NCBI GenBank assembly: GCA_964580865.1
Contig: CAZONM010000001.1
Span: forward strand, 2,825-66,824
DNA from: an uncultured Myxococcales bacterium
GTDB taxonomy: Bacteria > Myxococcota > UBA727 > VGSZ01
Length of the DNA: 64,000 bases
Direction: 5' to 3'
Shown here: positions 1-64,000 of the stretch, piece after piece
How positions within the stretch are numbered: the stretch's first letter is position 1
How the letters are laid out: every line of letters starts with the position of its first letter
Notes under the pieces: generated by a model
Told to the model about the DNA's origin: nothing
What the model saw: the letters and a program-made list of their open reading frames with translations, nothing else
Databases searched by the model: none
Translations under genes and position numbers: made by a program

Positions 1-143
1 TCGGCGAGGCCGGCGCCAAGAACGCCGGGCTGTTCGCCGCCGCCATCCTGGCCCTCCACGACGAGGCGCTCGCCGCTCGCCTCGAAGCGCTGCGCGCCCG
101 GCAGACGGCCGACGCGCGCGCCAGCCGACCGGCGCGGGCCTGA
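1..143 (+). CDS. purE: N5-carboxyaminoimidazole ribonucleotide mutase PurE, C-terminal fragment (5' end outside window)
   Basis: Frame-1 translation ...GEAGAKNAGLFAAAILALHDEALAARLEALRARQ... matches the conserved PurE C-terminus; it sits immediately upstream of purK with an 8-nt gap, the classical purEK arrangement. Confidence 0.6.
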   Translation, partial: GEAGAKNAGLFAAAILALHDEALAARLEALRARQTADARASRPARA

Positions 144-150
144 GGCGCGC

Positions 151-1311
151 ATGGGGCGCACCGATCCCATCACCCCCGGCAAGACCATCGGCATCCTCGG
201 CGGCGGCCAGCTCGGGCGCATGTTCGCCATCGCCGCGCGCCGCATGGGCTATCGCGTGCACGCGCTCGACCCGGCGCCCGACTGCCCCACGGGCCAGGTG
301 GCCGACGTGGAGTGGAGCGCCGCCTACGACGACGTCGACACCGCGCTCAAGTTCGCGCGCGCCGTTGACGTGGTCACCTTCGAATTCGAGAACGTGCCCT
401 ACGAGACCTTGCAGCGCGTGGCCGAGGTGGTGCCCGTGCACCCGGCGCCGCTCGTCCTCGACACCACGCGGCACCGCCTGCGCGAGAAGACCTTCCTGCA
501 GACCCACGGCTTCCCGGTGGCGCCCTTCCGCGCCGTGCAATCGCAGGACGACCTGCGCGCCGCCGTGGCCCACCTCGGCACGCCGTGCATCCTGAAGACC
601 GCCACCTTCGGCTACGACGGCAAGGGCCAGACGCGCATCGACGACCCCGCGCAGTCCGACGAGGCGTGGCGGAAGCTCGGGCAGCCCATGGGCGTGCTCG
701 AGGGCTTCGTGCGCTTCGCCTGCGAGCTGAGCGTCATCGTGGCGCGCGCCCGCACCGGCGAGGTGGTGGTGTTCCCGGTGGCCGAGAACGCGCACGCGCG
801 CCACATCCTCGACGTCACCGTGGTGCCCGCACGCGTGCCCGAGGCGACGCGCCGCGCGGCCGTGGAGCTGGCGGTGGCGGTGGCGAAGTCGCTCGACCTC
901 GTGGGCGTGCTCGCGGTGGAGCTGTTCTGGCTCAAGGACGAGAGCGTGGCCGGCGCGCTCCTCGTGAACGAGCTGGCGCCGCGGCCGCACAACTCGGGGC
1001 ACTTCAGCATCGACGCCTGCGTCACGAGCCAGTTCGAGCAGCAGCTGCGCGCCGTGTGCGGCCTGCCGCTCGGCGACGTGGAGCTGTTGCGCCCCGTGGC
1101 CATGGCGAACCTGCTTGGCGACGAGTGGGCGAAGGGCGAGCCGCGCTGGGAGCGCGCCCTGGCCGTGCCCGACGTGAAGCTGCACCTCTACGGCAAGACC
1201 GAGGCGCGCCCGGGCAGAAAGATGGGCCACCTCACGGCCATGGCGGCGAGCGCCGACGAGGCGGAGCAGAAGGTGCGCGCGGCGCGCGCGGCGTTGGCGC
1301 CAGCCTCGTGA
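151..1311 (+). CDS. purK: N5-carboxyaminoimidazole ribonucleotide synthase PurK (ATP-grasp)
   Basis: 386-aa ORF; N-terminal GILGGGQLGRM Rossmann/ATP-grasp motif, a PurK-like length and NELAPRPHNSGH motif. Confidence 0.9.
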   Translation: MGRTDPITPGKTIGILGGGQLGRMFAIAARRMGYRVHALDPAPDCPTGQVADVEWSAAYDDVDTALKFARAVDVVTFEFENVPYETLQRVAEVVPVHPAPLVLDTTRHRLREKTFLQTHGFPVAPFRAVQSQDDLRAAVAHLGTPCILKTATFGYDGKGQTRIDDPAQSDEAWRKLGQPMGVLEGFVRFACELSVIVARARTGEVVVFPVAENAHARHILDVTVVPARVPEATRRAAVELAVAVAKSLDLVGVLAVELFWLKDESVAGALLVNELAPRPHNSGHFSIDACVTSQFEQQLRAVCGLPLGDVELLRPVAMANLLGDEWAKGEPRWERALAVPDVKLHLYGKTEARPGRKMGHLTAMAASADEAEQKVRAARAALAPAS

Positions 1312-1676
1312 GCTCCGGCGCCGCACGCGCGGCTCACGGTGGATCAGCGCGACGAGTGTTCATCCGCCGGGACCATCGAGGCGAGGCGCTGCGTGCAGCT
1401 CCCCGAGCTTGGCGAGGTCGCGTGCGACGACGTCGACGGGCGCTTCAGCGCGCGTGATGGTCGCTGCGCCGCGGCGGCGACGGGGCCTCCGGTGCAGCTT
1501 CGTGCTCGCCACGGTCACCGGTCCCTGCGTTCAAGGGGTGTCCACCGGCCTCGACGGTGGGTCACCATCACGGCAGCGAGGTGCCCAGCGGAGCGGCCAC
1601 CGCGGTGACCGCAGCGATGGTCGAGCCGAGCGCGGCACCCGTTGCGACGGCGGCTCGACCGCGCTCTACCCACGCG

Positions 1677-2291
1677 ATGATCGCGATGGCCCTGACGCTC
1701 TTCTTCGCGCTGGCCGCTCCTCCCGCGGCCGAGCCAGCGCCGAAGGCACCAGGACCGAGCCCCGCGGCCCCGTGGCGCGCGCCGGAGCCCGGGGACTGTG
1801 ACCGCGAGATCGGCATCGAGCCCGTCGCCGTGTACGAGGTGAGGGACCCGAAGGACCCCACCGTGAACCTGCGCCGCGATCCGAACGGCGCGGTGACCGA
1901 CGCGCTGCCCAACGGCAGCCAGGTCCTGTTGCTGGAGCGCACGAAGAGCGACCCGTGGCTGCTCGTGCTCGCGGCGCGGCCTGCGGTCGAGTCGACGGGG
2001 TTTCTGCGACGCGAGTGGATCGTGAAGGGGTCGCGCGGCCTACGCCTACAGTCGCCGTCGACGACCGTCTTCGAGCTGCCGCTGCATGGCCTCGCCGATG
2101 ACGGTGCGCCCATCGTGCGCACCGTCCGCACCGGCAGCAGCGTGACCGTGCTGCAGGAGCAGGGCGCCTGGACCCGCGCGCTCGTGCGCGAGGAGCCAAC
2201 GAACATCAAGGGCTTCATCCACGAGAGCCGCCTTCACCTCGTCCACACGCGCCCGCGCACCGGCGCGTGCGACCACGACGTCACGCCCTGA
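1677..2291 (+). CDS. secreted SH3b-domain protein (hypothetical)
   Basis: ORF 1557..2291; the best start is ATG at 1677, giving the signal peptide MIAMALTLFFALAAPPAA; bacterial SH3-like segments (VNLRRDPNGAVTDALPNGSQVLLLE; VRTVRTGSSVTVLQEQGAWTRAL). Confidence 0.5.
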   Translation: MIAMALTLFFALAAPPAAEPAPKAPGPSPAAPWRAPEPGDCDREIGIEPVAVYEVRDPKDPTVNLRRDPNGAVTDALPNGSQVLLLERTKSDPWLLVLAARPAVESTGFLRREWIVKGSRGLRLQSPSTTVFELPLHGLADDGAPIVRTVRTGSSVTVLQEQGAWTRALVREEPTNIKGFIHESRLHLVHTRPRTGACDHDVTP

Positions 2292-2360
2292 CGAACGCGG
2301 CCATCGGCCGGCGCGCACGCTCGCGACGGAGCCGAGGTGACCGAGTGGTACTAGCTCCGG

Positions 2361-2384
2361 GCACGAACGGGCGGACGTTCGTGC
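2361..2384 (+). terminator. perfect 9-bp stem hairpin (GCACGAACG-ggcgga-CGTTCGTGC) downstream of the SH3b gene; possible intrinsic terminator without a U-tract
   Basis: Inverted repeat read directly in the 138-nt intergenic region between 2291 and 2430. Confidence 0.3.
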
Positions 2385-2429
2385 GACCGCACGGATGATC
2401 GCGCGCCGGCGCTGCGCTATGCGCGGCCC

Positions 2430-3389
2430 ATGCTGTCCACCGCGCTCGCGCTCTCCCTCGCGTTCACCGCCGCCAACCCCATCACCGTCGACGTGGACGC
2501 GCGCGACATCGGCAAGCGCATCGTGCATGCGAAGGTCGTCATCCCCGCGAGCCCGGGCCCGCTCTCCCTCAGCTACCCGAAGTGGCTGCCGGGGAACCAC
2601 GCGCCCACCGGGCCGCTCAACGGCGTGGTGAACCTGCGCCTCACGAGCGGGGGCGTGCAGCTGCCCTGGCGCCGCGACGCCGTCGAGATGTTCACGCTGC
2701 ACGTGGACGTCCCCGCGGGGGCAAGCGCCGTGGAGGCCAGCTTCGACTACGTCGAGGACGCCGCCGGCTCGACCACCTTCACCGAGAACACCGCCGTGCT
2801 CCTGCCGAACACCGTGGTGCTGGTGCCCGGCGGCGCGCGCACCGACGACCTGCGCGCCCGCGCTCGCGTCACGCTGCCGGCGGGCTGGGGCTATGGCAGC
2901 GGCATGCTGGCCGTGAAGCGCAGCGGTGACGTCGTGGAGTTCGAGGAGCTCTCCCTCACGATGCTGGTGGACTCGCCCATCGCCATGGGGCGCTACCACC
3001 GCCGCATCGCGCTCGGCGACAAGCACAGCATCTTCCTCGTGGCCGACTCCGCCGGCGCGCTCGAGGTCCCGGCCGACACCATCACGCAGTGGAAGCAGCT
3101 CGTGGCCGAGGCGGGCGTCACCCCGGGCATGACGCTCGTGGCCGTGAATGGTCGGCGCGACAGCCCCGAGGTGATGGACGCCGCGCTCCTCGCCGCGCGC
3201 AAGGACAAGGCGCCCCTCGAGCTCCTCGTCGAGAACGCCGGCTTCTTTCGCACCGTCAAGGCGGACTACCACGACGGCGCGCGCTACCCGGTGCTGGCGC
3301 GGGACCCCAAGCGGCCCGACGTGCTCACGAAGATCCTGGCGCCCCGCACGCCGCACGCGCCGCGCACGCCCAAGGCCCCGAAGAAGTAG
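2430..3389 (+). CDS. M61-peptidase-like N-terminal domain fused to a C-terminal PDZ domain, with no HExxH catalytic motif (hypothetical)
   Basis: 319-aa ORF; the N-terminal ~200 aa resemble the non-catalytic N-domain of M61 glycyl aminopeptidases (LSYPKWLPGNHAPTGP...), and the C-terminus is PDZ-like (GMTLVAVNGRRDSPEVMDAALLAARKDKAPLELLVENAGF); no HExxH anywhere. Confidence 0.45.
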   Translation: MLSTALALSLAFTAANPITVDVDARDIGKRIVHAKVVIPASPGPLSLSYPKWLPGNHAPTGPLNGVVNLRLTSGGVQLPWRRDAVEMFTLHVDVPAGASAVEASFDYVEDAAGSTTFTENTAVLLPNTVVLVPGGARTDDLRARARVTLPAGWGYGSGMLAVKRSGDVVEFEELSLTMLVDSPIAMGRYHRRIALGDKHSIFLVADSAGALEVPADTITQWKQLVAEAGVTPGMTLVAVNGRRDSPEVMDAALLAARKDKAPLELLVENAGFFRTVKADYHDGARYPVLARDPKRPDVLTKILAPRTPHAPRTPKAPKK

Positions 3390-3430
3390 GGATTCTCGAC
3401 GACGCCGCGGACCCGGCGTAAGGTCCCTTC

Positions 3431-4534
3431 ATGTTGGCGCGTGGGACCGGGGTGTTGGTGGCGGCGCTCATCGCGGCCTGCGCGTCCGCGCCACCGCCAC
3501 CGCCGCCGCCGCCGCCGCCGCCCGTGCAGGCGCCCGAGCCCGAGCCCGAGCCGGACCCTGCGCCCCAGACCTGGGAGCAGGCCGTCGAGAAGTGGGGCCA
3601 CCAGTGTCCGGGGCCCTTCTTCACGCTGCCCGAGAAGACGACGGTGCAGGCGGCCGGGCGCACCTTCGAGATCGAGGGCAGCACGCTGCGCCTCGTGTCG
3701 GGCGGCGGCGCCTGGAAGGGGCCGCTCAAGATCGGCGTGCTCGGGGCCATCAAGGACGCCGAGTACAAGACCAAGCAGAACATCCAGAAGGCGGCGCGCG
3801 AGTTCAAGAAGCTCGGCGTGCACATCGTGGTGGCCAACGGCGACCTCATCGGCGACGAGGCCGGCGACCTCGCCAAGGTCGCCAAGATGCTCGGCGACAC
3901 CATCAAGGTCCCGATCTTCGTGCACTCGGGCAACTACGAGTGGACCAGCGCCTTCACCGAGACCTTCAACGGCCAAGGCGGCGCGTACCCCCACATCTTC
4001 AACATGAACCTGCTGCGCCACGTGGACCTCGGCGGCGTGCACCTGTTCTCGTTGCCGGGCTGGAGCGTGCGGCAGTTCGTCAAGCCCGCTGCCTGCTACT
4101 ACGACAGTGACGAGGTGAAGGCGCTCGAGGAGCAGCTGCGCCCCGTGGTGCAGAAGGGCGAGACCGTGGTGCTGCTGGCGCACGGACCGCCGCGCGGGCG
4201 CGGCAAGCAGTCGCTCGACTTCGCCGCCAGCGCCGGCAACGTGGGCGACGAGCACCTGCAGCGCATGCTGCGCGACGTGCCCGTGAAGTTCGGCATCTTC
4301 TCGCACATCCTCGAGGCCGGCGGGCGCGCCACTACCGACGTGGAGCGCCAGCCGCCCCTCAAGCTGCCCCTGCGCCGGCCCGTCGACAAGCTCTACATCA
4401 ACGCCGGCAGCGCCAGCGCCTTCGGCTGGCAGATGCTCGACAAGAAGACCTCGCACGGCATGGCCGCGGTGGTCGTCGTCGACGACATCGCGGGTGGCGG
4501 CAACGCGCGCGTGAGCTTCTTGAAGCTGCGCTGA
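3431..4534 (+). CDS. calcineurin-like metallophosphoesterase lipoprotein
   Basis: Lipobox LIAACAS, a P11 linker, then metallophosphoesterase motifs (VVANGDLIGD, GNYEW, LLAHGPPRG, GDEHL, FSHILEAG). Confidence 0.7.
   Translation: MLARGTGVLVAALIAACASAPPPPPPPPPPPVQAPEPEPEPDPAPQTWEQAVEKWGHQCPGPFFTLPEKTTVQAAGRTFEIEGSTLRLVSGGGAWKGPLKIGVLGAIKDAEYKTKQNIQKAAREFKKLGVHIVVANGDLIGDEAGDLAKVAKMLGDTIKVPIFVHSGNYEWTSAFTETFNGQGGAYPHIFNMNLLRHVDLGGVHLFSLPGWSVRQFVKPAACYYDSDEVKALEEQLRPVVQKGETVVLLAHGPPRGRGKQSLDFAASAGNVGDEHLQRMLRDVPVKFGIFSHILEAGGRATTDVERQPPLKLPLRRPVDKLYINAGSASAFGWQMLDKKTSHGMAAVVVVDDIAGGGNARVSFLKLR
3491..3524 (+). repeat. (CCG/CCA)11 trinucleotide tract encoding a poly-proline linker
   Basis: Seen directly in the sequence inside the phosphoesterase gene. 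Confidence 0.8.
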
Positions 4535-4540
4535 TCGTCG

Positions 4541-5443
4541 ATGCGTGGGTCACTCGCCATCGCCGGGGCCGCGTGCTTGTGGGGGCTGTGGAGTCTGTTC
4601 TATCGGAGCGCCGAGCATGCGGCGCGCGCCACCCCCGTCTCGGCCGCGGCCGAGTCGTTCGTCGTCCTCGGCGTCATGCTGGTGGCGCTGTTGCCGCGCG
4701 CCGTCCACGACGCAACGCGGGCGCCGCGCCGATCGCCACGCGCCTGGGCCGCGCTGGCGTTCGCCGGCCTGCTCGACGGCGGGAACTTCCTCTGCTTCCT
4801 CGCAGCCATGCAGAAGACCACCGTGACCATCGCGGTGCTCACCCATTACCTCGCCCCGCTCGTCGTCGCGGCGCTCGCGCCGGTGGTCCTGCGGGAGCGC
4901 TGGCGGCTTGGCACGTTCGGCGCGACCCTGGTGGCCGTGGCGGGCCTCGCGTTGCTGCTGCGCCCGTGGGCGCAGACGCTGTCGGCCGGTGACGTGACCG
5001 GTGCGCTGTTCGGCGCGGCGTCCGCGCTCTGCTACGGCGGCAGCGTGGTGGTGCAGAAGGGTCTGGCTGCGCGCTTCTCTCCCTTCGAGCTCGGTGCGTT
5101 CAGCAAGCCCCCCGCGCTGGCGGTCTCGGCGCTGGCGCTCGGGAGCGCATCCGCGCTCGCGCTCGAGCTCGAGCCGCTCGCGTGGCTGGTCGCGGGCGGG
5201 GTGCTGTGCGGCGCGATCCCCTTGGTGTTGTTCTTCACGGGTCTTCGAAGGACGGCGGCCAGCCGCGCAGCCGTGCTCACGCTCTGCGAGCCCGTGGTCG
5301 CGATGGCGGTCGGCGCGCTCGTGTGGCGCGAGCCGCTCGGGTGGTGGAGCGCGGCCGGGTCCGCGCTCATCCTGGGCGCCGCGGCGTGGATCGCGCGCGG
5401 CGAGGGCGGCGCTCAGCCGACGCCGCGCCGCGCCGTCGGCTGA
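4541..5443 (+). CDS. EamA/DMT-family membrane transporter
   Basis: 300-aa polytopic hydrophobic protein with two EamA-like halves (GLWSLFYR..., conserved G-rich TM segments). Confidence 0.55.
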   Translation: MRGSLAIAGAACLWGLWSLFYRSAEHAARATPVSAAAESFVVLGVMLVALLPRAVHDATRAPRRSPRAWAALAFAGLLDGGNFLCFLAAMQKTTVTIAVLTHYLAPLVVAALAPVVLRERWRLGTFGATLVAVAGLALLLRPWAQTLSAGDVTGALFGAASALCYGGSVVVQKGLAARFSPFELGAFSKPPALAVSALALGSASALALELEPLAWLVAGGVLCGAIPLVLFFTGLRRTAASRAAVLTLCEPVVAMAVGALVWREPLGWWSAAGSALILGAAAWIARGEGGAQPTPRRAVG

Positions 5444-5448
5444 CCCCG

Positions 5449-5955
5449 TCACTTGGTGCGGCGCCGCGAGGGCTTCTTCTCCCGAGCGCATGCCTTGGCC
5501 TGTGCCGCGACCGCGCTCGCGAAGCGCGTGAGGAAACGCTCGAGCTCGTCGATGGCGGTGGGGTCCATGTCGGCGAGCGCGACCTCCATTGCGGCCTCGA
5601 CGGTGCCTGGGGTCTTCACGTCCAAGCGCCGACCGCGCGGCGTGAGCACGATGGCCGTACGCCGCGCGTCGTCGGACGCCACGCGCCGCTCGAGGTAGCC
5701 GAGCTCCTCGAGCCGCTGGATGTGCCCCGTCATCGTGCTCGCGTCGAGGTGCAGGAAGGCGGCCAGCTCTCCCGCGGCGATGTGCGGGCGCCGTCCGATG
5801 ACGCGCAGCACGAGCCGCTGCGGGCCGGTGAGCCCGAGGTGGCTGCCCATCGCGCGCGACAGCTGTTGCATGGCGTGGTCGACGGCCCAGACCTGCCGCA
5901 GCAGCTCGAGCGCGCGCCCCAGGGGCTGCTTCTCGACGATCGGGTCGTCGAACAT
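5449..5955 (-). CDS. MarR-family transcriptional regulator
   Basis: ORF 5449..6084; the likely start is Met44 (ATG at 5955, MFDDPIVEK...); winged HTH LTGPQRLVLRVIGRRPHIAAGELAAFLHLDASTMTGHIQRLEELGYLER. Confidence 0.7.
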   Translation of the reverse strand: MFDDPIVEKQPLGRALELLRQVWAVDHAMQQLSRAMGSHLGLTGPQRLVLRVIGRRPHIAAGELAAFLHLDASTMTGHIQRLEELGYLERRVASDDARRTAIVLTPRGRRLDVKTPGTVEAAMEVALADMDPTAIDELERFLTRFASAVAAQAKACAREKKPSRRRTK

Positions 5956-6092
5956 GAGCGATCCTCCTGGCGCGGCAGGGCGCCAACGATTGCTTCGGTA
6001 CCAAAGGAACCGGTCGGCGGGAAGGCACCACTCCGAGCAGACCGCGTCGCCCGCCGCCCATCGACCAGGGCCAGCCGGCCGCACACGCCCCG

Positions 6093-7736
6093 GTGCGGCC
6101 CGGCATCGGCGAGGGTCACCGCGTGCACGCTGAGCTCGCCGTCGTCACCCTCTTCGCCGTCGCCTCCATCGTCGCGCTCATCGCCAAGCGCTTCCGCCTG
6201 CCGTACACGGTCGCGCTCGTGGTCGCGGGCTTGACGCTCGGCTCCATCGATGTCGTCGACCCGCCGCAGCTCACCAAGGATCTGCTGTACGCGGTGTTCC
6301 TGCCGGGCCTGCTCTTCGAGGCGTCCTTCCACCTCGAGCTCAGGAAGTTCTGGTCGAACCGCCTCGCCATCCACGCGCTCGCCGTGCCCGGCGTCGTCGC
6401 CAGCATCCTGTTCACGGCGGCCCTGTTCACGCCCGTCGCCGATGTGCTCCACCTGGCGGCGAACGTCCGCTTCGTCGACGGGCTCGTCTTCGCCGCCATC
6501 CTGGCGGCGACCGATCCCATCGCGGTGGTGTCGCTGTTCAAGAGCCTGGGTGCGCCCAAGCGCCTCGCCGTCCTCATCGAGGGCGAGAGCCTGTTCAACG
6601 ACGGCACCGCCGTGGTGCTGGTGGGCATCATCCTGGTGCTCGCCACCGGCGGCTCGATGTCGGTCGCGAGCGCCAGCCTCCAGTTCCTGTTCGTGGTGGG
6701 GGTGGGCGGGCTCATCGGCGCCGGCATCGGCTACGCCATCAGCCTCGTGATCCAACGGGTGGACGACCCGATGATCGAGATCACCCTCACCACCATCGCG
6801 GCGTGGGGGTCGTTCATGGTCGCCGAGCAGGTGCACGCGTCCGGCGTCATCGCCACGGTGGCCGCCGGCATGATCTGCGGCAACTTCGGCAAGCGCACCG
6901 GCATGTCGCCCTCCACCATCGTCGCCACCGAGACCTTCTGGGAGTACATCGCGTTCGCGCTCAACTCGATCGTGTTCCTGCTCATCGGCTTCGAGGTGCA
7001 CGTCGACGACATCGTGGCCAGCTGGCTGCCCATCGTGGTCGCCTGGCTCGCCGTCACGGGCGCCCGGGCCGTGGTCGTCTATGGGGTGGCCGGGCTCCTG
7101 CGCAGGACGAAGGAGCGCATGCCGTGGTCGTGGGCCGGCATCCTCGCCTGGGGCGGGCTGCGCGGCGGGCTGTCGATGGTGCTGGTCCTCTCGCTCGTGA
7201 CCGACTTCCCGCACCGGCAGTTCCTCATCACCGTCACCTTCGGCGTGGTGCTGCTGTCCATCCTCTTGCAAGGGCTGAGCATCGGGCCCGCGCTCAAGAA
7301 GCTCGGCGTCATCGGGGGCCGCGCCGATCGGCTGGAGCTCGAGGGCACCCGAGCGGCGCTCGCGGCCGCCACCGCGGCGCGCGACGAGATCGAGACGCTG
7401 ACGGCGACGCACGGCATCCCCGGCGTCGTCGTCGAGGAGCTGCGCGCGGAGTATCAGCGGCGCCTGTCGGAGGCGGACGCCAAGGTGCGTGCGTCGCACC
7501 TGGAGCAGCAGGCCGTCATCGACGAGGAGCGCCGGCGGGCGCGCCGACACCTGCTGATGGTCGAGCGCGCCCGCGTGCGCGACCTGCTGCACGAGGGCCT
7601 GCTCAGCGAGGAGGCGGCGCAACCGCTCTTGGCTGACATCGACGCACGCCTGATGGATCTGGACGAGCCGAGCCTGCCGCCGCCGCCGACCTCGTCACCC
7701 ACTCCGCCGCCGTCGGCCGCGCTCCACGCGAGCTGA
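6093..7736 (+). CDS. Na+/H+ antiporter, CPA1/NhaP type, with a C-terminal cytoplasmic regulatory domain
   Basis: 547 aa; ~12 TM helices with CPA1 motifs (FLPGLLFEASF, ATDPIAVVSLF, ESLFNDGTAVV); start codon uncertain (an alternative GTG lies near 6121). Confidence 0.8.
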   Translation: MRPGIGEGHRVHAELAVVTLFAVASIVALIAKRFRLPYTVALVVAGLTLGSIDVVDPPQLTKDLLYAVFLPGLLFEASFHLELRKFWSNRLAIHALAVPGVVASILFTAALFTPVADVLHLAANVRFVDGLVFAAILAATDPIAVVSLFKSLGAPKRLAVLIEGESLFNDGTAVVLVGIILVLATGGSMSVASASLQFLFVVGVGGLIGAGIGYAISLVIQRVDDPMIEITLTTIAAWGSFMVAEQVHASGVIATVAAGMICGNFGKRTGMSPSTIVATETFWEYIAFALNSIVFLLIGFEVHVDDIVASWLPIVVAWLAVTGARAVVVYGVAGLLRRTKERMPWSWAGILAWGGLRGGLSMVLVLSLVTDFPHRQFLITVTFGVVLLSILLQGLSIGPALKKLGVIGGRADRLELEGTRAALAAATAARDEIETLTATHGIPGVVVEELRAEYQRRLSEADAKVRASHLEQQAVIDEERRRARRHLLMVERARVRDLLHEGLLSEEAAQPLLADIDARLMDLDEPSLPPPPTSSPTPPPSAALHAS

Positions 7737-7769
7737 GCGGAAACCCAAGCGCTCGCGGGTGGAGGCACC

Positions 7770-9092
7770 TCAGGCCGGCGTGGACGGGCCCACGGGTGTC
7801 GTCGCCGCCTCGCTCGCCGGCGGAGCAGCGGTCTCGCTCCTTGGCGGAGCAGCGGCAGCTTCGCTCGCAGGCGCCGCCAGGTACCCGCGAAACAGCCGAC
7901 CGAGCGCCCGCTCGACGAAGGGACGCTCGCGAAACAGCGTCAACAGCGCCGCGAGCGTGATGGTGAACAGCACGCAGCCAAAGACCGTCGCCTCGATGGT
8001 GGCGCCCTCCACCACGCCGGCCTGGGACGGGACCGCGGCGAGCACGGCGGCGGCCAAGCCCTTTGGCACCATCGCCGCCGCGATCTTGGCGTCCGCGCTC
8101 GTGGTCGTCGACGCGCGCAAGCTGAGCCGCACCACGAGCGGCCGCAGCAGGAACATCGCCACGGTGGCGAGGCCGCCAAAGACGAAAGGCTGGTAGCCGT
8201 CGAGCTTCAGGGCTGCGCCGAGGTAGACGAAGAAGAGCACCTTGAGGAAGAACGCCGACTCCGACAGGAAGGTGCGCTCCCCTTCCGTGAGCGCGAGCTC
8301 ACGCGCGTAGGGCTTGTTGGCGGCGAAGGTGTCGACGTTGCCAAGGACGATGCCGAAGGCGAGCACGGCGATGGCGCCGAAGGTCCCCACCGCCTCTGCG
8401 GCTGCGAACACCAGGAAGACCGCGGCGCCCATGGCGAGCAGGCTGGCGCGCCGGGCGCGCAGCGCGCGCAGCCCGAACGCCCAGCCGCCCGCCGCCGCGC
8501 CGCCGATGACCACGGCGCCCACGAATGACCAGGCCAGGTCGAAGGCGATGATCTTCGGCTGCAGCTCGCCCGCGACCAGCACGCCGGTCAATGCCAGCGT
8601 GACGACGATGCACAGCACATCGGAGACGGCGCTCTCGAGGGTGAGCACGGTGCGGGTCTTTGGTTGCAGCGGTAACAGGGCCACCATGGGGATGACCACG
8701 GCCGAGGAGGTGCCGCCGAGGATCGCGCCGAGGCAGAGGGCCGCGAGCGGCCGCATGCCAATGAGCGCCCAGCCGAGCACCCCCATCACCGCCATCGTCG
8801 CCAGGAAGTTGGCGAAGGTCAGGATGGTGGAGGGCGCGAGCGCCTCGCGTAGCTCCTGCACGCGCAGCCGGCTCGCGCCCTCGAACAGGATGAGGACGAG
8901 CGCGGCCGTGGTGAAGGTGCGGTCAATGCCCTTCAGATCGGCGACGTCGAACACGCCGCTCATCGAGGCGACCAGCCCGAGCAGCAAGAGCACGAGGACA
9001 TCGGGGACGCCGGTGCGGCGAAACAGCTCCTCGAGCGCCATGCCGACGACGACGAGGCCGGCGAGGACGGCCAGGATGACGGTCGCGCTCAT
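7770..9092 (-). CDS. cation/H+ antiporter (CPA1/NhaP-like)
   Basis: 440-aa polytopic protein, Na+/H+ exchanger-like (ILFEGASRL, LESAVSDVLCIV); convergent with the preceding antiporter. Confidence 0.7.
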   Translation of the reverse strand: MSATVILAVLAGLVVVGMALEELFRRTGVPDVLVLLLLGLVASMSGVFDVADLKGIDRTFTTAALVLILFEGASRLRVQELREALAPSTILTFANFLATMAVMGVLGWALIGMRPLAALCLGAILGGTSSAVVIPMVALLPLQPKTRTVLTLESAVSDVLCIVVTLALTGVLVAGELQPKIIAFDLAWSFVGAVVIGGAAAGGWAFGLRALRARRASLLAMGAAVFLVFAAAEAVGTFGAIAVLAFGIVLGNVDTFAANKPYARELALTEGERTFLSESAFFLKVLFFVYLGAALKLDGYQPFVFGGLATVAMFLLRPLVVRLSLRASTTTSADAKIAAAMVPKGLAAAVLAAVPSQAGVVEGATIEATVFGCVLFTITLAALLTLFRERPFVERALGRLFRGYLAAPASEAAAAPPRSETAAPPASEAATTPVGPSTPA

Positions 9093-9174
9093 GACGTGAC
9101 GCCTCCCTTCACGCGAGGACGATGACGCCCTGGACAGGGGCGCGGCGGCCGGGACCTGCTCGGGACGTACCGAC

Positions 9175-9927
9175 TCACGCCGCTCCCCTCCGCAGCGCGA
9201 TCAGCCGCTCGAGCAATCGATCGACGTCCTCCTGCGCGCCCACGAAGTAGGGCGCCGCGGACCTGCGCGCGCGGCCGACCCGAGCGGCGACCAAAGGATG
9301 ATCGCCCGACAGCGCGAACACGTCCTCGTCCGTCACGTCGTCGCCGAGATACAGTGCGGCGGCTGGTTGCAGTGCGTCCCACAGATGGAGCAACGCGTCG
9401 CCCTTGTGTTGCGCGGCTGCGGGCAGCACGTTGACGACGTGGTGACCGCTCATGGTGCGCAGGTCGCGCGGCAGCACCTCGAGGGCCGCGCGGATCCGGG
9501 CGAGGGCCGCGCGCGGATCGTGCGCGTTGCGGTAGTGGATCGACAGCGAGTAGCGCTTGTCCTCGATCTCGACCCCGCGCACGCCGTGGAGCGCGCGCAG
9601 CAGCCGCTCGTGGGTCCGCGCCAACGCGCGCGGCGCGGCGACAATCGCGCCCGGACCCTCCTGCCCGTGGTTGCCGATGACGTGCTCGACGTGGGTGCCG
9701 CGCAGACGGGCCTGCACGTCGCTGCGCGCGCGCCCGGAGATGACCGCGGTCGGGTACAACCCGCTGAGCTGCGCCAGCAACGAGCGCGTGATGGCGGAGA
9801 GCGCAGCCGCATGTCGGTCCGGCACAATGGGCGCGAGCGTGCCGTCGAAGTCGAAGGCGAGCAGGCAGGCGCTGCCGGCGAGCGCCTCCAGGATGCCGGC
9901 GCCGCGGCGCCCCAACAGGTCGATCAT
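9175..9927 (-). CDS. otsB: trehalose-6-phosphate phosphatase OtsB (HAD-IIB)
   Basis: HAD motif FDFDGTLAP, GRARSDV, KGDAL, LGDDVTDEDVF; the start at Met14 (9927) overlaps the otsA stop (ATGA). Confidence 0.8.
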   Translation of the reverse strand: MIDLLGRRGAGILEALAGSACLLAFDFDGTLAPIVPDRHAAALSAITRSLLAQLSGLYPTAVISGRARSDVQARLRGTHVEHVIGNHGQEGPGAIVAAPRALARTHERLLRALHGVRGVEIEDKRYSLSIHYRNAHDPRAALARIRAALEVLPRDLRTMSGHHVVNVLPAAAQHKGDALLHLWDALQPAAALYLGDDVTDEDVFALSGDHPLVAARVGRARRSAAPYFVGAQEDVDRLLERLIALRRGAA

Positions 9928-12155
9928 GCGCGCCCGAGCGCGAGCGCGCCGCGCCATGAGCTCCACCGATCGGCCATGCGCTCCTTGCGGCGCAGCTCGG
10001 CGGCGTCGATGATCATGCGGCCGGCCCAGCGATAGACGTTGAACTCGGCGACCATGCGGCGCATCGAGTGCATCCGTTCGCGCTGCTCACTGGCCGGCAT
10101 CTCCAGCGCGTGCGCCAGCGCCTCGGCGCTCTCGCCGATGTCGTAGGGGTTCACCACCAGCGCCTCGGTGAGGTCGCGCGCCGCGCCGGTGAACTGGCTC
10201 AGCACCAGCACGCCGAGCCCGTCTTCTCGCGCGGCGACGAATTCCTTCGCCACCAGGTTCATGCCGTCGTGCAGGCTGCTGACGAAGCACAGGTCGGCTG
10301 CGCGGTAGAAGCGAAACACGGTCTGCGGCTCGTGGTGCGCTTGCAGCAGGCGGATCGGCTGGTAGCCGTCACCGCCGAGCCGCGCGTTGATCGCCTGCAC
10401 CTGGGCCTGCACGCGCTCGTTCAGCTCGCGATAGCGCGGGATCTTGACGCGGCTCGGCGCCGCGAGCTGCACGAAGACGAAGCGGCCGCGCAGCTCCGGG
10501 TGGCGCAGCAACAGCTCCTCGACGGCCGCGAAGCGCTCCTCGACGCCCTTGGTGTAGTCGAGCCGATCGACACCGACGCCGATCAGGGTGTCCGGCGGCA
10601 GGCCCAGCTCCTCGCGCACGCCGCGCCGACACTGCGCCGCGTCCGGGATCTCCCCCAGCCAGTGCACCGGCCACTCGATCGAGATCGGGTAGGGGCGCAC
10701 CAGCGTGCGGCGCTCCCCTTGCACGATGGCGGTGGCCTCGCGATCGATGCGGCTCTCGAGGAAGGCGTCGGCCGAGTCGATGAAGTTCTTGCAGTGCTGC
10801 GCGGTGTGAAAGCCGAGGATGCTCGAGCCGAGCAGGCCGTTCAGCAGCTCTTCGCGCCAGGGGCAGATGCCGATGCGCTCGGCGTTCGGCCAGGGGATGT
10901 GCCAGAAGGTCAGGATGGTCGCGCGCGGCAGGCGCTTTCGGATCATGCGGGGCGCGAGCGCAAAGTGATAGTCCTGCACGAGCACGATGGGCTCGTCGGA
11001 GTCGATCTCGTCACAGACCGCGTCGGCGAAGCGCTGGTTGACCCGCTGGTAGTGGGCCCAGTCCTCGGCCCGGAACTGCGGCCGCTCGTGGGCGATGTGG
11101 CAGAGCGGCCACAGGCCCTCGTTGGAGAAGCCGTAGTAGTAGCCGTTCTCCTCCTCGTCGCTGAGCCAGACGCGGCGCACCAGATACGACTCCTCGCCGG
11201 GCGGCACGCGCACGCGATCGTGCGCGTCGACGGTCTGCCGGTCGGCGCTGCCGCTGCCGTGCGCGACCCATACGCCCGAGCACGCGCGCATCACCGGCTC
11301 GAGCGCGGTGACCAGGCCGCTCGCGGGGTGCTGCACGCGCACGTCCTCGCCGACCTTCTCGTGGATGTAGGGCTCGCGGTTGGCGAGGATGACGACGCGC
11401 TCTCCCTGCAGGTAGCGCTCGAGCGTGTCGTGCAGGCGGGTGGGGCTCCAGGTGCCGGCGCGCGCCTCATGGGCCGCCTCGTCCGCCAGGCGCTCGACGA
11501 GGGCGCGCACATCGCGCACCAGCGGTTGGAACTCGCGGCGGCCCTCGCCGCTCAACGCGCGCAGCATCTCGCGGCGCCACCTGCGCCAGGCGAAGCGGGC
11601 GCCGAGCAGCGTGACGATCGAGGTCAAGAGCGCCAGCACGAAGTACGAGCCGATCAGGAACGCGCGCGTCGTCGCCTCGCGGCGCTGCACGAAGCTCAGG
11701 TCGTGCACCAGCACTACGTCGCCGAGCCGCGCCTCGCCCTCCGTCACGCCGAGCACGCTCAACAGGACCGGCCCGGAGGGCAGCTCGGAGCGCTGGGTCC
11801 AGTGCTGGAGGTCGCCGTCGTCGCGCACGCGCGCCTGCTGGATGGCGCGGCACGAGAACTCCAGGGGGTAGAGCTCCGTGCTGGTCAGCGCCTTGCCGCC
11901 GGGATGGCAAGCGGCGGCGGCCATGATGCGGTCGTCGCGCGTGATGTTGCGCAGCACGGCGCCGAGGCGCTCGACGTCGGCCCCCCAGTGCTGCACCAGG
12001 CTGTCGCGCGCCGACTCGACCGCGAGCCGCGCGCGCAGATCGAGGTCGCGCTCGAACCAGCGCCGGGTGGTGTCGCGCATCACCACGTCGCCGACGACCG
12101 CGAGCCCCGCGAGCATCGCCAGCAGCCCGAGCAGCAGGATCAGCGTCCGCGGCAC
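9924..12155 (-). CDS. otsA: trehalose-6-phosphate synthase OtsA (GT20) fused to an N-terminal ~260-aa two-TM membrane/sensor-like extension
   Basis: The C-terminal ~480 aa carry the GT20 signature ([53 protein letters not shown]). The N-terminus has TM1 [18 protein letters not shown], a ~160-aa loop, then TM2 [23 protein letters not shown] start. Confidence 0.85.
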
Positions 12156-12164
12156 GGTTACGGG

Positions 12165-12187
12165 ATAACATCAAATGCTTTGATACC
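12165..12187. promoter_or_regulatory. 15-bp perfect palindrome ATCAAATGCTTTGAT in the otsA / GH15 divergent promoter region (coordinates approximate +/-2)
   Basis: Read directly in the AT-richer 59-bp intergenic region between otsA (start 12155) and the GH15 gene (start 12215). Confidence 0.45.
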
Positions 12188-12214
12188 CAAGCAAGCCGTG
12201 CTAGCCCGAAGCTC

Positions 12215-13984
12215 ATGCAGCTCGCGGAGCTCGGCCTCATCGGCAATTGCCAGTCGGCCGCGTTGGTCGCGCGCGACGGCGCCATCGTCTGGTCGTGCCT
12301 GCCGCGCTTCGACTCGCCGCCGGTGTTCGCGTCGCTGCTCGACGGGGCGGCGGGCGGGAGCTTCCGGATCGGCGCGCCCGACGGCCGGCCGGGGACGCAG
12401 CGCTACCTGCCGAACACCAACGTGCTCGAGACGCGCTTCGAAGATGCCAGCGGTGCCTTCCGTGTGCTCGACTTCATGCCGCGCTTCGTCCAGCACGGCC
12501 GGACCTTCCGCCCTACCAAGATCGTGCGCATCGTCGAGCCGCTCTTCGGCACGCCACGCATCAACGTCACCTGTGACCCGGTGCTCGGCTGGACGCGCGC
12601 CGCGCCGAGCCGCGAGGCGGGCTCGCACCACCTCGCGTGGCACGGCTTCTCCGCACACCTGCGCCTCACCACCGACGCGGCGCTGTCCTACCTCGACGCG
12701 GGCCCGTTCGCGCTCACCGAGCGCAAGCACTTCGTGCTCTCGTGGGACGCGCCGGTGGAGGAGCCGCTCGAGCCACTCTGTCAGCGCTTCCTCGAGCAGA
12801 CGCAGCGCTACTGGGTCCAATGGGTCAAGCACTGCGACGTGCCGCCCGCCTACCAAGAGCAGGTGATCCGCTCCGCCCTCGCGCTCAAGCTGCACTGCTT
12901 CGAGGACACCGGCGCCATCGTCGCCGCCGTCACCACGTCGCTACCGGAGGCACCCGGTGCCGCACGCAACTGGGACTACCGCTACTGCTGGCTGCGCGAC
13001 GCCTTCTACACGCTGGGCGCGTTCCGCCTGCTCGGCCACTTCGAGGAGCGCGAGCAGTTCCTCGACTTCCTGCTCAACGTGGCCTCGTCCACCCCCGACC
13101 TCGACCTCGCCCCGCTCTACCGCGTCGACGGCAAGAGCGACCTGACGGAGCAGACGCTCGAAGCGTGGCCGGGCTACCAAGGCAACCGGCCGGTGCGCGT
13201 CGGCAACGGCGCGGCGCTGCACCGGCAGCACGACGTGTTCGGCGAGATGGTGCTCGCGTTCACGCCGCTCTTCCTCGACGCGCGCTTTCGCGACCACGTC
13301 ACGCCGCCGGTGCTCGACCTGGTGGCGCGCCTGACCGACAAGGCCATCGCCGTCGCCGGTCAACCGGACGCCGGCATCTGGGAGGTGCGCAACACCTGGC
13401 GGCCGCAGACCTTCAGCACGCTGATGTGCTGGGCCGCGGCCGATCGCATGAGCCGCATCGCGGCGGCCCACCGCCCTGGTGCCGCCGCGGGCTACGCCGC
13501 CGCCGCGGCGAGCCTGCGCACGCAGCTGCTCACCCAGGCCGTGCACCCGACGCGCGGCTGCCTGGTGGCCGACCACGGCGGCACCGAGGTGGACGCCGCC
13601 TTGCTGCAGGCCATCACCCTCAACTTCCTCGCACCTGCCGATCCCATCGCGGGCCGCACCATCGACGCCGTGCGCGCCGACCTCGAGCACCACGGCTGGC
13701 TCAAGCGCTACCGCGTCGACGACGGCCTCGGCACGCCCAGCGTGGCGTTCACGCTGTGCACTTTCTGGCTGGTGGAGGCGCTCGCGCGCGTCGGGCGGCT
13801 CGACGAGGCGCGGGCGATCATGGCGCGCGTGCCGGAGATCCACTCGCCGCTCGGCCTGCTCTCGGAAGACCTCGACCCGCAAAGCGGAGTCATGTGGGGC
13901 AACTTCCCGCAGGCCTACTCGCACGTCGGGCTGATCCACGCCGCGTTCGCCGCCTCGCCGCCGTGGTCGGAGCTGGGCGCCTGA
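12215..13984 (+). CDS. glycoside hydrolase family 15 protein (glucoamylase/trehalase-like)
   Basis: 589 aa; the GH15 (alpha/alpha)6 core WDYRYCWLRDAFYT and ELGLIGNCQSAAL N-terminal motif resemble GH15-type trehalases, and the gene is divergent from otsAB. Confidence 0.8.
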   Translation: MQLAELGLIGNCQSAALVARDGAIVWSCLPRFDSPPVFASLLDGAAGGSFRIGAPDGRPGTQRYLPNTNVLETRFEDASGAFRVLDFMPRFVQHGRTFRPTKIVRIVEPLFGTPRINVTCDPVLGWTRAAPSREAGSHHLAWHGFSAHLRLTTDAALSYLDAGPFALTERKHFVLSWDAPVEEPLEPLCQRFLEQTQRYWVQWVKHCDVPPAYQEQVIRSALALKLHCFEDTGAIVAAVTTSLPEAPGAARNWDYRYCWLRDAFYTLGAFRLLGHFEEREQFLDFLLNVASSTPDLDLAPLYRVDGKSDLTEQTLEAWPGYQGNRPVRVGNGAALHRQHDVFGEMVLAFTPLFLDARFRDHVTPPVLDLVARLTDKAIAVAGQPDAGIWEVRNTWRPQTFSTLMCWAAADRMSRIAAAHRPGAAAGYAAAAASLRTQLLTQAVHPTRGCLVADHGGTEVDAALLQAITLNFLAPADPIAGRTIDAVRADLEHHGWLKRYRVDDGLGTPSVAFTLCTFWLVEALARVGRLDEARAIMARVPEIHSPLGLLSEDLDPQSGVMWGNFPQAYSHVGLIHAAFAASPPWSELGA

Positions 13985-13987
13985 CCA

Positions 13988-14923
13988 TCAGCGCGCGATG
14001 AACGCGAGCCCGGCCACGGCGAGCACGATCAGCGCCGCCCCGCTCCACCGGTTGTGACGGCCCACCAGCACCACCACGAGCGCGGCGCCCACCCCTGCGC
14101 CCGCGACGAGGATGGCCTCATGCGTCGCCGCCGCCGTCACCGCGGTCGGGAACAGCAGCGGCCCGAGGGCGACCGAGATGGTGGAGTCGGCCACGGACGC
14201 CCCGAGCAGATCGCCGGCCGCGAGCTGGGTGTTGCCCTTGCGCGCCGCGGTGAGCGCGACCACCAGCTCGGGTGCCGAGGTGCCGATCGACGCGCCGATG
14301 AACCCGACCACCAACGGCGGTGCGTCGAGCGCGGTCGCACCCCGCAGCACCCCATCGACCAGGAGAGCCGCGCCGCCGATGAGGCCGGCGAAGCCGACGG
14401 CGATGGTCAGGAGCTCACGCCCAATCGAGCGCGCTTGGGTGGCGCTCGACGGTGGCGCACGCTCGTCCCCAGACGGGCGCAGCGCCACCGCCATCGCCAC
14501 GACGAAGAGCGCGAGCAGGAGCGCGGCGTCGAGCCGGCCGAAGTGACCGTCGGCCAAGAGCCAGGCGCCCACGCCGAGCGCGACGAGGGCGATGCCGAGT
14601 TGGAGCGCGGGCAGGCGTCGGCGCAGCACCAGCGGCGCGCCAACGATGGGCACGAGCGCGAACGCGAGCGTGATCTGCACGAACACCGAGCCATACGAGT
14701 CGCCCACGTTGATGTCGCCCTGGCCTCGGTAGGACGCGACGACGGAGTTGGCGATCTCCGGCAGGTCGGTGCCGATGGCGACGAGCGTGAGCCCGATGGC
14801 GAAGGGCGAGAGCCCCAGGCGCGCCGCCAGCGCGATGCTGCCGCCCACCACTGCGTGGCTCGCCCACGCGGCAACCGCCACGCCGGCGCCGGCAAACAGG
14901 AGCGCAACGACCAGATCGGGCAC
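13988..14923 (-). CDS. Na+/Ca2+ exchanger (CaCA family, YrbG-like)
   Basis: 311 aa; two alpha-repeats (GLTLVAIGTDLPEIANS and GFIGASIGTSAPELVVAL), ~10 TM helices. Confidence 0.8.
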   Translation of the reverse strand: MPDLVVALLFAGAGVAVAAWASHAVVGGSIALAARLGLSPFAIGLTLVAIGTDLPEIANSVVASYRGQGDINVGDSYGSVFVQITLAFALVPIVGAPLVLRRRLPALQLGIALVALGVGAWLLADGHFGRLDAALLLALFVVAMAVALRPSGDERAPPSSATQARSIGRELLTIAVGFAGLIGGAALLVDGVLRGATALDAPPLVVGFIGASIGTSAPELVVALTAARKGNTQLAAGDLLGASVADSTISVALGPLLFPTAVTAAATHEAILVAGAGVGAALVVVLVGRHNRWSGAALIVLAVAGLAFIAR

Positions 14924-15207
14924 GCGCGCAGCCTACCCTTCCTGCCGGCAAGGGGCAGGGCGTTCGCGCGCAAGCTGCTCGGGCCCCCCATGTCTTCCCC
15001 GCGGGCGTCGGTCGCGCTCAGCCTCCTGGCGTCACCGATCGCACCGGTGCTCGCGCTCGCCCTACGGCGCCGCCCGTTCCTCGCCGCCGGCCTCGACACC
15101 TTCGTCCTCGTCTCCGTCAGCGGCGTGGCGGCGGAGGGCGCGAGCCCCAGCACCGGGGCGCGCACGTTGGAGGGTTTGCGCCGCCCTCCAACATTGCCAC
15201 AGTGCCG

Positions 15208-15533
15208 GCGTGTCCACCGTCGTCGTCTCCCGCGCCAAGCTCTGGCTCTACCGCGCCGTCGCGGTCCACCTCGCCGTCACCGCGCTCACGGGCCTCGCGC
15301 TCTACGCGCGTCCCCTCGACGATCGCCCCGGCTTGTACGGCGAGGTCGTCAAAGAGTGGCTCGTGATGATCCACAACGGCGAGTGGATCGGCCATCTGCT
15401 CTTCGGCAGGCGCTGGCTCACCGGCGTCGCGATCGGCGCCGCGCTCGCCTGGCCGCTGCTCCGGCACGCGCGCCGCGCGCTGGCCCCCGCCGCTAACCGA
15501 TCCGACGTCCTCGACGACGCACGCCCCGGCTGA
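15208..15533 (+). CDS. small His-containing membrane protein (hypothetical); possibly the 3' part of a frameshifted gene that begins at 14977
   Basis: GTG-start ORF with hydrophobic helices (VAVHLAVTALTGLALYA; WLTGVAIGAALAWPLL); an upstream ORF in another frame (14977.., MSSPRASVALSLLASPIAPVLALAL...) is separated from it by the hairpin at 15167..15191. Confidence 0.3.
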
Positions 15534-15597
15534 CCGGTTGGCCCTCCTCGCCCCGCACGACCTTGACAGCGCGCGTTCGGTGCCGTACAACGACTAC

Positions 15598-15616
15598 GAT
15601 AACGATTATCACAATC
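15598..15616. promoter_or_regulatory. Fur-box-like operator GATAACGATTATCACAATC (15/19 match to GATAATGATAATCATTATC) 30 nt upstream of the 15645 gene
   Basis: Seen directly in an AT-rich patch within otherwise >70% GC DNA; core inverted repeat GATAA-CGA-TTATC. Confidence 0.45.
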
Positions 15617-15644
15617 ACAACACGATCGCCACCACGGGACCCGC

Positions 15645-16457
15645 ATGCGCAGCCGCCGTCGCCACCTCCTCGCCGCCGCCCTCGTCGTCGCCACGGCGCT
15701 CCCGCTGGCGCAGGCCGCCCCCGCCACCGCCAGCGGCCGGCGCTTCACGTACACCTACGAGTCGCTGGTGCTCGCGCCCGGTCAGCTCGAGCTCGAGCCC
15801 TGGACCACCTTCCGCGGCGGGCGCGAGGAGCTGTACCTGCGCTTCGACGAGCGCATCGAGCTCGAGGTGGGCGTGATCGAGAACGTGCAGATGGCGTGGT
15901 ACCTGAACGCCAAGGCCGTCACCGAGGCCGCCGGGCCCGCGCTCAAGAAGGAGCTCGAGTTCACCGGGGTGTCGAACGAGTGGAAGTGGAAGATCCTCGA
16001 CCCCGTGGCCGACCCCGTGGGCCTGGCGCTCTACGGCGAGTGGACGGCGGCGCCGTCCGAGGCCGAGCTCGAGGCCAAGGTCATCGTCGACAAGCGCTTC
16101 GGCGACCTCATCGCCGCCGTGAACGTGGTGGGCGAGGTGGAGTGGGAGCTCGAGGAGCCCGGCGAGGTGGAGCAGGAGCTGGTGCTCGAGGTCGACGCCG
16201 GCCTCGCGTACCTGATCACGCCCGCCTTGGGGCTCGGCCTCGAGCTCGTCGACCACACCGACTTCGGCGGCGAGGGCTTCGAGCACTCCGCCGTCTTCGC
16301 CGGGCCCACCATCAGCTACGCGGGCGAGCGCTTCTGGGCCGCCGTCAGCGTGCTGCCCCAGGTGGTCGACCTCGGTCGCCTCGGCACCGCCGAGCTGCAA
16401 GACCTCCATCACCACGAGCGCATCAGCGCGCGTGTGCTGCTCGGCTTCGAGCTGTAA
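15645..16457 (+). CDS. secreted protein, acidic and beta-rich (possible small outer-membrane protein), hypothetical
   Basis: Signal peptide MRSRRRHLLAAALVVATALPLAQAAPA; alternating hydrophobic beta-strand pattern; C-terminus ...RVLLGFEL; preceded by the Fur-like box. Confidence 0.6.
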   Translation: MRSRRRHLLAAALVVATALPLAQAAPATASGRRFTYTYESLVLAPGQLELEPWTTFRGGREELYLRFDERIELEVGVIENVQMAWYLNAKAVTEAAGPALKKELEFTGVSNEWKWKILDPVADPVGLALYGEWTAAPSEAELEAKVIVDKRFGDLIAAVNVVGEVEWELEEPGEVEQELVLEVDAGLAYLITPALGLGLELVDHTDFGGEGFEHSAVFAGPTISYAGERFWAAVSVLPQVVDLGRLGTAELQDLHHHERISARVLLGFEL

Positions 16458-16475
16458 TCGCGAGGAGCGCGCACC

Positions 16476-16844
16476 GTGGCAGCACCGTCACCGTCGACCC
16501 GAGCAGGCGCCATCGCCCTGGCGGCGCTGGCGCTCGTCGTGGCGACGGCGTGCGCCACGCTGGCCGAGCCCACGCCCGTGGACGCGGCGTGGGCCGCGAC
16601 GCGCTGGCCCGACGCCACCGAGGATGAGCTCCGGCGTGGGCGCGCGCTCTACGTCAAGCGCTGCGCGGGCTGTCACGCGCTGCGCCTGCCCGAGCGCTAC
16701 CCGTCGAGCACCTGGGCCGAGCACGTCGATGAGATGGCCAAGCGCGCCAAGCTGCCCGGCGACGAGCGCGAGGTGATGCTGCGCTACCTCGTGACCATGA
16801 GCCGGCCCGATCGGCCCACGGAGGTCACCGCCTCGTCGCGCTGA
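16476..16844 (+). CDS. mono-haem c-type cytochrome lipoprotein
   Basis: Lipobox VATAC; single haem-binding CAGCH motif; 122 aa. Confidence 0.7.
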   Translation: MAAPSPSTRAGAIALAALALVVATACATLAEPTPVDAAWAATRWPDATEDELRRGRALYVKRCAGCHALRLPERYPSSTWAEHVDEMAKRAKLPGDEREVMLRYLVTMSRPDRPTEVTASSR

Positions 16845-16982
16845 CCGGTGCGGCGCCTTGCCACAGCGGCAGATCACCGCGGCGTTCGGCCGCGCCGGCG
16901 TCGACGACGCCTGCGCGTCCGAACGCGGCGCCGGAGGCCTCCGTTGCCGGTCGGCAAAACGCCGCGCCTGGCGCCGTGCGGT

Positions 16983-17000
16983 TGTAAGTAGCGTGTAAGT
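16983..17000. promoter_or_regulatory. direct repeat TGTAAGT-N4-TGTAAGT in an AT-richer patch ~90 nt upstream of the dihaem cytochrome/nar operon
   Basis: Read directly (gtTGTAAGTagcgTGTAAGTcgcc); it lies in the 240-bp intergenic region. Confidence 0.35.
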
Positions 17001-17086
17001 CGCCGGTGTTACCCACCGACCGTCAAGCCAGCGCTCCATCGCGTCCACCACGGGCGCGAGCAGGCGGCGCCGGAGGTCTGGTGGGT

Positions 17087-17965
17087 ATGACCAAGCACAG
17101 CACCAAGCACAGCCTTCTTCCACGGCGACTCACGGCCCTCGCGGCCGCGGCGGTCGCATGCGCGTTCTCGGCCCCGGCCAACGCGGCCACGGGCGAGGAG
17201 AACTACGCGAAGATCTGCGCCGCCTGCCACTCCATCGGTGGCGGCAGGCTCGTGGGCCCCGACCTCGCTGGCGTGACCACGCGCCGCTCCGAGGAGTGGC
17301 TCGTCAAGTTCATCAAGTCGCCGAAGGCCATGATCGACGCCGGTGACGCCGACGCCGTGGCGCTGTTCAAGGAATACAACCTGGTGATGCCCGACCCGCA
17401 GTACACCGAGGCGGAGATCAAGGACATCGTCGCGTACCTCGCCACCAAGAGCGGCGCCGCCGCCGTGGCGCCCACGCCGCCGCCGCCGCCCAAGGAGGCG
17501 TCGCCGGCCGAGATCGCGCGCGGCCAGAACCTGTTTCAGGGCCTCGAGCGCCTGAAGAACGGCGGCCCCGCCTGCAACTCGTGCCACCACGTCAAGAACG
17601 ACGCCGTCATCGGCGGCGGCGTCTTGGCCAAGGAGCTGACCACGGTGTTCAGCACCATGGGCACGCCCGGCATCAACGCCATCCTCGGCAAGCCGCCCTT
17701 CCCGGTGATGGCCGCCGCCTACGCCGAGCACCCGCTCACCGACGACGAGTCGGCCGCGCTCGTCGGCTTCCTGCAGGACGCCGACAAGAAGCACGAGCTG
17801 CAGCAGCCGCGCGACTACGGCTTCCGCCTGGTGTGGAGCGGCGCCGCCGCGCTGGTGCCGCTCATGGGCCTGTACTCGCTCATCTGGCGCAAGCGCAAGG
17901 TGCGCCCCGTGAACGAGAAGGTCTTCGATCGTCAGGTCAAGGGCGGCGACGACGTCGCGCAGTAA
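17087..17965 (+). CDS. dihaem c-type cytochrome with a C-terminal membrane anchor (NarC-like, nitrate-reductase-associated)
   Basis: ORF 17006..17965; ATG at 17087 gives the signal peptide MTKHSTKHSLLPRRLTALAAAAVACAFSAPANA; two CxxCH motifs (CAACH, CNSCH); C-terminal TM AAALVPLMGLYSLIW; 56 nt upstream of narG. Confidence 0.75.
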   Translation: MTKHSTKHSLLPRRLTALAAAAVACAFSAPANAATGEENYAKICAACHSIGGGRLVGPDLAGVTTRRSEEWLVKFIKSPKAMIDAGDADAVALFKEYNLVMPDPQYTEAEIKDIVAYLATKSGAAAVAPTPPPPPKEASPAEIARGQNLFQGLERLKNGGPACNSCHHVKNDAVIGGGVLAKELTTVFSTMGTPGINAILGKPPFPVMAAAYAEHPLTDDESAALVGFLQDADKKHELQQPRDYGFRLVWSGAAALVPLMGLYSLIWRKRKVRPVNEKVFDRQVKGGDDVAQ

Positions 17966-18021
17966 CCGTCCCATCGCGTTCGCTTCGATTTCCCAGGAAC
18001 GAGAGCTGAAGAGGTAGTGCC

Positions 18022-21000
18022 ATGAGCTGGATTCAGGACATCATCTCGCCCGAGACGCGCCAGTGGGAGGAGTTCTACCGGAACCGCTTCCAGCACGACC
18101 GCATCGTGCGCAGCACCCACGGCGTGAACTGCACGGGCGGTTGCTCGTGGCAGATCCACGTCAAGGACGGCATCGTCGTGTGGGAGACGCAGCAGCTCGA
18201 CTACCCGCTGCTCGAGGACTCGCTGCCGCCCTACGAGCCCCGCGGCTGCCAGCGCGGCATCTCGTACTCCTGGTACTTGTACAGCCCGCTGCGCATCAAG
18301 TACCCGCTGATCCGCGGCGCGCTCCTCGACGCGTTCGAGAAGGAGAAGGCGGCCGCCAAGGGTGACGCCGTCGTCGCGTGGGAGAACCTGCAGAAGGATC
18401 CGAAGAAGCGCCAGAGCTACCAGACGGCGCGCGGCAAGGGCGGCTTCCGCCGCACCACGTGGGACACCGTGCTCGAGCTCATGGGCGCGGCCAACATCTA
18501 CACCGCCAAGAAGTACGGCCCCGATCGCGTGTTCGGCTTCTCGCCCATCCCGGCGATGTCGATGCTCTCCTACGCGGCGGGCGCGCGCTTCCTGCAGCTG
18601 TTCGGCGGCGTCAACCTGAGCTTCTACGACTGGTACTGCGACCTGCCCACGGCGTTCCCCGAGATCTGGGGCGAGCAGACCGACGTGTGCGAGAGCGCCG
18701 ACTGGTACAACTCGAAGCTCATCGCCGACATGGGCGCGTGCCTCAACATGACGCGCACGCCCGACTGCCACTTCTTCGCCGAGGCGCGCCACAACGGCAC
18801 CAAGGCGGTGGTGTTCTCGCCGGACTTCAGCCAGGTCTGCAAGTACGCCGATCAGTGGGTGCCCCTGCACGCCGGCAGCGACGCGGCGTTCTGGATGGCC
18901 ACCACGCACGTGGTGCTCAAGGAGTTCCACCACGACAAGGCCACGCCGTACTTCATCGACTACTGCAAGAAGTACACGGACAGCCCGTACCTGGTGCACC
19001 TCGACAAGGAGGGCGATCACTACAAGCCCGGTCGCCTGGTGCGCGCCAACGAGATCGCCAAGTGGAAGGATCTCGACAACGGCGACTGGAAGTTCCTGAA
19101 CATCGACGGCAAGTCGAACGAGCTCGTCATCCCCAAGGGCAGCATGGGCCACCGCTGGGACAAGACCCAGGGCAACTGGAACATGCTCCACGAGAACGCG
19201 GCCGACAACAAGCCGTACGACCCGATGCTGACGCTGCTCGGCAACCGCGACGACACGCTCGCCTGCGAGTTCACCGAGTTCGGCCTCGACAAGACCGTGC
19301 TGCGCAACGTGCCCGTGCGCATGCTCGAGACCGCCAACGGCAAGGTGCCGGTCACCACGGTGTACGACCTGATCATGGGTCAGTACGGCGTGGGCCGCGG
19401 GCTGCCGGGTGACTACCCGAAGGACTACACCGACAAGAACCAGGCCTACACGCCGGCGTGGCAGGAGATCTTCACCGGCATCGACTCGAAGACGGTGCTG
19501 CAGTTCGCGCGCGAGTGGGCCAACACCGCCGAGACCACGCAAGGCAAGTGCATGGTCATCGTCGGCGCCGGCATCAACCACTGGTACCACGCGAACCTGA
19601 TGTACCGCTCGGCGGCCATGGCGCTGATGCTGTGCGGCTGCGTGGGTCGCAATGGTGGCGGCCTCAACCACTACGTCGGGCAAGAGAAGCTGGCGCCCGT
19701 CGACTCGTGGGCGTCCATCGCGTTCGCCAAGGACTGGCAGGGCCCGAGCCGCCTGCAGCAGGCGCCCCTGTGGCACTACATCAACACCTGCCAGTACCGC
19801 TACGACGGGCAGTTCTCCCGCTACAACGCCGTGCCGAAGAACGAGCGCACGTCGATGCACACGGCGGACACGATCTTCCAGTCGGTGCGCAACGGCTGGA
19901 TGCCCTTCTACCCGCAGTTCGAGGCTAGCCCCATCGAGCTGTGCAAGGACGCGGAGAAGGCCGGCGCCAAGAGCGACGCCGACATCGTCAACCACGTGGT
20001 GGGCAAGCTGAAGGACAAGTCGCTCGGCTACTCGGTCGGCGACCCCGACAGCGAGAAGAACTTCCCGCGCGTTTGGTACATCTGGCGCGGCAACGCGATC
20101 ATGGGCTCCATGAAGGGCCACGAGTACGCGCTCAAGCACTACTTGGGCACGCACTCGAACGCCATCGGCAAGGACAGCGACGAGCACCCGAAGGAAGTGA
20201 AGTGGCACGACGTCGCGCCCACCGGCAAGATGGACCTGATCGTCGACCTGAACTTCCGCATGGATTCGTCGGCGCTCTACTCCGACATCGTGCTGCCGGC
20301 GGCCTCTTGGTACGAGAAGGCCGACCTGAACTCGACCGACCTGCACTCGTTCATCCACCCGCTCTCGGCCGCCGTCGCCCCCGTGTGGGAGTCGAAGTCC
20401 GACTGGGAGATCTTCAAGGCGCTCGCCAAGGCGACCTCCGACGCCGCCAAGGTGCACCTGCCCGGCGTGCAGAAGGACATCGTGGCCACGCCGCTGTCCC
20501 ACGACAGCGCCGATGAGATCACGCAGCCGCGCATCAAGGATTGGTATCGCGGCGAGTGCGAGCCCGTGCCCGGCAAGTCGATGCACAAGCTCGGCGTGGT
20601 CGAGCGCGACTACACGAAGCTGTACGAGAAGTACGTCACGTACGGCGAGGGCGTCCGCAAGAGCGGCCTCGGCGCGCACGGCACGCACTACCGGTGCGAG
20701 GAGGAGTACGACCAGCTCCTCTCGTCGAACCACTTCCCGAAGGAGACGTTCAACGGCAAGGTCTATCCGTCGCTCAAGGAGGACAACCAGGCGGCCAACG
20801 TGCTCCTGCACATGTCCACCCTGACCAACGGCGCCTGCACCGTGAAGGCGTACCAGGAGATGGAGAAGAAGACCGGCCTGAAGCTGGTCGACCTCGCCGC
20901 CGGCTCCGAGGACGTGCGCATCACCTACGAGGACCTGCAGGCGCAGCCGCGGCGCTACAACACGGCGCCGGCGTGGTCGGGCCTGATGAACAACGGCCGC

Positions 21001-21639
21001 GCCTACGCGCCCTACACGTACAACTACGACAAGATGGTGCCGTGGCGCACGCTGACGGGCCGCCAGCACTTCTACCTCGACCAGGATCTGTACCTGGCCT
21101 ACGGCGAGCACCTGCCCACCTACAAGCCCTCGCCCAAGCCCGAGGCTTACGGTGACCTGAAGGAGACGTTGAAGGGTGGCCAGGCGCTGGCGCTCAACTG
21201 CCTGACGCCGCACGGCAAGTGGCACATCCACTCGACGTACATGGAGAACCACCGGATGCTCACCCTGTCGCGCGGCTGCGAGCCGTGCTGGATGAGCGAG
21301 GTGGACGCGCAGCAGCTCGGTATCCAGGACAACGACTGGGTCGAGGTCTACAACGACCACGGCGTGTACTGCACGCGCGCGTCGGTGAGCTCGCGTATCC
21401 CGCGCGGCGTGTGCATCGTGTACCACGTGCCCGAGCGCACCGTGGGCATCCCGAAGTCGCAGGTGCGCGGCAATCGGCGCGCCGGCGGTCACAACAGCTT
21501 TACGCGTATCCACCTCAAGCCCAACTACTTGAGCGGCGGCTACGGGCAGTTCAGCTACCACTTCAACTACTGGGGTCCCATTGCGCCGCAGCGGGACACG
21601 CACGTGGTCGTGAAGAAAATGACCAAGGTCGTCTTCTGA
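18022..21639 (+). CDS. narG: respiratory nitrate reductase alpha subunit NarG
   Basis: 1205 aa; N-terminal [11 protein letters not shown] Fe-S motif and molybdopterin-oxidoreductase domains along the full length. Confidence 0.97.
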
Positions 21640-21652
21640 GGAGAGGTGAGAG

Positions 21653-23203
21653 ATGGATATCAGAGCGCAAACGGCGGTGGTCTTTCACCTCGACAAGTGC
21701 ATCGGCTGCCACACCTGTTCGATCGCGTGCAAGAACATCTGGACCGATCGTAAGGGTGCCGAGTACCAGTGGTGGAACAACGTCGAGACCAAGCCCGGCA
21801 CGGGCTATCCCGGCAAGTGGGAAGACCAGAGCATCTACAACGGCGGTTGGGTCAAGGACGCGAACGGTCGCATCCAGCTCAAGGGCGCCGGCAAGAAGAA
21901 GGGCCTGCTCAACATCTTCCACAACCCGTCGTTGCCGACGGTGGAGGACTACTACGAGCCCTTCACGTACAACTACCTGAACCTGATCGAGGCGCCCCCG
22001 GGCAACGATCAGCCCACGGCGCGCCCGGTCTCGCTCATCACCGGTGAGCCCATCGACGTGAAGATGGGTCCCAACTGGGACGACGACCTGTCGGGCACGC
22101 CCGACTATGCGCGGAACGACCCGAACCTCGCGGCGCTCACGCCCGCCGAGCGCCAGGCGATGTTCCAGCTCGAGCGCATGGCGTTCTTCTACCTGCCGCG
22201 CATCTGCAACCACTGCCTGAACCCGGGCTGCGTGGCGTCGTGCCCGTCGGGCGCCATCTACAAGCGCGGTGAGGACGGCGTCGTCCTCATCAACCAGAAG
22301 GTGTGCCGCGCCTGGCGCATGTGCGTCACCGCGTGCCCCTACAAGAAGAGCTACTACAACTGGCACACCGGCAAGTCCGAGAAGTGCATCCTGTGCTACC
22401 CGCGCATGGAGGCGGGCTACGCGCCCGCGTGCATGCACTCGTGCGTCGGTCGCATCCGCTACATCGGCGTCATCCTGTACGACGCCGACAAGATCGAGGC
22501 GGCGGCGTCGGCGGAGCCGAAGGACCTGGTGGCCCGTCAGCTCGACCTGTTGATGGACCCGTTCGACGACAAGGTGATCGCCGCGGCCAAGGCCAACGGC
22601 ATCGCCGACTCGACCATCAAGGCCGCGCAGAACTCGCCCACCTTCAAGTTCATCAAGCAGTGGGGCATGGCGCTGCCGCTGCACCCCGAGTTCCGCACGC
22701 TGCCGATGCTGTGGTACGTGCCCCCGCTCCTCCCCGTCATGGCGTCGGTCACCCAGACCGACGGCGCGCAGAAGGAGAAGCTCAACCCCATCGCCAAGAC
22801 CTGGACCGACAACTGGCTCTACGACACCTCCACCGAGGAGCTGTGGGGCACGGTCGAGCAGGCGCGCTTCCCGCTCAAGTACCTCGCGAGCCTGTTCGCG
22901 GCGGGCGAGACCGGCGAGGTCTCGATGCGCCTGAAGAAGCTGATGGCGGTGCGCATCTACCGTCGTTGGAAGACCGTGGGCGACATCCCCGAGGCGCGCA
23001 TGACCAAGGCGCTCAAGGAGACGGGCCTCACGCAGGAGTCGGCCGAGGCGATCTTCTATTTGACCGCGCTCGCCAAGTTCAACGATCGCTTCGTCATCCC
23101 GCCCGCGCACCGCGAGCAGGCGATGGAGATGCTCGAGTTCACCGGCGACGTGAAGGGCTCCACGGGCTTCGGCTTCCGTGAGAAGCCCGAGCGAGGCATG
23201 TGA
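21653..23203 (+). CDS. narH: respiratory nitrate reductase beta subunit NarH
   Basis: 516 aa; four Cys clusters (CIGCHTCSIACK, CNHCLNPGCVASCP, CRAWRMCVTACP, CILCYPR...). Confidence 0.97.
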   Translation: MDIRAQTAVVFHLDKCIGCHTCSIACKNIWTDRKGAEYQWWNNVETKPGTGYPGKWEDQSIYNGGWVKDANGRIQLKGAGKKKGLLNIFHNPSLPTVEDYYEPFTYNYLNLIEAPPGNDQPTARPVSLITGEPIDVKMGPNWDDDLSGTPDYARNDPNLAALTPAERQAMFQLERMAFFYLPRICNHCLNPGCVASCPSGAIYKRGEDGVVLINQKVCRAWRMCVTACPYKKSYYNWHTGKSEKCILCYPRMEAGYAPACMHSCVGRIRYIGVILYDADKIEAAASAEPKDLVARQLDLLMDPFDDKVIAAAKANGIADSTIKAAQNSPTFKFIKQWGMALPLHPEFRTLPMLWYVPPLLPVMASVTQTDGAQKEKLNPIAKTWTDNWLYDTSTEELWGTVEQARFPLKYLASLFAAGETGEVSMRLKKLMAVRIYRRWKTVGDIPEARMTKALKETGLTQESAEAIFYLTALAKFNDRFVIPPAHREQAMEMLEFTGDVKGSTGFGFREKPERGM

Positions 23204-23898
23204 TGCTGCGCGTATCCCTCTACGACGCGCTCGCCGCGGTCTTCGCCCACCCAGGTCCGAGCTACCTCTCGGACCTGGCGCGGGCCATCACCGCGCTCGA
23301 GCACGAGTACCCCAAGGCCGCGGAGCAGCTGCGCGAGCTCGAGCGCCTCTTGCCCAAGGGCAACGCGCTCGCGCTCGAGGAGCTGTTCACCCGCACGTTC
23401 GACGTGCAGCCCATCACGTCGCTCGACGTGGGCTACACGCTGTTCGGTGAGGACTACAAGCGCGGCGCGCTGCTCGCAAACCTGAGCCGCGAGCACACGG
23501 TCGCGAAGAACGACTGCGGCGCCGAGCTGGCCGACAACCTCGGCAACGTGCTGCGCCTCTTGCCCCGCTGGACCGACGCCGCCGTGCGCGACGAGTTCGT
23601 GCACGTGCTGCTCGGCCGAGCGGTGGCGGAGATGATCCGCGAGTTCGAGCCCGCGCGACTCGCGAAGAAGGAAGAGATCTACAAGAAGCACCACAAGACC
23701 ATCATCGAGACCTTCGAGGGTGAGACGCGCGTGGCGTACCGCCACGCGCTCGGTGCGCTGTTCACGGTGCTCAAGGCCGACTTCGGCGTGAAGGTCGGGC
23801 TGCCCGTCGCCAACGAGTCGACGTTCGTCGCCGCCGTGGGCGCCGAGATGGGCATCGAGGGCGACGAGAGCTGCAACTCCTCCTGTGGCGTGAAGTGA
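23200..23898 (+). CDS. narJ: nitrate reductase molybdenum cofactor assembly chaperone NarJ
   Basis: 232 aa; start overlaps the narH stop (ATGA); NarJ/TorD family in the canonical position between narH and narI. Confidence 0.85.
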   Translation: MMLRVSLYDALAAVFAHPGPSYLSDLARAITALEHEYPKAAEQLRELERLLPKGNALALEELFTRTFDVQPITSLDVGYTLFGEDYKRGALLANLSREHTVAKNDCGAELADNLGNVLRLLPRWTDAAVRDEFVHVLLGRAVAEMIREFEPARLAKKEEIYKKHHKTIIETFEGETRVAYRHALGALFTVLKADFGVKVGLPVANESTFVAAVGAEMGIEGDESCNSSCGVK

Positions 23899-23905
23899 GA
23901 GGTAC

Positions 23906-24637
23906 GTGATGGAACTGTCGAACGTCTTTCTGTTCGTGGGCTTGCCCTACGCCGCGATGGTGATCTTCCTCCTGGGGACCATCCAGCGCTACCGCAACAA
24001 GGGCTTCAAGGTGTCGTCGTTGTCCTCGCAGTTCCTCGAGGGCAGGGCGCTGTTCTGGGGCATCGTGCCCTTCCACTTCGGCATCCTGGTGCTGTTCCTC
24101 GGCCACCTGTCGGCGTTCCTGCTGCCTGGTCCCACGCTCATGTGGAACGCCGACCCGATGCGGCTCATCACGCTCGAGATCACGGCCTTCGCCTTCGGCC
24201 TGTCCACGCTCGTGGGCTTGGCAGCGCTGTTCGTGCGCCGCCTCACCAACGTGCGCATCAAGATGGTGACGACGAAGATGGACATCTTCCTCGAGCTCCT
24301 GCTCTTGGTGCAGGTGGTGTTCGGCCTGTGGGTGGCCGTGGGCTATCGCTGGGGCTCGTCGTGGTTCGCCGCCGACCTGACTCCCTACCTGTGGTCGCTG
24401 TTCAAGGCCGACCCAAACATCCTGGCCGTGAGCGCCATGCCGTGGCCCATCAAGGTCCACATCGTGGGCGCGTGGCTCATCATCGGCATCTTCCCCTACA
24501 CCCGCCTCGTGCACTTCCTGGTGGCGCCGCTGCACTACATCACCCGTCCCTACCAGCGCGTGATGTGGAACTGGGATCGCAAGGCCATCCGCGACCCGCG
24601 CACGCCGTGGAGCGCGATGCGCCCGAAGAACAACTGA
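23906..24637 (+). CDS. narI: respiratory nitrate reductase gamma subunit NarI (dihaem cytochrome b)
   Basis: 243 aa; 5 TM helices with conserved His residues (HFGILVLFLGH, ...HIVGAWL...HFL). Confidence 0.9.
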   Translation: MMELSNVFLFVGLPYAAMVIFLLGTIQRYRNKGFKVSSLSSQFLEGRALFWGIVPFHFGILVLFLGHLSAFLLPGPTLMWNADPMRLITLEITAFAFGLSTLVGLAALFVRRLTNVRIKMVTTKMDIFLELLLLVQVVFGLWVAVGYRWGSSWFAADLTPYLWSLFKADPNILAVSAMPWPIKVHIVGAWLIIGIFPYTRLVHFLVAPLHYITRPYQRVMWNWDRKAIRDPRTPWSAMRPKNN

Positions 24638-24656
24638 CGACCAAGGCCATGCCGAC

Positions 24657-25343
24657 GTGAGCGATCTGATCCAGATTGGCGATAAGGGCGGTGATCCCGT
24701 CCGTCGGCAAGAAGAGCGGGGCTGCGACCAGCCCGACGGTCTCAGCCCCATGGACCCGCCCGACGCGTACGCGCCGCCGGGCGAGGTCCCGGGCGACGAG
24801 GCCGACCTCGCGAAGCGCCATGGCTACCTGCGCGCGCTCACGGGTGACCACGCGCGACTGATGGAGGCCATGGCGCTCGTCGAGGAGAAGCTCGCCAACG
24901 TGAGGGAGACGGGCTTCACGCAGGCCGCCGACGTGGCGGTGATGCGCTTTCTGGAGACCTTCGACCGCGAGTTCATCGCGCACAGCCGCGAGGAAGAGGC
25001 GCGGCTGTTCCCGCTCTTGCACGAGCGCCTCATCGCCGCCGGTGAGCACAGCAAGAGCCGCGTGATCACCACGGCCATCGACGTGATGAAGGACGAGCAC
25101 CTGAAGGCGGTGCAGCTCGCCGCCGTGGTGCTCAACCTGGTGCGCGTGGCGTCGGTGCTGCCCGACGAGAAGTCGGCGCAGCTCGTGGTCAACGCCGCGC
25201 TCGGCGAGCTCACGAAGCTCGTCGAGCTCTTGCGCCTGCACATCTTCCGCGAGGACGGCATCGTCTTTGCTCGTGCGCAGGGCCTGCTCTCCACCGCCGA
25301 GCTCGACGCCATGGGCGCCGCCGGCAGGAGACGCGACGGGTAG
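24657..25343 (+). CDS. hemerythrin-like (HHE cation-binding) domain protein
   Basis: 228 aa; H-x-x-x-E / HxE spacing (AHSREEEARLFPLLHERL, MKDEHL); embedded between narI and narK. Confidence 0.6.
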   Translation: MSDLIQIGDKGGDPVRRQEERGCDQPDGLSPMDPPDAYAPPGEVPGDEADLAKRHGYLRALTGDHARLMEAMALVEEKLANVRETGFTQAADVAVMRFLETFDREFIAHSREEEARLFPLLHERLIAAGEHSKSRVITTAIDVMKDEHLKAVQLAAVVLNLVRVASVLPDEKSAQLVVNAALGELTKLVELLRLHIFREDGIVFARAQGLLSTAELDAMGAAGRRRDG

Positions 25344-25358
25344 AAGAGGTCCTGCGTC

Positions 25359-26876
25359 ATGGAAGAAGTCGCGAGCGCCAAGTCACACAAGGCCCTGGTG
25401 CTAAACACCCTCGCGTTCACCGCCTGCTTCGCGGCGTGGATGCTGAACGGTGTGTTGGTCACGTTCCTCACCAACAACCAGGTGTACCCGTGGGGGCCCG
25501 TCGAGATCGGCTGGCTCATGGGCATCCCCGTGTTGACGGGCTCGCTCTTCCGCCTGCCTGCCGGGCTCCTCACCGACAAGTACGGCGGCAAGCCCGTGTT
25601 CACGGCCATGCTGATGTTCTGCGCGGTGCCCATGTACCTGCTGAGCACCGTCGACTCCTTCCTCGGCTTCGCTCTGTGTAGCTTCGGCTTCGGGCTCACG
25701 GGTGTGGGCTTCTCTATCGGCATCGCGTTCACCTCGGTGTGGTACCCGAAGAAGAACCAAGGCACGGCGCTGGGCATCTTTGGCGCCGGCAACGCCGGCG
25801 CGTCGCTGTCGACGCTGTTCGCGCCCACGCTGCTCAACCGCTTCACCAACGGCGGCGTCGACCTCGAGGGCTGGCGCATGTTGCCGAAGGTGTACGCGGC
25901 GATGCTGCTCGGCATCGGCGTGTTGTTCCTGATCTTCTCCACCAACAAGAAGCCGACCGCGACGAAGCTGACCCTCAAGCAGCAGCTCGAGCCCCTCAAG
26001 TCGGTGCGCGTGTGGCGCTTCGGCCTCTACTACTTCCTGGTGTTCGGGTGCTTCGTCGCGTTCTCGCAGTGGCTGGTGCCGTACTTCGTCAACGCCTACT
26101 ACATGCCGCTCGTCACCGCCGGCATCCTGGCCTCACTCTTCAGCTTCCCCTCGGGCGTGATCCGCGCGCTCGGCGGTTGGCTGTCGGACAAGTTCGGCGC
26201 GCGCCGCGTGATGTTCTGGGTGTTCGCCACCTCGTGCATCATCAGCGCCGCCGTCATCGTGCCGAAGATGGAGATCTACTCGCCCGGCCGCGGCGTCATG
26301 GCCATGCGCCCGGGCGTGGTGAGCGAGGTGAACTACGGCAGCATCACCGTGGGTCCCGACACCTACAAGCTCCAGCCCAAGCCCACCGAGCTCAAGACCT
26401 ACGACGAGACCATGGCCATCTTCCCCGGCAAGGAGACGTGGCAGGAGCCCGCCGTGGTGGTGGGGCAGAAGGTGCAGAAGCGCGAGCTCTTGGCCAAGGG
26501 CGTCACGCGCATCTTCTTTCAAGCCAACGTGTGGATCTACGCGTTCCTGGTCATGGTCATCGGCATCATCTGGGGCATCGGCAAGGCCGGCGTCTACAAG
26601 TACATCCCCGACTACTTCCCGCAGCAGGTGGGCGTGGTCGGCGGCATGGTCGGCGTCATCGGCGGCCTCGGGGGCTTCGTGTGCCCCATCCTGTTCGGCT
26701 ACCTGCTCGACTGGACCGGCCTGTGGACGAGCTGCTGGATGCTGATGCTGGCGCTGTCGATCGCATGCCTGTGGTGGATGCTGCGCGTGGTGCGCATCAT
26801 CGAGAAGAACGCCGCGCCCCAAGTGGCGCAGAGCTTCGAGCAGACGCCCGAGAAGCCAAGCAGCAACGGTTCGTGA
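25359..26876 (+). CDS. narK: nitrate/nitrite transporter NarK (MFS, NNP family), NarK1-type
   Basis: 505 aa; 12-TM MFS with NNP signature (GFGLTGVGFSIGIAFTSVWYP, GIFGAGNAGAS). Confidence 0.9.
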   Translation: MEEVASAKSHKALVLNTLAFTACFAAWMLNGVLVTFLTNNQVYPWGPVEIGWLMGIPVLTGSLFRLPAGLLTDKYGGKPVFTAMLMFCAVPMYLLSTVDSFLGFALCSFGFGLTGVGFSIGIAFTSVWYPKKNQGTALGIFGAGNAGASLSTLFAPTLLNRFTNGGVDLEGWRMLPKVYAAMLLGIGVLFLIFSTNKKPTATKLTLKQQLEPLKSVRVWRFGLYYFLVFGCFVAFSQWLVPYFVNAYYMPLVTAGILASLFSFPSGVIRALGGWLSDKFGARRVMFWVFATSCIISAAVIVPKMEIYSPGRGVMAMRPGVVSEVNYGSITVGPDTYKLQPKPTELKTYDETMAIFPGKETWQEPAVVVGQKVQKRELLAKGVTRIFFQANVWIYAFLVMVIGIIWGIGKAGVYKYIPDYFPQQVGVVGGMVGVIGGLGGFVCPILFGYLLDWTGLWTSCWMLMLALSIACLWWMLRVVRIIEKNAAPQVAQSFEQTPEKPSSNGS

Positions 26877-26898
26877 CGCGACGAGCGCGTGTGGAGGC

Positions 26899-28341
26899 AT
26901 GATGACGACGAGCACGGCAGCGGAAGGCGCGCGGGTGGGTGGGCTTGCGGGGTGGCTGCCGGCGTGGGCGCCCGAGGACGCGCAGTTCTGGGCCGCCGAG
27001 GGCAAGAGGCGCGCGTGGCTCACGCTCACGCTCACCACGCTCGGGCTCATCGCGTCGTTCGCCACCTGGTTCGTCTTCAGCGCGGTGGCCGTGCGCCTGC
27101 CGAACATCGGCTTCACGTTCGACACCATGCAGCTGTTCTGGTTGAGCGCCATGCCCGGGCTCTCGGGCGGCTCGCTGCGGCTCATCCACAGCTTCCTCAC
27201 GCCCATCTACGGCACGCGCCTCACGGTGTCGGTGGCGACCTTCCTCAAGATCTTCCCCATGCTCTGGCTCGGCGTCGCGGTGCAGAACCCCGACACGCCC
27301 TACTCGAGCTTCCTCATCATCGCGTTCCTGTGCGGCATGGGCGGCGGCGACTTCTCGTCGTTCATGCCCTCGACGTCGATGTTCTTTCCGAAGCGCCTGC
27401 AGGGCACGGCGCTCGGCCTGCAGGCCGGCATTGGCAACCTCGGCGTGTCGATCGTGCAGTTCGTGACGCCGTGGATCATCGGCTTCCCGCTGTTGTCGGC
27501 CTTCGGCGGGCCGCAGCCCTTCGTCAAGGGCGAGGTGCACAAGGACATCTGGCTGCAGAACGCGGCCTTCTGGTACGTGCCCTACCTCGCGCTCGCGGGC
27601 GTGCTGTGCTTCATGTTCTTGCGCTCGGTGCCGGGCAAGAAGCCGGCGGTGGGCGACATGTTGAAGAGCATGGTGAGCGACCGCCACGTGTGGTTCTGCG
27701 TCATCACCTACGTCATGACCTTCGGCACCTTCTCGGGGCTCGCGGCCGCCTTCCCGCTCATGATCAAGTCGATCTACGGCGGCTTCCCCGACGCGCCCGA
27801 CCCGCTCAAGTACGCCTTCCTCGGCCCGCTGGTCGGCTCCGCCGTGCGCTTCATCGGCGGGCCGCTGGCCGACAAGTTCGGCGGCAGCATCTGGACCCAG
27901 ATCTCCGGCGCCGGCCTCATCCTCGGCAGCCTGGCGCTCATCTTCGGCGGCTACCTGACGCCCACGGGCCTCGAGCAATTCTCGGGCTTCGTGTGGATCA
28001 TGCTCTTCCTCTTCCTCTCGGCCGGCATCGGCAACTTCGCCACCTTCCGCCAGTACCCCATCGTCTTCGCGTACGACGCCAGGAAGGGTGCGCAGGTGCT
28101 CGGCTGGACGGGCGCCTGGGCCGCCTACGGCCCCCTGCTGTTCTCGTCGCTGATCGGTGCGAGCATCTCGACGTTCGGCTCGGCCAAGGCCTTCTTCTGG
28201 GGCGCTTGCGCCTTCTTCGTCGTCGGCAGCGCCATCAACTGGTGGTGCTACACGCGGCCGGGCGGCGAGCGCTGCGACTACGGCTCATGGAAGGGCACGT
28301 GGTGGGACAAGGCCAAGGACACCTGGCCCACCAAGAGCTGA
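26899..28341 (+). CDS. narK: second nitrate/nitrite transporter, NarK2-type antiporter (MFS, NNP family)
   Basis: 480 aa; MFS NNP signature (GMGGGDFSSFMPSTSMFFPKRLQGTALGLQAGIGNLG); tandem narK1-narK2 layout. Confidence 0.9.
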   Translation: MMTTSTAAEGARVGGLAGWLPAWAPEDAQFWAAEGKRRAWLTLTLTTLGLIASFATWFVFSAVAVRLPNIGFTFDTMQLFWLSAMPGLSGGSLRLIHSFLTPIYGTRLTVSVATFLKIFPMLWLGVAVQNPDTPYSSFLIIAFLCGMGGGDFSSFMPSTSMFFPKRLQGTALGLQAGIGNLGVSIVQFVTPWIIGFPLLSAFGGPQPFVKGEVHKDIWLQNAAFWYVPYLALAGVLCFMFLRSVPGKKPAVGDMLKSMVSDRHVWFCVITYVMTFGTFSGLAAAFPLMIKSIYGGFPDAPDPLKYAFLGPLVGSAVRFIGGPLADKFGGSIWTQISGAGLILGSLALIFGGYLTPTGLEQFSGFVWIMLFLFLSAGIGNFATFRQYPIVFAYDARKGAQVLGWTGAWAAYGPLLFSSLIGASISTFGSAKAFFWGACAFFVVGSAINWWCYTRPGGERCDYGSWKGTWWDKAKDTWPTKS

Positions 28342-28342
28342 C

Positions 28343-30592
28343 TCACGACCGCAGCGGCCGCGCGGCCGCGCTTGCGCGCCGCCGCTTGGCGTCTGCCCCG
28401 TCACCGCGCGCCGCCCTCTGCGCGAGCCCACGAATGCGGTGCGAGAGCGCCAAGAGCTCGGGCGACGCCTCGGCGTCGAGCTCACCCTCGAGCAGGCGGC
28501 GGTGCTCCTCGAACGCGGCCTGCGCCTCGCGCGGCCGCCCGAGCTCCTGCAAGAGCTCCATCTGCGCGATCAACAGGTCCTCGCGGAACGGGCTCGCGCG
28601 CAGCGCGCGCCGCCAGCAGGAGAGCACCTTCTCGTGGTTGCCCTGGGAGCGATGCACGCGCGCCAGGCGCTCGAGCGCGTCGATGTACGCCTCGCGCAGC
28701 GCGGCGCGCTCGGCGTCGCACCACTCGGCGAACGGCTCGTCGGCGAACAGCTCGCCGCGGTAGGTGTCGACCGCCTCCTCGAGCGCGGCCGCCGCCTCGG
28801 GCGCGCCCTCGTCGTCGCCGCGCACGCCGCGCGCCAGCGCTTGGCGGAAGCGCACCAGGTCCACGTCGATGGGGCCGCTCATGTCGAGGTAGTACAGCTC
28901 GCCGCGGTTACGCACGTACTTCCAGTCGCGGTCGGTGCGGCTCGGCTCGATCACCGAGCGCAGATCGTGCACCACGCCGTGCAGGCGGTTCGCGCCTTGG
29001 CGCGGCTCCACCTCGGGCCACAGCTGCTCGATGAGCACGTCGCGGTTGACGGGCGCGCCCGCGTTGAGCGCCAAGAGCTTGAGCAAGACGAGCGCCTTGC
29101 CGCGCGTGAAGCTCTCGGCGGGGATGGGCTGGCCACGTCGCCACACGGCGAAGGGCCCGAAGCAGCGCAGCTCGAGCTCGGGCGCCACCCCGCCGCCGAT
29201 GGCTACGAGCTCGCCGCTCTCGCCCGTCGCGCGCACCGCCACGCCGGTCGCATGCCCCTGCAGGCGGATGGCGAGCTGGCTCGCCATGCACAGGAGCGGC
29301 ACCAGGCGCGCATGCGTGTGCTCGGGCGCCGCGCGGCCGAAGTCGAGCACCACGAGCCCGTGCAGGCGCCCGTTGGCGACGAGCGGCAGGCAGCAGGGGC
29401 TGACGGCGCGCCGCGGCAGTCCACAGCGGCATGCCTCGGGCCACTCGCGGCGCCCGGGCTGCGCGGCCACGCCGTGCGCCGCGAGCAGCGACGTGCAGCT
29501 CGCGAGCGCGCCGCTCTCGGCGTGCGCGCACACGAGCGAGGCCGGGCCGGTCGACACCACGCGGCTCGGGCGATCGGTGGTGGGATCGATGAGCGCGAGC
29601 GTGCCGTACTGGGCGCCCGCCACCTGCTTCATCAGCTCCAGCACCGCGCGCAGCTGGCGGCCGCCGTCGTCGAGGTCGCCGCACACCGCGTCCACCGACT
29701 GGCGCAAGGCGGCCAGGCCCGCGCGCACCGCGCTCGCCATCGGCACCGCGGCGCGCTCCAAGAGCTCCTGCACGCGGTCGACGGGAAAATCGTCGCGCCG
29801 CGACAGGAGGTGCAACGAGCCGAGCACGCCGCGCGCGTCGGGGAGCGGCACGGCCACCAGCGAGCGGATGCCCGCCTCCACCACGCTCGTGCGCAGGTAG
29901 CGCGGATCGTCGCCCAAATTGCCCCTGCGCGCGATGGGCAGCCCCGTGGCCACCACCAAGCCCGGGTACCCTGCGCCGGCGGAGAAGCGCGTGCGTGTCA
30001 CCAGCGCGTCGTCGTCAGGGCCCGTCCACACGCACAAGAGCGGGTCGCGGCCCTCGGGCTCGCACAGGAAGATCTCGGCGTCGTCGGCGCCGGTGGCGCG
30101 CACCAACACGCGCAGCGCGCGCCGCAGCCCCTCGAGCATGTCGTCGGAGGCCACGGCCGCCGCCACCTCGCCCACGATGGCGGCGACGTTGAAGTCGCCG
30201 GCCACGTCGTCGAGGACCAGGGCGCGCTTGACCACCGTGCGCAGCTGATCGTTGGCGAACGGCTTCGCCAGGTAGTCGCACGCGCCCGAGCGCATGGCCT
30301 CGACGGCCGAGTCGATGGTGCCGTAGCCGCTCATGAGCGCGACCTTGGTGAGCGGCCAGTGCTGGCGCGCGTGGCGCAGCAGCTCGAGGCCGCTCATGGC
30401 GGGCAGCACCACGTCGCACAGCACCAGGTCGAACTCGGCCTCGCGCAGGCGCTCGAGCGCGTCCTCGGCGCTGTGCACGGCCTCGGCGGCCACGCCCTCG
30501 AGCGCCAGGCGCTCCACGATCACGGCCGCGACCTCGTGGTGATCGTCGACGACGAGGAGGCGCGCGGGGCGGGGCGCTGGCACGAGCGGCAC
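28343..30592 (-). CDS. multi-domain regulator: receiver (REC) - GAF - GAF - OmpR-type winged helix - BTAD (SARP/AfsR-like)
   Basis: 749 aa. REC: LLVVDDHHEV...DLVLCDVVLPAMSGLELL...KPF. Two GAF-like segments at ~150-450. wHTH: LRCFGPFAVWRRGQPIP...GKALVLLKLLALNAGAPVNRDVLIEQLWPE. BTAD/TPR-like tail: VDTYRGELFADEPFAEWCDAERAALREAYIDALERLA. Confidence 0.8.
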   Translation of the reverse strand: MPLVPAPRPARLLVVDDHHEVAAVIVERLALEGVAAEAVHSAEDALERLREAEFDLVLCDVVLPAMSGLELLRHARQHWPLTKVALMSGYGTIDSAVEAMRSGACDYLAKPFANDQLRTVVKRALVLDDVAGDFNVAAIVGEVAAAVASDDMLEGLRRALRVLVRATGADDAEIFLCEPEGRDPLLCVWTGPDDDALVTRTRFSAGAGYPGLVVATGLPIARRGNLGDDPRYLRTSVVEAGIRSLVAVPLPDARGVLGSLHLLSRRDDFPVDRVQELLERAAVPMASAVRAGLAALRQSVDAVCGDLDDGGRQLRAVLELMKQVAGAQYGTLALIDPTTDRPSRVVSTGPASLVCAHAESGALASCTSLLAAHGVAAQPGRREWPEACRCGLPRRAVSPCCLPLVANGRLHGLVVLDFGRAAPEHTHARLVPLLCMASQLAIRLQGHATGVAVRATGESGELVAIGGGVAPELELRCFGPFAVWRRGQPIPAESFTRGKALVLLKLLALNAGAPVNRDVLIEQLWPEVEPRQGANRLHGVVHDLRSVIEPSRTDRDWKYVRNRGELYYLDMSGPIDVDLVRFRQALARGVRGDDEGAPEAAAALEEAVDTYRGELFADEPFAEWCDAERAALREAYIDALERLARVHRSQGNHEKVLSCWRRALRASPFREDLLIAQMELLQELGRPREAQAAFEEHRRLLEGELDAEASPELLALSHRIRGLAQRAARGDGADAKRRRASAAARPLRS

Positions 30593-30595
30593 CGG

Positions 30596-31615
30596 TCAGC
30601 CCCCGATCCGCGACATCCCGATGGTGGTGATGGCGCCTTCGCTCCACGCGTGGCCCATGGGCTTGAGCGCGGCCGCGCTGGTGAAGCGCGCCTCGATGAG
30701 CGCCTCGTCGCGCGCGCGCGCGGCGTCGCGCAGGGGCACGCTCACCTCGTAGGCCAGGCACGGGCGCAGCTCGCCGGTGGAGGTGAGGCGGAAGCGGCTG
30801 CACGAGTCGCAGTAGCGATCGGAGATGGGCGTGATGAACCCCACCACGCCGAGCGCGCCCGGGATGCGCCAGTAGCGCGCCGGCCCGTTGCCCGGCAGGC
30901 CGCTCGTCGACACTAAGCCGTAGTCGGCCGTGAGCCGCTGGCGCACCTTGGTGAGGTCGACGTAGCGCTCGGCGAGGTTCTGCGCCGCGCCCTCGCCCAC
31001 GGGCATGAGCTCGAGCAGGCGCACCACCAGATCGTGCTCGCGCGTCAGCTCCACCCAGGCGTCGATCTCGTCGTCGTTCATGCCCTTCAAGACCAGCACG
31101 TTGATCTTGAGCGGCCGCAGGCCCGCGCCGGCGGCCTTGCGCACGCCGCGCCACACGTCGTCGAGGGAGCCGTTGCACGTGATGGCGCGGAAGCGCTCGG
31201 GCTTGAGCGAGTCGACGCTGACGGTGAGGCGATCGAGCCCGGCCGCGGCCAGCTGGTCGACGTGGCGCTCGAGCAGCATGCCGTTGGTGGTCATGGCCAC
31301 CTCGCGCACGGTGGTCTCGCGCTTGAGCTGGGCGATGAGGTCGGGCACGCCGGCGCGCACCAGCGGCTCACCGCCGGTGATGCGCACGCGGTTGACGCCG
31401 AGGCGGCTCGCCACGCGCACGATGGCGGTGATGTCGTCGAACGACAGCAGCTCGTCGGGCCGCTCGAAGGCGTGCAGCCCGCGCGGCAGGCAGTACTCGC
31501 AGCGCAGGTTGCAGCGATCGGTCACCGAGATGCGCAGGCTCTTGACCGTGCGGCCGCAGCTGTCGGCCAGCGTGGCCCCGCCACCCGTGCGCCCCGTTGC
31601 GAGCTCACCCGCCAT
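30596..31615 (-). CDS. moaA: GTP 3',8-cyclase MoaA (molybdenum cofactor biosynthesis, radical SAM)
   Basis: 339 aa; radical-SAM CNLRCEYC cluster and C-terminal CDSCSRFRLTSTGELRPC cluster; GGEPL motif. Confidence 0.93.
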   Translation of the reverse strand: MAGELATGRTGGGATLADSCGRTVKSLRISVTDRCNLRCEYCLPRGLHAFERPDELLSFDDITAIVRVASRLGVNRVRITGGEPLVRAGVPDLIAQLKRETTVREVAMTTNGMLLERHVDQLAAAGLDRLTVSVDSLKPERFRAITCNGSLDDVWRGVRKAAGAGLRPLKINVLVLKGMNDDEIDAWVELTREHDLVVRLLELMPVGEGAAQNLAERYVDLTKVRQRLTADYGLVSTSGLPGNGPARYWRIPGALGVVGFITPISDRYCDSCSRFRLTSTGELRPCLAYEVSVPLRDAARARDEALIEARFTSAAALKPMGHAWSEGAITTIGMSRIGG

Positions 31616-31733
31616 GCGCGCTCCTCGAGAAAGGTCGACGACCCGTTGGTCTTGGCGCCTAGAACCTAGCGGGTCAACGGTGTCGGCGCGGATCCGGGTG
31701 CGGCAAAAAGCCGCCCGCGATCACCCGGCCCGC

Positions 31734-33419
31734 TCAGTAGCGCCACGCCACCGACAGCTCGGCGTAGTGAGCCCAAGCGCTCGCCCCGGCGACGAGCCCC
31801 GCGTTGTCTCGCGCCTCGAAGGTGTAGCGCGCCGTGGCCGTGACGCCCCCGAGGCCGCGATCCCAGCCGGCGCTCGAGAGCCGGCCGCCATCGACCGTGA
31901 AGGCCAGGCCCACGCCGAGCTGGAGCGTGTGCTCGATGACGGGCTGCGTGAGGAAGCGCGTGAACGGCTGCCCCGTGGGATCATCGAAGGGCGGCTGGAA
32001 CGTGGGCTCGCCGTCGAGGTAGCCGTCGTCGAGCACCGAGCCGTCGCGCCCCGGGATCACGCCCGCGCTGGCGTTGCCGTGCCGCACGAGCGCGGCCGAG
32101 GCCTCGAGATCCAACAGGCCGCGCTCCACGTCGTCGCGCGCGCGCACCAGCGCGCGCAGCTGCACGCGGTCCGAATTGGGCGGCAGCGCGGGGCCGAAGC
32201 TCTGCCCCGCGTTCGTGTAGTTGAACCAGTTGAGCCCGCCGCCGCCGTCGCCGATGTGCGTGTACATGTACGGCATCACCGCGGTGTAATCGACGGTGAC
32301 GAGGCGCAGGCCCTGGTGGAGCCCCGGGCGCCCGCGCCCCAGGAGCGCCGCCGGCGACAGCGCGGCGCCCACCTGCGCGGCCAGCTTGTACTTGGTGTCG
32401 AGCTGCAGGCGCGCCAGGTCGTTGAAGCTCGCGTCGTCGAGGAAGACCACGCCCTTGAGGTCGAGCCCGGCCAGCGGGCTCACGCGCGCGTCGACGCCCA
32501 CGAGCGCGTTGTCGGCGAAGCCGCTCAGCCCCTGGCTGTGAAAGTACGTCGCCACGGGGATGAAGTAGAGCAGCTCGAAGCGCCCACCCGAGACCACGGC
32601 CTCGAAGGCGCCGAGGTCGAGCCAGGGTGCCGCGTGGAAGTCGATGGCGTGCAGGTGCAGGTGCTTGCCGGTGATGGCGCCCTGGCCCGCGTCGTCGGTG
32701 GCGGTGAGCTCGTAGAGCGCCAGCTGCGCCGTCACGAGCGGCCGGCGCAGCACCAGCGAGAACGCGCCCGCCTGCGGGGCCTGCTGCCCGATGACGACGC
32801 CGTTGTGCCAAAAGGGGCCCGCGCGGTGGCGGCCGAGGCCGGCTTGGAACAACAGCTCGCCGTTGCCGTCGCCGATGCCCACGGAGCCGTGGGAGGTCTG
32901 GCGCAAGAAGAACGTCTGCCCGCCGAGGTCGAGGTCGGCGTCGTCGTAGATCAGATCCTCGCGCGCGCCCGAGTACGCCGGCAGCGCGAGCCCGTCGTCG
33001 GTGCGCACGGCCATCAGCTGGTAGCGCGCGGCGCCGCCGAGCCAGCTCGTCGCCATGCCTTGGAGCGACGGCTCGACCGTGGCCTTGAAGAACGGCCCAC
33101 CGGCGTCGCTCGCGCGGCGCTCCTCCATACGCAGCGTGAGGTGCAGCGGGTCGTCGAGCTGGCTGAGCAGCCAGGCGGCGCGCGCCCGGTCGGCGGGCCA
33201 GGCGGCGTGATTGCCCGCGACGTCCGCGAGCAGGCGGCGCACCATCTGCAACGGATAGGGCTGCAGCGACGGCAGCCGGCGCAGCAGGCCTTGGGCCTCC
33301 CACACCTCGAGCTCGGTGTAGAGGACGTCCGTGGGATCGGCGACGGCCTGCGCGCGCAGCGGGCCGGCCGCGAGGGCGAGCGCGCCAGCGAGCGCGCGCG
33401 CCCACCGGCCGAACGTCAA
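31734..33419 (-). CDS. outer-membrane beta-barrel protein (candidate polysaccharide-export porin, Wzp/PgaA-like), hypothetical
   Basis: The listed 867-aa ORF has an implausible Arg-rich N-terminal extension. An in-frame TTG at 33419 gives the signal peptide (M)TFGRWARALAGALALAAGPLRAQA and overlaps the stop of the upstream WecA-like gene (TTGA); the body is an amphipathic beta-strand protein ending ...SVAWRY. Confidence 0.6.
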   Translation of the reverse strand: MTFGRWARALAGALALAAGPLRAQAVADPTDVLYTELEVWEAQGLLRRLPSLQPYPLQMVRRLLADVAGNHAAWPADRARAAWLLSQLDDPLHLTLRMEERRASDAGGPFFKATVEPSLQGMATSWLGGAARYQLMAVRTDDGLALPAYSGAREDLIYDDADLDLGGQTFFLRQTSHGSVGIGDGNGELLFQAGLGRHRAGPFWHNGVVIGQQAPQAGAFSLVLRRPLVTAQLALYELTATDDAGQGAITGKHLHLHAIDFHAAPWLDLGAFEAVVSGGRFELLYFIPVATYFHSQGLSGFADNALVGVDARVSPLAGLDLKGVVFLDDASFNDLARLQLDTKYKLAAQVGAALSPAALLGRGRPGLHQGLRLVTVDYTAVMPYMYTHIGDGGGGLNWFNYTNAGQSFGPALPPNSDRVQLRALVRARDDVERGLLDLEASAALVRHGNASAGVIPGRDGSVLDDGYLDGEPTFQPPFDDPTGQPFTRFLTQPVIEHTLQLGVGLAFTVDGGRLSSAGWDRGLGGVTATARYTFEARDNAGLVAGASAWAHYAELSVAWRY

Positions 33420-34915
33420 TCGAGCACCGCGCGTCCGGCGGGCTGCGCGCTCGGGCTCCACAGCGCGGGCGTGCTCGCGGGATCGAGGGCGGGCCGGTGC
33501 TGACGGCGGCGCACGTCGCTGAGCGCCACGTGCAACGAGCGCAGCGCCTTCTTGCGGGCGGCGTGCATGGGGGCCGTGATCGGGCGCCCGTCCCACTGCA
33601 CCTCGAGCTCGCCCACGGTGTCGCGCCGGCCGATGGGCAGGCGCAGCACCGAGCGTCCTGCGTCGGGGGGCGCGCGGCGCTCGCCATCGTGCCAGGCGAG
33701 CACGCGCGTCGCGTCGTGAGCGTCGCGCACCTCGAGCCGCACCGCGTTGCAGCCGAGGGTGGGCAAGAGGGCCTCGATCTCGCGCCAGGCGCTGTCGAGG
33801 TTCGGCGCGGCGCGCACCTGCGACGCGGCCGTGCGCGCGCGCACCACGAGCCTCTTGCCCGACATGGGGACCACGCCGAAGAGACCCACGCGCCGCACCA
33901 GCAGCGCGCCGATGGCGGCCGCGGCCACCAGCGCCACCGCGCGGCGCACCGGGTTGTCGTCGAGCAGCTCCAGGCCGGCCAGGCCGAAGACGGCGGCCAC
34001 GCCCCAGAGCGTCAGCACCGCGCCGCGGTGCGTGAGGCCAAGCGCCATCAGGCGGTGGTGCAGGTGCTCGCGATCGGGCGAGAACGGGTTCTGCCCGCGC
34101 GCCATGCGGCGCACGATGCACAGCGTGGTGTCGAGGAGCGGCACCGCCAGCGCCAAGAGCGGCACCAGCGTGACCGTGAGCGCGGCGTTGGCCTTCTGGT
34201 GCGTCCACAAGGACGCCACGGCCAGGAAGAAGCCGAGGAAGAGCGAGCCCGAGTCGCCAAGGAAGATGCGCGCGGGGTTGAAGTTGAAGATCAGGAAGCC
34301 AACGAGGGAGCCGGCCAGCGCCACCATCAGCAGGCACAACAGCACGTGGTCAGCCGCGAACGCGACGCCGGCGAGCACCAACGTGGCGGCCAGCGCGATG
34401 CCCGCCGCGAGCCCGTCGAGCCCGTCAATGAGGTTGACGGCGTTGACCACGCCCACGATCCACAAGAGCGTCACCGGCATCGAGAGCAGCCCGAGCTCGA
34501 CCATGATGCCCATGGATCCGCCGAGGTGCTCGATGCGGAAGCCCACGGCCCACATGGCCGCGGCCACGGCGAACTGCACGACGAACTTCTGCCGCGCGCG
34601 CATGCCGCGCAGGTCGTCGTAGATGCCGAGCGCGACGATGGCGACACCGCCGCCGATGAACCCGAGCGTCAGGCGCAGGTCGGCGTAGACCGCGTTGGCG
34701 ACGTCGTTGTCGTGCAGCGCCAGGGCGATGACGGGGGTGAGGAAGGCCGCGGCCACCGCGATGCCGCCCAGGCGCGGCACGGCGCGACCGTGGAGCTTGC
34801 GGATCGCGTCGGGTTGGTCGAGCAACCGCCGCTTGCGTGCGAGCAGGGCCACCAGTGGCGTCAGCGCGGCGGCCACGAGCAGGGCGAGCAGGAACGCGAC
34901 GACGTAGGTTAGCAC
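33416..34915 (-). CDS. initiating UDP-HexNAc:undecaprenyl-phosphate HexNAc-1-phosphate transferase (WecA/WbpL/MraY family, GT4 PNPT) with a C-terminal cytoplasmic extension
   Basis: ORF 33416..35077; GTG at 34915 is preceded by an AGGGAGG Shine-Dalgarno; PNPT motifs VNAVNLIDGLDGLAAG, NPARIFLGDSGSLFLGF, and the N-terminus LTP...DQPDAIRKLHGRAVPRLGG. Confidence 0.8.
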   Translation of the reverse strand: MLTYVVAFLLALLVAAALTPLVALLARKRRLLDQPDAIRKLHGRAVPRLGGIAVAAAFLTPVIALALHDNDVANAVYADLRLTLGFIGGGVAIVALGIYDDLRGMRARQKFVVQFAVAAAMWAVGFRIEHLGGSMGIMVELGLLSMPVTLLWIVGVVNAVNLIDGLDGLAAGIALAATLVLAGVAFAADHVLLCLLMVALAGSLVGFLIFNFNPARIFLGDSGSLFLGFFLAVASLWTHQKANAALTVTLVPLLALAVPLLDTTLCIVRRMARGQNPFSPDREHLHHRLMALGLTHRGAVLTLWGVAAVFGLAGLELLDDNPVRRAVALVAAAAIGALLVRRVGLFGVVPMSGKRLVVRARTAASQVRAAPNLDSAWREIEALLPTLGCNAVRLEVRDAHDATRVLAWHDGERRAPPDAGRSVLRLPIGRRDTVGELEVQWDGRPITAPMHAARKKALRSLHVALSDVRRRQHRPALDPASTPALWSPSAQPAGRAVLD

Positions 34916-35255
34916 GTAGGCCTCCCTACGACACGCACCCACATCTTCGAGGTCCACCCCGATGCGTCGACTCTTCCGTCGAACAAGACCGGCTGCGCAA
35001 TCACACCAGCCTCCCAAGGAAATCCAACAACATGGCGCCGGGTCCCCGCCCGGAGCGCTTGGAAGAATGCCTGACAAATGGGACTTTCACCAGTCGATTC
35101 CCCATCGGGAGTGATCCGTACCTCTTCGAGACAGGTCGCCGGCCTCGGGGCCCACCCGACCAGGCCGAAAGGGTCGAAAAACTGGACACCCGAGCCCGTG
35201 CCCGATACCAACGGCGTCACCGGTGTGGGGCCCGTTACCGCCCCCGCACGGCTTG

Positions 35256-37673
35256 ATGATGCGGCGTGTCTTTGCCTGTTTCCTGGCGTTGACGGCAGCC
35301 AGCCTTGGCGCAGCCCGCGTGCGTGCCCAGGACCCGGCCGACCTGCAAAATTCGAGCGTCCTTGGCGCCGCCATGGGATCGCCTGACGGGTCGGAGGCGT
35401 TGCTGGGCAGCCACGAGGCTGGCGTCGGCGCGCGATCGCGGCGCTACGGCCTCGGCTTGCCGCTCGGCGAAAGCCCCAGCGGCGAGCCCTCGGCGCCCAC
35501 CCCGCACGTCAGCACACCGAAATCAAAGAAGAACCTTGGCCTGACCGGGTTCCAGCGCTTCGTCGAGGGCAGCGTGGGGCGCCTGCTGCCAATCGCGGGC
35601 ATGGAGGCGTTCGAAGGGGCGCCCAGCACGTTTGCCCCGCTCAAGAACCCCCAGGTCCCGGGCGACTACGTCATCGGCCCCGGCGACGAGGTGGTGGGCC
35701 ACATCACGGGCGTCATCGACCAAGGGCTCGCCCTGACGGTGGACGCGAGCGGCAGGGTTGCGATCCCCAAGGTCGGCACCGTCGTGCTGGCCGGCGTGCG
35801 CGCGGCGGACCTCGAGGCCTTCCTCACCAAGGAGCTCAGCCGCAGCTTCCGCAACTTCACGCTCTCGGCCACGCTCGGCCGGCTGCGCGCCGTCGAGATC
35901 TACGTCGTGGGCCAGGCGCGCGCGCCGGGCAAGTACACCGTGAGCGGCCTCTCGTCGGCCGTCAACGCCGTGTTCGCGAGCGGCGGTCCGTCGGAGCATG
36001 GTAGCTTGCGGCGCATCCACGTGTTGCGCGGCGGTGTCGTGGCGGCGCAGCTCGACCTGTACCGCTTCCTCACCCTTGGCGATCACACTGGCGACGTGCC
36101 GTTGCAGAGCGGTGACACGCTCGTGTTCCTTCCGGCCGGGCCGCGGGTGGCGCTGGTGGGGCAGGTGGCGCGCGAGGCGATCTTCGAGCTCGCCCACGAC
36201 GACGAGCCGCTCGGCGATCTGCTCCAGCTCTCGGGTGGCCTGCCGCCGGTGGCGTCGCGGCACCAGGCGACGCTCGAGCGCATCGACCCCGGCGCCAAGG
36301 TCGCGCGTCGCCTGCAGCACCTCACCAGCGACAGCGGCGGCTTGCAGACGCCGCTGCGCGACGGCGACATCGTCACGTTCTTCCCCATCAGCCCCGCGTA
36401 CGACAACGCGATCACCTTGCGCGGCAACGTGGCGCAGCCGATCCGCGTGCCCTTCGCACCCGGCATGCGGGTGAAGGACGTCATCCCCGATCGGCAGGCG
36501 TTGATCACGTTCGACTACTACAAGAAGCGCAACCTCCTGGTGCAGTTCGAGGAGCCGCCGCTGCCGCAGAAGCCCACCTACGGCCCCCTCGGTCAGCTCG
36601 AGGAGCCGCCGCCCCAGAAGACGCCGTTTTGGCGCGACCCGGCCGCGGCCTCGCTGGCCGACGTGCAGGCCGACGCGCGCCAGACCCTCGACACCGTCAA
36701 CTGGCAGTACGCGCTGATCGAGCGCCTGAACACCGCCACGCTCACCACCGAGCTCATCCCCTTTCACCTCGGCAAGGCGGTGCTCGAGGGGGATCGCAAG
36801 GAGAACATCGAGCTCCATGCCGGCGACGTCATCACGGTGTTCGGCGAGAGCGACCTGCAGGTGCCGCAGGCCAAGCGCACGCGCCTGGTGCGCATCGAAG
36901 GCGAGGTGTCGGCGCCCGGCGTGTACCAGCTCGGCCCCGGTGAGACGCTGCCAGCACTGATCGCGCGCGTCGGCGGCTTCACCGAGCAGGCCTACGTCTA
37001 CGGGCTGTCGCTCAAGCGCGCCAGCGTGCGCGAGGCGCAGACGCGCACCCTCGAGACCGTGGCTCGCCAGCTCGAGACCCAGATGCGCGAGGGCTTGGCC
37101 GCGCGGCAGGCGAACATCGGCGGCGGCACCGATTCGGGCACGATGGTGGCCCTGCAGGCACAAACACAAGCCGAGGAGCGCCTGGTCCGCGAGCGCGTCG
37201 AGCGGCTGCGCGCCCTGCGCCCCGAGGGGCGTGTGTCGCTGGAGCTCGATCCCCGCCGGCCGCAGGTGCCCGACGTGCTGCTCGAGGCCGACGACGAGAT
37301 CTTCGTGCCCGCCGTGCCGTCGTTCGTGTCCGTGCTCGGCGCCGTACACAATGAGAACAGCCTGCTGTGGAAACAAGGGCGCACCGTGGCGCAGTACATC
37401 GACATCGCGGGTCTCACCGAGTCCGCAGACGCCGAGAACCTGTTCGTGCTGCGCGCCGACGGCAGCGTCGATGGGCGCAACCGAGGCTTCTGGGCGTTCT
37501 TGGGACCGCAGCCCATCGACACGGAGCTGCAGCCCGGCGACGTCATCGTGGTGCCCGAGCGCGTCGACCTCGAGACGGGCTACACCGTCTTCATGCGCGG
37601 GCTCAAGGACTGGACGCAGATCCTCGCGAACATGGGGCTGGCGGCGGCGGCCATCGCGGTGTTCGCGCGATGA
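35256..37673 (+). CDS. outer-membrane polysaccharide export (OPX) protein, KpsD/Wza-like (Poly_export + SLBB domains)
   Basis: ORF 35223..37673; Met12 start gives the signal peptide MMRRVFACFLALTAASLGAARVRAQ; Poly_export motif PGDYVIGPGDEVVGHITGV...DASGRVAIPKVGTVVLAGV; repeated SLBB-like segments; hydrophobic C-terminal helix ILANMGLAAAAIAVFA. Confidence 0.8.
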   Translation: MMRRVFACFLALTAASLGAARVRAQDPADLQNSSVLGAAMGSPDGSEALLGSHEAGVGARSRRYGLGLPLGESPSGEPSAPTPHVSTPKSKKNLGLTGFQRFVEGSVGRLLPIAGMEAFEGAPSTFAPLKNPQVPGDYVIGPGDEVVGHITGVIDQGLALTVDASGRVAIPKVGTVVLAGVRAADLEAFLTKELSRSFRNFTLSATLGRLRAVEIYVVGQARAPGKYTVSGLSSAVNAVFASGGPSEHGSLRRIHVLRGGVVAAQLDLYRFLTLGDHTGDVPLQSGDTLVFLPAGPRVALVGQVAREAIFELAHDDEPLGDLLQLSGGLPPVASRHQATLERIDPGAKVARRLQHLTSDSGGLQTPLRDGDIVTFFPISPAYDNAITLRGNVAQPIRVPFAPGMRVKDVIPDRQALITFDYYKKRNLLVQFEEPPLPQKPTYGPLGQLEEPPPQKTPFWRDPAAASLADVQADARQTLDTVNWQYALIERLNTATLTTELIPFHLGKAVLEGDRKENIELHAGDVITVFGESDLQVPQAKRTRLVRIEGEVSAPGVYQLGPGETLPALIARVGGFTEQAYVYGLSLKRASVREAQTRTLETVARQLETQMREGLAARQANIGGGTDSGTMVALQAQTQAEERLVRERVERLRALRPEGRVSLELDPRRPQVPDVLLEADDEIFVPAVPSFVSVLGAVHNENSLLWKQGRTVAQYIDIAGLTESADAENLFVLRADGSVDGRNRGFWAFLGPQPIDTELQPGDVIVVPERVDLETGYTVFMRGLKDWTQILANMGLAAAAIAVFAR

Positions 37674-38779
37674 GCGACGCTCCCGGCGACCCGGTGGCAC
37701 CCGGCGCTTCCCCGGAGCTCGACCTGGTGGCGGCGGTGCGCGTGCTGCGCGCGGGCTGGCGCCTGTGGGCGCTGGCACCGCCGGTGGTGGGCCTGCTCAC
37801 GTTCGGCATCGCATCGGTGTGGCCGAAGACGTACACGGCCTCGGCGTTGGTGATGCCGCCGGCTCAACAGAGCTCGTCGGCGCTGGCGGCGCTGGCGAGC
37901 CAGCTCGGCGCGCTCGGTGGGCTGGCCGGCGCGGCGGCGGGCGCCAAGAGCCCGATCGACCAGCATGTCGCGCTCCTGCGCAGCCGCAACGTCACCGACG
38001 CGCTCATTCGCCGCTTCGACCTGCGCCAAGTGTACGGCAAGGCGCTGCTGGAGGAGGCGCGCCTGGCGCTGGCGGCGCGGTCCTCCATCAGCGCCGGCAA
38101 GAAGGACGGCCTCATCGTCATCGCGGTGGACGACCACGACCCGCGCCGCGCCGCCGACCTCGCCAACGGCTACGTCGACGAGCTGCGCCGGCTCCTGGCC
38201 GAGGTCGCCGTGGGCGAGGCGTCGCAGCAGCGCGCGTTCTTCGAGGGCCAGCTGAAGGACGCGCGCACCGCGCTGACGACGGCGGAGGAGGCGCTCAAGG
38301 CCGCGCGCGTCTCCGAGACGATGCTCAACGTCACGCCGCAGCTGGCCGTGGCGGGTGTGGCGCGCCTCAAGGCGCAGATCACGGCGCAAGAGGTCAAGAT
38401 CGCGGCCATGCGCGGCTTCGCGGCCGACGACAACCCCGACCTGCGGCAGGCTCACGCCGAGCTCGCGGCGCTGCGGGCCCAGCTCGCGGGCACGGAGGAC
38501 CGGGCCGGCGCCGTGGAGTCCGACTACCTCAAGCTCTATCGCGACTTCAAGTACGCCGAGATGCTCTTCGAGCTCATCGCCAAGCAGTATGAGCTGGCCA
38601 AGATCGAGGAGGCGCGCGAGGGCTCCGTCATCCAGGTCATCGACGCCGCCATTCCGCCAGAGCTGAAGTCGAGGCCCAAGCGGCTCCCCATCGCCGCCGG
38701 CGCGGCCGCCGCTGCCCTCATCGCGGCAGTCGCGTGGCTGCTCGCCGGGCCCCGCGTCCTCCAGGTGCTGCGCGGCTGA
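37670..38779 (+). CDS. polysaccharide co-polymerase (PCP; Wzz/chain-length-determinant-like) with no kinase domain
   Basis: Start overlaps the OPX stop (ATGA); N-terminal TM LWALAPPVVGLLTFGIASVW, long coiled-coil periplasmic region, C-terminal TM AAGAAAAALIAAVAWLLAG; 369 aa. Confidence 0.7.
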   Translation: MSDAPGDPVAPGASPELDLVAAVRVLRAGWRLWALAPPVVGLLTFGIASVWPKTYTASALVMPPAQQSSSALAALASQLGALGGLAGAAAGAKSPIDQHVALLRSRNVTDALIRRFDLRQVYGKALLEEARLALAARSSISAGKKDGLIVIAVDDHDPRRAADLANGYVDELRRLLAEVAVGEASQQRAFFEGQLKDARTALTTAEEALKAARVSETMLNVTPQLAVAGVARLKAQITAQEVKIAAMRGFAADDNPDLRQAHAELAALRAQLAGTEDRAGAVESDYLKLYRDFKYAEMLFELIAKQYELAKIEEAREGSVIQVIDAAIPPELKSRPKRLPIAAGAAAAALIAAVAWLLAGPRVLQVLRG

Positions 38780-38833
38780 TCGCCCGCATGACGCCTTCCC
38801 CAGGCCGTGCAAAGGCGCTAGTCCGACGGCGCC

Positions 38834-39892
38834 ATGCGGACCTACCGAGTCATCACCGACCGCCCGTTGCGCTTCGCCCTGGCCGGGTGCGGCCGTATCG
38901 CAGAGAGCCACTTCGAGGCCATCAAGAAGCATGCGGGGCGGTGCGAGCTGGTGGACGTGTGCGATGTCTCGGCCACGGCGTTGGAGGCAGCGGCGACGAA
39001 GACGGGCGCGCGTCCGCACCGCTCGTTCACCGGCATGCTCGCCGCCACCAACGCCGACTGTGTGGTGCTCACCACGCCGAGCGGGTTGCACCCCGCGCAG
39101 GCCATCGAGGCGGCGCGCGCGGGCTTCAACGTCATGACCGAGAAGCCCATGGCGACCCGGTGGCACGACGGCCTCGCCATGGTGAAGGCGTGCGACGACG
39201 CCGGCGTTCGGCTGTTCGTGGTCAAACAGAACCGCCGAAACCAGACGCTGCAGCTGGTCAAGCAGGCCGTCGAGCGGCACCGCTTCGGGCGCATCTACAT
39301 GATCGGCGTCAACGTCTTCTGGACCCGGCCGCAGTCGTACTACGACAGCGCCGCGTGGCGCGGCACGTGGGAGTTCGACGGCGGCGCGTTCATGAACCAA
39401 GCGAGCCACTATGTGGACCTGCTCGATTGGATCGGCGGCCCGGTGGAGAGCGTCATGGCCTACACCGGCACGCTGGCGCGCGACATCCAGGTCGAGGATA
39501 CGGGCGTCGCCGCCCTCAAGTGGCGCAACGGCGCCATGGGGACGCTCAACGTCACGATGCTGACCTACCCGAAGAACCTGGAAGGCTCGATCACCATCCT
39601 CGGCGAGAAAGGATCGGTGCGCGTGGGGGGCGTGGCGGTCAACGAGATCCAGCATTGGCAGTTCGCCGACCCCGACCCCATGGACGCCACCATCAAGGAC
39701 GCCAGCTACCAGACCACGTCGGTGTATGGCTTCGGCCACCCGCTCTACTACGACAACGTCATCAGCACGCTGCGCGGTGAGGCCGCTCCAGAGACCGACG
39801 GCCGCGAGGGCCTGCGCTCGCTGGAGCTCTTGATCGCCATGTACCTCTCGGCGCGCGACGGCAAGCGCGTCAGCCTGCCGCTCTCCTACTAG
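38834..39892 (+). CDS. Gfo/Idh/MocA oxidoreductase, WbpB-like UDP-N-acetyl-2-amino-2-deoxyglucuronate 3-dehydrogenase
   Basis: 352 aa; Rossmann N-terminus [15 protein letters not shown]; followed directly by WbpD- and WbpE-like genes. Confidence 0.75.
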
Positions 39893-39894
39893 CC

Positions 39895-40488
39895 ATGCCC
39901 GTCACCATCCACCCCTCCGCCATCGTCGACGCGGGCGCCGTGCTCGGCGACGGCTGTCGCGTCTGGCACTTCGTCCACATCAGCGGCGGAGCGCGTATCG
40001 GCGCGCGCTGCTCGTTCGGGCAGAACGTCTATGTCGGGAACGACGTGGTCATCGGCGACAACGTCAAGATCCAGAACAACGTCTCGGTCTACGACGCGGT
40101 CACGCTCGAGGACGACGTGTTCTGCGGTCCGAGCATGGTGTTCACCAACGTCATGAACCCGCGCTCGGCCGTGGTGCGCAAGAACGAATACCGGCGCACG
40201 TTGGTGAAGCGCGGCGCCACGCTCGGTGCCAACTGCACCGTCGTGTGCGGCCACACCGTGGGCGCACACGCGTTCGTGGGCGCGGGTGCGGTGGTGTGCC
40301 ACGACGTGCCCGACTTTGCGTTGGTCATGGGCGTGCCGGCGCGCCAGGTCGGGTGGATGAGCCGATTCGGCGAGCGGCTGCGCTTCCCCGCCGGTGGCGG
40401 CGAGGCGGTGTGCCCTGCCACTGGCGATCGGTATCGCCTGGTCGACGGCGCGGTCGCGCTGGTCGAGGAAGCGGGCCCTCGGCCATGA
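39895..40488 (+). CDS. hexapeptide-repeat N-acetyltransferase, WbpD-like (UDP-2-acetamido-3-amino-2,3-dideoxy-glucuronate N-acetyltransferase)
   Basis: 197 aa; left-handed beta-helix repeats ([33 protein letters not shown]). Confidence 0.75.
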
Positions 40489-41603
40489 GCAGCACGACGA
40501 CGCTCGAGTTCATCGATCTCAGGTCGCAGTACGCCGCTCTGCGCGACACCATCAACGCGCGCATCCAGCGCGTGCTCGATCACGGGCAGTTCATCCTCGG
40601 CCCCGAGGTCAAGGAGCTCGAGGAGAAGCTGGCGGCGCTGACCGGCGCGCGTCATTGCGTCACCGTGGCGAGCGGCACCGAGGCGATCCTCATCTCGCTG
40701 ATGGCGCTGGGGCTCAAGCCCGGTGACGAGGTCATCACCACGCCCTTCACGTTCGCCGCCACGGCCGAGATGATCGTGTTGCTCGGTGGTCGCCCGGTGT
40801 TCGTCGACGTCGAGGACGACACCTGCAACCTCGACGCCCGGCAGGTGGAAACCGCCGTCACCTCGCGCACGCGCGCCATCATGCCGGTGTCGCTGTATGG
40901 GCAGTGCGCCGACATGGCGGAGCTGAACGCCATCGCGGCGCGACACGGCCTGCCGGTCATCGAGGACGCGGCCCAGAGCTTCGGCGCCACGTATCGAGGC
41001 ACGAAGAGCTGCAACCTCTCCACGCTCGGTTGCACCAGCTTCTTTCCGTCGAAGCCGCTGGGCTGCTACGGCGACGGCGGCGCCGTGTTCACGAGTGACG
41101 ACGCGTTGGCGCAGGCCGTACGAGAGCTGCGCGTGCACGGACAGAGCCAGAGGTACACCCACACGCGCGTGGGCGTGGGTGGTCGCATGGACACGCTGCA
41201 GTGCGCGGTGGTGCTCGGCAAGCTCGAGCGGTTCTCCTGGGAGCTCGAGCGGCGGCGCGCCCTCGGCGACCGCTATCGCGCTCGGCTCCGCGAGCTCGGC
41301 GTGGCGGCCACGCCGATTGCGGTGCGCGCCGACCGTGACTGCGTGTGGGCGCAGATGACGGTGCTCGTCGACGAGCGCGATCGCGTGCAGGGGCGGCTCA
41401 AGGAGCTCGGCGTGCCCACGGCCGTCCACTACCCCAAGGTGCTCCATCACCAGCCCGCCTACGCCGGCCTGGCGCCGCCCACCGCATGTCCGAACGCCGC
41501 GCACGCCGCGTCCCGCGTGATGAGCCTGCCCATGAGCGCCGATCTGACCGATGCGCAGCTCGAGCGTGTGGTGACGTCGCTGGCGCAGGCGACGCAGCGC
41601 TGA
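40485..41603 (+). CDS. DegT/DnrJ/EryC1/StrS-family PLP aminotransferase, WbpE-like
   Basis: Start overlaps the wbpD-like stop (ATGA); motifs [40 protein letters not shown]. Confidence 0.8.
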
Positions 41604-41649
41604 CTCACGAGGCTTCCGAGGAACCGTTGGCACGACACACCGCGCGCTG

Positions 41650-43300
41650 CGGAATCGATCGTACATGTAGAATCATCGTACATCCTCGCCGCGTCGGTCC
41701 TCACAGCCGAGCAGACCCGTGGCCGAGCAAGTTGGTCGACGCGTCCACCCACTCGCCCAGCGTCGAGCACGCGACCCGGAAGCCTCGCGCTTGAAGATGC
41801 CCTCCTGCCGGTGCAGCGGGATGTTGTCGCAGAACTTCACCACCAGCACGAGCGCCAGGAACCCGGGCTCCACCATCGACTTCGAAATCGTGCGCTCCGG
41901 CATGTCGGCGATGAAGACGCGGGTGGCGGCACCAAGCAGCGGCGGCAGCGACGTCGGCGATTGCGCCGGCTGCGACGGCGCCGCGTCCGCCCGCGCAGGT
42001 TCCGGCGCTGTGTACTCCTCGCGCACCAGCTCGATCCTCACCTTCGACGCCGTGATCCGCTCGATGAGCTGCGTCTTCTCTTCGCCGATCTTGACGAGCC
42101 GCTCACCACCGGGCGCGAGCCGCTCTGGGGGGACGAGCACGAACCGACGAGGTGGCAGATCCTCGAGCGCGAGCTTGCGCCGGCCGCGCGGCGACGGCTC
42201 CTTGTTCGTGCTCGCCGACCGCCCCGCCTTCGCACCGGCGATCGCCTTGGCGGCCTGGTCAGCCGCCCGCTGCGCCTCGTCGAGCGCGCCCACGTCGCCG
42301 GCCCGCATGCTGCCGATCGTCGCCAAGAACTCGAACAGCGGCAGTTACGCTTCCTCGTGCCGCACCCGCTCGGCCTTCTGCCCGAACGCCAGGCGCTACA
42401 ACAGCTCGTGCTCCAACAGGAGCTTGTCGTACGCCGTGCATCAGTGCGTCGAGCATCGCCACGGTCTCGAGGTGGCGGGCACGCAGTGTGTTGACGTCGG
42501 CGGGCTCCTCGTTCACGTCGTCATCTATCGACTCCCCGAGGAGGTTGGGGAGGAAATCGGCACGCGCGTACGCTGTTGGCGAGGGCGTTGACCGCGCGCT
42601 CGGTGGCCACGTCCTGCTTTGTTCGCACGGCGACGGCGCCCACCAGGCACCAAGCCGTCCATTGAGCAGGGCATGTCGATGGGTTCGAGCGCAGCCAGGG
42701 TCCGTCGTCCGCTGGGGACCATACGCGCTCCAAGGCTGCGAAAACGCGGATGAGCTCGGCATCGATGAACGCGGGCGGCACTCGCACGACGCGTCCGTTG
42801 GCGAGCGCGACTTGATGCGCTCGCGCTCCAGGTGGCCGGTGACAGCCGCCACTACCTCGACGAAGGTCCCTTCCACTTCAAGAGTGCGGCCGACCCCGAG
42901 CGCGATCTCGGCGACCCGAGGAACCATCGCCACCAGGCGAGCGTCGCCGGCTTCACGCGCCCGCACGCCGCGAACGCGTCCCGCGACGGGCCGCTCCTCG
43001 AACACCGCGCCCCTCGGCGCGCCACACGTCGCTGGACTCCCTCGCCATGCGTCACCTCCGCGCGCGCCACCACGCGGCGCGGCGGCGCGGGTCACTACGT
43101 GGTTGTCGGTTGTAGACGGGCACGCGCACGACTCCGGCGAGGCCAGGCGTGACGACCAGTACTGCCGCTCCCCACGGTGGGCACGGATCGTCAGCTGCGG
43201 GCCGACCGGAGCGGCGAAGATCATGCGACCAGCTCTACCGCCCCGCACGCGATCAGTTCACCCACCCGTTGACATCCCGCTGAGCGCGACAGCCTCCCAG
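41650..43300 (-). mobile_element. degenerate IS66-family insertion sequence remnant (frameshifted and truncated; no intact transposase)
   Basis: Broken ORFs only. The 41673..42326 reading frame is clearly TnpC-like; a direct repeat ATCGTACAT...ATCGTACAT lies at 41658..41683 at its truncated end; the region sits exactly at the GC-content transition. Confidence 0.5.
41673..42326 (-). pseudogene. IS66-family transposase (TnpC) N-terminal fragment, inactivated
   Basis: LPPRRFVLVPPERLAPGGERLVKIGEEKTQLIERITASKVRIELVREEY corresponds to the TnpC zinc-finger region but has lost the CxxC cysteines; PGFLALVLVVKFCDNIPLHRQEGIFKREA matches the conserved PGLLAHVLVSKYADHLPLYRQ block; the DDE catalytic domain is absent because the frame ends at the wbpE-like gene. 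Confidence 0.5.
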
Positions 43301-43401
43301 CGCTTCGCGAAGGCGCCTCCACTGGACATCGACGCCGTCGATGATATCGACGAACCCGGCTGCTGGGATGGCCAGCGATGCCTGGCTGGAGGTCGCCTCC
43401 C

Positions 43402-44571
43402 ATGATCAAGCGTGATGTTGTCCGACAGTACAACCTTCCCCTCGAGGTCAAGTACTGCAAGAAGTGCACGGTAAGCAACCAGAGACCACGCATCACCTTC
43501 GACGGCGACGGCGTCTGCTCAGCATGTCGGTTCGCGGACTTCAAGCGTCAACAAATCGATTGGGCCGAACGCGAACGTGAGCTGGTCGACCTCTGCAACC
43601 GGCATCGGCGCGGCAACGGAGACTATGACGTTATCGTTCCCTGCAGCGGTGGCAAGGATGGTGGGTTTGTCGCTCACCAACTCAAGCATAAATACAACAT
43701 GAATCCGCTGACCGTGACATGGGCCCCACTCCGAGCAACGGAGATTGGACGACAGAACCTCGACGCGTTCATTGCCAGCGGGTTTGACAATGTCTTGGGA
43801 ACGCCGAATGGCCGTCTCACGCGCAAGCTGACGAGGCTCTCGACGCAATACCTAGGTGATCCCTTCCAGCCGTTCATCTATGGCCAAACCAATTTTCCGC
43901 TCCATATGGCCGTGAAGCACCACGTGCCACTCATCATGTACGGCGAGAACGGTGAGGTCGAGTACGGCGGCGATATGAAGAATGCCTTTCGGCCAACCCG
44001 TGACATCCAAGACCACGATAGGCACTATTTCTCGGGCATGCCGCCAGAATTTTGGATTGAGCACGGCATTGGCACCGGAGACCTGAAGCCGTTCATGGCG
44101 CCGCCATACGAAGAGATTGCGGCGAACAAAACAGAGATCCACTTCCTGGGCTATTACAAGTTTTGGGATCCTCAGGAAAACTTCTATTACTGTCGCGAGC
44201 ACACTGGCTTTACCCCGAACCCAGAGCGCTCCGAGGGCACCTATTCCAAGTACGCAAGCCTCGATGATCGCGTTGATGGCTTCCATTACTTCTTGGGCTA
44301 CATCAAGTTCGGGATCGGTCGCACAACCTCCGACGCCGCGCATGAGATTCGCGACGGAAAGATCGACCGCGAAGAAGGTATTGCGTTGGTCAAACGGTAC
44401 GACGGTGAATTTCCGCAAAAGTACTATCCCGAGTTCCTTGAATACATCGGCCTTTCCGACGATGAGTTTCAGGAGGTCGTTGACAGTTGGCGCTCGGACC
44501 ACCTTTGGCATCGTACAGCAACTGGTTGGGAGCTGCGGCATGCGGTCTGGCACGAGGCGCACCGCCAGTGA
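43402..44571 (+). CDS. N-acetyl sugar amidotransferase (WbpG/WbuX/PseA family, PP-loop ATP pyrophosphatase)
   Basis: ORF 43378..44571, start at Met9; N-terminal CxxC...C zinc ribbon (CKKCTVSNQRP...CSAC); PP-loop SGGKDG; lower GC than the flanks. Confidence 0.8.
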   Translation: MIKRDVVRQYNLPLEVKYCKKCTVSNQRPRITFDGDGVCSACRFADFKRQQIDWAERERELVDLCNRHRRGNGDYDVIVPCSGGKDGGFVAHQLKHKYNMNPLTVTWAPLRATEIGRQNLDAFIASGFDNVLGTPNGRLTRKLTRLSTQYLGDPFQPFIYGQTNFPLHMAVKHHVPLIMYGENGEVEYGGDMKNAFRPTRDIQDHDRHYFSGMPPEFWIEHGIGTGDLKPFMAPPYEEIAANKTEIHFLGYYKFWDPQENFYYCREHTGFTPNPERSEGTYSKYASLDDRVDGFHYFLGYIKFGIGRTTSDAAHEIRDGKIDREEGIALVKRYDGEFPQKYYPEFLEYIGLSDDEFQEVVDSWRSDHLWHRTATGWELRHAVWHEAHRQ

Positions 44572-44585
44572 GCGGAGTGCCACTC

Positions 44586-45389
44586 ATGACGTCACGGCAC
44601 GCCCAGATGCTGCATCACGGCGGAGCAGGATCCCATCGGGTCCGCCTAATCCCGCGCCTCGATATCAAGGGACCCAACCTCATCAAGGGCGTCCAGCTCG
44701 AGGGGCTGCGTGTGATAGGGAGCCCGCAGCTGTATGCATCGAGGTACTACGAGGCGGGTGCGGATGAACTCCTCTATGTCGACGTTGTCGCGAGCCTCTA
44801 CGGTCGCAATAGCCTCCACGAGATCATTCGCCGTGCGGCCGAAGATGTCTTTGTGCCGCTGACCGTGGTCGGCGGACTACGAAGCGTCGATGACGTTCGT
44901 GATGCGCTGCGCGCCGGCGCCGACAAGGTTGGCATCAATACCGCTGCCGTGAAGCGGCCCCTGCTCATCGCTGAGGTCGCGAGGGCCTTCGGTTCGCAGT
45001 GCATGGTTCTTTCGATTGAAGCCAAGCGCATCGGACCCGGTCAATGGGAGGCCTATACCGACAACGGTCGTGAGCGAAGCGGCCTGGATGTCGTGGCATG
45101 GGCCCGTCGTGGCGTTGAGCTTGGAGCGGGCGAGATCGTATTGACGTCTGTTGACCGAGAAGGTGGTCGCCAGGGCTACGAGTTGGAGTTGATCTCGGCC
45201 GTTGCTTCTGCGGTAGATGTTCCAGTGATCGCAAGCGGTGGGATGGGCAAACCGATGGACCTCGTTGACGCAGTGGCGGCGGGAGCGAGTGCTGTAGCAA
45301 TGGCCGATATCCTCCATTACGAACGCGCCACACTCTCTCAACTCCGTGAGGCGGCGCGTGGGGCTGGGATTGAAGTAAGGCATCCATGA
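44586..45389 (+). CDS. imidazole-glycerol-phosphate-synthase cyclase-subunit homologue (HisF-like; WbuZ/HisF2) partnered with the sugar amidotransferase
   Basis: ORF 44487..45389, start at Met34; (beta/alpha)8 HisF motifs RLIPRLDIKG, VPLTVVGGLRSVDD, VIASGGMGK. Confidence 0.8.
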   Translation: MTSRHAQMLHHGGAGSHRVRLIPRLDIKGPNLIKGVQLEGLRVIGSPQLYASRYYEAGADELLYVDVVASLYGRNSLHEIIRRAAEDVFVPLTVVGGLRSVDDVRDALRAGADKVGINTAAVKRPLLIAEVARAFGSQCMVLSIEAKRIGPGQWEAYTDNGRERSGLDVVAWARRGVELGAGEIVLTSVDREGGRQGYELELISAVASAVDVPVIASGGMGKPMDLVDAVAAGASAVAMADILHYERATLSQLREAARGAGIEVRHP

Positions 45390-46018
45390 AGGCCGTCACG
45401 GTTGTCGACCATGGCAGTGGCAATCTGCTCAGCGTCGCGCGTTCGCTAGAGCGAGTCGGCGCCACGGTGACGTTCTGTTCTGATACGGCCAGTCTTCTTC
45501 GCGCGGAGCGCCTAGTCCTTCCTGGGGTCGGCGCGTTTGCGACAGGAATGCAGGGGCTATCCTCCAGAGGGCTCGTCGACGCTCTACGGTCGTATTCGGA
45601 AACCGGGCGGCCGATCCTAGGCATTTGCCTCGGCATGCAGTTGCTCGCTGATGTGAGCGAGGAGTTTGGCGCACACGAGGGGCTACGGCTTATTCACGGG
45701 CGTGTTCAAATGATCCCGCGGCGAGACGTGGACGGTAATGCATTGCGGGTTCCGTTTGTCAACTGGGCGGAGCTGCAGCCGTCCCAATCATGGGAGTCAT
45801 CGATTCTCGCCGATGTCCCAACTGGAAAGGCGTTCTATTTTGTGCACTCGTACCACCTCGTAGTCGACAATCCCGCACACGAATTGGCCCACTACGTCTA
45901 CGGTGGGCGGAAGATCGCAGCCGTTGTCCAGGCTGGCGCCGTTACCGGCTGCCAGTTTCATCCGGAGAAGAGCGGGCCGGCCGGGCACGCGCTTCTCGCG
46001 CGCTTTCTCGCCGGTTGA
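45386..46018 (+). CDS. class-I glutamine amidotransferase, HisH-like (WbuY/HisH2)
   Basis: 210 aa; catalytic GICLGMQLL Cys and the HPEKS C-terminal motif; ATGA overlap with the preceding gene. Confidence 0.8.
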   Translation: MKAVTVVDHGSGNLLSVARSLERVGATVTFCSDTASLLRAERLVLPGVGAFATGMQGLSSRGLVDALRSYSETGRPILGICLGMQLLADVSEEFGAHEGLRLIHGRVQMIPRRDVDGNALRVPFVNWAELQPSQSWESSILADVPTGKAFYFVHSYHLVVDNPAHELAHYVYGGRKIAAVVQAGAVTGCQFHPEKSGPAGHALLARFLAG

Positions 46019-46033
46019 CGAGGACGATCCTCC

Positions 46034-47509
46034 TTGGCGCGCCTGGGCAGCATCGACGACCTCCTATCGATCGAGGACGATCCGGCGATCCTCGGTTTCC
46101 GTTGCCCGGCTACGGGACTACTCCTTTGGCCACTCGTTCGGGTTGCGTTCCTGCGAGAAATCCTCGGTGAGGTGTTCTACGGCGGCGCGACGGCCCCAGC
46201 GCTTTCGGGATATTCCTTACGCGCGGTCCAGTCCTTGGCGAAGGCAGCTTGGCACGATTTTCGGCATTCGCCGAATGGTGCCGACGTTGTAGTCATGGCC
46301 TCCGGTGCGGGCCGGGTGATGCGGAGCGGCCAGTCGTACAATCGCCTTGCCGATCCATTCGTCGACGTCTTGCCAAAGGGCACGATCCTTATCGAGGATC
46401 TCTTTGGCTGGCAGTGGCCAGTGCTACGCCCAGGGTCAAGAGTGCTATTCCACACGCCGTTTCAGGTCGCCGCGAGCGTCGCCGGGCGGTGTTTGGTTCG
46501 TAGCCGTCACCGGTCGCTCGCCGATCAACTGATCGCATTCGTCGTCGATCGGGCGGGTAAGTCGCTCGGCTGGGCACCTCGTCCGATTCGACAGGCCAGC
46601 GTTGCCAGGATGCTTGCTCACAAGATGGCGGCGCTGCCGGTTCTTCAGCATGGGTACCGACAATTGTTCGAGAGGGTCCGTCCACGGCTTCTCTTGAAGG
46701 AAGAGGCCTGCTATGGCCCGTCGGCAATGCTGATTTCGGTTGCTCGCGAGTTTGGCATAATAACGGCTGAATACCAACACGGCGTTGTAGCGCCTGGTCA
46801 CGATGCGTACAATTTCGCCCCGACGCTTTGCGCATCACCCGCCTGGAGGGCAATCCTGCCAGATTGGTTCCTCAGCTACGGGCAATGGTGGGACGACCAA
46901 ATTAACGCACCGATCAAGCGGCGTGTGATTGGCAATCCGTATCGCAGTCTGTTACTAGAGGGATCCGGAACGGGGTCAATGACGTCTCGCCAGCATCGTG
47001 AGGTATTGGTACTCGGTGACGGCATTGAGACCAACGCCTATGTTGGCCTTGCTCGCGCGCTTGCGCAGGCGCTACCAACATGGCACGTCGTATTTCGGCC
47101 CCATCCACTCGAGCGGCAGCTCGTGTCGGACCGGCACCCGAATGGCATTCCTGTCGACGACGGTCGATTTTTGGAGGTCGATTTGCAGGGGGATCTCTAT
47201 CGTTCCTTCAAGCGGTCGACGGTCGTCATTAGCGAGATGTCAACGGGCCTGTTCGAAGCTATGGGATTGGTACAGGTACCGCTGCTTTGGGACACACCGA
47301 AGTCGCGGTTCACCTTGCCAACTCACAGCTTTGCCTCGTTTCGTACGGTCGATGAGTGCGCGGAGATTCTACGGAACCATGTCGGCGATGATGCTTGCCG
47401 GGACGACGCCGGCGCCATCTGGGCACCGGATTGGCAGTCAAGGTACCGCGCATTTCTCAACGACGTTCTTCAAGGCAATAATGCTCCTCTGGTCGAGAAT
47501 GTTGTGTAG
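46034..47509 (+). CDS. hypothetical protein of the island (491 aa) with a C-terminal GT-B/Rossmann-like domain (putative glycosyl- or glycerophospho-transferase-like)
   Basis: No named family recognised; C-terminal segment VLVLGDGIETNAYVGLARALAQALPTWHVVFRPHPLE...STVVISEMSTGLFEAMGLVQVPLL; paralogous to the C-terminal half of 49835..50737. Confidence 0.55.
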   Translation: MARLGSIDDLLSIEDDPAILGFRCPATGLLLWPLVRVAFLREILGEVFYGGATAPALSGYSLRAVQSLAKAAWHDFRHSPNGADVVVMASGAGRVMRSGQSYNRLADPFVDVLPKGTILIEDLFGWQWPVLRPGSRVLFHTPFQVAASVAGRCLVRSRHRSLADQLIAFVVDRAGKSLGWAPRPIRQASVARMLAHKMAALPVLQHGYRQLFERVRPRLLLKEEACYGPSAMLISVAREFGIITAEYQHGVVAPGHDAYNFAPTLCASPAWRAILPDWFLSYGQWWDDQINAPIKRRVIGNPYRSLLLEGSGTGSMTSRQHREVLVLGDGIETNAYVGLARALAQALPTWHVVFRPHPLERQLVSDRHPNGIPVDDGRFLEVDLQGDLYRSFKRSTVVISEMSTGLFEAMGLVQVPLLWDTPKSRFTLPTHSFASFRTVDECAEILRNHVGDDACRDDAGAIWAPDWQSRYRAFLNDVLQGNNAPLVENVV

Positions 47510-48241
47510 CGGGGCGCTGATGTCTGGTGGCCGATCTTTTTCGCGCGCCCGGTGTGGCCGGCGTCCAAGGGTGCTGGTGGTTCTGAGCGAGCGAATGAGG
47601 TGGCTGCGCACGAAACGGCTGGGCATGAAATGTAGTCGCTCCCGCCGTAGGCGCTGCGCTATCGCCATGCCGAAGTCGCGGCCTGGTGAAACAGGGACGA
47701 AGAGGACGGATGCAAGGGCTACATCTCTCATTCAAGACGACTCGTTCCACACGAAGTCGACGCGTCGTGGGAACGGTATTTCGGACCGATCGTTGAGCCA
47801 GCAGATACAGCAAGCTCACGCCGGCGTCGCCACGCGGCGGATCGTGCCCGGAAAGCGGATCGCTTGCATCGGCCCGTTGTGTCGTCGTGCTGGAGGTTTC
47901 CTGGCCAACGCACTTGCCACGACATCGCCGTCGCTCTGTTGGTTTGACAGTGGGCCGGTAGGGCCTTGCGCGTTATCTGCAAGGGCGAACGGTTGCGTTG
48001 CTGCTTCGCCACCCTCGGTCTTTGCCAGGGTCCCGGCGTCGCGTCGTGGGTTCATGGAGCGAAGCACGGAGCTCGGGTGGCCTTTGATCTCACTGCAACT
48101 TGCGGCGTCCGGCTCACTCAATGCACCTGCTCGCCGCTATTGCAGGTACCAACTCTCCAGCGTTGCGCGCCACGGTCCGCATCGGGACGATATCTGGGTG
48201 GTTCTGTCCGCTTTGCCGGCGATGTCCGCCGCCTGGCGGTC

Positions 48242-49534
48242 ATGATGCTGAAAAGTGGGTTCATATACCTGGCAGCGAATGTCGCCTCGTCGGCTGTACC
48301 GTTCTTCTTGCTGCCCGTCCTGACGAGAGCGTTGGCGCCTGAGGCCTTTGGAGCGATCGTCGGGTTTTCTTTGGTGGCGACCATTGTGGCACCAATCGCT
48401 GGACTAAATGCTCATGGCGCGGTTGGCGTCGCATGGTTCAACCGTGACCGGGAGCATCTCCCCAGTTATGTCGGCGCAGCTGTCCTTGTTGCTTTCACAA
48501 GCACAGCGGTATGGGCGACTATCGCCGCGTTCGTCGTTTCGCAGACACCGATCGTGGACGCCGTGCCTGCCGAATGGGCGGCCGCAGCCGTTGTCATGGC
48601 TGGCGCCCAGGTCGTTCTCCAGATGCGGTTGGTGCTTTGGCAAAGCCAGAAGCGGCCGATGCCGGTCGCGACCATGCAATTCGCAGGTAGCATCGTACAT
48701 ATTGGGCTCGCGCTCGTGGCAGTGCTTGTTCTTGGACTCGAAGCACCGGGCCGAAACGGCGCGGCGGTTGTTGCAGCGGTCTTGTTTGCCGTTCTTGGAG
48801 TAGCTGCGCTGGCATGGGACGGCAATCTGACGTTGCGGGTTCGGCGCGACGACATTTTCGGGGTGGTGCGGTTCGGTGGCTTGCTCGTACCGCACGCGTT
48901 GGGCGGGGCCCTGACAGTCACCGTTGATCGAGTGGTCGTGGCAGCATGCTTGGGGCCTGATGCACTTGGAACCTACGGGGCCGCCGCCCAACTAGGCGCT
49001 GTCGTCGCCATCGCTGCAGATGCTTTCGGCAAGGCGTACAGTCCATGGCTGTTTGAGCGACTCGCGGCTGACGACGAGTCGGAGCGGCTCGTTGCTGTCG
49101 GCGCCATGTATGCTCTTGCCCCCCTTGCCATACCCGCCGGCGGCGTTGCCGCTGTTGCTCTGACAGCTCTCAGTAGCGTCGCTCTGGGCCCTGAATATGG
49201 CGCAGCCGCTGAACTCTTGCCATGGTTCATCGTTGGAGGGGTCGCGACGATCATCTACTTGTTGGTATCGCCGTTGTTTTTCTTTCACGACCGAACCGCT
49301 CGCCTGAGCTCCACAACGCTACCCTGCGCCGCCGTAGGGGCGCTCTGTACCTTCGCGCTAGCAAGAATCGACGGCGCTCGCGGCGCGGCCGCGGGCTTCG
49401 CGTTGACGCAGACGCTCCTGACGACGGGCGTGTGGGTCGTTGCTTTCCACACGTTCGACCTGCCATGGAGAAAACCATATCTTGCATTGCGGACTTGCTG
49501 GCGCCTTCTTCGGAATGTTGACGCCAAACCCTGA
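48242..49534 (+). CDS. wzx: Wzx-type polysaccharide flippase (MOP/PST family)
   Basis: ORF 47966..49534, first ATG at 48242 (MMLKSGFIYLAANVASSAVPFFLLPVLTRAL, the typical PST N-terminus); ~12 TM helices. Confidence 0.7.
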   Translation: MMLKSGFIYLAANVASSAVPFFLLPVLTRALAPEAFGAIVGFSLVATIVAPIAGLNAHGAVGVAWFNRDREHLPSYVGAAVLVAFTSTAVWATIAAFVVSQTPIVDAVPAEWAAAAVVMAGAQVVLQMRLVLWQSQKRPMPVATMQFAGSIVHIGLALVAVLVLGLEAPGRNGAAVVAAVLFAVLGVAALAWDGNLTLRVRRDDIFGVVRFGGLLVPHALGGALTVTVDRVVVAACLGPDALGTYGAAAQLGAVVAIAADAFGKAYSPWLFERLAADDESERLVAVGAMYALAPLAIPAGGVAAVALTALSSVALGPEYGAAAELLPWFIVGGVATIIYLLVSPLFFFHDRTARLSSTTLPCAAVGALCTFALARIDGARGAAAGFALTQTLLTTGVWVVAFHTFDLPWRKPYLALRTCWRLLRNVDAKP

Positions 49535-49834
49535 CTCGGCCGGCCATGGTGCATGCGATCTCGATCCTGGCGCAACGCTGAGCTCGTTTCCACAGGCCCT
49601 CGCGCACGGTGGCAGGTTCCGCGCTCGCCGTCCGGACGCTGTTGGGCGGCTGGATGCCTCAGCCGAGCGGTGCAGCATCAACAACGTCGGTCACGCCGCC
49701 CATCAGGATGTCGGTGGTCGCCGGAGAATCGGCGATACTCACGGGATGACGGCGCGCATTCGCCAGCTCGAGAGCATTGGCTACCTTTCGCGGGACGTTG
49801 GCGCGCGAATGCGCCAAGCGGGAGCGAGCGCTTC

Positions 49835-50737
49835 ATGAGCGAGCGGCGCGCCTCTGAACTGATGGCCAAGCGCGAGCGCGTCGACGCGCGCTCCTCCGTG
49901 CCTAGGAGGCACGCACGTGACGAGGCGGTGTGGCCGATGGTCCTGCACTCGTTCGTCGACGCACCTCGTCTCGCCTTCCCGGGCGCGCCGCCGAGCCGGG
50001 CGGTGCGCGCATGGGCCGTCGCGCGGCGACGGCAGCAGGGAGCCTCCGGACGCCCAAAGCGGTGCGCGCGCGCCGCCCGTATCGGTGCGCCCAGTAGGCT
50101 GCCTCGTTCCGAAGATGTGTCGTTCGCGCGCGTGGGGGCTCGTGCCATCGTCGGCGGCAACCCGTGGCTGTCCTTGTGGTCGTCCGCCGGCGCCGACGCC
50201 GACGTCGAGGACGCGCGCGCCGCAGCCGCCGCGCTGCGCCGCCGCGCCGGCGCGTGCCCCGTGGTGCTGGTGACGCTGCAGCCGGGGATCACCGATGGCG
50301 CCGAGCTCGCGCTGGTGCAGCGGGTGGCACGCGCCACACAGGGCCGGCTCTGGTTCTGGATCCGCTTGCATCCCGCCATGCTCGAGCGCCTCGACGAGGT
50401 GCGCCGGGCCTTCGCCACCCTCGAGCACTGCACCGTCGACGAACCCACCGAGCTGCCGCTGCCCGCGCTGCTCGGTGCCTGCGACGCGCACCTGACCCAC
50501 AGCTCTTCGACGGTCATCGAGGCGGCGCAGTTCGGCGTGCGCTCCGTCGTCACCTCCGTCTACGGCGCCGAGCTCTACCAGCGCCACATCGACGACGAGC
50601 GGCTGACGCTCGCGAGCGGGGGCGCTGACGTCGTCGCCGCGGCGGTGCTGCAGGCGACCAAGCGTGGTCGTGCGGGCACGTCGCACACGGGCAGCATCGA
50701 CGTGGCGCTGGCGCAGGTGCTCGGGGAGGCGCGGTGA
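49835..50737 (+). CDS. hypothetical protein, truncated paralogue of the 46034..47509 protein's C-terminal GT-B-like domain; start uncertain
   Basis: CPVVLVTLQPGITDGAELALVQRVARATQGRLWFWIRLHPAMLE...SSTVIEAAQFGVRSVV aligns to the island protein's VLVLGDGIETNAYVGLARALAQALPTWHVVFRPHPLE...STVVISEMSTGLFEAMGLVQVPLL; the first ~100 codons are Arg-rich and may be non-coding. Confidence 0.35.
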   Translation: MSERRASELMAKRERVDARSSVPRRHARDEAVWPMVLHSFVDAPRLAFPGAPPSRAVRAWAVARRRQQGASGRPKRCARAARIGAPSRLPRSEDVSFARVGARAIVGGNPWLSLWSSAGADADVEDARAAAAALRRRAGACPVVLVTLQPGITDGAELALVQRVARATQGRLWFWIRLHPAMLERLDEVRRAFATLEHCTVDEPTELPLPALLGACDAHLTHSSSTVIEAAQFGVRSVVTSVYGAELYQRHIDDERLTLASGGADVVAAAVLQATKRGRAGTSHTGSIDVALAQVLGEAR

Positions 50738-51891
50738 CGGCCACCATCGTCACCTCGCCCGCCCCGCGCACGGAGCGCCGCACGCTGCGCTTGGGCGTCG
50801 CGTTGGTGCTGCTGTGCGCCATCGCGGTGGGCGGCGCGGTGTTTCTTGCCACCATCGGTATCGACGCGCTCGAGGGCAAGAACGAATTCCAGTTCTTCGC
50901 GGACTCCGGCACCTATCACGCGGTGGCGCGCGGCGACGTCGTCGGCATCGAGGAGCTCAACGAGCTCATCGGCATCGTCGGCAACTTCCTCGGGCCGCTG
51001 ATGATCGTGAAGCTCGCGGGTGGCAACTACTACGCGATCTTGGTCATCAACTGCGTGCTGTTCTTCTGGTCCTTGGTCCTCATCACGCGCGCCCTGAGGA
51101 TCGACGCCCCGCGGCTCATGCTCTTCCTCTTTCTCAACCCGATGACGGTCTCGAGCCTCCTGTCGGTCAACAAGGAGATCCTCTCGATCGTGTTCGTCGC
51201 ACTCCTGGTGAGCGCCCTGGCGCGTCGATCGCTCGTAGCGTTGGCGCTGGCTGCGGCGCTCTCGGTGCTCGTGCGTTGGCAGCTCACCCTCTTCATCGTC
51301 GGTCTCCTGGCGACGATCTCACCGCTCAACCCGCTGCGCGCGCGCCGCGGCTGGACCATCATCGCGATACTGGTGACGTTGTCGGCGCTCTATGCCGCGA
51401 CCCTCGACGTGATCGAGCCGGTGCGCATGACCTTCGAGTCATCGGCGGAGGAGTACGAAGGGTCTGGGTTCTACGCGGCGCTGGTGGGATATCAAGATCG
51501 TGGCCTGTACTGGCTGATCTTCCCGGCCAAGGCGGCGAGCTTGTTGTTCGCGCTCGGGTTGCGCATCGATCGCCTGGTGGCGCCCGACAACATCTACAAT
51601 GACGTTTGGCAGCTGTTGCACTCCACCACCATGCTGGTGACCTTCGTCCTGGTCTGGCGTCGTCGGCGCCTCACCCTGGCAAACGATCTCGTCTTCGTGT
51701 CGGCCGTGTACATCGCGCTCTTCACGCTCTCGCCCATCTACACGCCGCGCTACTTCTACGCGGCGTTCGTGCTGTGGGCCATCGCGCTCGCCGCCGACAG
51801 TGACCGCCCGCCGCTGTTCGCGCCGCGCGCGTCACGGGCGGCCACGCGAGTGTCGGTATCGACGACGCCAGAGGCCCCGGCGCATGCGTGA
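50734..51891 (+). CDS. polytopic membrane protein, candidate O-antigen/EPS polymerase (Wzy-like)
   Basis: 385 aa; 10-11 predicted TM helices, no named family recognised; sits with Wzx/Wzz/OPX genes; GTGA overlap with the preceding ORF. Confidence 0.45.
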   Translation: MTATIVTSPAPRTERRTLRLGVALVLLCAIAVGGAVFLATIGIDALEGKNEFQFFADSGTYHAVARGDVVGIEELNELIGIVGNFLGPLMIVKLAGGNYYAILVINCVLFFWSLVLITRALRIDAPRLMLFLFLNPMTVSSLLSVNKEILSIVFVALLVSALARRSLVALALAAALSVLVRWQLTLFIVGLLATISPLNPLRARRGWTIIAILVTLSALYAATLDVIEPVRMTFESSAEEYEGSGFYAALVGYQDRGLYWLIFPAKAASLLFALGLRIDRLVAPDNIYNDVWQLLHSTTMLVTFVLVWRRRRLTLANDLVFVSAVYIALFTLSPIYTPRYFYAAFVLWAIALAADSDRPPLFAPRASRAATRVSVSTTPEAPAHA

Positions 51892-53524
51892 CCGCGTCGC
51901 CGTCCTCGCGCTGGTGGCGCTCGGCGCGGCGGCCGCGCCCGTGCGCGCGGCGTCGCTGGTGTTCCCCGACGACCCCGCCCTCGCCGTGGGGCGCGCGACG
52001 CTGTTGCTGGCGCAAGATGCGCGCGGCCTCGGCATGTACCCGCTCTCCGATCGCGAGCTGCGCGCGCGCGGCGTGCTCACCGCGCCGCCCGACCCCACGG
52101 GCGCACGGCTGCACCTCGTGTGGCGCCCGCAAGCGAGCGCCTGGCGCGGCCTGTCGCCGGCGCTACGCGAGGGGACGCTGTGGTACGACGCTATCGCGCC
52201 CTTGGCCGAGCTGGGCGCCAACGTGAGCGACGGCGAATGGCTCGGCGCGCACCTGCGCCTCGACCTCAGCTCGGTCCGCCGCGACTTCACGGGCGATGGG
52301 CTGGCCGCACCGTGGACGCTCGACAGCTACGCGAACCTCGACTTCCCGCGCGAGTCGTGGGCGGTGGTCGCCACCGAGCACCTGCTGGTGGCGGCCGGCC
52401 GCTTCCGCAGCGGCATCGGGCACGGCGTGTTCGGCAATCCGTTCTTGAACGGGCGGGCACCCTGGTACGACCAGGTGCAGGCCGAGTGGCACGACGACCA
52501 CTTCCGCGCGCGGTGGCTGCTTGGCACCTCGTCGTCGTTCTTGACCGCCGCCGAGGCCGCGGTGCAGGGCTACGGCACCGCCGCACCGCCGCGCGGTGGC
52601 TTCGACCCCGTCAACAACTATGACAGCGCGCGCTTCGACGCGCCGGCCAAGTCCTTCATGTACCGCTGGTACGAGTGGGCGCCCTGGCCGTGGCTGGTGC
52701 TGGGGGCTGGGGAGATGGGCGTGGTGGGCGGCAAGCAGCCCGACCTCTCGCAGCTGTTGCCGATGGTGGTGTGGCACAACGCCTACGCGCCCGGCAGCAC
52801 CAACGTCATGCTCGGGGTGAGCGCGGCCGTGGCGCCGCTGCCCGGCCTGCTCCTCTTCGGTGAGCTCGTGGCCGACGACGTCGCGACCAGGAACGAGGCG
52901 GATGGGCAGAAGCCCACCTCCTTGGGCTGGCAGCTCGGCGGCCGGTGGGTGGCGTCGGTGCACGCAGACGTGCTCGCCGAGGTCGCCGTCGAGTACACCC
53001 ACGTCGATCGCTGGACCTATCAGCGCTGGCAGCCGTACCTCGTCATGCAGCAGCGACAGATCGTGCCGTGCGGCTGCAACTTCGTCGACGTGCCGCTCGG
53101 CTACCCGTGGGGCGGCGACCTCGACGCCGCGGGCGCGCGCCTACGCGCGTTCGCCCCCGACGGGCTCGAGCTGTCACTGGGGATCGAGGGGATGTGGCGG
53201 GGGGCCATGCGGCTTGGCGCCATCACCGGATCCCCGCTGCTCGACGACCAGGGGGCGCCGGTGCTCGACCGATTCGGCGAACCGGTGCGCGCGCCGCTGT
53301 ACTACGACCTCGACGCGTGGGCGGGTCCGGGCGCGCTCGACGAGTACACGCAGCGGCCGCGCGAAGCTCGGGTCACCATCTCGCTGGGGGCGGACATTCC
53401 GATAGCGCCGCACGTGAGCGCGAACGCCATGGTGCTCTGGAGCGCGCTCGACAACGTCGAGAACGCCGCGGGCGTGCGCGCGCAGCGCTGGCTGCTGCAC
53501 GGCGGCATGCGCGTCGCGCTGTAG
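51884..53524 (+). CDS. secreted/outer-membrane protein (hypothetical, 546 aa), translationally coupled to the Wzy-like gene
   Basis: ORF 51800..53524, ATG at 51884 overlaps the upstream stop; signal peptide MRDRVAVLALVALGAAAAPVRAAS; Trp/Tyr/Gly-rich beta-rich protein. Confidence 0.55.
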   Translation: MRDRVAVLALVALGAAAAPVRAASLVFPDDPALAVGRATLLLAQDARGLGMYPLSDRELRARGVLTAPPDPTGARLHLVWRPQASAWRGLSPALREGTLWYDAIAPLAELGANVSDGEWLGAHLRLDLSSVRRDFTGDGLAAPWTLDSYANLDFPRESWAVVATEHLLVAAGRFRSGIGHGVFGNPFLNGRAPWYDQVQAEWHDDHFRARWLLGTSSSFLTAAEAAVQGYGTAAPPRGGFDPVNNYDSARFDAPAKSFMYRWYEWAPWPWLVLGAGEMGVVGGKQPDLSQLLPMVVWHNAYAPGSTNVMLGVSAAVAPLPGLLLFGELVADDVATRNEADGQKPTSLGWQLGGRWVASVHADVLAEVAVEYTHVDRWTYQRWQPYLVMQQRQIVPCGCNFVDVPLGYPWGGDLDAAGARLRAFAPDGLELSLGIEGMWRGAMRLGAITGSPLLDDQGAPVLDRFGEPVRAPLYYDLDAWAGPGALDEYTQRPREARVTISLGADIPIAPHVSANAMVLWSALDNVENAAGVRAQRWLLHGGMRVAL

Positions 53525-53539
53525 CGTGGCGGTCGCCGC

Positions 53540-54640
53540 TCACGCGGCGCGTCGGCCACCCCGGAGCCGTCGGTAAGCGCCGGCCGCGAAGTTCCACAGC
53601 CAGCGCTCGCTCGGGTACGCGTCATGCGCCTTCCCCGGACGCGCGAGGTAGGCGTCGAGCTCGCCGCGCGTCCAGCCCATCTTGTTGAGGAAGTACTGGA
53701 TATCCGCCTCGAGCGCGTCGGCGTCGGGGTACGGGCTCTGCTGCAGGAGGCGCAGCGCCTCGTCGCGGGTCATCTGCCCCGCCACCACCAACGTCGACAA
53801 GTGGAGGCGCCGCTTGTCGATGCCGAACTTCTTCGGCAGCAGGTAGCCCTGATAGAAGCGCGTGAACACCGACTCGTAGTGCTTGTAGGGGTAGGGCTTG
53901 TAGCTCATCTCGGCCACCAGCACCTCGAGCGCGCGCGCCTTCTGGTAGTCGAAGAAGTCGAGGAAGCTCTCCCACCGAATGCCGCGGACGTGCTCGCACG
54001 TGATGTAGTCGACGACGCCGATGAGCGGGAACGTCTGCAGCGGACGCCCGTTGCCGAACGTCCGCCACAGCGCGCGGATGTTGGTGGCGTCGAACTTGAA
54101 CCAGTTCCACCCCTTCGGCATCGCCATGCCCTCGGTGGCCGTGTTGGTGCCGCCGAGGATGTGCTTGATGCCCCACTGCTTCGCCTGTCGGTAGTTCACC
54201 GCCAGCATCGCGTTGTCGTACAGGAGCTCGACGTCGATGACGTCGGCGCGGAAGAACGCGTTCATCAGCTCGCGGTATTCGTCCCAGTTGATGACGTGCG
54301 TGTAGTAGTCGACGCCGAGGCGATCGACCAAGTTCTCGATGTTGTTCTGCGCGAGCTCGGTGTTCCAGCCGTTGTCCATGTGCACGGCGAGCGGGCGCAG
54401 GCCGTGCTGCTTGGCCAGGTACAGCACCCAGGAGCTGTCGACACCGCCCGACAGGCCCACCACGCAGTCGTACGCGCGGCCCCGGCCATCGGCCTTCACG
54501 CGCTCGAGGTACGCGTCGCGGCGGCGCGCGCGCTGAGCCTCGTCCATGAAGAGCACGTGGCGCTTGCTCGCCAGGAAGTCACGGCAGTAGTTGCACACCC
54601 CGAGAGCATCGAAACTGATGTCGCGCGCGCTGGTGTCCAT
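53540..54640 (-). CDS. second N-acetyl sugar amidotransferase (WbpG/WbuX/PseA family paralogue) in high-GC DNA
   Basis: ORF 53540..55060, the likely start is Met141 (54640: MDTSARDISFDALGVCNYCRDF...); PP-loop VVGLSGGVDSS; the upstream 140 codons are Arg/Pro-rich and not conserved. Confidence 0.75.
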   Translation of the reverse strand: MDTSARDISFDALGVCNYCRDFLASKRHVLFMDEAQRARRRDAYLERVKADGRGRAYDCVVGLSGGVDSSWVLYLAKQHGLRPLAVHMDNGWNTELAQNNIENLVDRLGVDYYTHVINWDEYRELMNAFFRADVIDVELLYDNAMLAVNYRQAKQWGIKHILGGTNTATEGMAMPKGWNWFKFDATNIRALWRTFGNGRPLQTFPLIGVVDYITCEHVRGIRWESFLDFFDYQKARALEVLVAEMSYKPYPYKHYESVFTRFYQGYLLPKKFGIDKRRLHLSTLVVAGQMTRDEALRLLQQSPYPDADALEADIQYFLNKMGWTRGELDAYLARPGKAHDAYPSERWLWNFAAGAYRRLRGGRRAA

Positions 54641-55028
54641 CACGCAGCGCGCGCAGGTCGTGGGGTTCGAGCTTGACGATGCCACTGGTTCACCCGCCGG
54701 CCGCACCGTGGGCGGCACCCTCGTGTCGTGTTCGCCATGTCCGCGCGCGACGCCGCTCGACGGTCTCGGCGACGGCGTCGTCGCGGCGCTCGACGCATGG
54801 GCGCGCCATGCTCGGTCGCCACGCGGCGCCCTCGCCGGCACCACCGGCACGCGCTCATCGGCGGACGTGTCGCGCGCCAGCCTACTGCCCCACGCTCGAG
54901 GTTCGTAGCGGGAAGTGTGCGGCGACCCTCCGTTCCGCTCGCCGCCGGTCCGCCGGCAACCGACGTGGCCGCGAGCAGCGGGGTCGAGCGCCTTGACAGC
55001 AGGCGCGGGGTCCGCGACACCGAATGCG

Positions 55029-56114
55029 ATGTCGCGCACCGCGCTGATCACGGGCGTCACGGGCCAGGACGGCGCGTACCTCGCGGAGCTCTTGCTCGAT
55101 AAGGGCTACCAGGTCCACGGCATCAAGCGGCGCAGCTCGCTGTTCAACACCGACCGCATCGATCACCTCTACCACGACCCCCACGTGGCCGGGCGACGCT
55201 TCACGCTGCACCACGGTGACCTCACCGACTCGTCGAGCCTGATCCGTATCATCCAGCAGACCCAGCCCGACGAGATCTACAACCTCGCGGCACAGAGCCA
55301 CGTCGCGGTGAGCTTCGAGGAGCCTGAGTACACGGCGAACTCGGACGCGCTCGGCCCGCTGCGCGTGCTCGAAGCGATCCGCATCCTGGGCCTCGAGAAG
55401 AGGACGCGCTTCTACCAGGCGTCGTCCTCGGAGATGTATGGGCTCGTGCAGGCGGTGCCGCAGAACGAGCACACGCCCTTCTACCCGCGCAGCCCCTACG
55501 CCGTCGCCAAGCTGTACGCTTATTGGATCACGGTCAACTACCGCGAGGCCTACGGCATCTACGCCTGCAACGGCATCCTGTTCAACCACGAGTCGCCGCT
55601 GCGCGGCGAGACGTTCGTAACGCGCAAGATCACGCGCGCGCTGGCCCGCATCAAGCTGGGCATCCAAGACTGCCTGTGGCTCGGGAACCTGAACGCGCGC
55701 CGCGACTGGGGCCACGCGCGCGACTACGTCGTGATGCAGTGGCTCATGCTGCAACAAGACGCGCCCGACGACTACGTCGTCGCTACGGGTGTGCAGCGCT
55801 CGGTGCGCGAGTTCGTCGAGGCGGCGGCGCGCGAGTTGGATATCGAGCTTCGCTGGCAAGGCACGGGCGTCGACGAGAAGGGCTATGACCGCAGCGGCCG
55901 CTGCATCGTCGCGGTCGATCCACGCTACTTCCGCCCCACCGAGGTCGACACGCTGCTCGGCGACGCGTCCAAGGCGCGTGCCAAGCTCGGCTGGGCGCCC
56001 ACCGTCTCCTTCGAGCAGCTGGTCGCGGAGATGGCCAAGGAAGACCTCATCGCCGCGGAGCGCGATGAGCTGATCAAGCGCCACGGCTATCGCGCGCTGC
56101 TGCGGCATGAGTAG
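55029..56114 (+). CDS. gmd: GDP-mannose 4,6-dehydratase
   Basis: [37 protein letters not shown]...; SDR YxxxK ([10 protein letters not shown]); 361 aa. Confidence 0.93.
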
Positions 56115-56120
56115 CCGCCC

Positions 56121-57071
56121 ATGAGCGACCGCGTCCTCGGCCCCGACAGCAAGATCTACGTCGCCGGTCACCTCGGCATGGTGGGTTCCGCGCTGCTGCG
56201 CCGGCTGCGGGCCGGCGGGTATCGCAACCTTGTGGTCCGGTCGCGCGCCGAGCTCGACCTGTGCGACCAGGCCGCCACCCACCGCTTCCTCGCGGACCAG
56301 CGCCCCGACGTCGTCATCGTGGCGGCGGCGCGCGTCGGCGGTATCCACGCGAACGACACCCTCCGCGCGCAGTTCCTGTACGACAACCTAGCCATCGCCA
56401 CCAACGTCATCGACGGCGCCCACCGCGCTGGGGTCGACCGGCTCCTGTTCCTCGGCTCGAGCTGCATCTACCCGCGCGACTGCTCGCAGCCGATCCGCGA
56501 GGAGTATCTGCTCACGGGCCCGCTCGAGCACACCAACGAGCCCTACGCCATCGCCAAGATCGCCGGGCTCAAGCTGTGCGAGGCGTACGCCGCGCAATAC
56601 GGTCGCCGCTACATCTCGGTGATGCCGACGAACCTGTATGGCCCCAACGACAACTACGACCTGGCGTCGAGCCACGTGCTGCCGGCGCTCTTGCGCAAGG
56701 CCCACGAGGCGAAGGCCGCGGGTGCCCGTCAGCTCGCCGTCTGGGGCAGCGGGGCGCCGCGCCGCGAGTTCCTGTTCGTCGACGACCTCGCGGACGCCTG
56801 CGTGTTCTTGCTCGAGGCCGGCTACGGTGGGTCGTGGGTCAACGTCGGCACGGGCAGCGACGTGACCATCGCGGAGCTGGCGCAGCTCGTCATGCGCACC
56901 GTGGGGTTCGCCGGCGAGCTCGTGTTCGATCGCACCAAGCCCGACGGCACGCCGCGCAAGCTCCTCGACGTCTCGCGCCTGCAGGCGCTCGGGTGGCGCG
57001 CCCGCACGTCGCTCCACGACGGTCTGGCGCGCACCTACCAGGACTTTTTGAACGCGCCTCCCACGGGATGA
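56121..57071 (+). CDS. fcl: GDP-L-fucose synthase (GDP-4-keto-6-deoxy-D-mannose 3,5-epimerase/4-reductase)
   Basis: 316 aa; [15 protein letters not shown] and [15 protein letters not shown] motifs; directly downstream of gmd. Confidence 0.9.
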
Positions 57072-57862
57072 AGATCACCGTCGTCACCGTGGCCTTCAAC
57101 GCCGAGAAGACCATCGGCGACACCCTGCGCTCGGTGGCGGCGCAGCGGCACCCGGCGGTGGAGCACCTGGTCATCGACGGCGGCTCGCGCGACGCCACCA
57201 TGGAGGTGGTGCGGGCCCACGCGCACCGCGGGCTGTGCGCACAGAGCGAGCCCGACCGCGGCCTGTATGACGCGATGAACAAGGGCCTGGCCCAAGCGAC
57301 CGGCGACCTCGTCGGCTTCCTCAACGCCGACGACTTCTTCGCGCGCACCGACGCGCTCACGCTGATCGCGCGTGCCGCCGCGGAGCACCCGGCGGCCGAC
57401 GCGGTGTGCGGCGCGGTGGCCTTGGTGGAGCCAGAGCGCCCCGATCGTGTGCGGCGCCACTACCGCGCGCGCGGCTTTCGGCCATGGATGATGCGCTATG
57501 GCCACATGCCGCCGCACCCGGGCTTTTATGTGCGCCGCGCCGCCGCCGCCGCCGTGGGACCCTTCGACCTCGATCTGCGGGTGGGCGCCGACTTCGAGTG
57601 GATGCTGCGCTTCTTCCACGTCAAGGCGCTGCGCATGGAGCCTCTCGACGAGACCTTGGTGGGGCTGCGCCTGGGCGGCGTCTCCACGCGCGGCCTCGCC
57701 AGCATGCGCGTCATCAACGCGGAGGCGGTGCGCTCGTGCCGTCGCTGGGGTGTGCCCACGAGCCCCGCGCGCGTGTGGTCGAAGTACCTCGCCAAGGGCC
57801 TGCAGCTCGTGCGACGGCCGGTGGACTTCCCGCGCGGCGCGGACACTGCGTGGCTTCCCTGA
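57068..57862 (+). CDS. family-2 glycosyltransferase (GT-A)
   Basis: [16 protein letters not shown]...LVIDGGSRD...DAMNKG...FLNADDFF; ATGA overlap with the fcl stop. Confidence 0.8.
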
Positions 57863-58639
57863 TCAGCGCGCGCTCGCGCTCGCGCACAGCTCGTCGCGCT
57901 GCGCCTGGCTCGGGTAGTTGATGAGCACGGCGCGGAACGGCCCCTTGAACACGAACAGGCTGCCGGCCGCGGCCCCCACCACACCGCACGTGGTGACGAG
58001 CGCGCGCAGATCGGCGAGCGACCCGGCGCCGCCGAGCACCGTGAGCGGGATGCGCACGGCCTCCCGCACCGCGCGCGCCAGCGTCAGGTCGTAGCCCTTC
58101 ATCAGACCGTCGTTGTCGATGGAGTTCACCACCAGCTCGCCAGCGCCGAGCGCTGCCATCTCCGCGGCCACGTCGACGGGCGCGCGCTTGGTGTTGCGGG
58201 TGCCGTTGTGCGTCCACACCTCGGCACCGCCCAGCAAGCGCTTCTTGACGTCGAGCACCACCACCACGCTCTGGCTGCCGATCTCCTCGGCGATCTGACG
58301 CACCAGCGCGGGCCGCTCGATGGCCGCGGAGCTGAGCGCCACCTTCTCGACGCCGAGCCCCACGATCTGGCGGGCGTGCGCCGCGGTCTTGACGCCGCCG
58401 CCGTAGCACAGCGGCATGCGGCACTCCATCGCCAGCGAGGTGATGAGCTTGAGGTTCGGCTCGGCCGCGCGCACGCTCGCGTCGATGTCGAGCACGATCA
58501 GCTCGTCGGCCTCCTTCTCGTTGAAGATCTTCACCGCGTTGATGGGATCGCCGACGTACTTCGGCTCCTTGAAGCGCTGGGTCTTCACCAGACCGCCGTC
58601 GTGGACCAGCAAGCACGGGATGACGCGAGGACGGAGCAT
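57863..58639 (-). CDS. HisF-like cyclase subunit (HisF2/WbuZ), second copy
   Basis: MLRPRVIPCLLVHDGGLVKTQRF...; ORF 57863..59710 with start at Met358 (58639); the upstream part of that ORF is an alternative frame of the hisH-like gene. Confidence 0.8.
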   Translation of the reverse strand: MLRPRVIPCLLVHDGGLVKTQRFKEPKYVGDPINAVKIFNEKEADELIVLDIDASVRAAEPNLKLITSLAMECRMPLCYGGGVKTAAHARQIVGLGVEKVALSSAAIERPALVRQIAEEIGSQSVVVVLDVKKRLLGGAEVWTHNGTRNTKRAPVDVAAEMAALGAGELVVNSIDNDGLMKGYDLTLARAVREAVRIPLTVLGGAGSLADLRALVTTCGVVGAAAGSLFVFKGPFRAVLINYPSQAQRDELCASASAR

Positions 58640-58644
58640 GCGCC

Positions 58645-59262
58645 TCAAAGCTCCGCGAAATTCTTGAGGAGCGCCGCACCGTAGTGGTGGCTCTTCTCGG
58701 GGTGAAACTGCACGCCGTAGACGTTGTCGGCGTGGACGGCGCAGGTGAACTCCCCACCGTAGGTGGCTGTGGCCGCCGTGTCGTCGGCGCGTTCGGCTTC
58801 GAAGAAGAATGAGTGCAAAAAGTAGAAACGCGCGTCGCGCTCGAGCCCGGCGAACAACCGCTCGCCGGCGCGCGGCGTGACGTCGTTCCAGCCCATGTGG
58901 GGCATGGGCAGCCGCGCCGCCGGCGGCCAGTCGCGAAAGCCGCGTACCCGCCCGGGGATCAGCTCCAGCCCCGCGCGCGTCCCCTCGTCGCTCGAGCGCG
59001 CCAACAGCTGCATGCCCACGCACACGCCGAGCAGCGGCACCTTGCGTGTGTGCACCAGCTCCACCAGCGTCGGCTTCATGCCCGAGGCCTCGAGGCGCTC
59101 GACGGCGTGGTCGAAGGCGCCGACGCCCGGCAGGATGACCTTGGTGGCGCCCGCGAGCTCGTCGGCGCTCCTCGCCACGGTGCACGGGAGGTTGAGTCGC
59201 CGATAGACGTTGGCGAACGCCAAGACATTGCCGAGCCCGTAGTCGATGATCGCGACCGTCAT
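58645..59262 (-). CDS. HisH-like glutamine amidotransferase (HisH2/WbuY), second copy
   Basis: MTVAIIDYGLGNVLAF...GVCVGMQLL...FHPEKS; 205 aa. Confidence 0.85.
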   Translation of the reverse strand: MTVAIIDYGLGNVLAFANVYRRLNLPCTVARSADELAGATKVILPGVGAFDHAVERLEASGMKPTLVELVHTRKVPLLGVCVGMQLLARSSDEGTRAGLELIPGRVRGFRDWPPAARLPMPHMGWNDVTPRAGERLFAGLERDARFYFLHSFFFEAERADDTAATATYGGEFTCAVHADNVYGVQFHPEKSHHYGAALLKNFAEL

Positions 59263-60557
59263 CGCGCACCCGCGCTACGCACGCTCGGCCGTCCGCCGTC
59301 GCGCGTGGGCTGGTCGAGCACGCTCGAGGCCGTACGCCCGAGCACGCGGCGGTACACATCGAGCACGCGCCGCGCGTTCGTGGCCGGGTCGTAGTTGCGG
59401 TGTGCCAGCGCGCGGGCCGCGGCGCCCATGCGCGCGACCTCGTCGCGCCGGTCGGCGAAGTAGCGAATGGCGTCGGCGAGCGCCGCGGGGTCGCGCGCCG
59501 GCACCGTGAGGCCGGTCTCACCTGGCACCAGCGTGTCGGGCCGCGGCGCCGACACGGCGGCGATGCACGGCACGCCCGAGAACGCGGCCTCGAAGATCGG
59601 GCGCCCGGGCGCGTCGAAGTGCGACGCGAAGCACAGCACGTCCATGCGCTGGTAGATGCGCTGGATGTCGGTGGTGGGACCGAGCAGGTGCACACGGTCG
59701 CGCAGGCCATAGCGCTCCACGCGCTCGCGCACCTCCTGTTGGACGTCCTGCAAGAGCCCGAGCTGCGCCAGCGCCCACGCGCGCGGCCCGCGCTCCCCGC
59801 GCGTGGCCCCGCCCACGATGAGGTACTCGACGTCGCGCCCCGACTCCTGCACCAGGCGGGCCGCGTCGATGAGCTCGAGGATGCCCTTGGAGCGGTGCAG
59901 GTTGCCGACGAAGCCGACCTTCAGGCTCTCGGGGCGCAGCAGCGACAGGCGGCGCTCCATGGCCAAATCGGGCGTGGCCACAACGGCGGCGAACGAGTTG
60001 TGGATGACGTCGACGTGGACGTCAGCAGGGAGCGTGGCGCGCACGTTCTCGTCGATGGCGATGACGGCGTCGACGTCGTGGCGCAGGCGCTCGGCGAGCC
60101 AGCGCGCGCGCCGAGAATGCGGCGCTACGCGGTTGAGCGCCCGCGCGTGCACCACCACGGGAACGCCGAGGAACCGCTTGGCCAGGAGCGCCGGGATGAT
60201 CTCGGTGTACTCGTTGACGTGGATGAGATCGAGGTCGGGCCAGCGGCGCCGCACCTCGCGCAGGGCGGTCAGTGTCGACGGGAGGTGTGAGAGCTCGCGC
60301 AACACTACCAACCACCGCGCCCCGCGATAGTGGCTGTAGTGGGTGTTGTCGAAGCGCGCGAGGCCACCCGTGACCACGATGTCGTCAGTGATCTTGCGGA
60401 ACACGTCGAGCGCCGTGCCGTCCACGGCGAGAAAGCACGGCGCGACCTCGCCCTCGGGCATGGCGCGCAACGACTCGAACAGGCTGCGCGCAGAGCCGCT
60501 GAAGGGCCCCACGCCGCACACGTACAGCACTCGCAGGGGCCTGGTGTCGCGCGCCAT
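59259..60557 (-). CDS. family-4 glycosyltransferase (GT-B, GT4)
   Basis: ORF 59259..60629, the likely start is Met25 (60557); EX7E-type C-terminal domain (FASHFDAPGRPIFEAAFSGVPCIA); ATGA-type overlap with the hisH-like start. Confidence 0.75.
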   Translation of the reverse strand: MARDTRPLRVLYVCGVGPFSGSARSLFESLRAMPEGEVAPCFLAVDGTALDVFRKITDDIVVTGGLARFDNTHYSHYRGARWLVVLRELSHLPSTLTALREVRRRWPDLDLIHVNEYTEIIPALLAKRFLGVPVVVHARALNRVAPHSRRARWLAERLRHDVDAVIAIDENVRATLPADVHVDVIHNSFAAVVATPDLAMERRLSLLRPESLKVGFVGNLHRSKGILELIDAARLVQESGRDVEYLIVGGATRGERGPRAWALAQLGLLQDVQQEVRERVERYGLRDRVHLLGPTTDIQRIYQRMDVLCFASHFDAPGRPIFEAAFSGVPCIAAVSAPRPDTLVPGETGLTVPARDPAALADAIRYFADRRDEVARMGAAARALAHRNYDPATNARRVLDVYRRVLGRTASSVLDQPTRDGGRPSVRSAGAR

Positions 60558-60645
60558 CCGTCCTCGCCCGTCGCGGCCGTCGCGCCAAGTCGGGCACGCA
60601 CGGATGCCGCGCCGACGCGCATTGTGCAAGGCGTGACGGCGTGGC

Positions 60646-62964
60646 TCATGGAACCAGGGCCGGCTCGCGCGGCACCATCAGCACCACGCGGTCCACGCGC
60701 AGGGCGCGTCGTGCGTCGGTGGGCCCGCGTGGCGCGAGGTACACCGTGGTGTCGTCGCTGAGCGCATGCACACCGGCGCTCACCTCGTGGTAGGCACCGT
60801 CGTCGCGAGGGGCGGACAGCAGGGTTGGCGCGCCAAACGCACGCAGCTCCTCGCCGAAGGTGGCGACGGCCACCACGGGCTCGGCCGCCGCGCACCCGTC
60901 GCAGCGCATACGCACGACCACCTCGGCGCGCGCCATGCCGTCCACGTCGAAGGGGCCGAGCGCGAACTGCACGGCCCAGACCCCCGCCGGTCCGCTCACG
61001 AGCACTGCGCGCCCGCCGATGGCCTCGGGATCGTTGGCCAGCACGGCGGAGCCGCCGGCGAGCTCCGCTCGCTCGACGCGCAGATCGCGCCACGAGCCGT
61101 GCGGCCGCGGTAGCGCCAGGGTCGGCACGGCGAGGCGCGCGAGGTCGCCATCGCCCACGAGCGCGCGGTGTAGCGCACGCTCGTCGAGCTCGAGGCGCTC
61201 ACGGACGAACGGGTTCCCCGAGGCGCGCGCGCGCTCGGCGTACGCGCGCGCCGAGAACGGGCGAGGCGCGCCGCCGGCCTCGATGACCGCGCGCCGCACC
61301 TCGAGCGGCGCCTGCGCCCACGCCATCTCGACGGCCAGGCGCTGCACCTGCACGCGGTCGCGCAGCGCGGGGTCGTCACCCACCGCGCCCTCGGCGTCGT
61401 CGAACGCGGCGAACGCCCGCCGGAACCACGCGGCGTCAGCCCACCCCGCGCGCCGCGCCGTCCAGCGCAGCGGGAGCGGCGCGGCCACGGCGGCCTCGGT
61501 GAGCAGGTCGACGTAGCGCGCCAGGTGCGGGCCCGCGGGGCCATAGACTGCGTGGAGGAACTCGCGCGTTAGCGCCGCCGGGTCGCGGTCGGGCCGCCAC
61601 AGGAGCTGTGCCGTCAGCCAGAGCTTGAGCTCGCGGAGCGCGACGCTCGCGTTGGTGAGATCGCCCTGCACGTGCACGCCCCCGACGCCGAGGTCGCGAT
61701 ACCAGCGCAGGTTGGGCGCCAGTACGTGGGTGGCGGGAAACGGCACGTGGAGGTTGCCGAAGCCCGCGTCGTAGTCCCACACGTGCATGCGCGGCGCAGC
61801 GGCGCGCCAGGCGAGGAGCTGCTCGCGCACCGCCGTGTTGGCCGGGGCGCTCAGCGGCCGCGCGAAGTCGGCGTCGATGGTGCTGAAGCGCAGCAGTACG
61901 TTGCTGCGTGCGCGCACCGTTCGCGGCGGCTCGGCATACGTGCGGTAGGCGAGCGTCTCGATGAGCACGCTGGGCCGCGCGCGCTCCACGGCAGCGGCCA
62001 CGTCGTTGACGAACGCCAACAGGACGTCCCCGTGGTTGCCGAGCGCGGCCGCGGCCGCGCGACAGCGCTCGCAGCCGCAAGGCGCGCCGCCGTCATTGGG
62101 CGACACCGAATAGTAGGCGGCGCCCGGGTTCGCGTCGATGACCGCGAGCAGCGCGCGCGTCAGCTCGGCCTTCAGGGCGTCGTTGGTGAGGCAGAGCTGG
62201 CCCTGCCCACTGCCCCCCACCCGCTGGCCATCGACCAGGCTGAACCACTCGGGGTGCGCCGCGAGGTGCTGGTGCGCTGGCACCAGCTCGTCGAAGGTGT
62301 GCACGTAGCCCGGCACCGTCAGGTGGCCGCCAAGCTCGTCGGGGATCGGGTGGTAGTGGCCGTTGAGCCGCAGGCGCGTGAGGAACGGCGCCGCGGCTTC
62401 CTCGGCGGCGCTGCGCTCGGTGACCTCGCGGTACCCAAACGGCGGCGTGTAGACGGCGGCTTGCTCGGCCACCACCGCCTCCGTGAGGCGCGGCACCACG
62501 CTCACGCTCGGCGTGTACCACCGCATGCCGAGCTGCTCGAGCAGATCGACGACGGCGTACAGGGTGCCACGGGGGCGATCACCGGCGACCACCAGGTCGC
62601 GACCCACGGTGAAAATCAACGTGCCGTCCGGGCCGAGCGCGCGCCACGCGCGCGCCGGGACGTGCCGTCGCGCCTCGCGCGTCGCGCCCACGAAGACGCG
62701 CGCGGTGGTGGTCCCCGCCGGCGCATGCTCCACGATGGGCACGCGGACGCCTGTCAGCCGGGCGATCCCGTCGTGGAGCTCGTGCGCGGCATGTCGCTCG
62801 GCCGTCGTTGCGTCGCGTCCTGCCACGATGACGGCGCGGGCGGTCCCGTCGGCGACCAAGGTCACGCCGGCGCGCGCCTCGTCGGCGACGCCGGCCACGG
62901 CGAGCGCCACCACGAGGAGCTCCCGCAGGACGCCGCGCGGGACCGCCGCCGCGCCGAGCTTCAC
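60646..62964 (-). CDS. large secreted DUF4838-like protein (putative glycoside-hydrolase-like / polysaccharide-processing enzyme)
   Basis: The listed 1047-aa ORF is extended artefactually over the kinase gene in another frame. A GTG start near 62964 (VKLGAAAVPRGVLRELLVVALAVAGVADEARA, signal-peptide-like) overlaps the kinase stop (GTGA). The region ADGTARAVIVAGRDATTAERHAAHEL...GTLYAVVDLLEQLGMRWY resembles the N-terminus of DUF4838/GH20-like proteins; about 772 aa. Confidence 0.5.
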   Translation of the reverse strand: MKLGAAAVPRGVLRELLVVALAVAGVADEARAGVTLVADGTARAVIVAGRDATTAERHAAHELHDGIARLTGVRVPIVEHAPAGTTTARVFVGATREARRHVPARAWRALGPDGTLIFTVGRDLVVAGDRPRGTLYAVVDLLEQLGMRWYTPSVSVVPRLTEAVVAEQAAVYTPPFGYREVTERSAAEEAAAPFLTRLRLNGHYHPIPDELGGHLTVPGYVHTFDELVPAHQHLAAHPEWFSLVDGQRVGGSGQGQLCLTNDALKAELTRALLAVIDANPGAAYYSVSPNDGGAPCGCERCRAAAAALGNHGDVLLAFVNDVAAAVERARPSVLIETLAYRTYAEPPRTVRARSNVLLRFSTIDADFARPLSAPANTAVREQLLAWRAAAPRMHVWDYDAGFGNLHVPFPATHVLAPNLRWYRDLGVGGVHVQGDLTNASVALRELKLWLTAQLLWRPDRDPAALTREFLHAVYGPAGPHLARYVDLLTEAAVAAPLPLRWTARRAGWADAAWFRRAFAAFDDAEGAVGDDPALRDRVQVQRLAVEMAWAQAPLEVRRAVIEAGGAPRPFSARAYAERARASGNPFVRERLELDERALHRALVGDGDLARLAVPTLALPRPHGSWRDLRVERAELAGGSAVLANDPEAIGGRAVLVSGPAGVWAVQFALGPFDVDGMARAEVVVRMRCDGCAAAEPVVAVATFGEELRAFGAPTLLSAPRDDGAYHEVSAGVHALSDDTTVYLAPRGPTDARRALRVDRVVLMVPREPALVP

Positions 62965-64000
62965 GTCACGAGCCCCAGCCGCCCGAGCGCCGCCACCAGG
63001 TCCGGCACGGTGAACGGCTTCGGCACGAACGCCGACGGTGGCTGATCGGCGAAGCGCCGCGCCAGCTCCTCCTCGGCCCAGCCCGAGCTCAAGATCACGA
63101 TCACCGACGGGTCGCGCCGTCGCAGCTCCAAGAAGGCGGCGTGGCCGTCCATGTGCGGCATGGTCACGTCCATCAGCACCCAGCGGATGACGTTGCGTTG
63201 TTGGTCGAACAGCTCCAGCGCGCGCTCGCCGCCGTCGGCCTCGAGCACGTCGAAGCCGAGGGAGCGCACCAGCATCGACAGGCTGCGGCGCACCGTGGCC
63301 TCGTCGTCGACCACCAGCACGGTGCCGCTGCCGCGCGCACCGGTGACCGCGCGCCGCGCGGCGGCGGGCGTGTGCGTGGCGGCGGCCGGCAGCGCGACCA
63401 GGAACGTGGTGCCGTGGCCGGGCGCGCTCGTCAGGTGCACGCCGCCCTGGTGGGCGCGCACGATGCCACGCAGCGCCGACAGCCCGAGCCCGCGGCCCGA
63501 GGCCTTGGTGGAGAAGAAGGGCTCGAAGATGCGCGCCTGTAGGTCGGGCGCCATGCCCACGCCGGTGTCGGTGACCTCGAGGCACACCACTGGGCCCGGC
63601 CGCAGCCCCTGGCCGAGGAAGTCGCGCCCGACGTCCTGGTCGGTGAGCGTGGTGGCGAACACGCGCACCGTCAACGATCCCGCGTGCGTCCCGATGGCCT
63701 CGCCGGCGTTGGTGACGAGGTTCAGGACCACCTGCTGGAGCTGCGCGGGGTCCGCCTCTACGGTGACGCGCTCGCCCTGCAGCGCGCACGACACCTGCAC
63801 CCCCGGCGGCAGCGAGATGCGCAACAGGTCCACCAGCTCGCGCACCAGCGCGGACACGTCGACGTGCTCCTTGGCGACCGTGCCGTGGCCGCCGTATGCC
63901 AACAGCTGACGCGTCAGGCTGGCCGCGCGGCTCACGGCGTGCTCCACGTGCGTGACGTGCTCGACGACGGCCGCGCAGCTCGCCTCGAGGTCGACGCTGC
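62961..64000 (-). CDS. hybrid sensor histidine kinase (HATPase_c + C-terminal receiver), 3' part; N-terminus outside the window
   Basis: HATPase N/G1/G2 boxes (VVLNLVTNAGEAI, DTGVGM, GRGLGLS) followed by REC (VLVVDDEATVRRSL...VLMDVTMPHMDG...KPF). Confidence 0.8.
   Translation of the reverse strand, partial: SVDLEASCAAVVEHVTHVEHAVSRAASLTRQLLAYGGHGTVAKEHVDVSALVRELVDLLRISLPPGVQVSCALQGERVTVEADPAQLQQVVLNLVTNAGEAIGTHAGSLTVRVFATTLTDQDVGRDFLGQGLRPGPVVCLEVTDTGVGMAPDLQARIFEPFFSTKASGRGLGLSALRGIVRAHQGGVHLTSAPGHGTTFLVALPAAATHTPAAARRAVTGARGSGTVLVVDDEATVRRSLSMLVRSLGFDVLEADGGERALELFDQQRNVIRWVLMDVTMPHMDGHAAFLELRRRDPSVIVILSSGWAEEELARRFADQPPSAFVPKPFTVPDLVAALGRLGLVT

Follow-up and report, generated by a model that had tools for sequence, protein, structure and literature searches.

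How did a block of low-GC DNA come to lie within a GC-rich polysaccharide locus, and what does it do there? The stretch analysed, 64 kb in length and called the window below, comes from a 'deltaproteobacterial' (Myxococcota-type) MAG lineage of about 71% GC, and 15.9 kb of it is collinear with contig JADZDP010000094.1 of GCA_020850995.1 at 89-94% DNA identity.

Host locus and base composition

The block is a sharp-edged island within a Wzx/Wzy-type surface-polysaccharide locus, where the preliminary description had placed it. Its host surroundings comprise a left arm of three genes and, further downstream, a native amidotransferase trio.

38834..39892, plus strand: WbpB/WlbA-like UDP-sugar 3-dehydrogenase, left arm (Pfam GFO_IDH_MocA)
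39895..40488, plus strand: WbpD/WlbB-like hexapeptide N-acetyltransferase, left arm (Pfam Hexapep)
40485..41603, plus strand: WbpE-like aminotransferase, last host-type gene before the junction (PF01041)
53540..54670, minus strand: WbuX2, native second N-acetyl-sugar amidotransferase (NASAT), WbpG-like subtype, host GC (TIGR03573)
57,863-58,660, minus strand: native HisF2 (NF038364, AglZ/HisF2 acetamidino family, 382 bits, cutoff 310)
58,645-59,262, minus strand: native HisH2 (TIGR01855, 208 bits)

The conserved WbpB-WbpD-WbpE arm makes a 2,3-diacetamido-2,3-dideoxy-hexuronic acid precursor. The WbpB/WlbA-like gene (GC3 0.94) scores 623 and 573 bits against PDB 3Q2I and 3Q2K, respectively, both of which we take to be WlbA, the WbpD/WlbB-like protein scores 291 bits against PDB 3MQG, a 'Lipopolysaccharides biosynthesis acetyltransferase', and the WbpE-like aminotransferase (GC3 0.91) scores 406 bits against PF01041 and 426 bits against the WbpE structure 3NYU. 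WbpA and WbpI are not present in the window. WbuX2 reaches 262 bits on TIGR03573 (cutoff 203) and shares 42-44% identity with the type-2 amidotransferases found in two related loci, L005 and L008; its partners HisF2 and HisH2 have GC3 values of 0.91-0.92. By family assignment the host locus owns a WbpG/HisH2/HisF2-type acetamidino trio besides that of the island. The window also contains the GDP-L-fucose genes Gmd and Fcl, and no FucNAc pathway was found in it.

In 1-kb windows, GC content is 0.58-0.62 at 43-49 kb and 0.68-0.76 on either side, with island GC at 0.54-0.63 overall and flanking GC at about 0.70-0.74. In 400-bp windows, it drops from 0.705 at 43,001-43,400 to 0.56 at 43,401-43,800, and rises from 0.63 at 49,401-49,800 to 0.70-0.74 by 49,601-50,200. 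The island starts at 43,322 and ends between 49,535 and 49,834, which gives it a length of ~6.2-6.5 kb. The conspicuous low-GC block that had been reported from about 43.3 to 49.6 kb is thereby borne out, as is its A/T-richness in third codon positions: GC3 is 0.65-0.69 in the five island genes, and 0.931 ± 0.026, with a minimum of 0.869, in 29 host genes taken from this window (z -9.5 to -11). A leave-one-out CAI-like index gives 0.26-0.37 for the island genes and 0.746 ± 0.061 for the host genes (z -6.2 to -7.9), so that the sliding GC, GC3 and codon-adaptation check that had been proposed shows a clear dip. The donor had a GC content markedly below that of the host, with a GC3 around 0.65-0.69. 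A second, milder dip at 18-28 kb (GC 0.63-0.67) coincides with the narGHJI-narK region; it reflects amino-acid composition rather than foreign origin, because GC3 there stays host-like, at 0.94-0.97.

Borders of the island

The sequences that flank the island on either side are as follows.

41673..~42450, minus strand: IS66-family TnpC N-terminal pseudogene fragment (NF033517, PF03050)
42451..43321, no strand: filler of high GC (~0.70) and no coding periodicity, between the IS66 fragment and the island
43322..43405, plus strand: remnant of a CMP-nonulosonate synthetase gene, last 28 codons (comparison with L005 and L093)
49535..49834, no strand: right junction interval, in which GC climbs to host level
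49835..50737, plus strand: o300, of family A2 and host GC, a distant and decayed paralog of the island protein o491 (homolog alignment, hhalign)

The IS66 remnant that was said to border the island does exist and is truncated, but it had been given too large an extent (41.65-43.3 kb), only ~0.8 kb on the minus strand being recognisable. It ends 48 positions into the DDE domain (PF03050 positions 1-48 of 284), at a distance of 70 bp from the stop codon of WbpE, and carries three in-frame stops in the translation of its 5' part. Its match to NF033517 amounts to 53 bits (cutoff 180) and covers profile positions 5-131 of 387. It is about 30% identical to plasmid IS66 transposases, with a DNA match of 72% identity over ~120 bp. 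Searches for TnpA, TnpB and the terminal repeats of the element found none. The adjoining filler has no Pfam match at E<=1 on either strand and no nonulosonic-acid gene remnants by tblastn. It is fast-evolving: a sister lineage, L089, shows 15 differences, and 8 of them lie at 42,406-43,199, which makes this part 4.5 times as dense in changes as the coding DNA of the island (P=0.005).

The exact left breakpoint is at 43,321/43,322, inside a CMP-nonulosonate synthetase gene. The remnant of this gene reads 'LDIDAVDDIDEPGCWDGQRCLAGGRLP*' in the window, 'LDIDTPDDIDELHRRLGQRRLAGGRIQ*' in L005 and '...LAGGRVP*' in L093. Its DNA is 76-79% identical to these two loci, starting exactly at 43,322 against both, while upstream of that position identity is only at background level; its stop overlaps the start of the first intact island gene (ATGA). 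No repeat, terminator or gene remnant was detected in the right junction interval, and no integrase, tRNA, flanking direct repeats or IS ends were found at the island borders.

Relatives and origin

In a comparison of the 160 most similar genomic and metagenomic loci, the slot 3' of the WbpB-WbpD-WbpE arm proved hypervariable, and the island block was absent from every one of them; the best WbpE identity among the sampled relatives of the locus is 76%. The best relatives of the island itself are metagenome contigs, whose proteins are 60-87% identical and whose GC3 is above that of the island. In the closest ones, the gene order is WbpE, 4,6-dehydratase, NeuC-like, NeuB-like, NTP-transferase and CMP-transferase, followed by WbuX, HisF, HisH, o491 and Wzx. 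The P0002 locus, L005 and L093 each contain a collinear block (WbuX 86-87%, HisF 83-84%, HisH 71-72% and o491 60-62% identical), and the type-1 trio, that of the island, adjoins CMP-transferase and NeuB genes in these three and in L008. In contrast, the whole 64 kb lacks any NeuB, NeuC or CMP-transferase gene. The island is therefore best described as the broken-off distal half of a larger legionaminic/pseudaminic-type nonulosonic-acid (NulO) module rather than a complete unit, the assignment of the trio and of o491 to NulO being drawn from gene neighbourhood and subfamily similarity only.

It has to be considered whether low GC is simply intrinsic to wzx and glycosyltransferase genes, with no recent transfer, or whether the junctions arose as an assembly chimera. 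In L005 and L093, the genes for o491 and Wzx do have a GC3 of 0.75-0.83, somewhat below that of their flanks (0.84-0.91), and the sequence seems to come from a metagenome-assembled contig. The dip observed here is, however, far larger and covers the highly conserved WbuX and HisF genes, whose orthologues in L005 and L093 are flank-like (GC3 0.84-0.87); together with the host-level GC3 of the native WbuX2, HisF2 and HisH2 genes in the same locus, this argues that it is not a property of the gene families. At its left edge the island has a truncated gene that is of donor type and not of the L029 type. Both junctions were recovered in independent SRA assemblies (L001, 100% identical), and the left one also in L089, which is 99.75% identical across it. 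This explanation is thus largely refuted and very improbable, and the earlier proposal of horizontal acquisition is well supported by foreign GC3, codon usage and sharp edges.

Island-encoded proteins

The five intact genes are those announced in the preliminary description.

43402..44571, plus strand: WbuX1, NASAT of the Legionella/PseA-like subtype (TIGR03573, 8WEX)
44586..45389, plus strand: HisF1, HisF/WbuZ-like cyclase-type subunit (PF00977, TIGR03572)
45386..46018, plus strand: HisH1, class-I glutamine amidotransferase (glutaminase) subunit (TIGR01855, PF00117)
46034..47509, plus strand: o491, 491 aa, predicted GT-B-fold enzyme of the large unannotated family A1 (structure model, homologs)
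47510..48241, no strand: spacer of 733 bp without coding periodicity (flat GC by codon phase)
48242..49534, plus strand: Wzx-type flippase (PF01943)

WbuX1 (GC3 0.69; TIGR03573 344 bits, cutoff 203) had been called WbpG-like; membership in the WbpG/WbuX family holds, but its subtype is Legionella/PseA-like, with 355 bits (E 6e-105) against the L. pneumophila NASAT structure 8WEX, to which WbuX2 scores only 33 bits. Its translation shows the PP-loop SGGKDG and the CxxC...GxCxxC zinc motif, as defined for NASATs (PMC10607449). Conservation of this type-1 subtype across phyla lies at 77-87%, which points to a universal substrate. HisF1 (GC3 0.65; PF00977 206 bits) is 84% identical to its L005 counterpart, and its 264 bits on the WbuZ profile TIGR03572 are under the cutoff of 299.7. 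HisH1 (GC3 0.68; TIGR01855 178 bits, cutoff 105, with a PF00117 match) contains the motifs GICLGMQ and FHPEKS. The flippase (GC3 0.65; PF01943 35.9 bits, cutoff 28.2) is 65.5% identical to the L005 Wzx over its full length. The spacer has no Pfam or Rfam match and holds no HisH remnant, its scores equalling those of shuffled controls.

o491 and its host paralog

o491 matches no Pfam or NCBIfam profile. It is nevertheless not the orphan that it was first taken for, as it has more than 350 homologs and its structure model confidently adopts a GT-B fold. It is predicted to be a glycosyltransferase; it need not be a transferase, since GT-B folds include 2-epimerases, and the 2-epimerases NeuC and WecB are among the top hits. 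NulO genes lie within 10 kb in six of seven distinct o491-family loci, as against 4 of 160 WbpE-anchored background loci (P=5e-8), the exception being Herminiimonas L091. The type-2 trio, however, is found in all seven, so that o491 is tied to the 2,3-diacetamido-uronic acid pathway no less closely than to NulO.

Beyond the right junction, o300 has 1,247 homologs, mostly of 490-525 aa, to which only ~50,126-50,737 aligns well, at their residues ~300-510 (49% identity to P0244 residues 316-486, E 4e-45). Its N-terminus gives a weak collinear match to a homolog (E 0.14) that includes an exact 'SFARVG'. Most likely, as judged from these alignments, o300 has undergone an internal in-frame deletion of ~195 codons that removed the invariant QHG core; its last 200 codons retain a GC3 of 0.925. 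Families A1 and A2 align by hhalign at 99.4% (E 1.5e-21, 420 columns), and in L029 an A2 paralog gene lies directly 3' of the CMP-transferase gene. The decay of o300 is consistent with its functional replacement by o491.

Selection and substrate

Relative to L089, six of the seven differences in island genes are synonymous (P=0.0012), indicating purifying selection, as judged from only seven substitutions in contigs that were built from public reads. None of the five ORFs is shortened relative to its homologs, frameshifted or interrupted by stops, and the catalytic motifs are intact. Their integrity and the purifying selection together suggest that the cassette is in use. It might instead be a non-functional relic that lost its substrate with the NulO genes and is decaying, given the IS66 fragment, the cut CMP-transferase gene, the 733-bp spacer and the broken o491 paralog around or within the block, and a window devoid of biosynthetic genes for the presumed substrate. 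The state of the five genes, next to a filler that changes so much faster, makes this improbable.

If the cassette is used while NulO genes are absent, the sugar is made outside the window or a different N-acetylated sugar is modified. In the latter case, the same acquired cassette might act on the WbpB-WbpD-WbpE product (2,3-diacetamido-2,3-dideoxy-uronic acid) or on some other N-acetyl sugar belonging to this locus, and the missing NulO genes would be irrelevant to its present function. The island does lie directly 3' of the genes for that product, and its own genes are under purifying selection without NulO genes in the window. A WbpB/D/E-like arm or a type-2 trio accompanies o491 in every family locus examined, and Herminiimonas L091, where NeuB is missing, combines WbpA-B-D-E with Wzx, an o491 homolog, HisH/HisF, Wzy and FnlABC-like genes. 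In addition, neither the window nor L091 has a WbpI-type 2-epimerase, the kind of enzyme that o491 structurally resembles. On the other hand, that chemistry is already provided for in the host by a WbpG/HisH2/HisF2-type trio. WbuX1 is of the Legionella subtype, whose conservation across phyla speaks for one substrate, the type-1 trio stands beside CMP-transferase and NeuB genes in four loci, and the stump of a CMP-NulO synthetase gene sits in the island itself. We regard this alternative as serious but rather unlikely.

Proposed origin and function

The probable explanation is that a five-gene fragment of a NulO module (~6.3 kb, 43,322 to ~49,600) was horizontally acquired in a hypervariable polysaccharide slot and is in use. 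A low-GC donor cassette would have entered directly 3' of the WbpB-WbpD-WbpE arm, and its proximal NulO genes would have been replaced by the decayed IS66 fragment and ~0.9 kb of filler, possibly through an IS-associated deletion or an illegitimate join. Going by family membership, HisH1 would hydrolyse glutamine and HisF1 would channel the ammonia to the PP-loop/zinc enzyme WbuX1, which would use ATP to turn a sugar N-acetyl into an acetamidino group. The GT-B enzyme o491 might then put the modified sugar onto the undecaprenyl-linked repeat unit, and the unit so formed would be flipped across the membrane by Wzx. As the island copy took over its function, o300, the distant o491 paralog native to the host, may have decayed.

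Comparison with known systems

A lower-GC centre is typical of wbp-like polysaccharide clusters. The B-band O-antigen (wbp) cluster of P. aeruginosa O5 resembles the present locus in its row of WbpB-, WbpD- and WbpE-like enzymes, its Wzx/Wzy-type assembly and its dedicated HisH/HisF/NASAT trio for an acetamidino sugar, in which WbpG forms ManNAc3NAmA (PMC10607449). Here, in contrast, the WbpG/HisF2-like trio is the native host-GC set and not the island, WbpA (of WbpA-B-D-E) and WbpI are missing from the window, and the island contributes a second trio, which is of another subtype, together with an o491-type enzyme. To our knowledge, the O5 cluster has neither of these additions.

The Campylobacter enzymes PseA/Cj1324 make 5-acetamidino legionaminic or pseudaminic acids. 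The NASAT of the Legionella pneumophila LPS locus (8WEX) shares the PP-loop and tetracysteine zinc motif with WbuX1; it has 468 aa, with an extra disordered segment missing from other family members (PMC10607449). The island differs in having no NulO biosynthesis genes, and the substrate of WbuX1 is putative. WbuX, WbuY and WbuZ of E. coli O145 have the same three-protein architecture (TIGR03573, TIGR03572 and HisH families), and WbuX acts there from L-FucNAc to L-FucNAm (cited in PMC10607449). In contrast, HisF1 is below the WbuZ equivalog cutoff, and the fucose genes of the window are those for GDP-L-fucose, not FucNAc. The Pse/Leg-derivative transferases Tanf_01245 and TFUB4_00887 of Tannerella forsythia (PMC5420450) are comparable by analogy only.

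Unlike in IS-associated serotype-switch loci, the imported module is incomplete here, and in place of an active element there is a small, ancient piece of an IS. IS-associated mosaicism and serotype switching reportedly occur in O-antigen and capsule loci, as in the O4-to-O12 switch of P. aeruginosa ST111 (bioRxiv 10.1101/2024.04.26.591252). The island shares with such loci a foreign block in the variable centre between conserved arms and an IS remnant at a junction. Serotype switching through this island is plausible; the type of event is ordinary, and it is the detail of its documentation here that is unusual.

A compositionally foreign block in a polysaccharide locus

The polysaccharide locus around the island extends from ~33.4 to ~60.7 kb and encodes a GT4-type initiating transferase, a Wza-like exporter, a Wzz-like protein, a WbpB/D/E-like arm, the putative polymerase-like membrane protein o385, Gmd and Fcl for GDP-L-fucose, and transferases of the GT2 and GT1 types. 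Immediately to the left of the island, three genes with host-like GC3 values match solved enzymes of the 2,3-diacetamido-2,3-dideoxy-uronic acid pathway. The WbpB-like gene scores 623 bits against PDB 3Q2I, which we take to be WlbA, the WbpB equivalent; the WbpD-like gene scores 291 bits against 3MQG, an LPS acetyltransferase and presumably WlbB, the WbpD equivalent; the WbpE-like gene scores 426 bits against the WbpE structure 3NYU. Between moaA and the locus lie ~550 codons (31,734-33,415, minus strand) with strong host-type codon periodicity, GC3 values of 0.94-0.97 and no Pfam match. At the other end, the locus is closed by a DUF4838 / GH67-N-like gene (~60,700-62,900, minus strand), and a 38%-identical gene closes the related locus on contig L093 (12,429-14,774, minus strand).

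The preliminary description had proposed a low-GC island of horizontal origin, to be checked by GC, GC3 and codon adaptation, and each of these measures bears it out. In 1-kb windows, the segment from 43 to 49 kb has a GC content of 0.58-0.62, against 0.68-0.76 in both flanks; windows of 400 bp show a fall from 0.705 to 0.56 within 43.0-43.8 kb and a recovery within 49.4-50.2 kb, and at the left edge the switch is completed within ~200 bp. The third codon position is the sharpest measure because the genome is very GC-rich: the island genes (n = 5) have GC3 values of 0.65-0.69, against 0.931 +/- 0.026 (minimum 0.869) for the host genes of the window (n = 29), which corresponds to z scores of -9.5 to -11. 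A leave-one-out CAI-like index likewise places the island genes (0.26-0.37) far outside the host range (0.746 +/- 0.061; z -6.2 to -7.9). Codon-position composition, codon usage and sharp borders thus agree with the compositional definition of horizontally acquired DNA. A milder GC dip, at 18-28 kb, is available as an internal control. It was rejected as another island, since its GC3 values are 0.94-0.97 and its genes are narGHJI and narK, so that amino-acid composition rather than foreign DNA accounts for it.

The block does not have the attributes of a classical genomic island: no integrase domain occurs in any ORF scanned, Rfam detects no tRNA or other RNA family across the whole window, and no flanking direct or inverted repeats or IS ends were found at the island borders. 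Its nearest relatives have GC3 values of 0.75-0.87, higher than its own.

The host and the variable slot

The NarG protein is 95% identical to those of 'Deltaproteobacteria bacterium' MAGs, and window positions 15,560-31,422 align collinearly, with DNA identities of 89-94%, to contig JADZDP010000094.1 from GCA_020850995.1, likewise a 'Deltaproteobacteria bacterium' assembly. On these two grounds the host is a close relative of this high-GC MAG. Synteny stops at 15,560, upstream of which the relative carries ParB, a DDE transposase and a sigma factor, and the window Na/Ca and Na/H exchangers and trehalose genes.

A host within the Burkholderiales was considered, as the best WbpE matches among 185,579 species genomes come from Roseateles, Pelomonas, Rubrivivax, Rhizobacter and others, and the similarity of the IS66 fragment next to the island also seemed to point there. 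Identity to these WbpE proteins is at most 76%, scans of genomes and metagenomes returned no WbpE above this value, and the NarG identity together with 15.9 kb of synteny with the 'Deltaproteobacteria' MAG rules this lineage out. The Burkholderiales loci are relatives of the polysaccharide locus, not of the organism, and the conserved arm itself therefore has betaproteobacterial affinities. The best matches of the WbpB-WbpD-WbpE arm (38,834-41,603) among the same 185,579 genomes are almost exclusively from Burkholderiales, at 64-85% protein identity. An earlier transfer between classes may have involved the locus as a whole, not only the island.

Among WbpE-anchored loci in genomes and metagenomes, the 160 most similar ones vary widely in the genes 3' of WbpE, which include nonulosonic acid (NulO) sets, the type-2 acetamidino trio (WbpG/HisH2/HisF2-like), a second aminotransferase and others. 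The island block is present in none of the 160. That a five-gene cassette was acquired horizontally into a variable slot of the polysaccharide locus is well supported, and serotype variation, the meaning given to the island in the preliminary description, is a reasonable but tentative reading.

Genes of the island and the native trio

Searches of Pfam and NCBIfam return the gene content first described for the island: a WbuX-family N-acetyl sugar amidotransferase (NASAT), HisF-like and HisH-like proteins, a 491-aa protein (o491) and a Wzx-type flippase. The NASAT, WbuX1, scores 344.1 bits against TIGR03573 (cutoff 203.2) over profile positions 1-344 of 344. Its translation contains the PP-loop 'CSGGKDGG' and the tetracysteine zinc motif 'CKKCTVSNQRPRITFDGDGVCSAC', in keeping with the SGGKDS-like PP-loop and the CXXCXn[GN]XCXXC motif defined for NASATs in the paper on structure 8WEX (PMC10607449). 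HisF1 (44,586-45,389) and HisH1 (45,386-46,018) follow directly downstream, as dedicated partners would. From family HMM, motifs and neighbors, WbuX1 is predicted to be an N-acetyl sugar amidotransferase that converts N-acetyl into acetamidino groups. HisF1 has the PF00977 fold (206 bits). It scores 263.8 bits against the WbuZ model TIGR03572 (cutoff 299.7) and nearly the same, 259.9 bits, against the generic hisF model (cutoff 294.55), and is therefore described as a HisF-like partner rather than a certified WbuZ equivalog. The flippase matches Polysacc_synt PF01943 with 35.9 bits (gathering score 28.2) and aligns with the Wzx of the related locus L005 over 429 residues at 65.5% identity.

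A stretch without coding periodicity separates o491 from wzx:

47,510-48,241: spacer of 733 bp, inside the island, between o491 and wzx

It has no Pfam or Rfam match, and a decayed HisH or other gene was rejected because its scores equal those of shuffled controls. Among relatives, o491 is directly followed by wzx in L093, the gap is 95 bp in the P0002 locus, and a hisH gene lies between the two in L005.

A second set of acetamidino genes, of host GC, is encoded to the right of the island, where it is interrupted by the Gmd, Fcl and GT2 genes:

53,540-54,670, minus strand: native NASAT (WbuX2), 262 bits to TIGR03573
57,863-58,660, minus strand: native HisF2, AglZ/HisF2 family acetamidino modification protein, 382 bits (cutoff 310)
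58,645-59,262, minus strand: native HisH2, HisH

The locus thus encodes two different acetamidino-forming systems. WbuX1 scores 355 bits against the Legionella pneumophila structure 8WEX and WbuX2 33 bits; the two amidotransferases are of different subtypes. The preliminary description was right about the NASAT family and its hisF/hisH partners in the island; its label 'wbpG-like' gives way to a Legionella-like subtype. Proteins of this subtype are 77-82% identical to WbuX1 even in Janthinobacterium, Herbaspirillum, Polaromonas, Leptospira and Bdellovibrio, an unusual conservation across phyla; the native NASAT is 39-44% identical to its counterparts in related loci.

The left edge: a truncated nonulosonate module

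An IS66 remnant and a filler of host-like GC (~0.9 kb, to 43,321), devoid of coding signal and detectable homology, lie between WbpE and the island:

41,673-~42,450, minus strand: IS66 TnpC N-terminal fragment (NF033517, DDE_Tnp_IS66)

A decayed IS66 remnant had been reported here, and it exists, on the minus strand and smaller than the 41.65-43.3 kb then assigned to it. It scores 53.4 bits against NF033517 (cutoff 180) over profile positions 5-131 of 387, contains three in-frame stops and reaches only positions 1-48 of 284 of DDE_Tnp_IS66, with one end 70 bp from the WbpE stop; it is not an intact TnpC with a DDE domain. Neither TnpA nor TnpB was found in 42.4-43.3 kb, Pfam searches at E<=1 are blank over 42.3-43.4 kb, and there are no credible inverted or direct repeats that could represent IS66 termini or a target duplication. 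The element is a remnant only and, at ~30% identity to plasmid IS66 transposases, old.

What the island lacks becomes apparent from the contigs with the closest o491 homologs (P0002 locus, L005 and L093), in which a collinear WbuX-HisF-HisH-o491-Wzx block is preceded by a complete set of NulO genes, for a 4,6-dehydratase, NeuC-like and NeuB-like proteins, an NTP-transferase and a CMP-transferase, and these by the WbpB-WbpD-WbpE arm.

Protein identity between the window and its relatives
Hexapeptide transferase: 73%
WbpE: 75%
WbuX: 86%
HisF: 83-84%
HisH: 71-72%
o491: 60-61%
Wzx: 65% (L005), 38% (L093)

The gap between the two Wzx values hints at additional mosaicism. The five NulO genes are absent from the corresponding slot of the window and from the rest of the 64 kb. 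A search for their remnants in 41.6-43.3 kb yielded only a 28-codon CMP-transferase stump, whose frame ends at a TGA overlapping the WbuX ATG and reads LDIDAVDDIDEPGCWDGQRCLAGGRLP before the stop in the window and LDIDTPDDIDELHRRLGQRRLAGGRIQ in L005. Upstream of the WbuX start, DNA identity is 76-79% and starts exactly at 43,322 against both L005 and L093, with background levels further upstream. Because homology to the relatives' CMP-transferase gene, at its 3' end, begins precisely there, the left breakpoint is placed at 43,321/43,322 and thus within a gene for a CMP-nonulosonate synthetase. The stump resembles its counterparts in L005 and L093 but not the C-terminus encoded by another related locus, L029, which indicates that it arrived with the island. 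The alignment shows the imported block to be part of a larger NulO module whose biosynthetic half is missing.

Related lineages and selection

DNA of the window recurs in independent assemblies of five public sequencing runs. One contig (L001) covers both junctions at 100% identity; another (L089) covers WbpE to o491 at 99.75% identity, with 15 differences. The 3' end of WbpE and the open frame of IS66 contain none of the 15; eight are in 42,406-43,199, and seven are in island genes, where six are synonymous third-position changes (chance of at least six of seven 0.0012, with 24.4% of possible changes synonymous). Divergence in the filler is 4.5 times that of the island's coding DNA (P = 0.005). 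The numbers are small, with seven substitutions in the genes, and they argue that the island junction is real and common to two lineages, that the filler (42,451-43,321) evolves neutrally, and that the five island genes are under purifying selection. A module fragment that is still under such selection raises a testable question, that of the source of its substrate. Over 44,265-47,140, five of six synonymous differences have A/T in the window where L089 has G/C. One of the two lineages could still be ameliorating toward host composition, in a direction that only an outgroup would set.

The right edge: a decayed resident paralog

The right border lies somewhere in 49,535-49,834, and no mark was found in this interval. 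The first host-GC gene past Wzx follows:

49,835-50,737: o300

An exhaustive search found 1,247 homologs of o300, mostly of 490-525 aa. Good alignment is limited to the last ~200 residues of the frame, which correspond to homolog positions ~300-510, and o300 might accordingly be taken for a plain 5'-truncated gene. This reading was revised, as the family HMM and pairwise alignment detect a weak match between o300 residues 5-36 and positions 21-52 of the closest homolog, with an exact SFARVG at the expected position and then a direct, collinear jump to homolog residue 316. An in-frame internal deletion of ~195 codons, with loss of the invariant QHG core, is thus probable, not certain. The first 100 codons have poor codon usage (CAI-like 0.43), and the N-terminal part is for this reason possibly no longer translated as annotated.

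As single sequences, o300 and o491 show no significant similarity (hhalign 4%, BLASTP E 1.9). The relation between their families, A2 and A1, is significant only in profile-profile comparison, once full-length homologs were collected (99.4% probability, E 1.5e-21, 420 aligned columns, common motifs in the same order), and shows them to be distant paralogs. The island thus brings an intact o491-type gene next to a resident paralog that is broken. Locus L029 has an A2 gene directly 3' of the CMP-transferase gene.

Beyond o300, the window carries o385 and o546 (50,734-53,524), the former a multi-pass membrane protein and possibly a Wzy-like polymerase. Neither has a Pfam or NCBIfam match, and among 168 related loci the only homolog is one of o385 in L093 (60% identical); a metagenome scan with o385 found nothing.

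An unannotated GT-B superfamily

The 491-aa protein, first described as an orphan, has more than 350 homologs, none annotated and the best 62% identical. It belongs to no described family in Pfam or NCBIfam; no Pfam family recurs among 65 A1 members at E<=0.1, and the A1 profile finds nothing among PDB sequences at E<=10. Its two Rossmann-like domains match solved GT-B enzymes, and on this structural basis o491 is classed as a GT-B enzyme. The top structural matches include epimerases of the NeuC and WecB types, and the fold alone is compatible with a transferase or a 2-epimerase. A glycosyltransferase is the likelier assignment, held with some confidence, and an epimerase-like role seems unlikely.

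Gene neighborhoods are informative but ambiguous. NeuB or CMP-transferase genes occur within 10 kb in six of seven distinct o491-family loci, versus 4 of 160 WbpE-anchored background loci (P = 5e-8), the type-2 trio is present in all seven, and the Herminiimonas locus has no NulO genes. The leading specific guess for o491 is a nonulosonate transferase.

Discussion

Mosaic surface-polysaccharide loci that arise from horizontal exchange are well known, and the island itself is unsurprising in this respect. A useful feature of the case is that one breakpoint is defined at base-pair resolution, and a conserved arm closest to betaproteobacterial genes in a 'deltaproteobacterial' host shows how widely these modules move. 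To the preliminary description, the present analysis adds the exact left breakpoint, the missing biosynthetic half, the native second trio, the GT-B identity and large family of the supposed orphan, the decay of a resident paralog, the indications of purifying selection and the host lineage.

The part most worth pursuing is the unannotated GT-B superfamily. A1 and A2 would be two of its branches, with well over 1,000 members absent from Pfam, NCBIfam and PDB and tightly linked to Wzx flippases, acetamidino-forming trios and CMP-nonulosonate genes. Legionaminic and pseudaminic acid transferases are acknowledged to be poorly known (PMC5420450), which makes this family a reasonable candidate set. 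We tentatively suggest, as a minority expectation, that its members may be the missing transferases that put legionaminic/pseudaminic-type NulOs into Wzx-dependent repeat units. If so, the island would show such a transferase travelling as a unit with its acetamidino trio and matching flippase, and able to displace a resident paralog. The known enzymes to which o491 may be likened, by analogy only, are the Pse and Leg transferases of Tannerella, which are GT-B/TagB-like, carry an HP motif, are encoded downstream of CMP-NulO genes and transfer onto ManNAcA (PMC5420450).

Follow-up and report, generated by a model that had tools for sequence, protein, structure and literature searches.

The polysaccharide locus described here raises the question why a single locus should hold two sets of genes for the amidation of N-acetyl sugars, and whether both of them have a sugar to act on. 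A preliminary description of the 64-kb stretch of DNA that was analysed (the window) had reported two WbpG/HisH/HisF sets in one locus, and all six genes were found with strong profile scores. Set 1 is a compact operon on the + strand, lying exactly at the earlier reported 43402..46018. It comprises A1 (43402-44571), an N-acetyl sugar amidotransferase of the Legionella LpNASAT or legionaminic-acid type, the HisF-like ammonia-channel subunit HisF1 (44586-45389) and the glutaminase subunit HisH1 (45386-46018), in the order wbuX-hisF-hisH with the hisF stop overlapping the hisH start. Set 2 on the - strand comprises A2 (53540-54685), an N-acetyl sugar amidotransferase of the resident type, HisF2 (57863-58639), an acetamidino-modification protein of the AglZ/HisF2 family, and the glutaminase subunit HisH2 (58645-59262). 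In profile searches, A1 and A2 reached 344 and 263 bits with TIGR03573 (WbuX, N-acetyl sugar amidotransferase; cutoff 203), HisH1 and HisH2 178 and 208 bits with TIGR01855 (cutoff 105), and HisF1 and HisF2 207 and 201 bits with PF00977. HisF2 also passed NF038364, the AglZ/HisF2 equivalog, with 382 bits (cutoff 310). HisF1 was below both cutoffs for WbuZ (264 bits) and hisF (260 bits); the WbuZ equivalog cutoff of 299.7 bits was missed by HisF2 (289.5 bits) as well.

The pairing is not unusual in itself, since 21 of 80 comparable loci have extra amidotransferase genes or two to three sets, and several sets in one locus are an already known arrangement that is common in bacteria. Genomes or loci with more than one set have already been described, with three paralogues in Vibrio vulnificus, two in Campylobacter and an extra HisF/HisH in L. 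pneumophila serogroup 6 (PMC10607449; PMC3694923). Compared to these examples, the window differs in that one set is separated from its own sugar pathway.

The paralogues of the two sets showed identities of just 31%, 33% and 36%, and therefore do not result from a recent duplication. The alignment of A1 and A2 spans the N-terminal 112 residues only and both proteins fall into separate clades of the tree; they belong to different, substrate-linked subfamilies. The sets are thus independent, as had been proposed, and judged by sequence they represent two complete, non-orthologous three-protein machines. In each machine, the HisH glutaminase would provide ammonia and the HisF-like barrel would channel it to the PP-loop amidotransferase (NASAT), which, according to the mechanism of the family, would convert a sugar N-acetyl into an acetamidino group in an ATP-dependent reaction. 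Amidation of uronic-acid carboxylates is the reaction of AsnB-type enzymes such as WbpS, and we know of no WbuX-type N-acetyl sugar amidotransferase that performs it. The chemistry suggested before needs correction in that the WbuX-type family has been described to turn an N-acetyl (acetamido) group into an acetamidino group (PMC10607449).

Motifs, gate residues and conserved columns revealed no inactivating mutations in either set, and all six genes are intact with retained catalytic motifs. A1 comprises the four-cysteine site and the PP-loop SGGKDG, which it shares with 119 of 120 orthologues; A1 is 77-87% identical to its orthologues and showed one deviation over 210 conserved columns, which is no excess. 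HisF1 retains R5, D11, E46, K99 and E167, with D130 changed to E, and HisH1 shows the motifs GICLGMQ and HPE. In set 2, A2 (GC3 0.94; best database homologue just 71% identical) comprises the PP-loop SGGVDS and showed two deviations over 124 conserved columns. HisF2 retains R5, E46, K99, D130 and E167, while D11 is replaced by L, the family consensus; HisH2 shows GVCVGMQ and HPE. The changes at conserved columns amounted to 9 in HisF2 and 5 in HisH2 compared to a median of 1, which is more than typical for their families. The start of A2 had been placed at the ATG at 54640, which corresponds to a public gene call of 366 amino acids (P0121). From this position the first CxxC of the four-cysteine zinc site is lost, and the site CARC...CNYC is whole only with a start further upstream. 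Since homologues begin about 10 residues upstream of this ATG, translation most likely begins at the GTG at 54685.

As reported before, set 2 is split around a + strand block, which breaks it between hisF2 and A2 but keeps the order HisH-HisF-amidotransferase; in 65 of 76 loci compared, the three genes follow one another in this order without interruption. The block comprises gmd (55029-56114; TIGR01472 581 bits, over cutoff), fcl (56121-57071; NF047922 Fcl 483 bits, slightly under the cutoff of 500) and a GT2 gene (57068-57862; PF00535), and is a predicted GDP-L-fucose cassette (55029..57862), whose arrival probably split the operon. Such a disruption, together with the above-typical deviations of HisF2 and HisH2, would be in line with set 1 replacing a decaying set 2 in function, or serving as its backup. 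We regard this as most improbable: all genes of set 2 have their full length, intact motifs and host-like codon usage, HisF2 passes its equivalog cutoff, and A1 and A2, alignable only over their 112 N-terminal residues, differ in genomic partners. Among the earlier proposed meanings of the pairing, a takeover of the native role by set 1 is at odds with the different, substrate-linked subfamilies of the two amidotransferases, while amidation of two different residues fits related loci, in which set-1-type trios occur with Leg5Am7Ac and set-2-type trios with 2,3-diacetamido-uronic acid or FucNAc. The preliminary interpretation is hence partly supported, and its observation of two sets is confirmed.

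Set 2 is resident and of host-like composition. At the left end of the locus lie genes for a WecA/MraY-family initiating sugar-phosphate transferase (33416..35077, - strand; PF00953 140 bits; TIGR02380 WecA 142 bits, under cutoff), a Wza-like polysaccharide export protein (35223..37673, +; PF02563 Poly_export and SLBB domains) and a chain-length determinant of the Wzz/GNVR type (37670..38779, +; PF02706, PF13807), whose start codon (ATG at 37670) overlaps the stop of the Wza gene. Three + strand genes follow: a WlbA/WbpB-like UDP-GlcNAcA 3-dehydrogenase with GFO/IDH/MocA domains (38834..39892), matching PDB 3q2i (E 1.8e-186) and 3q2k (E 2.1e-171), which we take to be WlbA of Chromobacterium violaceum and Bordetella pertussis; a WlbB/WbpD-like 3-N-acetyltransferase with hexapeptide repeats (39895..40488), matching PDB 3mqg/3mqh, 'Lipopolysaccharides biosynthesis acetyltransferase' (E 3.3e-86); and a WbpE/WlbC-like aminotransferase (40485..41603; PF01041 406 bits), matching PDB 3nyu/3nu7, 'Aminotransferase WbpE' (E 1.3e-126), with its ATG at 40485 overlapping the preceding stop. 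These close homologues of WlbA, WlbB and WbpE would point to a 3-acetamidino-2,3-diacetamido-uronic acid. As read from the gene neighbourhood only, the most likely substrate of set 2 is the 2,3-diacetamido-2,3-dideoxy-hexuronic acid that these neighbouring enzymes would supply, from which a 3-acetamidino derivative would be formed.

This sugar would resemble those of Pseudomonas aeruginosa O5 (WbpG/HisH2/HisF2) and Methanococcus maripaludis (AglX/AglY/AglZ; 3-acetamidino-ManNAc3NAmA), with which the window shares a HisF2 of the AglZ/HisF2 equivalog and homologues of WbpB/WlbA, WbpD/WlbB and WbpE. WbpG is credited with the C-3 acetamidino formation (PMC10607449), and a comparable cluster has been annotated in Sphingomonas (PMC11340318). 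In contrast to both systems, set 2 is interrupted by gmd-fcl-GT2 and no WbpA-like or WbpI-like genes were found within the 64-kb window, so that the uronic-acid pathway is also incomplete there. Among the A2-type loci, 37 of 80 comprise WbpB/D/E-like genes within 10 kb and 12 of 80 NeuB-like genes. Since A2-type trios also lie inside legionaminic-acid operons lacking WbpB/D/E (L030, L041) or adjoin FnlA/B/C-like genes (L077), the A2 clade is not tied to one sugar. E. coli O145 WbuX/WbuY/WbuZ (L-FucNAm) belong to the same three-protein family, and A1 and A2 both pass the WbuX model TIGR03573; however, the window contains no FnlA/B/C-type UDP-L-FucNAc genes, and both HisF proteins remain under the WbuZ cutoff. 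Further genes near set 2 encode a membrane protein and possible polymerase (50734..51891, +; 62% identical to the product of the gene after HisH-HisF in L093), a secreted protein with a signal-peptide-like N-terminus (51884..53524, +), both of them lacking a Pfam or NCBIfam match, and, upstream of HisH2, a GT4-family glycosyltransferase (59259..60557, -; PF00534, PF13692), whose homologues of 51-54% identity adjoin amidotransferase sets in L040, L080 and L094.

For set 1, the closest comparison is Legionella pneumophila ORF28/LpNASAT (PDB 8WEX; homologue of Campylobacter PtmG, Cj1324). A1 aligned to it end to end (E 5.7e-105), A2 only with E 2e-7. A1 shares its four-cysteine zinc site and PP-loop region, but lacks an insertion of about 15 residues, and the final PP-loop residue is G instead of S. 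ORF28 is credited with the conversion of CMP-Leg5Ac7Ac to CMP-Leg5Am7Ac (PMC3766260). As in the Legionella LPS locus, the trio stands among leg genes in relatives: legionaminic-acid genes (LegB/C/H/I/G, PtmE or LegF) surround or adjoin the A1-type trio in all ten relatives read (L090, L092, L093, L094, L040, L041, L043, L062, L077 and the P0002 contig). In contrast, no homologues of NeuB, LegG, PtmE or LegF were found across the 64-kb window, apart from a truncated legF.

The boundaries of set 1 are visible in the composition. The five genes of the low-GC island showed a GC3 of 0.65-0.68 compared to 0.84-0.95 for all other genes of the locus, which agrees with the earlier distinction from a native, high-GC set 2; the composition is unameliorated and set 1 was horizontally acquired. 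At the left junction lies a fragment of an IS66-family transposase gene (41673..42326, -; PF03050 E 4.5e-6, profile positions 1-48 of 284 only), which was called identically in Logan contigs. The left breakpoint is marked by the last ~30 codons of legF, encoding CMP-legionaminic acid synthetase (43312..43405, +). Compared to L093, the nucleotide identity is 73% (64/88) from alignment column 83 on and 38% upstream, where L092 and L093 are still 67% identical to each other. The remnant peptide PLDIDAVDDIDEP...GQRCLAGGRLP* corresponds to the LegF C-terminus SLDIDTPDDIDEL...GQRRLAGGRVP*. The truncation of legF at ~43312 and the separation of set 1 from leg genes had been missed before.

Downstream of set 1, U491 (46034..47509, +) lacks a Pfam or NCBIfam match, and its ~350 homologues are all named hypothetical. 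Its AlphaFold2 model (pLDDT 90.5) matched GT-B folds in Foldseek, including BshA and the polysialyltransferase 5wc6, and relatives adjoin amidotransferase sets in 10 surveyed loci and in L093; based on the model, U491 is probably the glycosyltransferase of the set 1 cassette. The final island gene encodes a Wzx-type flippase (48242..49534, +; PF01943; GC3 0.65). At the right edge, 49835..50737 (+) is probably a 5'-truncated resident gene distantly related to U491: only 50138-50617 matches, corresponding to residues ~213-389 of ~430-aa proteins (L013, L072, L089), and its GC3 is host-like only from ~50200.

From the leg genes beside the trio in relatives, their lack in the window and the legF remnant, set 1 is taken as a truncated Leg5Am cassette. 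Together with U491 and Wzx it would be the tail end of an acquired cassette for Leg5Am7Ac (5-acetamidino-legionaminic acid), cut within legF beside the IS66 remnant. Due to this cut, the sugar-synthesis genes of the cassette are absent from the locus, and set 1 has a substrate only if leg genes exist elsewhere in the genome.

Both sets could also act in sequence on one sugar, with a 5,7-di-acetamidino nonulosonate or a 2,3-di-acetamidino uronic acid among the conceivable doubly amidated products. The very compact operons of L041 and L077, with both trios among leg genes (LegI-LegG-...-A1-HisF-HisH-(LegF)-U491-HisH-HisF-A2), would fit this, but the FnlA/B/C-like genes of L077 would provide a second N-acetyl sugar and in L062 the trios stand apart, each beside its own pathway. 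To our knowledge, no doubly acetamidino sugar of either kind exists. In the window, 7.5 kb lie between the two sets, which are encoded on opposite strands and, by composition, differ in origin; sequential action appears improbable.

Set 1, U491 and Wzx are all intact and would fit a working module just as well. Both sets might then be active on one polymer, each modifying a residue of its own (Leg5Am7Ac and an acetamidino-diacetamido-uronic acid), with leg genes elsewhere in the genome. L062, L040 and the P0002 contig hold both set types plus both sugar pathways, and A1 shows no excess of changes at conserved columns. Since WbpA and WbpI functions are likewise missing from the window, pathway genes are evidently dispersed, which weakens the argument from the missing leg genes. 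Nonetheless, this alternative is rather unlikely considering that leg genes adjoin the A1 trio in ten of ten relatives and that a visible truncation of legF marks the island edge; given the unameliorated composition, the intact reading frames may only reflect a recent arrival. Altogether, we lean towards a locus combining a resident, uronic-acid-type set 2 with a stranded, acquired, Leg5Am7Ac-type set 1, which, if the genome holds no leg genes elsewhere, would be a recently stranded but still intact module.

The locus contains two trios of an N-acetyl sugar amidotransferase (NASAT), the PP-loop enzyme of each trio, with HisF- and HisH-like partners, and the profile scores agree with the preliminary description for all six genes. 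Set 1, on the plus strand, comprises the amidotransferase A1 (43402-44571; TIGR03573 WbuX, 344.2 bits, cutoff 203.2), HisF1 (44586-45389; PF00977, 207 bits) and HisH1 (45386-46018; TIGR01855, 178 bits, cutoff 105.4). Set 2, on the minus strand, comprises the amidotransferase A2 (53540-54685; TIGR03573 WbuX, 263.2 bits, cutoff 203.2), HisF2 (57863-58639; PF00977, 201 bits) and HisH2 (58645-59262; TIGR01855, 208 bits, cutoff 105.4). Since A1 and A2 both score above the curated WbuX cutoff, they are members of the NASAT family, for which an ATP- and ammonia-dependent conversion of an acetamido into an acetamidino group is predicted. Of the chemistry proposed before, this retains the acetamidino product and discards the amidation of a carboxylate, as the reaction would lead from acetamido to acetamidino. 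HisH1 and HisH2 also exceed their curated cutoff and rank as HisH-type class I glutaminases, and the motifs GxCxGxQ and HPE of the Cys/His/Glu catalytic triad are readable in each. HisF2 is a member of the AglZ/HisF2 equivalog NF038364 (382.2 bits, cutoff 310), to which HisF1 does not belong (176.5 bits). This model takes its name from the partners in Methanococcus and Pseudomonas, and the comparison with Methanococcus AglX/Y/Z draws on that NCBIfam name. The WbuZ model (TIGR03572, cutoff 299.7) was passed by neither HisF1 (264.3 bits) nor HisF2 (289.5 bits). Since HisF1 scored almost equally with the true HisF model (260.5 bits, cutoff 294.6) and lies below both cutoffs, it falls outside both curated families. 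Gene calls made independently on public contigs of identical sequence gave the same products for set 1 (389, 267 and 210 amino acids), and exact look-ups of A1, HisH1 and HisH2 returned only Logan read-set assemblies with 99.8-100% identity to the window; the read sets SRR25425397 and SRR29708231-236 contain this organism.

The two sets differ strongly from each other. A1 and A2 share 31% identity, confined to 112 N-terminal residues, and the identities amount to 33% for HisF1 and HisF2 and to 36% for HisH1 and HisH2. A recent duplication, which the preliminary description had named as the first objection, is ruled out by these values, and no near-identical copies are present. Compared to a host GC of about 72%, a compositional island is found at about 43.3-49.5 kb, in which five genes (A1, HisF1, HisH1, Wzx and the gene of U491, a 491-residue product encoded directly after HisH1) show a GC3 of 0.65-0.68, versus 0.84-0.95 in the other genes of the locus. 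The genes of set 2 have a GC3 of 0.91-0.95 and thus a host-like codon usage. The preliminary reading is upheld in that the two sets are independent and differ in origin.

The second objection, an inactivation of one of the sets, is ruled out by the motifs and by the comparison of conserved columns, and no inactivating mutations were found in either set. The features defining the NASAT family are the PP-loop SGGxDS and a four-cysteine zinc motif (PMC10607449), the latter tested here as CxxC...[GN]xCxxC. The PP-loop reads SGGVDS in A2 and SGGKDG in A1; since the same variant occurs in 119 of the 120 closest orthologues, SGGKDG is regarded as a trait of the subfamily and not as a lesion. The zinc motif is CKKC...GVCSAC in A1 and CARC...GVCNYC in A2, where its completeness requires a start upstream of the ATG at 54640. 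Where at least 95% of orthologues agree, A1 departs from the consensus at 1 of 210 columns and A2 at 2 of 124, compared to a median of 1 for the other sequences. The catalytic cysteine and the HPE motif are kept in both HisH proteins, and in alignments to 4evz and 1gpw both HisF proteins retain the gate for ammonia, R5, E46, K99 and E167 as numbered in Thermotoga maritima. One of the two cyclase aspartates is replaced in each (D130E in HisF1, D11L in HisF2); leucine at position 11 is the consensus in the family of HisF2. This suits a role as ammonia-channel partners better than one as enzymes of the histidine pathway. HisF2 and HisH2 show 9 and 5 changes at conserved columns, respectively, versus a median of 1 in other members; most of them are conservative, unlike G100E in HisH2 and the HisF2 changes F74R and H235F.

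For A2, the integrity of the zinc site is a matter of the start codon. The ATG at 54640 falls within 'CARCVMDTS', and a start at this point loses the first CxxC of the four cysteines. The homologues of A2 extend about 10 residues beyond this ATG at the N-terminus, which makes the GTG at 54685 the likely start. The gene described before was confirmed, but not its start at 54640, which cuts the zinc motif and leaves the protein shorter than its homologues. The same internal ATG is used in the public gene call P0121 (366 amino acids), which explains why an exact look-up of A2 with the start at 54685 gave no match. As a lesson for annotation, the public start codon of A2 deletes part of a zinc site.

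A1 aligns end to end with the NASAT crystal structure of Legionella pneumophila (8WEX; E 5.7e-105, 355 bits), whereas A2 matches it around the PP-loop only (E 2e-7, 34 bits), so that A1 is closely similar to the LpNASAT/PtmG type and A2 is not. In Legionella, ORF28, a homologue of ptmG/Cj1324, is credited with the conversion of CMP-Leg5Ac7Ac to CMP-Leg5Am7Ac (PMC3766260). A literature search combining the amidotransferase family with legionaminic acid gave no hit. Orthologues of A1 are unusually conserved, with 77-87% identity across Betaproteobacteria, Leptospira and Bdellovibrio. In all ten relatives with readable surroundings, namely Herbaspirillum seropedicae L090, L092, L093, L094 and the P0002 contig as well as the more distant L040, L041, L043, L062 and L077, the A1-HisF-HisH trio lies in or adjoins legionaminic-acid genes (counted as LegB, LegC, LegH, LegI/NeuB, LegG, PtmE and LegF). 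This co-location fails in the window, where homologues of NeuB, LegG, PtmE and LegF were not found within the 64 kb and only a tail of about 90 nt of legF is left.

The remnant is delimited by a sharp break. The similarity to the related loci L092 and L093 starts abruptly at about 43312, and from 43312 to 43401 the window shows 73% nucleotide identity to L093. This segment encodes 'PLDIDAVDDIDEP...GQRCLAGGRLP*', compared to 'SLDIDTPDDIDEL...GQRRLAGGRVP*' at the C-terminus of LegF. Upstream of 43312 the identity of the window drops to 38%, yet L092 and L093 still share 67%. Due to this break, only about 30 of the about 237 codons of legF are left. In L093, the closest syntenic relative, the order is NeuB-PtmE-LegF-A1 (86%)-HisF (83%)-HisH (72%)-U494 (61%)-Wzx. 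Judged from these comparisons, set 1 is the truncated tail end of a cassette for legionaminic acid, and to function here it would need genes that do not appear in the window. While the separate origin of set 1 had been recognized correctly before, the truncation of the cassette, with legF cut at about 43312, had been overlooked. The stretch from the WbpE-like gene to the legF remnant holds a fragment of an IS66-family transposase gene (41673-42326), reduced to the beginning of its DDE domain, and, within the region 41673-43311, about 1 kb without clear coding signal. A blastx of 41550-43450 and 47450-48300 against the ORFs of related loci revealed no pseudogene remnants besides the legF tail.

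At the right edge of the island, the match of the ORF 49835-50737 is limited to about 180 C-terminal residues of proteins of about 430 amino acids in L013, L072 and L089, where these adjoin NeuB-like and amidotransferase genes, and the codon usage of the ORF is host-like only from about 50200. Based on this partial match and the late onset of host-like codon usage, the ORF is probably a resident gene that has lost its 5' part. A distant relationship links the 430-residue family to U491 (E 0.002). Between U491 and Wzx, 732 bp (47510-48241) contain no convincing ORF, while the same genes abut in L093, and the two Wzx proteins share only 38% identity; for these reasons the island itself looks mosaic. 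A second lower-GC region (18010-28341, GC 0.63-0.67) resembles, in ORF sizes and N-terminal sequences, a respiratory narGHJI nitrate reductase cluster with nitrate/nitrite transporters, and is followed by a MoaA gene (30596-31615, Pfam).

U491 (46034-47509) matches no Pfam or NCBIfam model, and every one of its about 350 homologues is named hypothetical. The family almost always adjoins amidotransferase/HisH/HisF trios and legionaminic-acid genes, with members at 6463-7947 in L093, 7058-8440 in L030, 7129-8559 in L041 and 7172-8599 in L077, and lies directly beside the trio in ten loci of the A2 search as well as in L093. An AlphaFold2 model of U491 (pLDDT 90.5) adopts a GT-B fold and matches GT4 enzymes, the bacterial polysialyltransferase 5wc6 and UDP-GlcNAc 2-epimerases in the PDB with E values of 1e-7 to 1e-5. 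The invariant motifs EYQHG, LGDG and RPHPxE resemble the 'HP' motif of bacterial sialyltransferases, which serves as a lead only. U491 is probably the glycosyltransferase of the cassette, possibly one for legionaminic acid. As an uncharacterised GT-B protein that travels with these modules, it may be of use to glycobiologists as a candidate legionaminic-acid transferase.

Set 2 belongs to the resident part of the locus. The best homologue of A2 among 5.8 billion proteins reaches only 71% identity, so that close relatives are evidently absent; a scan of genome contigs likewise gave no close relative, with a best match of 64% and matches scattered over many phyla. The locus also encodes close homologues of the characterised enzymes WlbA/WbpB (3q2i, E 1.8e-186; 3q2k, E 2.1e-171; both WlbA dehydrogenases), WlbB/WbpD (3mqg, E 3.3e-86) and WbpE (3nyu, E 1.3e-126). 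These identities rest on PDB sequence matches, as no NCBIfam model was passed by the three genes. Together, such enzymes make UDP-2,3-diacetamido-2,3-dideoxy-glucuronic acid. In P. aeruginosa O5, WbpG acts on this diacetamido sugar in its mannuronic form and creates the acetamidino group at C-3 (PMC10607449). Compared to this ManNAc3NAmA pathway, WbpB, WbpD and WbpE have homologues in the window, whereas genes resembling WbpA or WbpI do not occur in it. In a survey of 80 loci with an A2-type amidotransferase (54-64% identity), WbpB/D/E-like genes were found within 10 kb in 37 loci, NeuB-like genes in 12 and both in 4, and a Sphingomonas polysaccharide locus has been annotated with a similar cluster (PMC11340318). 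By analogy, we infer that set 2 probably serves a diacetamido-uronic acid. Counter-cases are A2-type trios in legionaminic-acid operons without WbpB/D/E (L030, L041) and one near FnlA/B/C-like genes (L077).

In 65 of 76 evaluable loci, HisH, HisF and the amidotransferase are contiguous on one strand. Set 2 keeps this canonical order on the minus strand (GT4-HisH2-HisF2-A2), interrupted between HisF2 and A2 by a 3.2-kb GDP-fucose cassette (gmd, fcl, GT2) on the opposite strand. This leaves the divergent region of 343 bp at 54686-55028 as the place from which A2 has to be transcribed. GT2 (plus strand) and HisF2 (minus strand) converge, with their last bases adjacent (57862 and 57863), which leaves no room for a spacer or terminator. 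L093 carries, at 9815-12388, a second HisH-HisF pair, followed by a 62% homologue of the unassigned membrane protein encoded at 50734-51891 of the window and by no amidotransferase; no A2-type gene was seen in 15 kb of this 22.5-kb contig.

Two sets in one locus are not very unusual. A second amidotransferase within 10 kb was present in 21 of the 80 loci and a third in three, and an A1-type trio is combined with an A2-type trio, as in the window, in L040, L041, L043, L062, L077 and the P0002 contig. Multiple paralogues are already found in the literature, with three in Vibrio vulnificus and two in Campylobacter (PMC10607449), and additional copies of HisF/HisH are described for L. pneumophila serogroup 6 (PMC3694923). 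The suggested replacement of the native set by the acquired one does not fit, as the two sets are substrate-specialised modules and not mutual alternatives. In L041 and L077, both trios lie in one compact legionaminic-acid operon, and it is conceivable, though very improbable in our estimation, that both N-acetyl groups of one nonulosonic acid are amidated there, yielding a 5,7-di-acetamidino sugar. To our knowledge, such a nonulosonic acid has not been described. We consider it more likely that the U491 family represents undescribed GT-B nonulosonate transferases. If the double amidation were true, the island of the window would be half of such a pathway.

Altogether, the window is a clear example of the assembly of a surface-polysaccharide locus from cassettes, in which a fucose cassette has probably split the resident acetamidino system and another such system has arrived as a truncated fragment beside an insertion-sequence remnant. 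The count of WbpG/HisH/HisF sets is no predictor of the number of amidated residues, and the subfamily and the neighbouring genes are needed as well.

Follow-up and report, generated by a model that had tools for sequence, protein, structure and literature searches.

Little is known about the transferases that handle sialic-acid-like sugars in bacteria (PMC5420450). Knock-outs of Tanf_01245 and TFUB4_00887 in Tannerella forsythia lack the Pse/Leg derivative in the S-layer glycan, and the two proteins are described as GT-B proteins that resemble TagB and carry an HP motif, with BFO_1060 listed alongside them (PMC5420450). Retaining ulosonic-acid transferases include KpsC/KpsS (GT107), KpsS1 (GT118, a Pse transferase), WbbB (GT99) and KrkA (GT140) (PMC12887879, PMC10148158), and bacterial GT-B sialyltransferases (GT38, GT52, GT80) carry HP and D/E-D/E-G motifs (PMC2169525). 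Here, we describe two related glycosyltransferase-like genes in a 64-kb stretch of DNA from an uncultured Myxococcales bacterium (the window): an intact copy in a compositionally foreign island, a member of family A1, and a damaged native copy, a member of family A2.

The island protein and known transferase families

The island gene and its conserved motifs are as follows.

46034..47509, + strand: island copy, an intact A1-family GT-B protein of 491 aa, TTG start; candidate CMP-nonulosonic-acid transferase
46127..46141, + strand: WPLVR motif (W32, R36), invariant in A1 and A2 (alignment A4); translation checked
46775..46783, + strand: QHG motif (Q248-H249-G250), following a strand of the N-terminal Rossmann domain; invariant in A1 and A2
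47096..47107, + strand: RPHP motif (R355-P-H357-P358), which follows the second strand in the C-terminal Rossmann domain; R355, H357 and P358 invariant in A1 and A2
47240..47257, + strand: STGLFE segment (S403-T-G-L-F-E408), alignment A4

The AF2 model of the island protein (pLDDT 90.6) contains two Rossmann-like alpha/beta domains, the C-terminal one predicted to bind the donor. The R-x-HP core named in an earlier note, which called the protein GT-B-like, holds across both families, with R355, H357, P358 and S403 invariant (H357-P358 across 38 A1 and A2 sequences), and as judged from these alignments the superfamily has R-x-H-P as its invariant signature. Alignment A4 also has A409 invariant and E408 conserved in at least 90%. 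The R355/H357/P358 motif is predicted to contact the nucleotide phosphate, the S403-E408 segment is the predicted phosphate- and ribose-binding part of the donor site, and QHG supplies a candidate catalytic or acceptor-side histidine.

The same note had called the proteins orphans, a description that the searches contradict: indexed searches returned more than 350 clusters of A1 relatives and 89 clusters of relatives of the native ORF (both at 90% identity), and an exhaustive search with the A2 profile matched 7194 clusters/representatives (50% identity) at E<=1e-3. Nothing scored above threshold when the window ORFs were compared with Pfam and NCBIfam, no family member passed the thresholds of these databases, and an indexed homology search with the merged profile gave no further distant annotated relatives. 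Where named families match at all, the scores stay far below threshold and the aligned part is confined to the generic donor-binding domain. The 491-aa protein and both family profiles had no match among all PDB sequences even at E<=10 (phmmer, hmmsearch), and the protein had none in PLSDB plasmids (tblastn).

Like the BFO_1060 family, both families consist of two-domain proteins of GT-B/TagB-like type, 440-500 aa long, that carry an HP motif and are encoded next to a CMP-nonulosonic-acid pathway. The BFO_1060 model, NF046086, matches 20 of the 37 A2 members below threshold (best 8.7e-8; 18-32 bits against a cut-off of 200; C-terminal domain only), and matches neither the A1 members nor the two window ORFs. 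The N-terminal domains are unrelated at the sequence level, and the Tannerella enzymes act in protein O-glycosylation whereas A1 and A2 lie in Wzx-type polysaccharide loci. With KpsC/KpsS, KpsS1, WbbB and KrkA they share an HP-type motif, location in capsule/O-antigen loci and, if our donor assignment is right, CMP-activated 8-/9-carbon keto-acid donors. Membership of the KpsC/KpsS family, suggested in the earlier note, is not upheld: Capsule_synth (PF05159) gave no hit at E<=0.1 for the 491-aa and 394-aa ORFs, none in 35 A1 sequences, and three sub-threshold hits in 37 A2 sequences (best E 0.0087). As in the GT38, GT52 and GT80 sialyltransferases, HP (H357-P358) lies in the donor domain, but the D/E-D/E-G triplet, which in those enzymes holds the catalytic base and belongs to the N-terminal domain, is not conserved in A1, A2 or alignment A4 (nearest are KEEACYG in A1 and YYxxEG in A2), and solved sialyltransferases have no sequence match to A1 or A2. 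Weak matches to TIGR04396, "surface carbohydrate biosynthesis protein" (19/35 A1, 6/37 A2; best 3.2e-5), and to DUF6716, a putative glycosyltransferase (21/37 A2; best 9.1e-5), are all sub-threshold and add little, since both are GT-B-like families without tested function.

Gene neighbourhoods and the proposed function

Thirty genome loci and 9 further loci carrying family members were surveyed, nine of them with Pfam-annotated gene tables. NeuB and/or a CMP-sugar synthetase is encoded within 10 kb of the family gene in about 35 of 38 loci, a location shared with the BFO_1060 family but not by the window itself, where no NeuB or CMP-synthetase gene was found in 64 kb; they are also absent within 10 kb in L016 (Brucella sp.) and L040 (Syntrophomonas). 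The legionaminic-type set is often complete (4,6-dehydratase, DegT, PglD, Epimerase_2, NeuB, NTP_transferase and CTP_transf_3). The family gene adjoins Wzx and HisH/HisF/PP-loop amidotransferase trios in these loci, and directly follows NeuB in L017 and L033. Other transferases in the Pfam-annotated loci are of ordinary GT4, GT2 or Bac_transf types, and no recognised CMP-sugar transferase family was called there.

This genomic context points to a nonulosonic-acid donor of legionaminic/pseudaminic type, and not to Kdo, glycerol phosphate or pyruvate. Taken as a whole, the evidence somewhat favours, as its best explanation, the view that the island protein is a glycosyltransferase for a CMP-activated nonulosonic acid. 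The native copy is an internally deleted A2 relative. The CMP-nonulosonic-acid donor and the residue roles are assigned by inference. The cytoplasmic A1 enzyme would move the nonulosonic acid from its CMP donor onto the undecaprenyl-diphosphate-linked repeat unit, which the adjacent Wzx would flip after sugar addition. The sugar added would belong to the legionaminic/pseudaminic group and would probably receive an N-acetimidoyl group from the adjoining WbuX/HisF/HisH trio. The C-terminal Rossmann domain may bind the cytidine nucleotide through R355/H357/P358, S403/T404 and E408, with the N-terminal domain providing the acceptor site and catalytic residue from among the invariant W32/R36, Y227, Q248-H249-G250, H256 and Y259.

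More tentatively, we propose that A1 and A2 together form an unrecognised glycosyltransferase family, the missing transferases by which Wzx/Wzy-dependent O-antigens and capsules of Proteobacteria, Bacteroidota, Gemmatimonadota and others would acquire nonulosonic acids of legionaminic/pseudaminic (acetamidino) type, with tandem members acting as polymerases. One natural tandem protein, P0261 (957 aa), consists of two A2 modules, an architecture typical of transferases and polymerases, and a Pfam scan detected no fusion partner in it. The family is very large, no curated model or characterised member was found for it, and its consistent legionaminic-pathway neighbourhood makes it a concrete, testable candidate for the missing transfer step in numerous bacteria of environmental origin and in some that are host-associated.

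Linkage of the family gene to a WbpG-like HisH/HisF/PP-loop trio is about as tight as its linkage to the genes for nonulosonic acids, so its true partner could be another amidated sugar. A glycosyltransferase for such a sugar with a UDP donor, for example a 2,3-diacetamido-2,3-dideoxy-uronic acid, or the acetamidino/amide form of it, as produced by WbpB/D/E plus the WbpG-like trio, would suit the cassette of family gene, HisH, HisF and PP-loop protein (365-375 aa) conserved in about 31 loci, the order WbpB-WbpD-WbpE-Wzx-family gene in L005, L010, L014, L016, L021 and the window's native flank, and the presence of the trio in L016, L040 and the window with no NeuB/CMP-synthetase within reach. 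We consider it unlikely, given that WbpB/D/E accompany the gene in only about 11 of 38 loci, that L012, L023, L028 and L034 have nonulosonic-acid genes without a second trio, and that the only named family repeatedly resembled by A2 members is a nonulosonic-acid transferase family.

A little less likely again is a TagF/TarL-like phosphotransferase, which would pass glycerol- or ribitol-phosphate (or another alditol/sugar phosphate) from a CDP donor to the repeat unit as a phosphodiester substituent. The island-protein model is structurally similar to TagF/TarL, though an additional segment at the N-terminus and, at residues ~141-215, a long helical insertion set the model apart. The TagF membership raised in the earlier note finds no more support than that of KpsC/KpsS, Glyphos_transf (PF04464) giving no hit for either window ORF and rare sub-threshold hits among relatives (A1 4/35, best E 0.11; A2 1/37, E 0.32). 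No CDP-glycerol or CDP-ribitol supply genes occur in the nine Pfam-annotated loci, where the cytidylyltransferase is CTP_transf_3.

It is improbable that these proteins are nucleotide-sugar-modifying GT-B enzymes and no transferases, such as divergent 2-epimerases (WbpI/NeuC-like). Thirteen of 37 A2 members have sub-threshold Epimerase_2 matches (best 3.6e-4), but the window ORFs and A1 have none, and a canonical Epimerase_2 already stands next to NeuB in eight of the nine Pfam-annotated loci (L040 is without one). 2-Epimerases rely on conserved Asp/Glu, and no acidic residue of the N-terminal domain is invariant across A1 and A2, E14 alone being near-invariant. The tandem two-module form also argues against an epimerase.

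The native copy and its relationship to the island protein

The native copy of the gene, a remnant preceding a membrane-protein gene, has these features.

49835..50737, + strand: native copy, 300-aa A2-family remnant, ATG start; full-length relatives ~500-520 aa
50135..50140, + strand: approximate deletion junction (…VSFARVG / ARAIVGGNPW…), A2 positions ~107-300 missing
50363..50374, + strand: RLHP sequence motif
50498..50524, + strand: HSSSTVIEA sequence motif

The mechanically called native ORF spans 49553-50737 (394 aa), the first ~94 codons being Arg-rich junk without a homolog; the real coding part is 49835-50737, and the 300-aa form is the gene caller's own call on an identical metagenome contig (L001). 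Remnant residues ~103-300 match A2 positions 302-500 (219 bits, 42-55% identity), and its first 101 residues are colinear with A2 residues 1-106 (MSE-R-S-LM, VWP(L/M)V, and SEDVSFARVG vs SDGVSFAQLG). Between them ~195 residues are absent in frame, including the ERFCDP, SYY and QHG motifs, and the invariant Arg of WPLxR is gone as well. No frameshifted remnants of the missing segment were found in the other frames of 49400-50740. The native gene is thus an A2 member hit by a single in-frame deletion of ~195 residues that removed the core of the N-terminal domain. The earlier note was right that this copy is damaged, but placed the loss at the N-terminus, where the first ~100 residues are in fact kept.

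AF2 predicts a confident fold for residues ~103-300 alone and gives residues 23-95 a pLDDT<50. The product, a lone donor-binding half, should be inactive as a transferase; the open frame and well-conserved C-terminal half leave room for some residual role. Two other accounts of the short form were rejected: a recurrent short subfamily, since other short hits are contig fragments or are N-terminally shortened with QHG kept, and truncation of the 5' end by the island insertion, since a plausible ATG and the ~100 residues with which family members begin are still in place.

The motif block that the earlier note aligned between the two ORFs is present as quoted, but is not significant by itself: direct BLASTP returns the HP block at E=6.4 and its best HSP of any kind at E=1.9, both beyond the 0.01 that the note itself set for formal pairwise similarity. 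Against an A1 HMM from which the query was left out, the native ORF reaches 0.4 bits (E=0.0085, single comparison). Between families the picture is clear. Comparison by hhalign of A1 (35 sequences) with A2 (37 full-length relatives of the native ORF) gives a probability of 99.3% and E 2.8e-20 over 420 columns, pairing RPHPLER with RLHPxML and SEVSTGLFEA with HSSSTVIEAA, and a search with the A2 HMM finds the 491-aa protein (E 2e-19). The N-terminal domain, whose core is missing from the native ORF, contributes most of this signal (E 1.9e-18); profiles of the C-terminal domains alone give E 8e-4 and a probability of 25%. A1 and A2, ~19% identical, are shown by these profile comparisons to be homologous, sister families of one large uncurated superfamily of ~500-aa GT-B proteins. 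A coincidental likeness, in which a generic Rossmann pattern recurs in GC-rich sequence, would suit the BLASTP, single-HMM and C-domain values and is hardly credible, being refuted by the unambiguous A2 membership of the native ORF and the A1-A2 match with its colinear motifs.

The mosaic polysaccharide locus

The island genes and their flanks are listed here in order.

41673..42344, - strand: truncated IS66-family transposase fragment (PF03050, profile positions 1-48 of 284 only)
43378..44571, + strand: island WbuX-type N-acetyl-sugar amidotransferase, PP-loop (TIGR03573, E 1e-102)
44487..45389, + strand: island WbuZ/HisF-like cyclase subunit (PF00977, 5e-61; TIGR03572, 1e-78); real start probably near 44586
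45386..46018, + strand: island HisH-like glutaminase subunit (PF00117; TIGR01855, 1.6e-52)
48242..49534, + strand: island Wzx-type flippase, 430 aa (PF01943); gene call on the identical contig L001
50734..51891, + strand: native gene for a membrane protein, immediately 3' of the remnant, possibly Wzy/EpsG-like (weak evidence, PF14897 at E 0.083 only)

The segment that carries the 491-aa gene is foreign in composition (GC ~60% against ~72%; GC3 0.65 against >0.9), in agreement with the acquired island of the earlier note. At 43.3-49.6 kb it forms a fragment of a foreign O-antigen/capsule locus, with trio, transferase and flippase, abutting the IS66 remnant. Its WbuX-type protein is 77% identical to a Chitinimonas copy that adjoins NeuB and a CMP-synthetase. 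The closest relative (62% identity) has the identical order WbuX-HisF-HisH-A1-Wzx in its locus, with nonulosonic-acid biosynthesis genes immediately upstream; in the window, the corresponding place holds the IS66 fragment, flanked by the intact native wbpE on one side and the island on the other. Functional replacement of the native copy by the island copy, as the earlier note suggested, is unproven, since the island is without the biosynthesis genes of the sugar.

Comparison of the island flanks (41.5-43.4 kb vs 49.5-50.2 kb) for direct repeats or shared sequence gave chance matches only, and a promoter/terminator scan around the island and native genes gave nothing above background. The surface-polysaccharide locus is a mosaic, with the foreign trio-transferase-flippase fragment and IS66 remnant set between intact native genes and the deleted paralog, an arrangement that could come from serotype-locus turnover. 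Homologs of the membrane protein downstream of the remnant follow A1 genes in six other loci (L015, L018, L020, L024, L025 and L029).

Homology and decay of the two copies

The 491-aa protein encoded in the low-GC island and the native ORF ending at 50737 fall into A1 and A2, sister families of ~500-aa proteins (profiles from 35 and 37 sequences) that together represent an uncurated, very large GT-B family and a strong candidate for nonulosonic-acid transfer. An earlier note had read the two ORFs as paralogous orphans sharing an R-x-HP-x-E core. On formal pairwise alignment their HP blocks are not significantly similar (BLASTP E=6.4), and the native ORF scores 0.4 bits (E 0.0085, single comparison) against an A1 HMM built without the query. 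The homology is nevertheless real and the motif rightly spotted: hhalign of A1 with A2 gives a probability of 99.3% (E 2.8e-20, 420 columns), the 491-aa protein matches the A2 HMM at E 2e-19, and, as judged from these profiles, A1 and A2 are homologous along their length. RPHPLER is paired with RLHPxML and SEVSTGLFEA with HSSSTVIEAA, as in the note; residues W32, R36, Y227, Q248, H249, G250, Y259, P276, R355, H357, P358, S403 and A409 (491-aa numbering) are invariant in 38 A1 and A2 sequences. Compared separately, the N-terminal halves hold the signal (E 1.9e-18), and the C-terminal halves give E 8e-4 (probability 25%). The paired columns are thus truly homologous, but the block is statistically weightless alone; the proof of homology comes mostly from the region that the native ORF has lost. 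Neither protein is an orphan: >350 relatives match the 491-aa protein at full length (37-62% identity), and an exhaustive A2-profile HMM search of 50%-identity representatives returned 7194 at E<=1e-3, 4421 at <=1e-10 and 2419 at <=1e-30. Every member with a name is called 'hypothetical protein', and no Pfam domain is recorded for any.

In its mechanical form, the native ORF has 394 aa from 49553, the first ~94 codons being Arg-rich and without homolog; the gene caller's start on an identical metagenome contig (ATG 49835) yields 300 aa, to which homology is confined. Its last ~200 residues share 42-56% identity with the C-terminal part of ~500-520-aa A2 proteins, and the A2 HMM aligns in two pieces, strongly at profile positions 302-500 (219 bits) and weakly at 2-36. 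Low-stringency tblastn makes residues 1-101 colinear with A2 residues 1-106 (common strings MSE-R-S-LM and VWP(L/M)V; SEDVSFARVG vs SDGVSFAQLG), after which the alignment skips to A2 position ~301 (AIVGGNPW), and nothing recognisable of the absent segment was found in other frames. These data fit a single deletion that kept the frame, took out about 195 residues and has its junction near 50135-50140: the copy is damaged as claimed, internally rather than by N-terminal degradation. The motifs ERFCDP, SYY and QHG are gone with the deletion, the invariant Arg of WPLxR is replaced (WPMVLH), and the AlphaFold model of the 300-aa product is confidently folded only from residue ~103 on (residues 23-95, pLDDT<50). 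Other short database matches are either pieces of genes on contig fragments or forms shortened at the N terminus that still carry QHG, and the 300-aa deleted form is therefore peculiar to this lineage. Cutting of the native gene by the island was rejected, since the first ~100 residues of the family and a plausible ATG are still present; functional replacement by the island copy is a plausible hypothesis.

The low-GC island and its flanks

The segment at 43.3-49.6 kb has ~60% GC in a window of ~72%, and holds five genes, all on the + strand, with third-position GC of 0.64-0.68, against >0.9 for most flanking genes; the two genes just downstream have 0.82-0.87.

Features of the polysaccharide locus (N, native and high-GC; I, island)
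33416-35086, -: WecA-like initiating transferase (N)
35115-37673: Wza (N)
37355-38779: Wzz (N)
38822-39892: WbpB-like (N)
39781-40488: WbpD-like (N)
40503-~41603: WbpE/DegT, intact (N)
41673-42344, -: truncated IS66-family transposase fragment (profile (DDE) positions 1-48 of 284 only)
42259-43248, -: 329-aa ORF without family
43378-44571, +: WbuX-type N-acetyl-sugar amidotransferase (TIGR03573 E 1e-102) (I)
to 45389, +: WbuZ/HisF-like subunit (I)
45386-46018, +: HisH-like glutaminase (I)
46034-47509, +: 491-aa protein, TTG start (I)
48242-49534, +: Wzx flippase (I)
50734-51891: Wzy/EpsG-like membrane protein (N)
51800-53524: 574-aa protein, next after the Wzy-like gene (N)
53540-~54658, -: WbpG-like PP-loop gene (N)
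54909-57071, +: Gmd (GDP-mannose 4,6-dehydratase) and reductase (N)
57908-59256, -: HisF and HisH (N)
59259-60677, -: GT4 transferase (N)

The IS66 fragment and 329-aa ORF separate the intact native wbpE from the island, past which the native high-GC order resumes with the A2 remnant, the Wzy/EpsG-like protein and the 574-aa protein. P0002, the relative closest to the 491-aa protein (62% identity), lies in a locus ordered WbpB-WbpD-WbpE-dehydratase-Epimerase_2-NeuB-NTP_transferase-CTP_transf_3-WbuX(389)-HisF-HisH-A1-Wzx. The window has the same gene order but lacks the five nonulosonic-acid genes, whose position is taken by the IS66 remnant; the island thus represents the distal portion of a nonulosonic-acid locus of this kind. 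Neither a NeuB-like synthase nor a CMP-sugar synthetase gene was found within the 64-kb window, although the amidotransferase trio and candidate transferase that keep company with them in other loci are present. The pathway may be encoded at another place in this genome, or the locus may be in decay.

The gap between the 491-aa gene and wzx is unusually long (730 bp, 47510-48241; ~95 bp in the closest related locus) and contains only a 101-aa minus-strand ORF without family. The 574-aa protein has no match in Pfam or NCBIfam; it is distantly paralogous (28% identity over 289 aa) to a sequence at 32262-33047 (-), just outside the polysaccharide locus. The second, native amidotransferase trio is split, Gmd and the reductase separating the WbpG-like gene from HisF/HisH; in most related loci the second trio directly follows the A1/A2 gene. 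A nitrate reductase cluster (NarG, NarH, NarI-like; 18010-25343) also dips to ~65% GC overall but, unlike 43-50 kb, is not a foreign island, because its third-position GC is 0.94-0.97.

Genomic neighbourhoods and candidate activity

Loci found with the A1 profile (30) and by exact protein look-up (nine) were scored by tblastn with marker proteins. NeuB and/or CMP-sugar synthetase lie within 10 kb in about 35 of the 38 loci with sufficient flank, usually with a full legionaminic-type set (4,6-dehydratase, DegT aminotransferase, PglD-like acetyltransferase, Epimerase_2, NeuB, NTP_transferase, CTP_transf_3); the A1 gene is immediately 3' of NeuB in L017 and L033. Wzx almost always adjoins the A1/A2 gene, and remaining transferases called in Pfam-annotated loci are ordinary GT4, GT2 and Bac_transf. 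Three loci from Methylophilus and a betaproteobacterial MAG (L008, L009, L011) each carry NeuB and the amidotransferase trio in duplicate, with the A1 gene directly after the second NeuB; L011 and L017 share one contig, their A1 genes about 19 kb apart.

Given that a CMP-nonulosonic-acid pathway and Wzx constantly accompany the A1/A2 gene in the loci examined, we lean towards the 491-aa protein transferring a CMP-activated nonulosonic acid. The donor would bind in the C-terminal domain (invariant R-x-H-P, S-(S/T) and Glu), the HP histidine and Ser/Thr contacting phosphate and the Glu ribose; a phosphate-side role of the HP motif is published for bacterial sialyltransferases (PMC2169525). The N-terminal domain (invariant W/R, Y, QHG, H and Y) may supply the likeliest catalytic or acceptor-side residue, H249 of QHG, and the sugar would be added to the lipid-linked repeat unit on the cytoplasmic side of the membrane, before the unit is flipped. 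Such a mechanism is within expectations; for glycobiologists the family is of use, and it can be tested directly.

Transfer of another amidated sugar is improbable, and draws on the HisH-HisF-PP-loop (365-375 aa) trio, which adjoins the A1/A2 gene in about 31 loci in an order presumably like hisH-hisF-wbpG of the Pseudomonas aeruginosa O5 cluster. Nonulosonic-acid genes were not found within reach in L016 (Brucella sp.), L040 (Syntrophomonas MAG) or the window. L040 is the clearest exception (radical SAM/SPASM protein - A2 - PP-loop - HisH - HisF at 9048-14001, without NeuB or CMP-synthetase within 10 kb), and hints at a closer tie of the gene to the trio.

Fold and named families

The 491-aa model (pLDDT 90.6, pTM 0.91) has two Rossmann-like domains, bearing out the GT-B fold proposed earlier. 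The figures listed for its fold are 16.6 for TarL (a TagF-like ribitol-phosphate polymerase), 15.6 for WlaC and NeuC, 15.1 for MurG, ~15 for UDP-GlcNAc 2-epimerases, 13.9 for TagF, 13.7 for Bcs3, 13.3 for polysialyltransferase SiaD and 12.6 for WaaA, and Foldseek gives only generic GT-B matches (TM 0.40-0.45). With such matches the predicted GT-B fold is settled and the sub-class is not. No A1 or A2 member exceeds a Pfam or NCBIfam threshold. A TagF-like phosphotransferase is a slimmer prospect still; Glyphos_transf is matched sub-threshold by 1/37 A2 and 4/35 A1 sequences (E>=0.11), the only Pfam matches of A1. A 2-epimerase-like enzyme is very unlikely; Epimerase_2 is matched by 13/37 A2 sequences, all sub-threshold.

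Other sub-threshold A2 matches are DUF6716 (21/37) and Capsule_synth (3/37; none in A1), and 19/35 A1 sequences match TIGR04396 below threshold. The KpsC/KpsS- or TagF-like assignment holds as proximity only: the family is near TagF-like and ulosonic-acid transferases and a member of none. P0261, a natural 957-aa relative, is built from two A2-type modules in tandem (HMM positions 2-493 and 4-473), recalling dual-module capsule transferases such as KpsC; two-module architecture is known in such polymerising transferases. Nonulosonic-acid transfer also finds an echo in NF046086 ('BFO_1060 family glycosyltransferase', NCBIfam), matched by 20/37 A2 sequences (best 8.7e-8) in the C-terminal domain only, with scores of 18-32 bits where the cut-off is 200. 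BFO_1060 is grouped with Tanf_01245 and TFUB4_00887, TagB-like proteins of GT-B type that carry an HP motif; deletion of either of these two genes leaves the Tannerella forsythia glycan without its pseudaminic- or legionaminic-acid derivative (PMC5420450).
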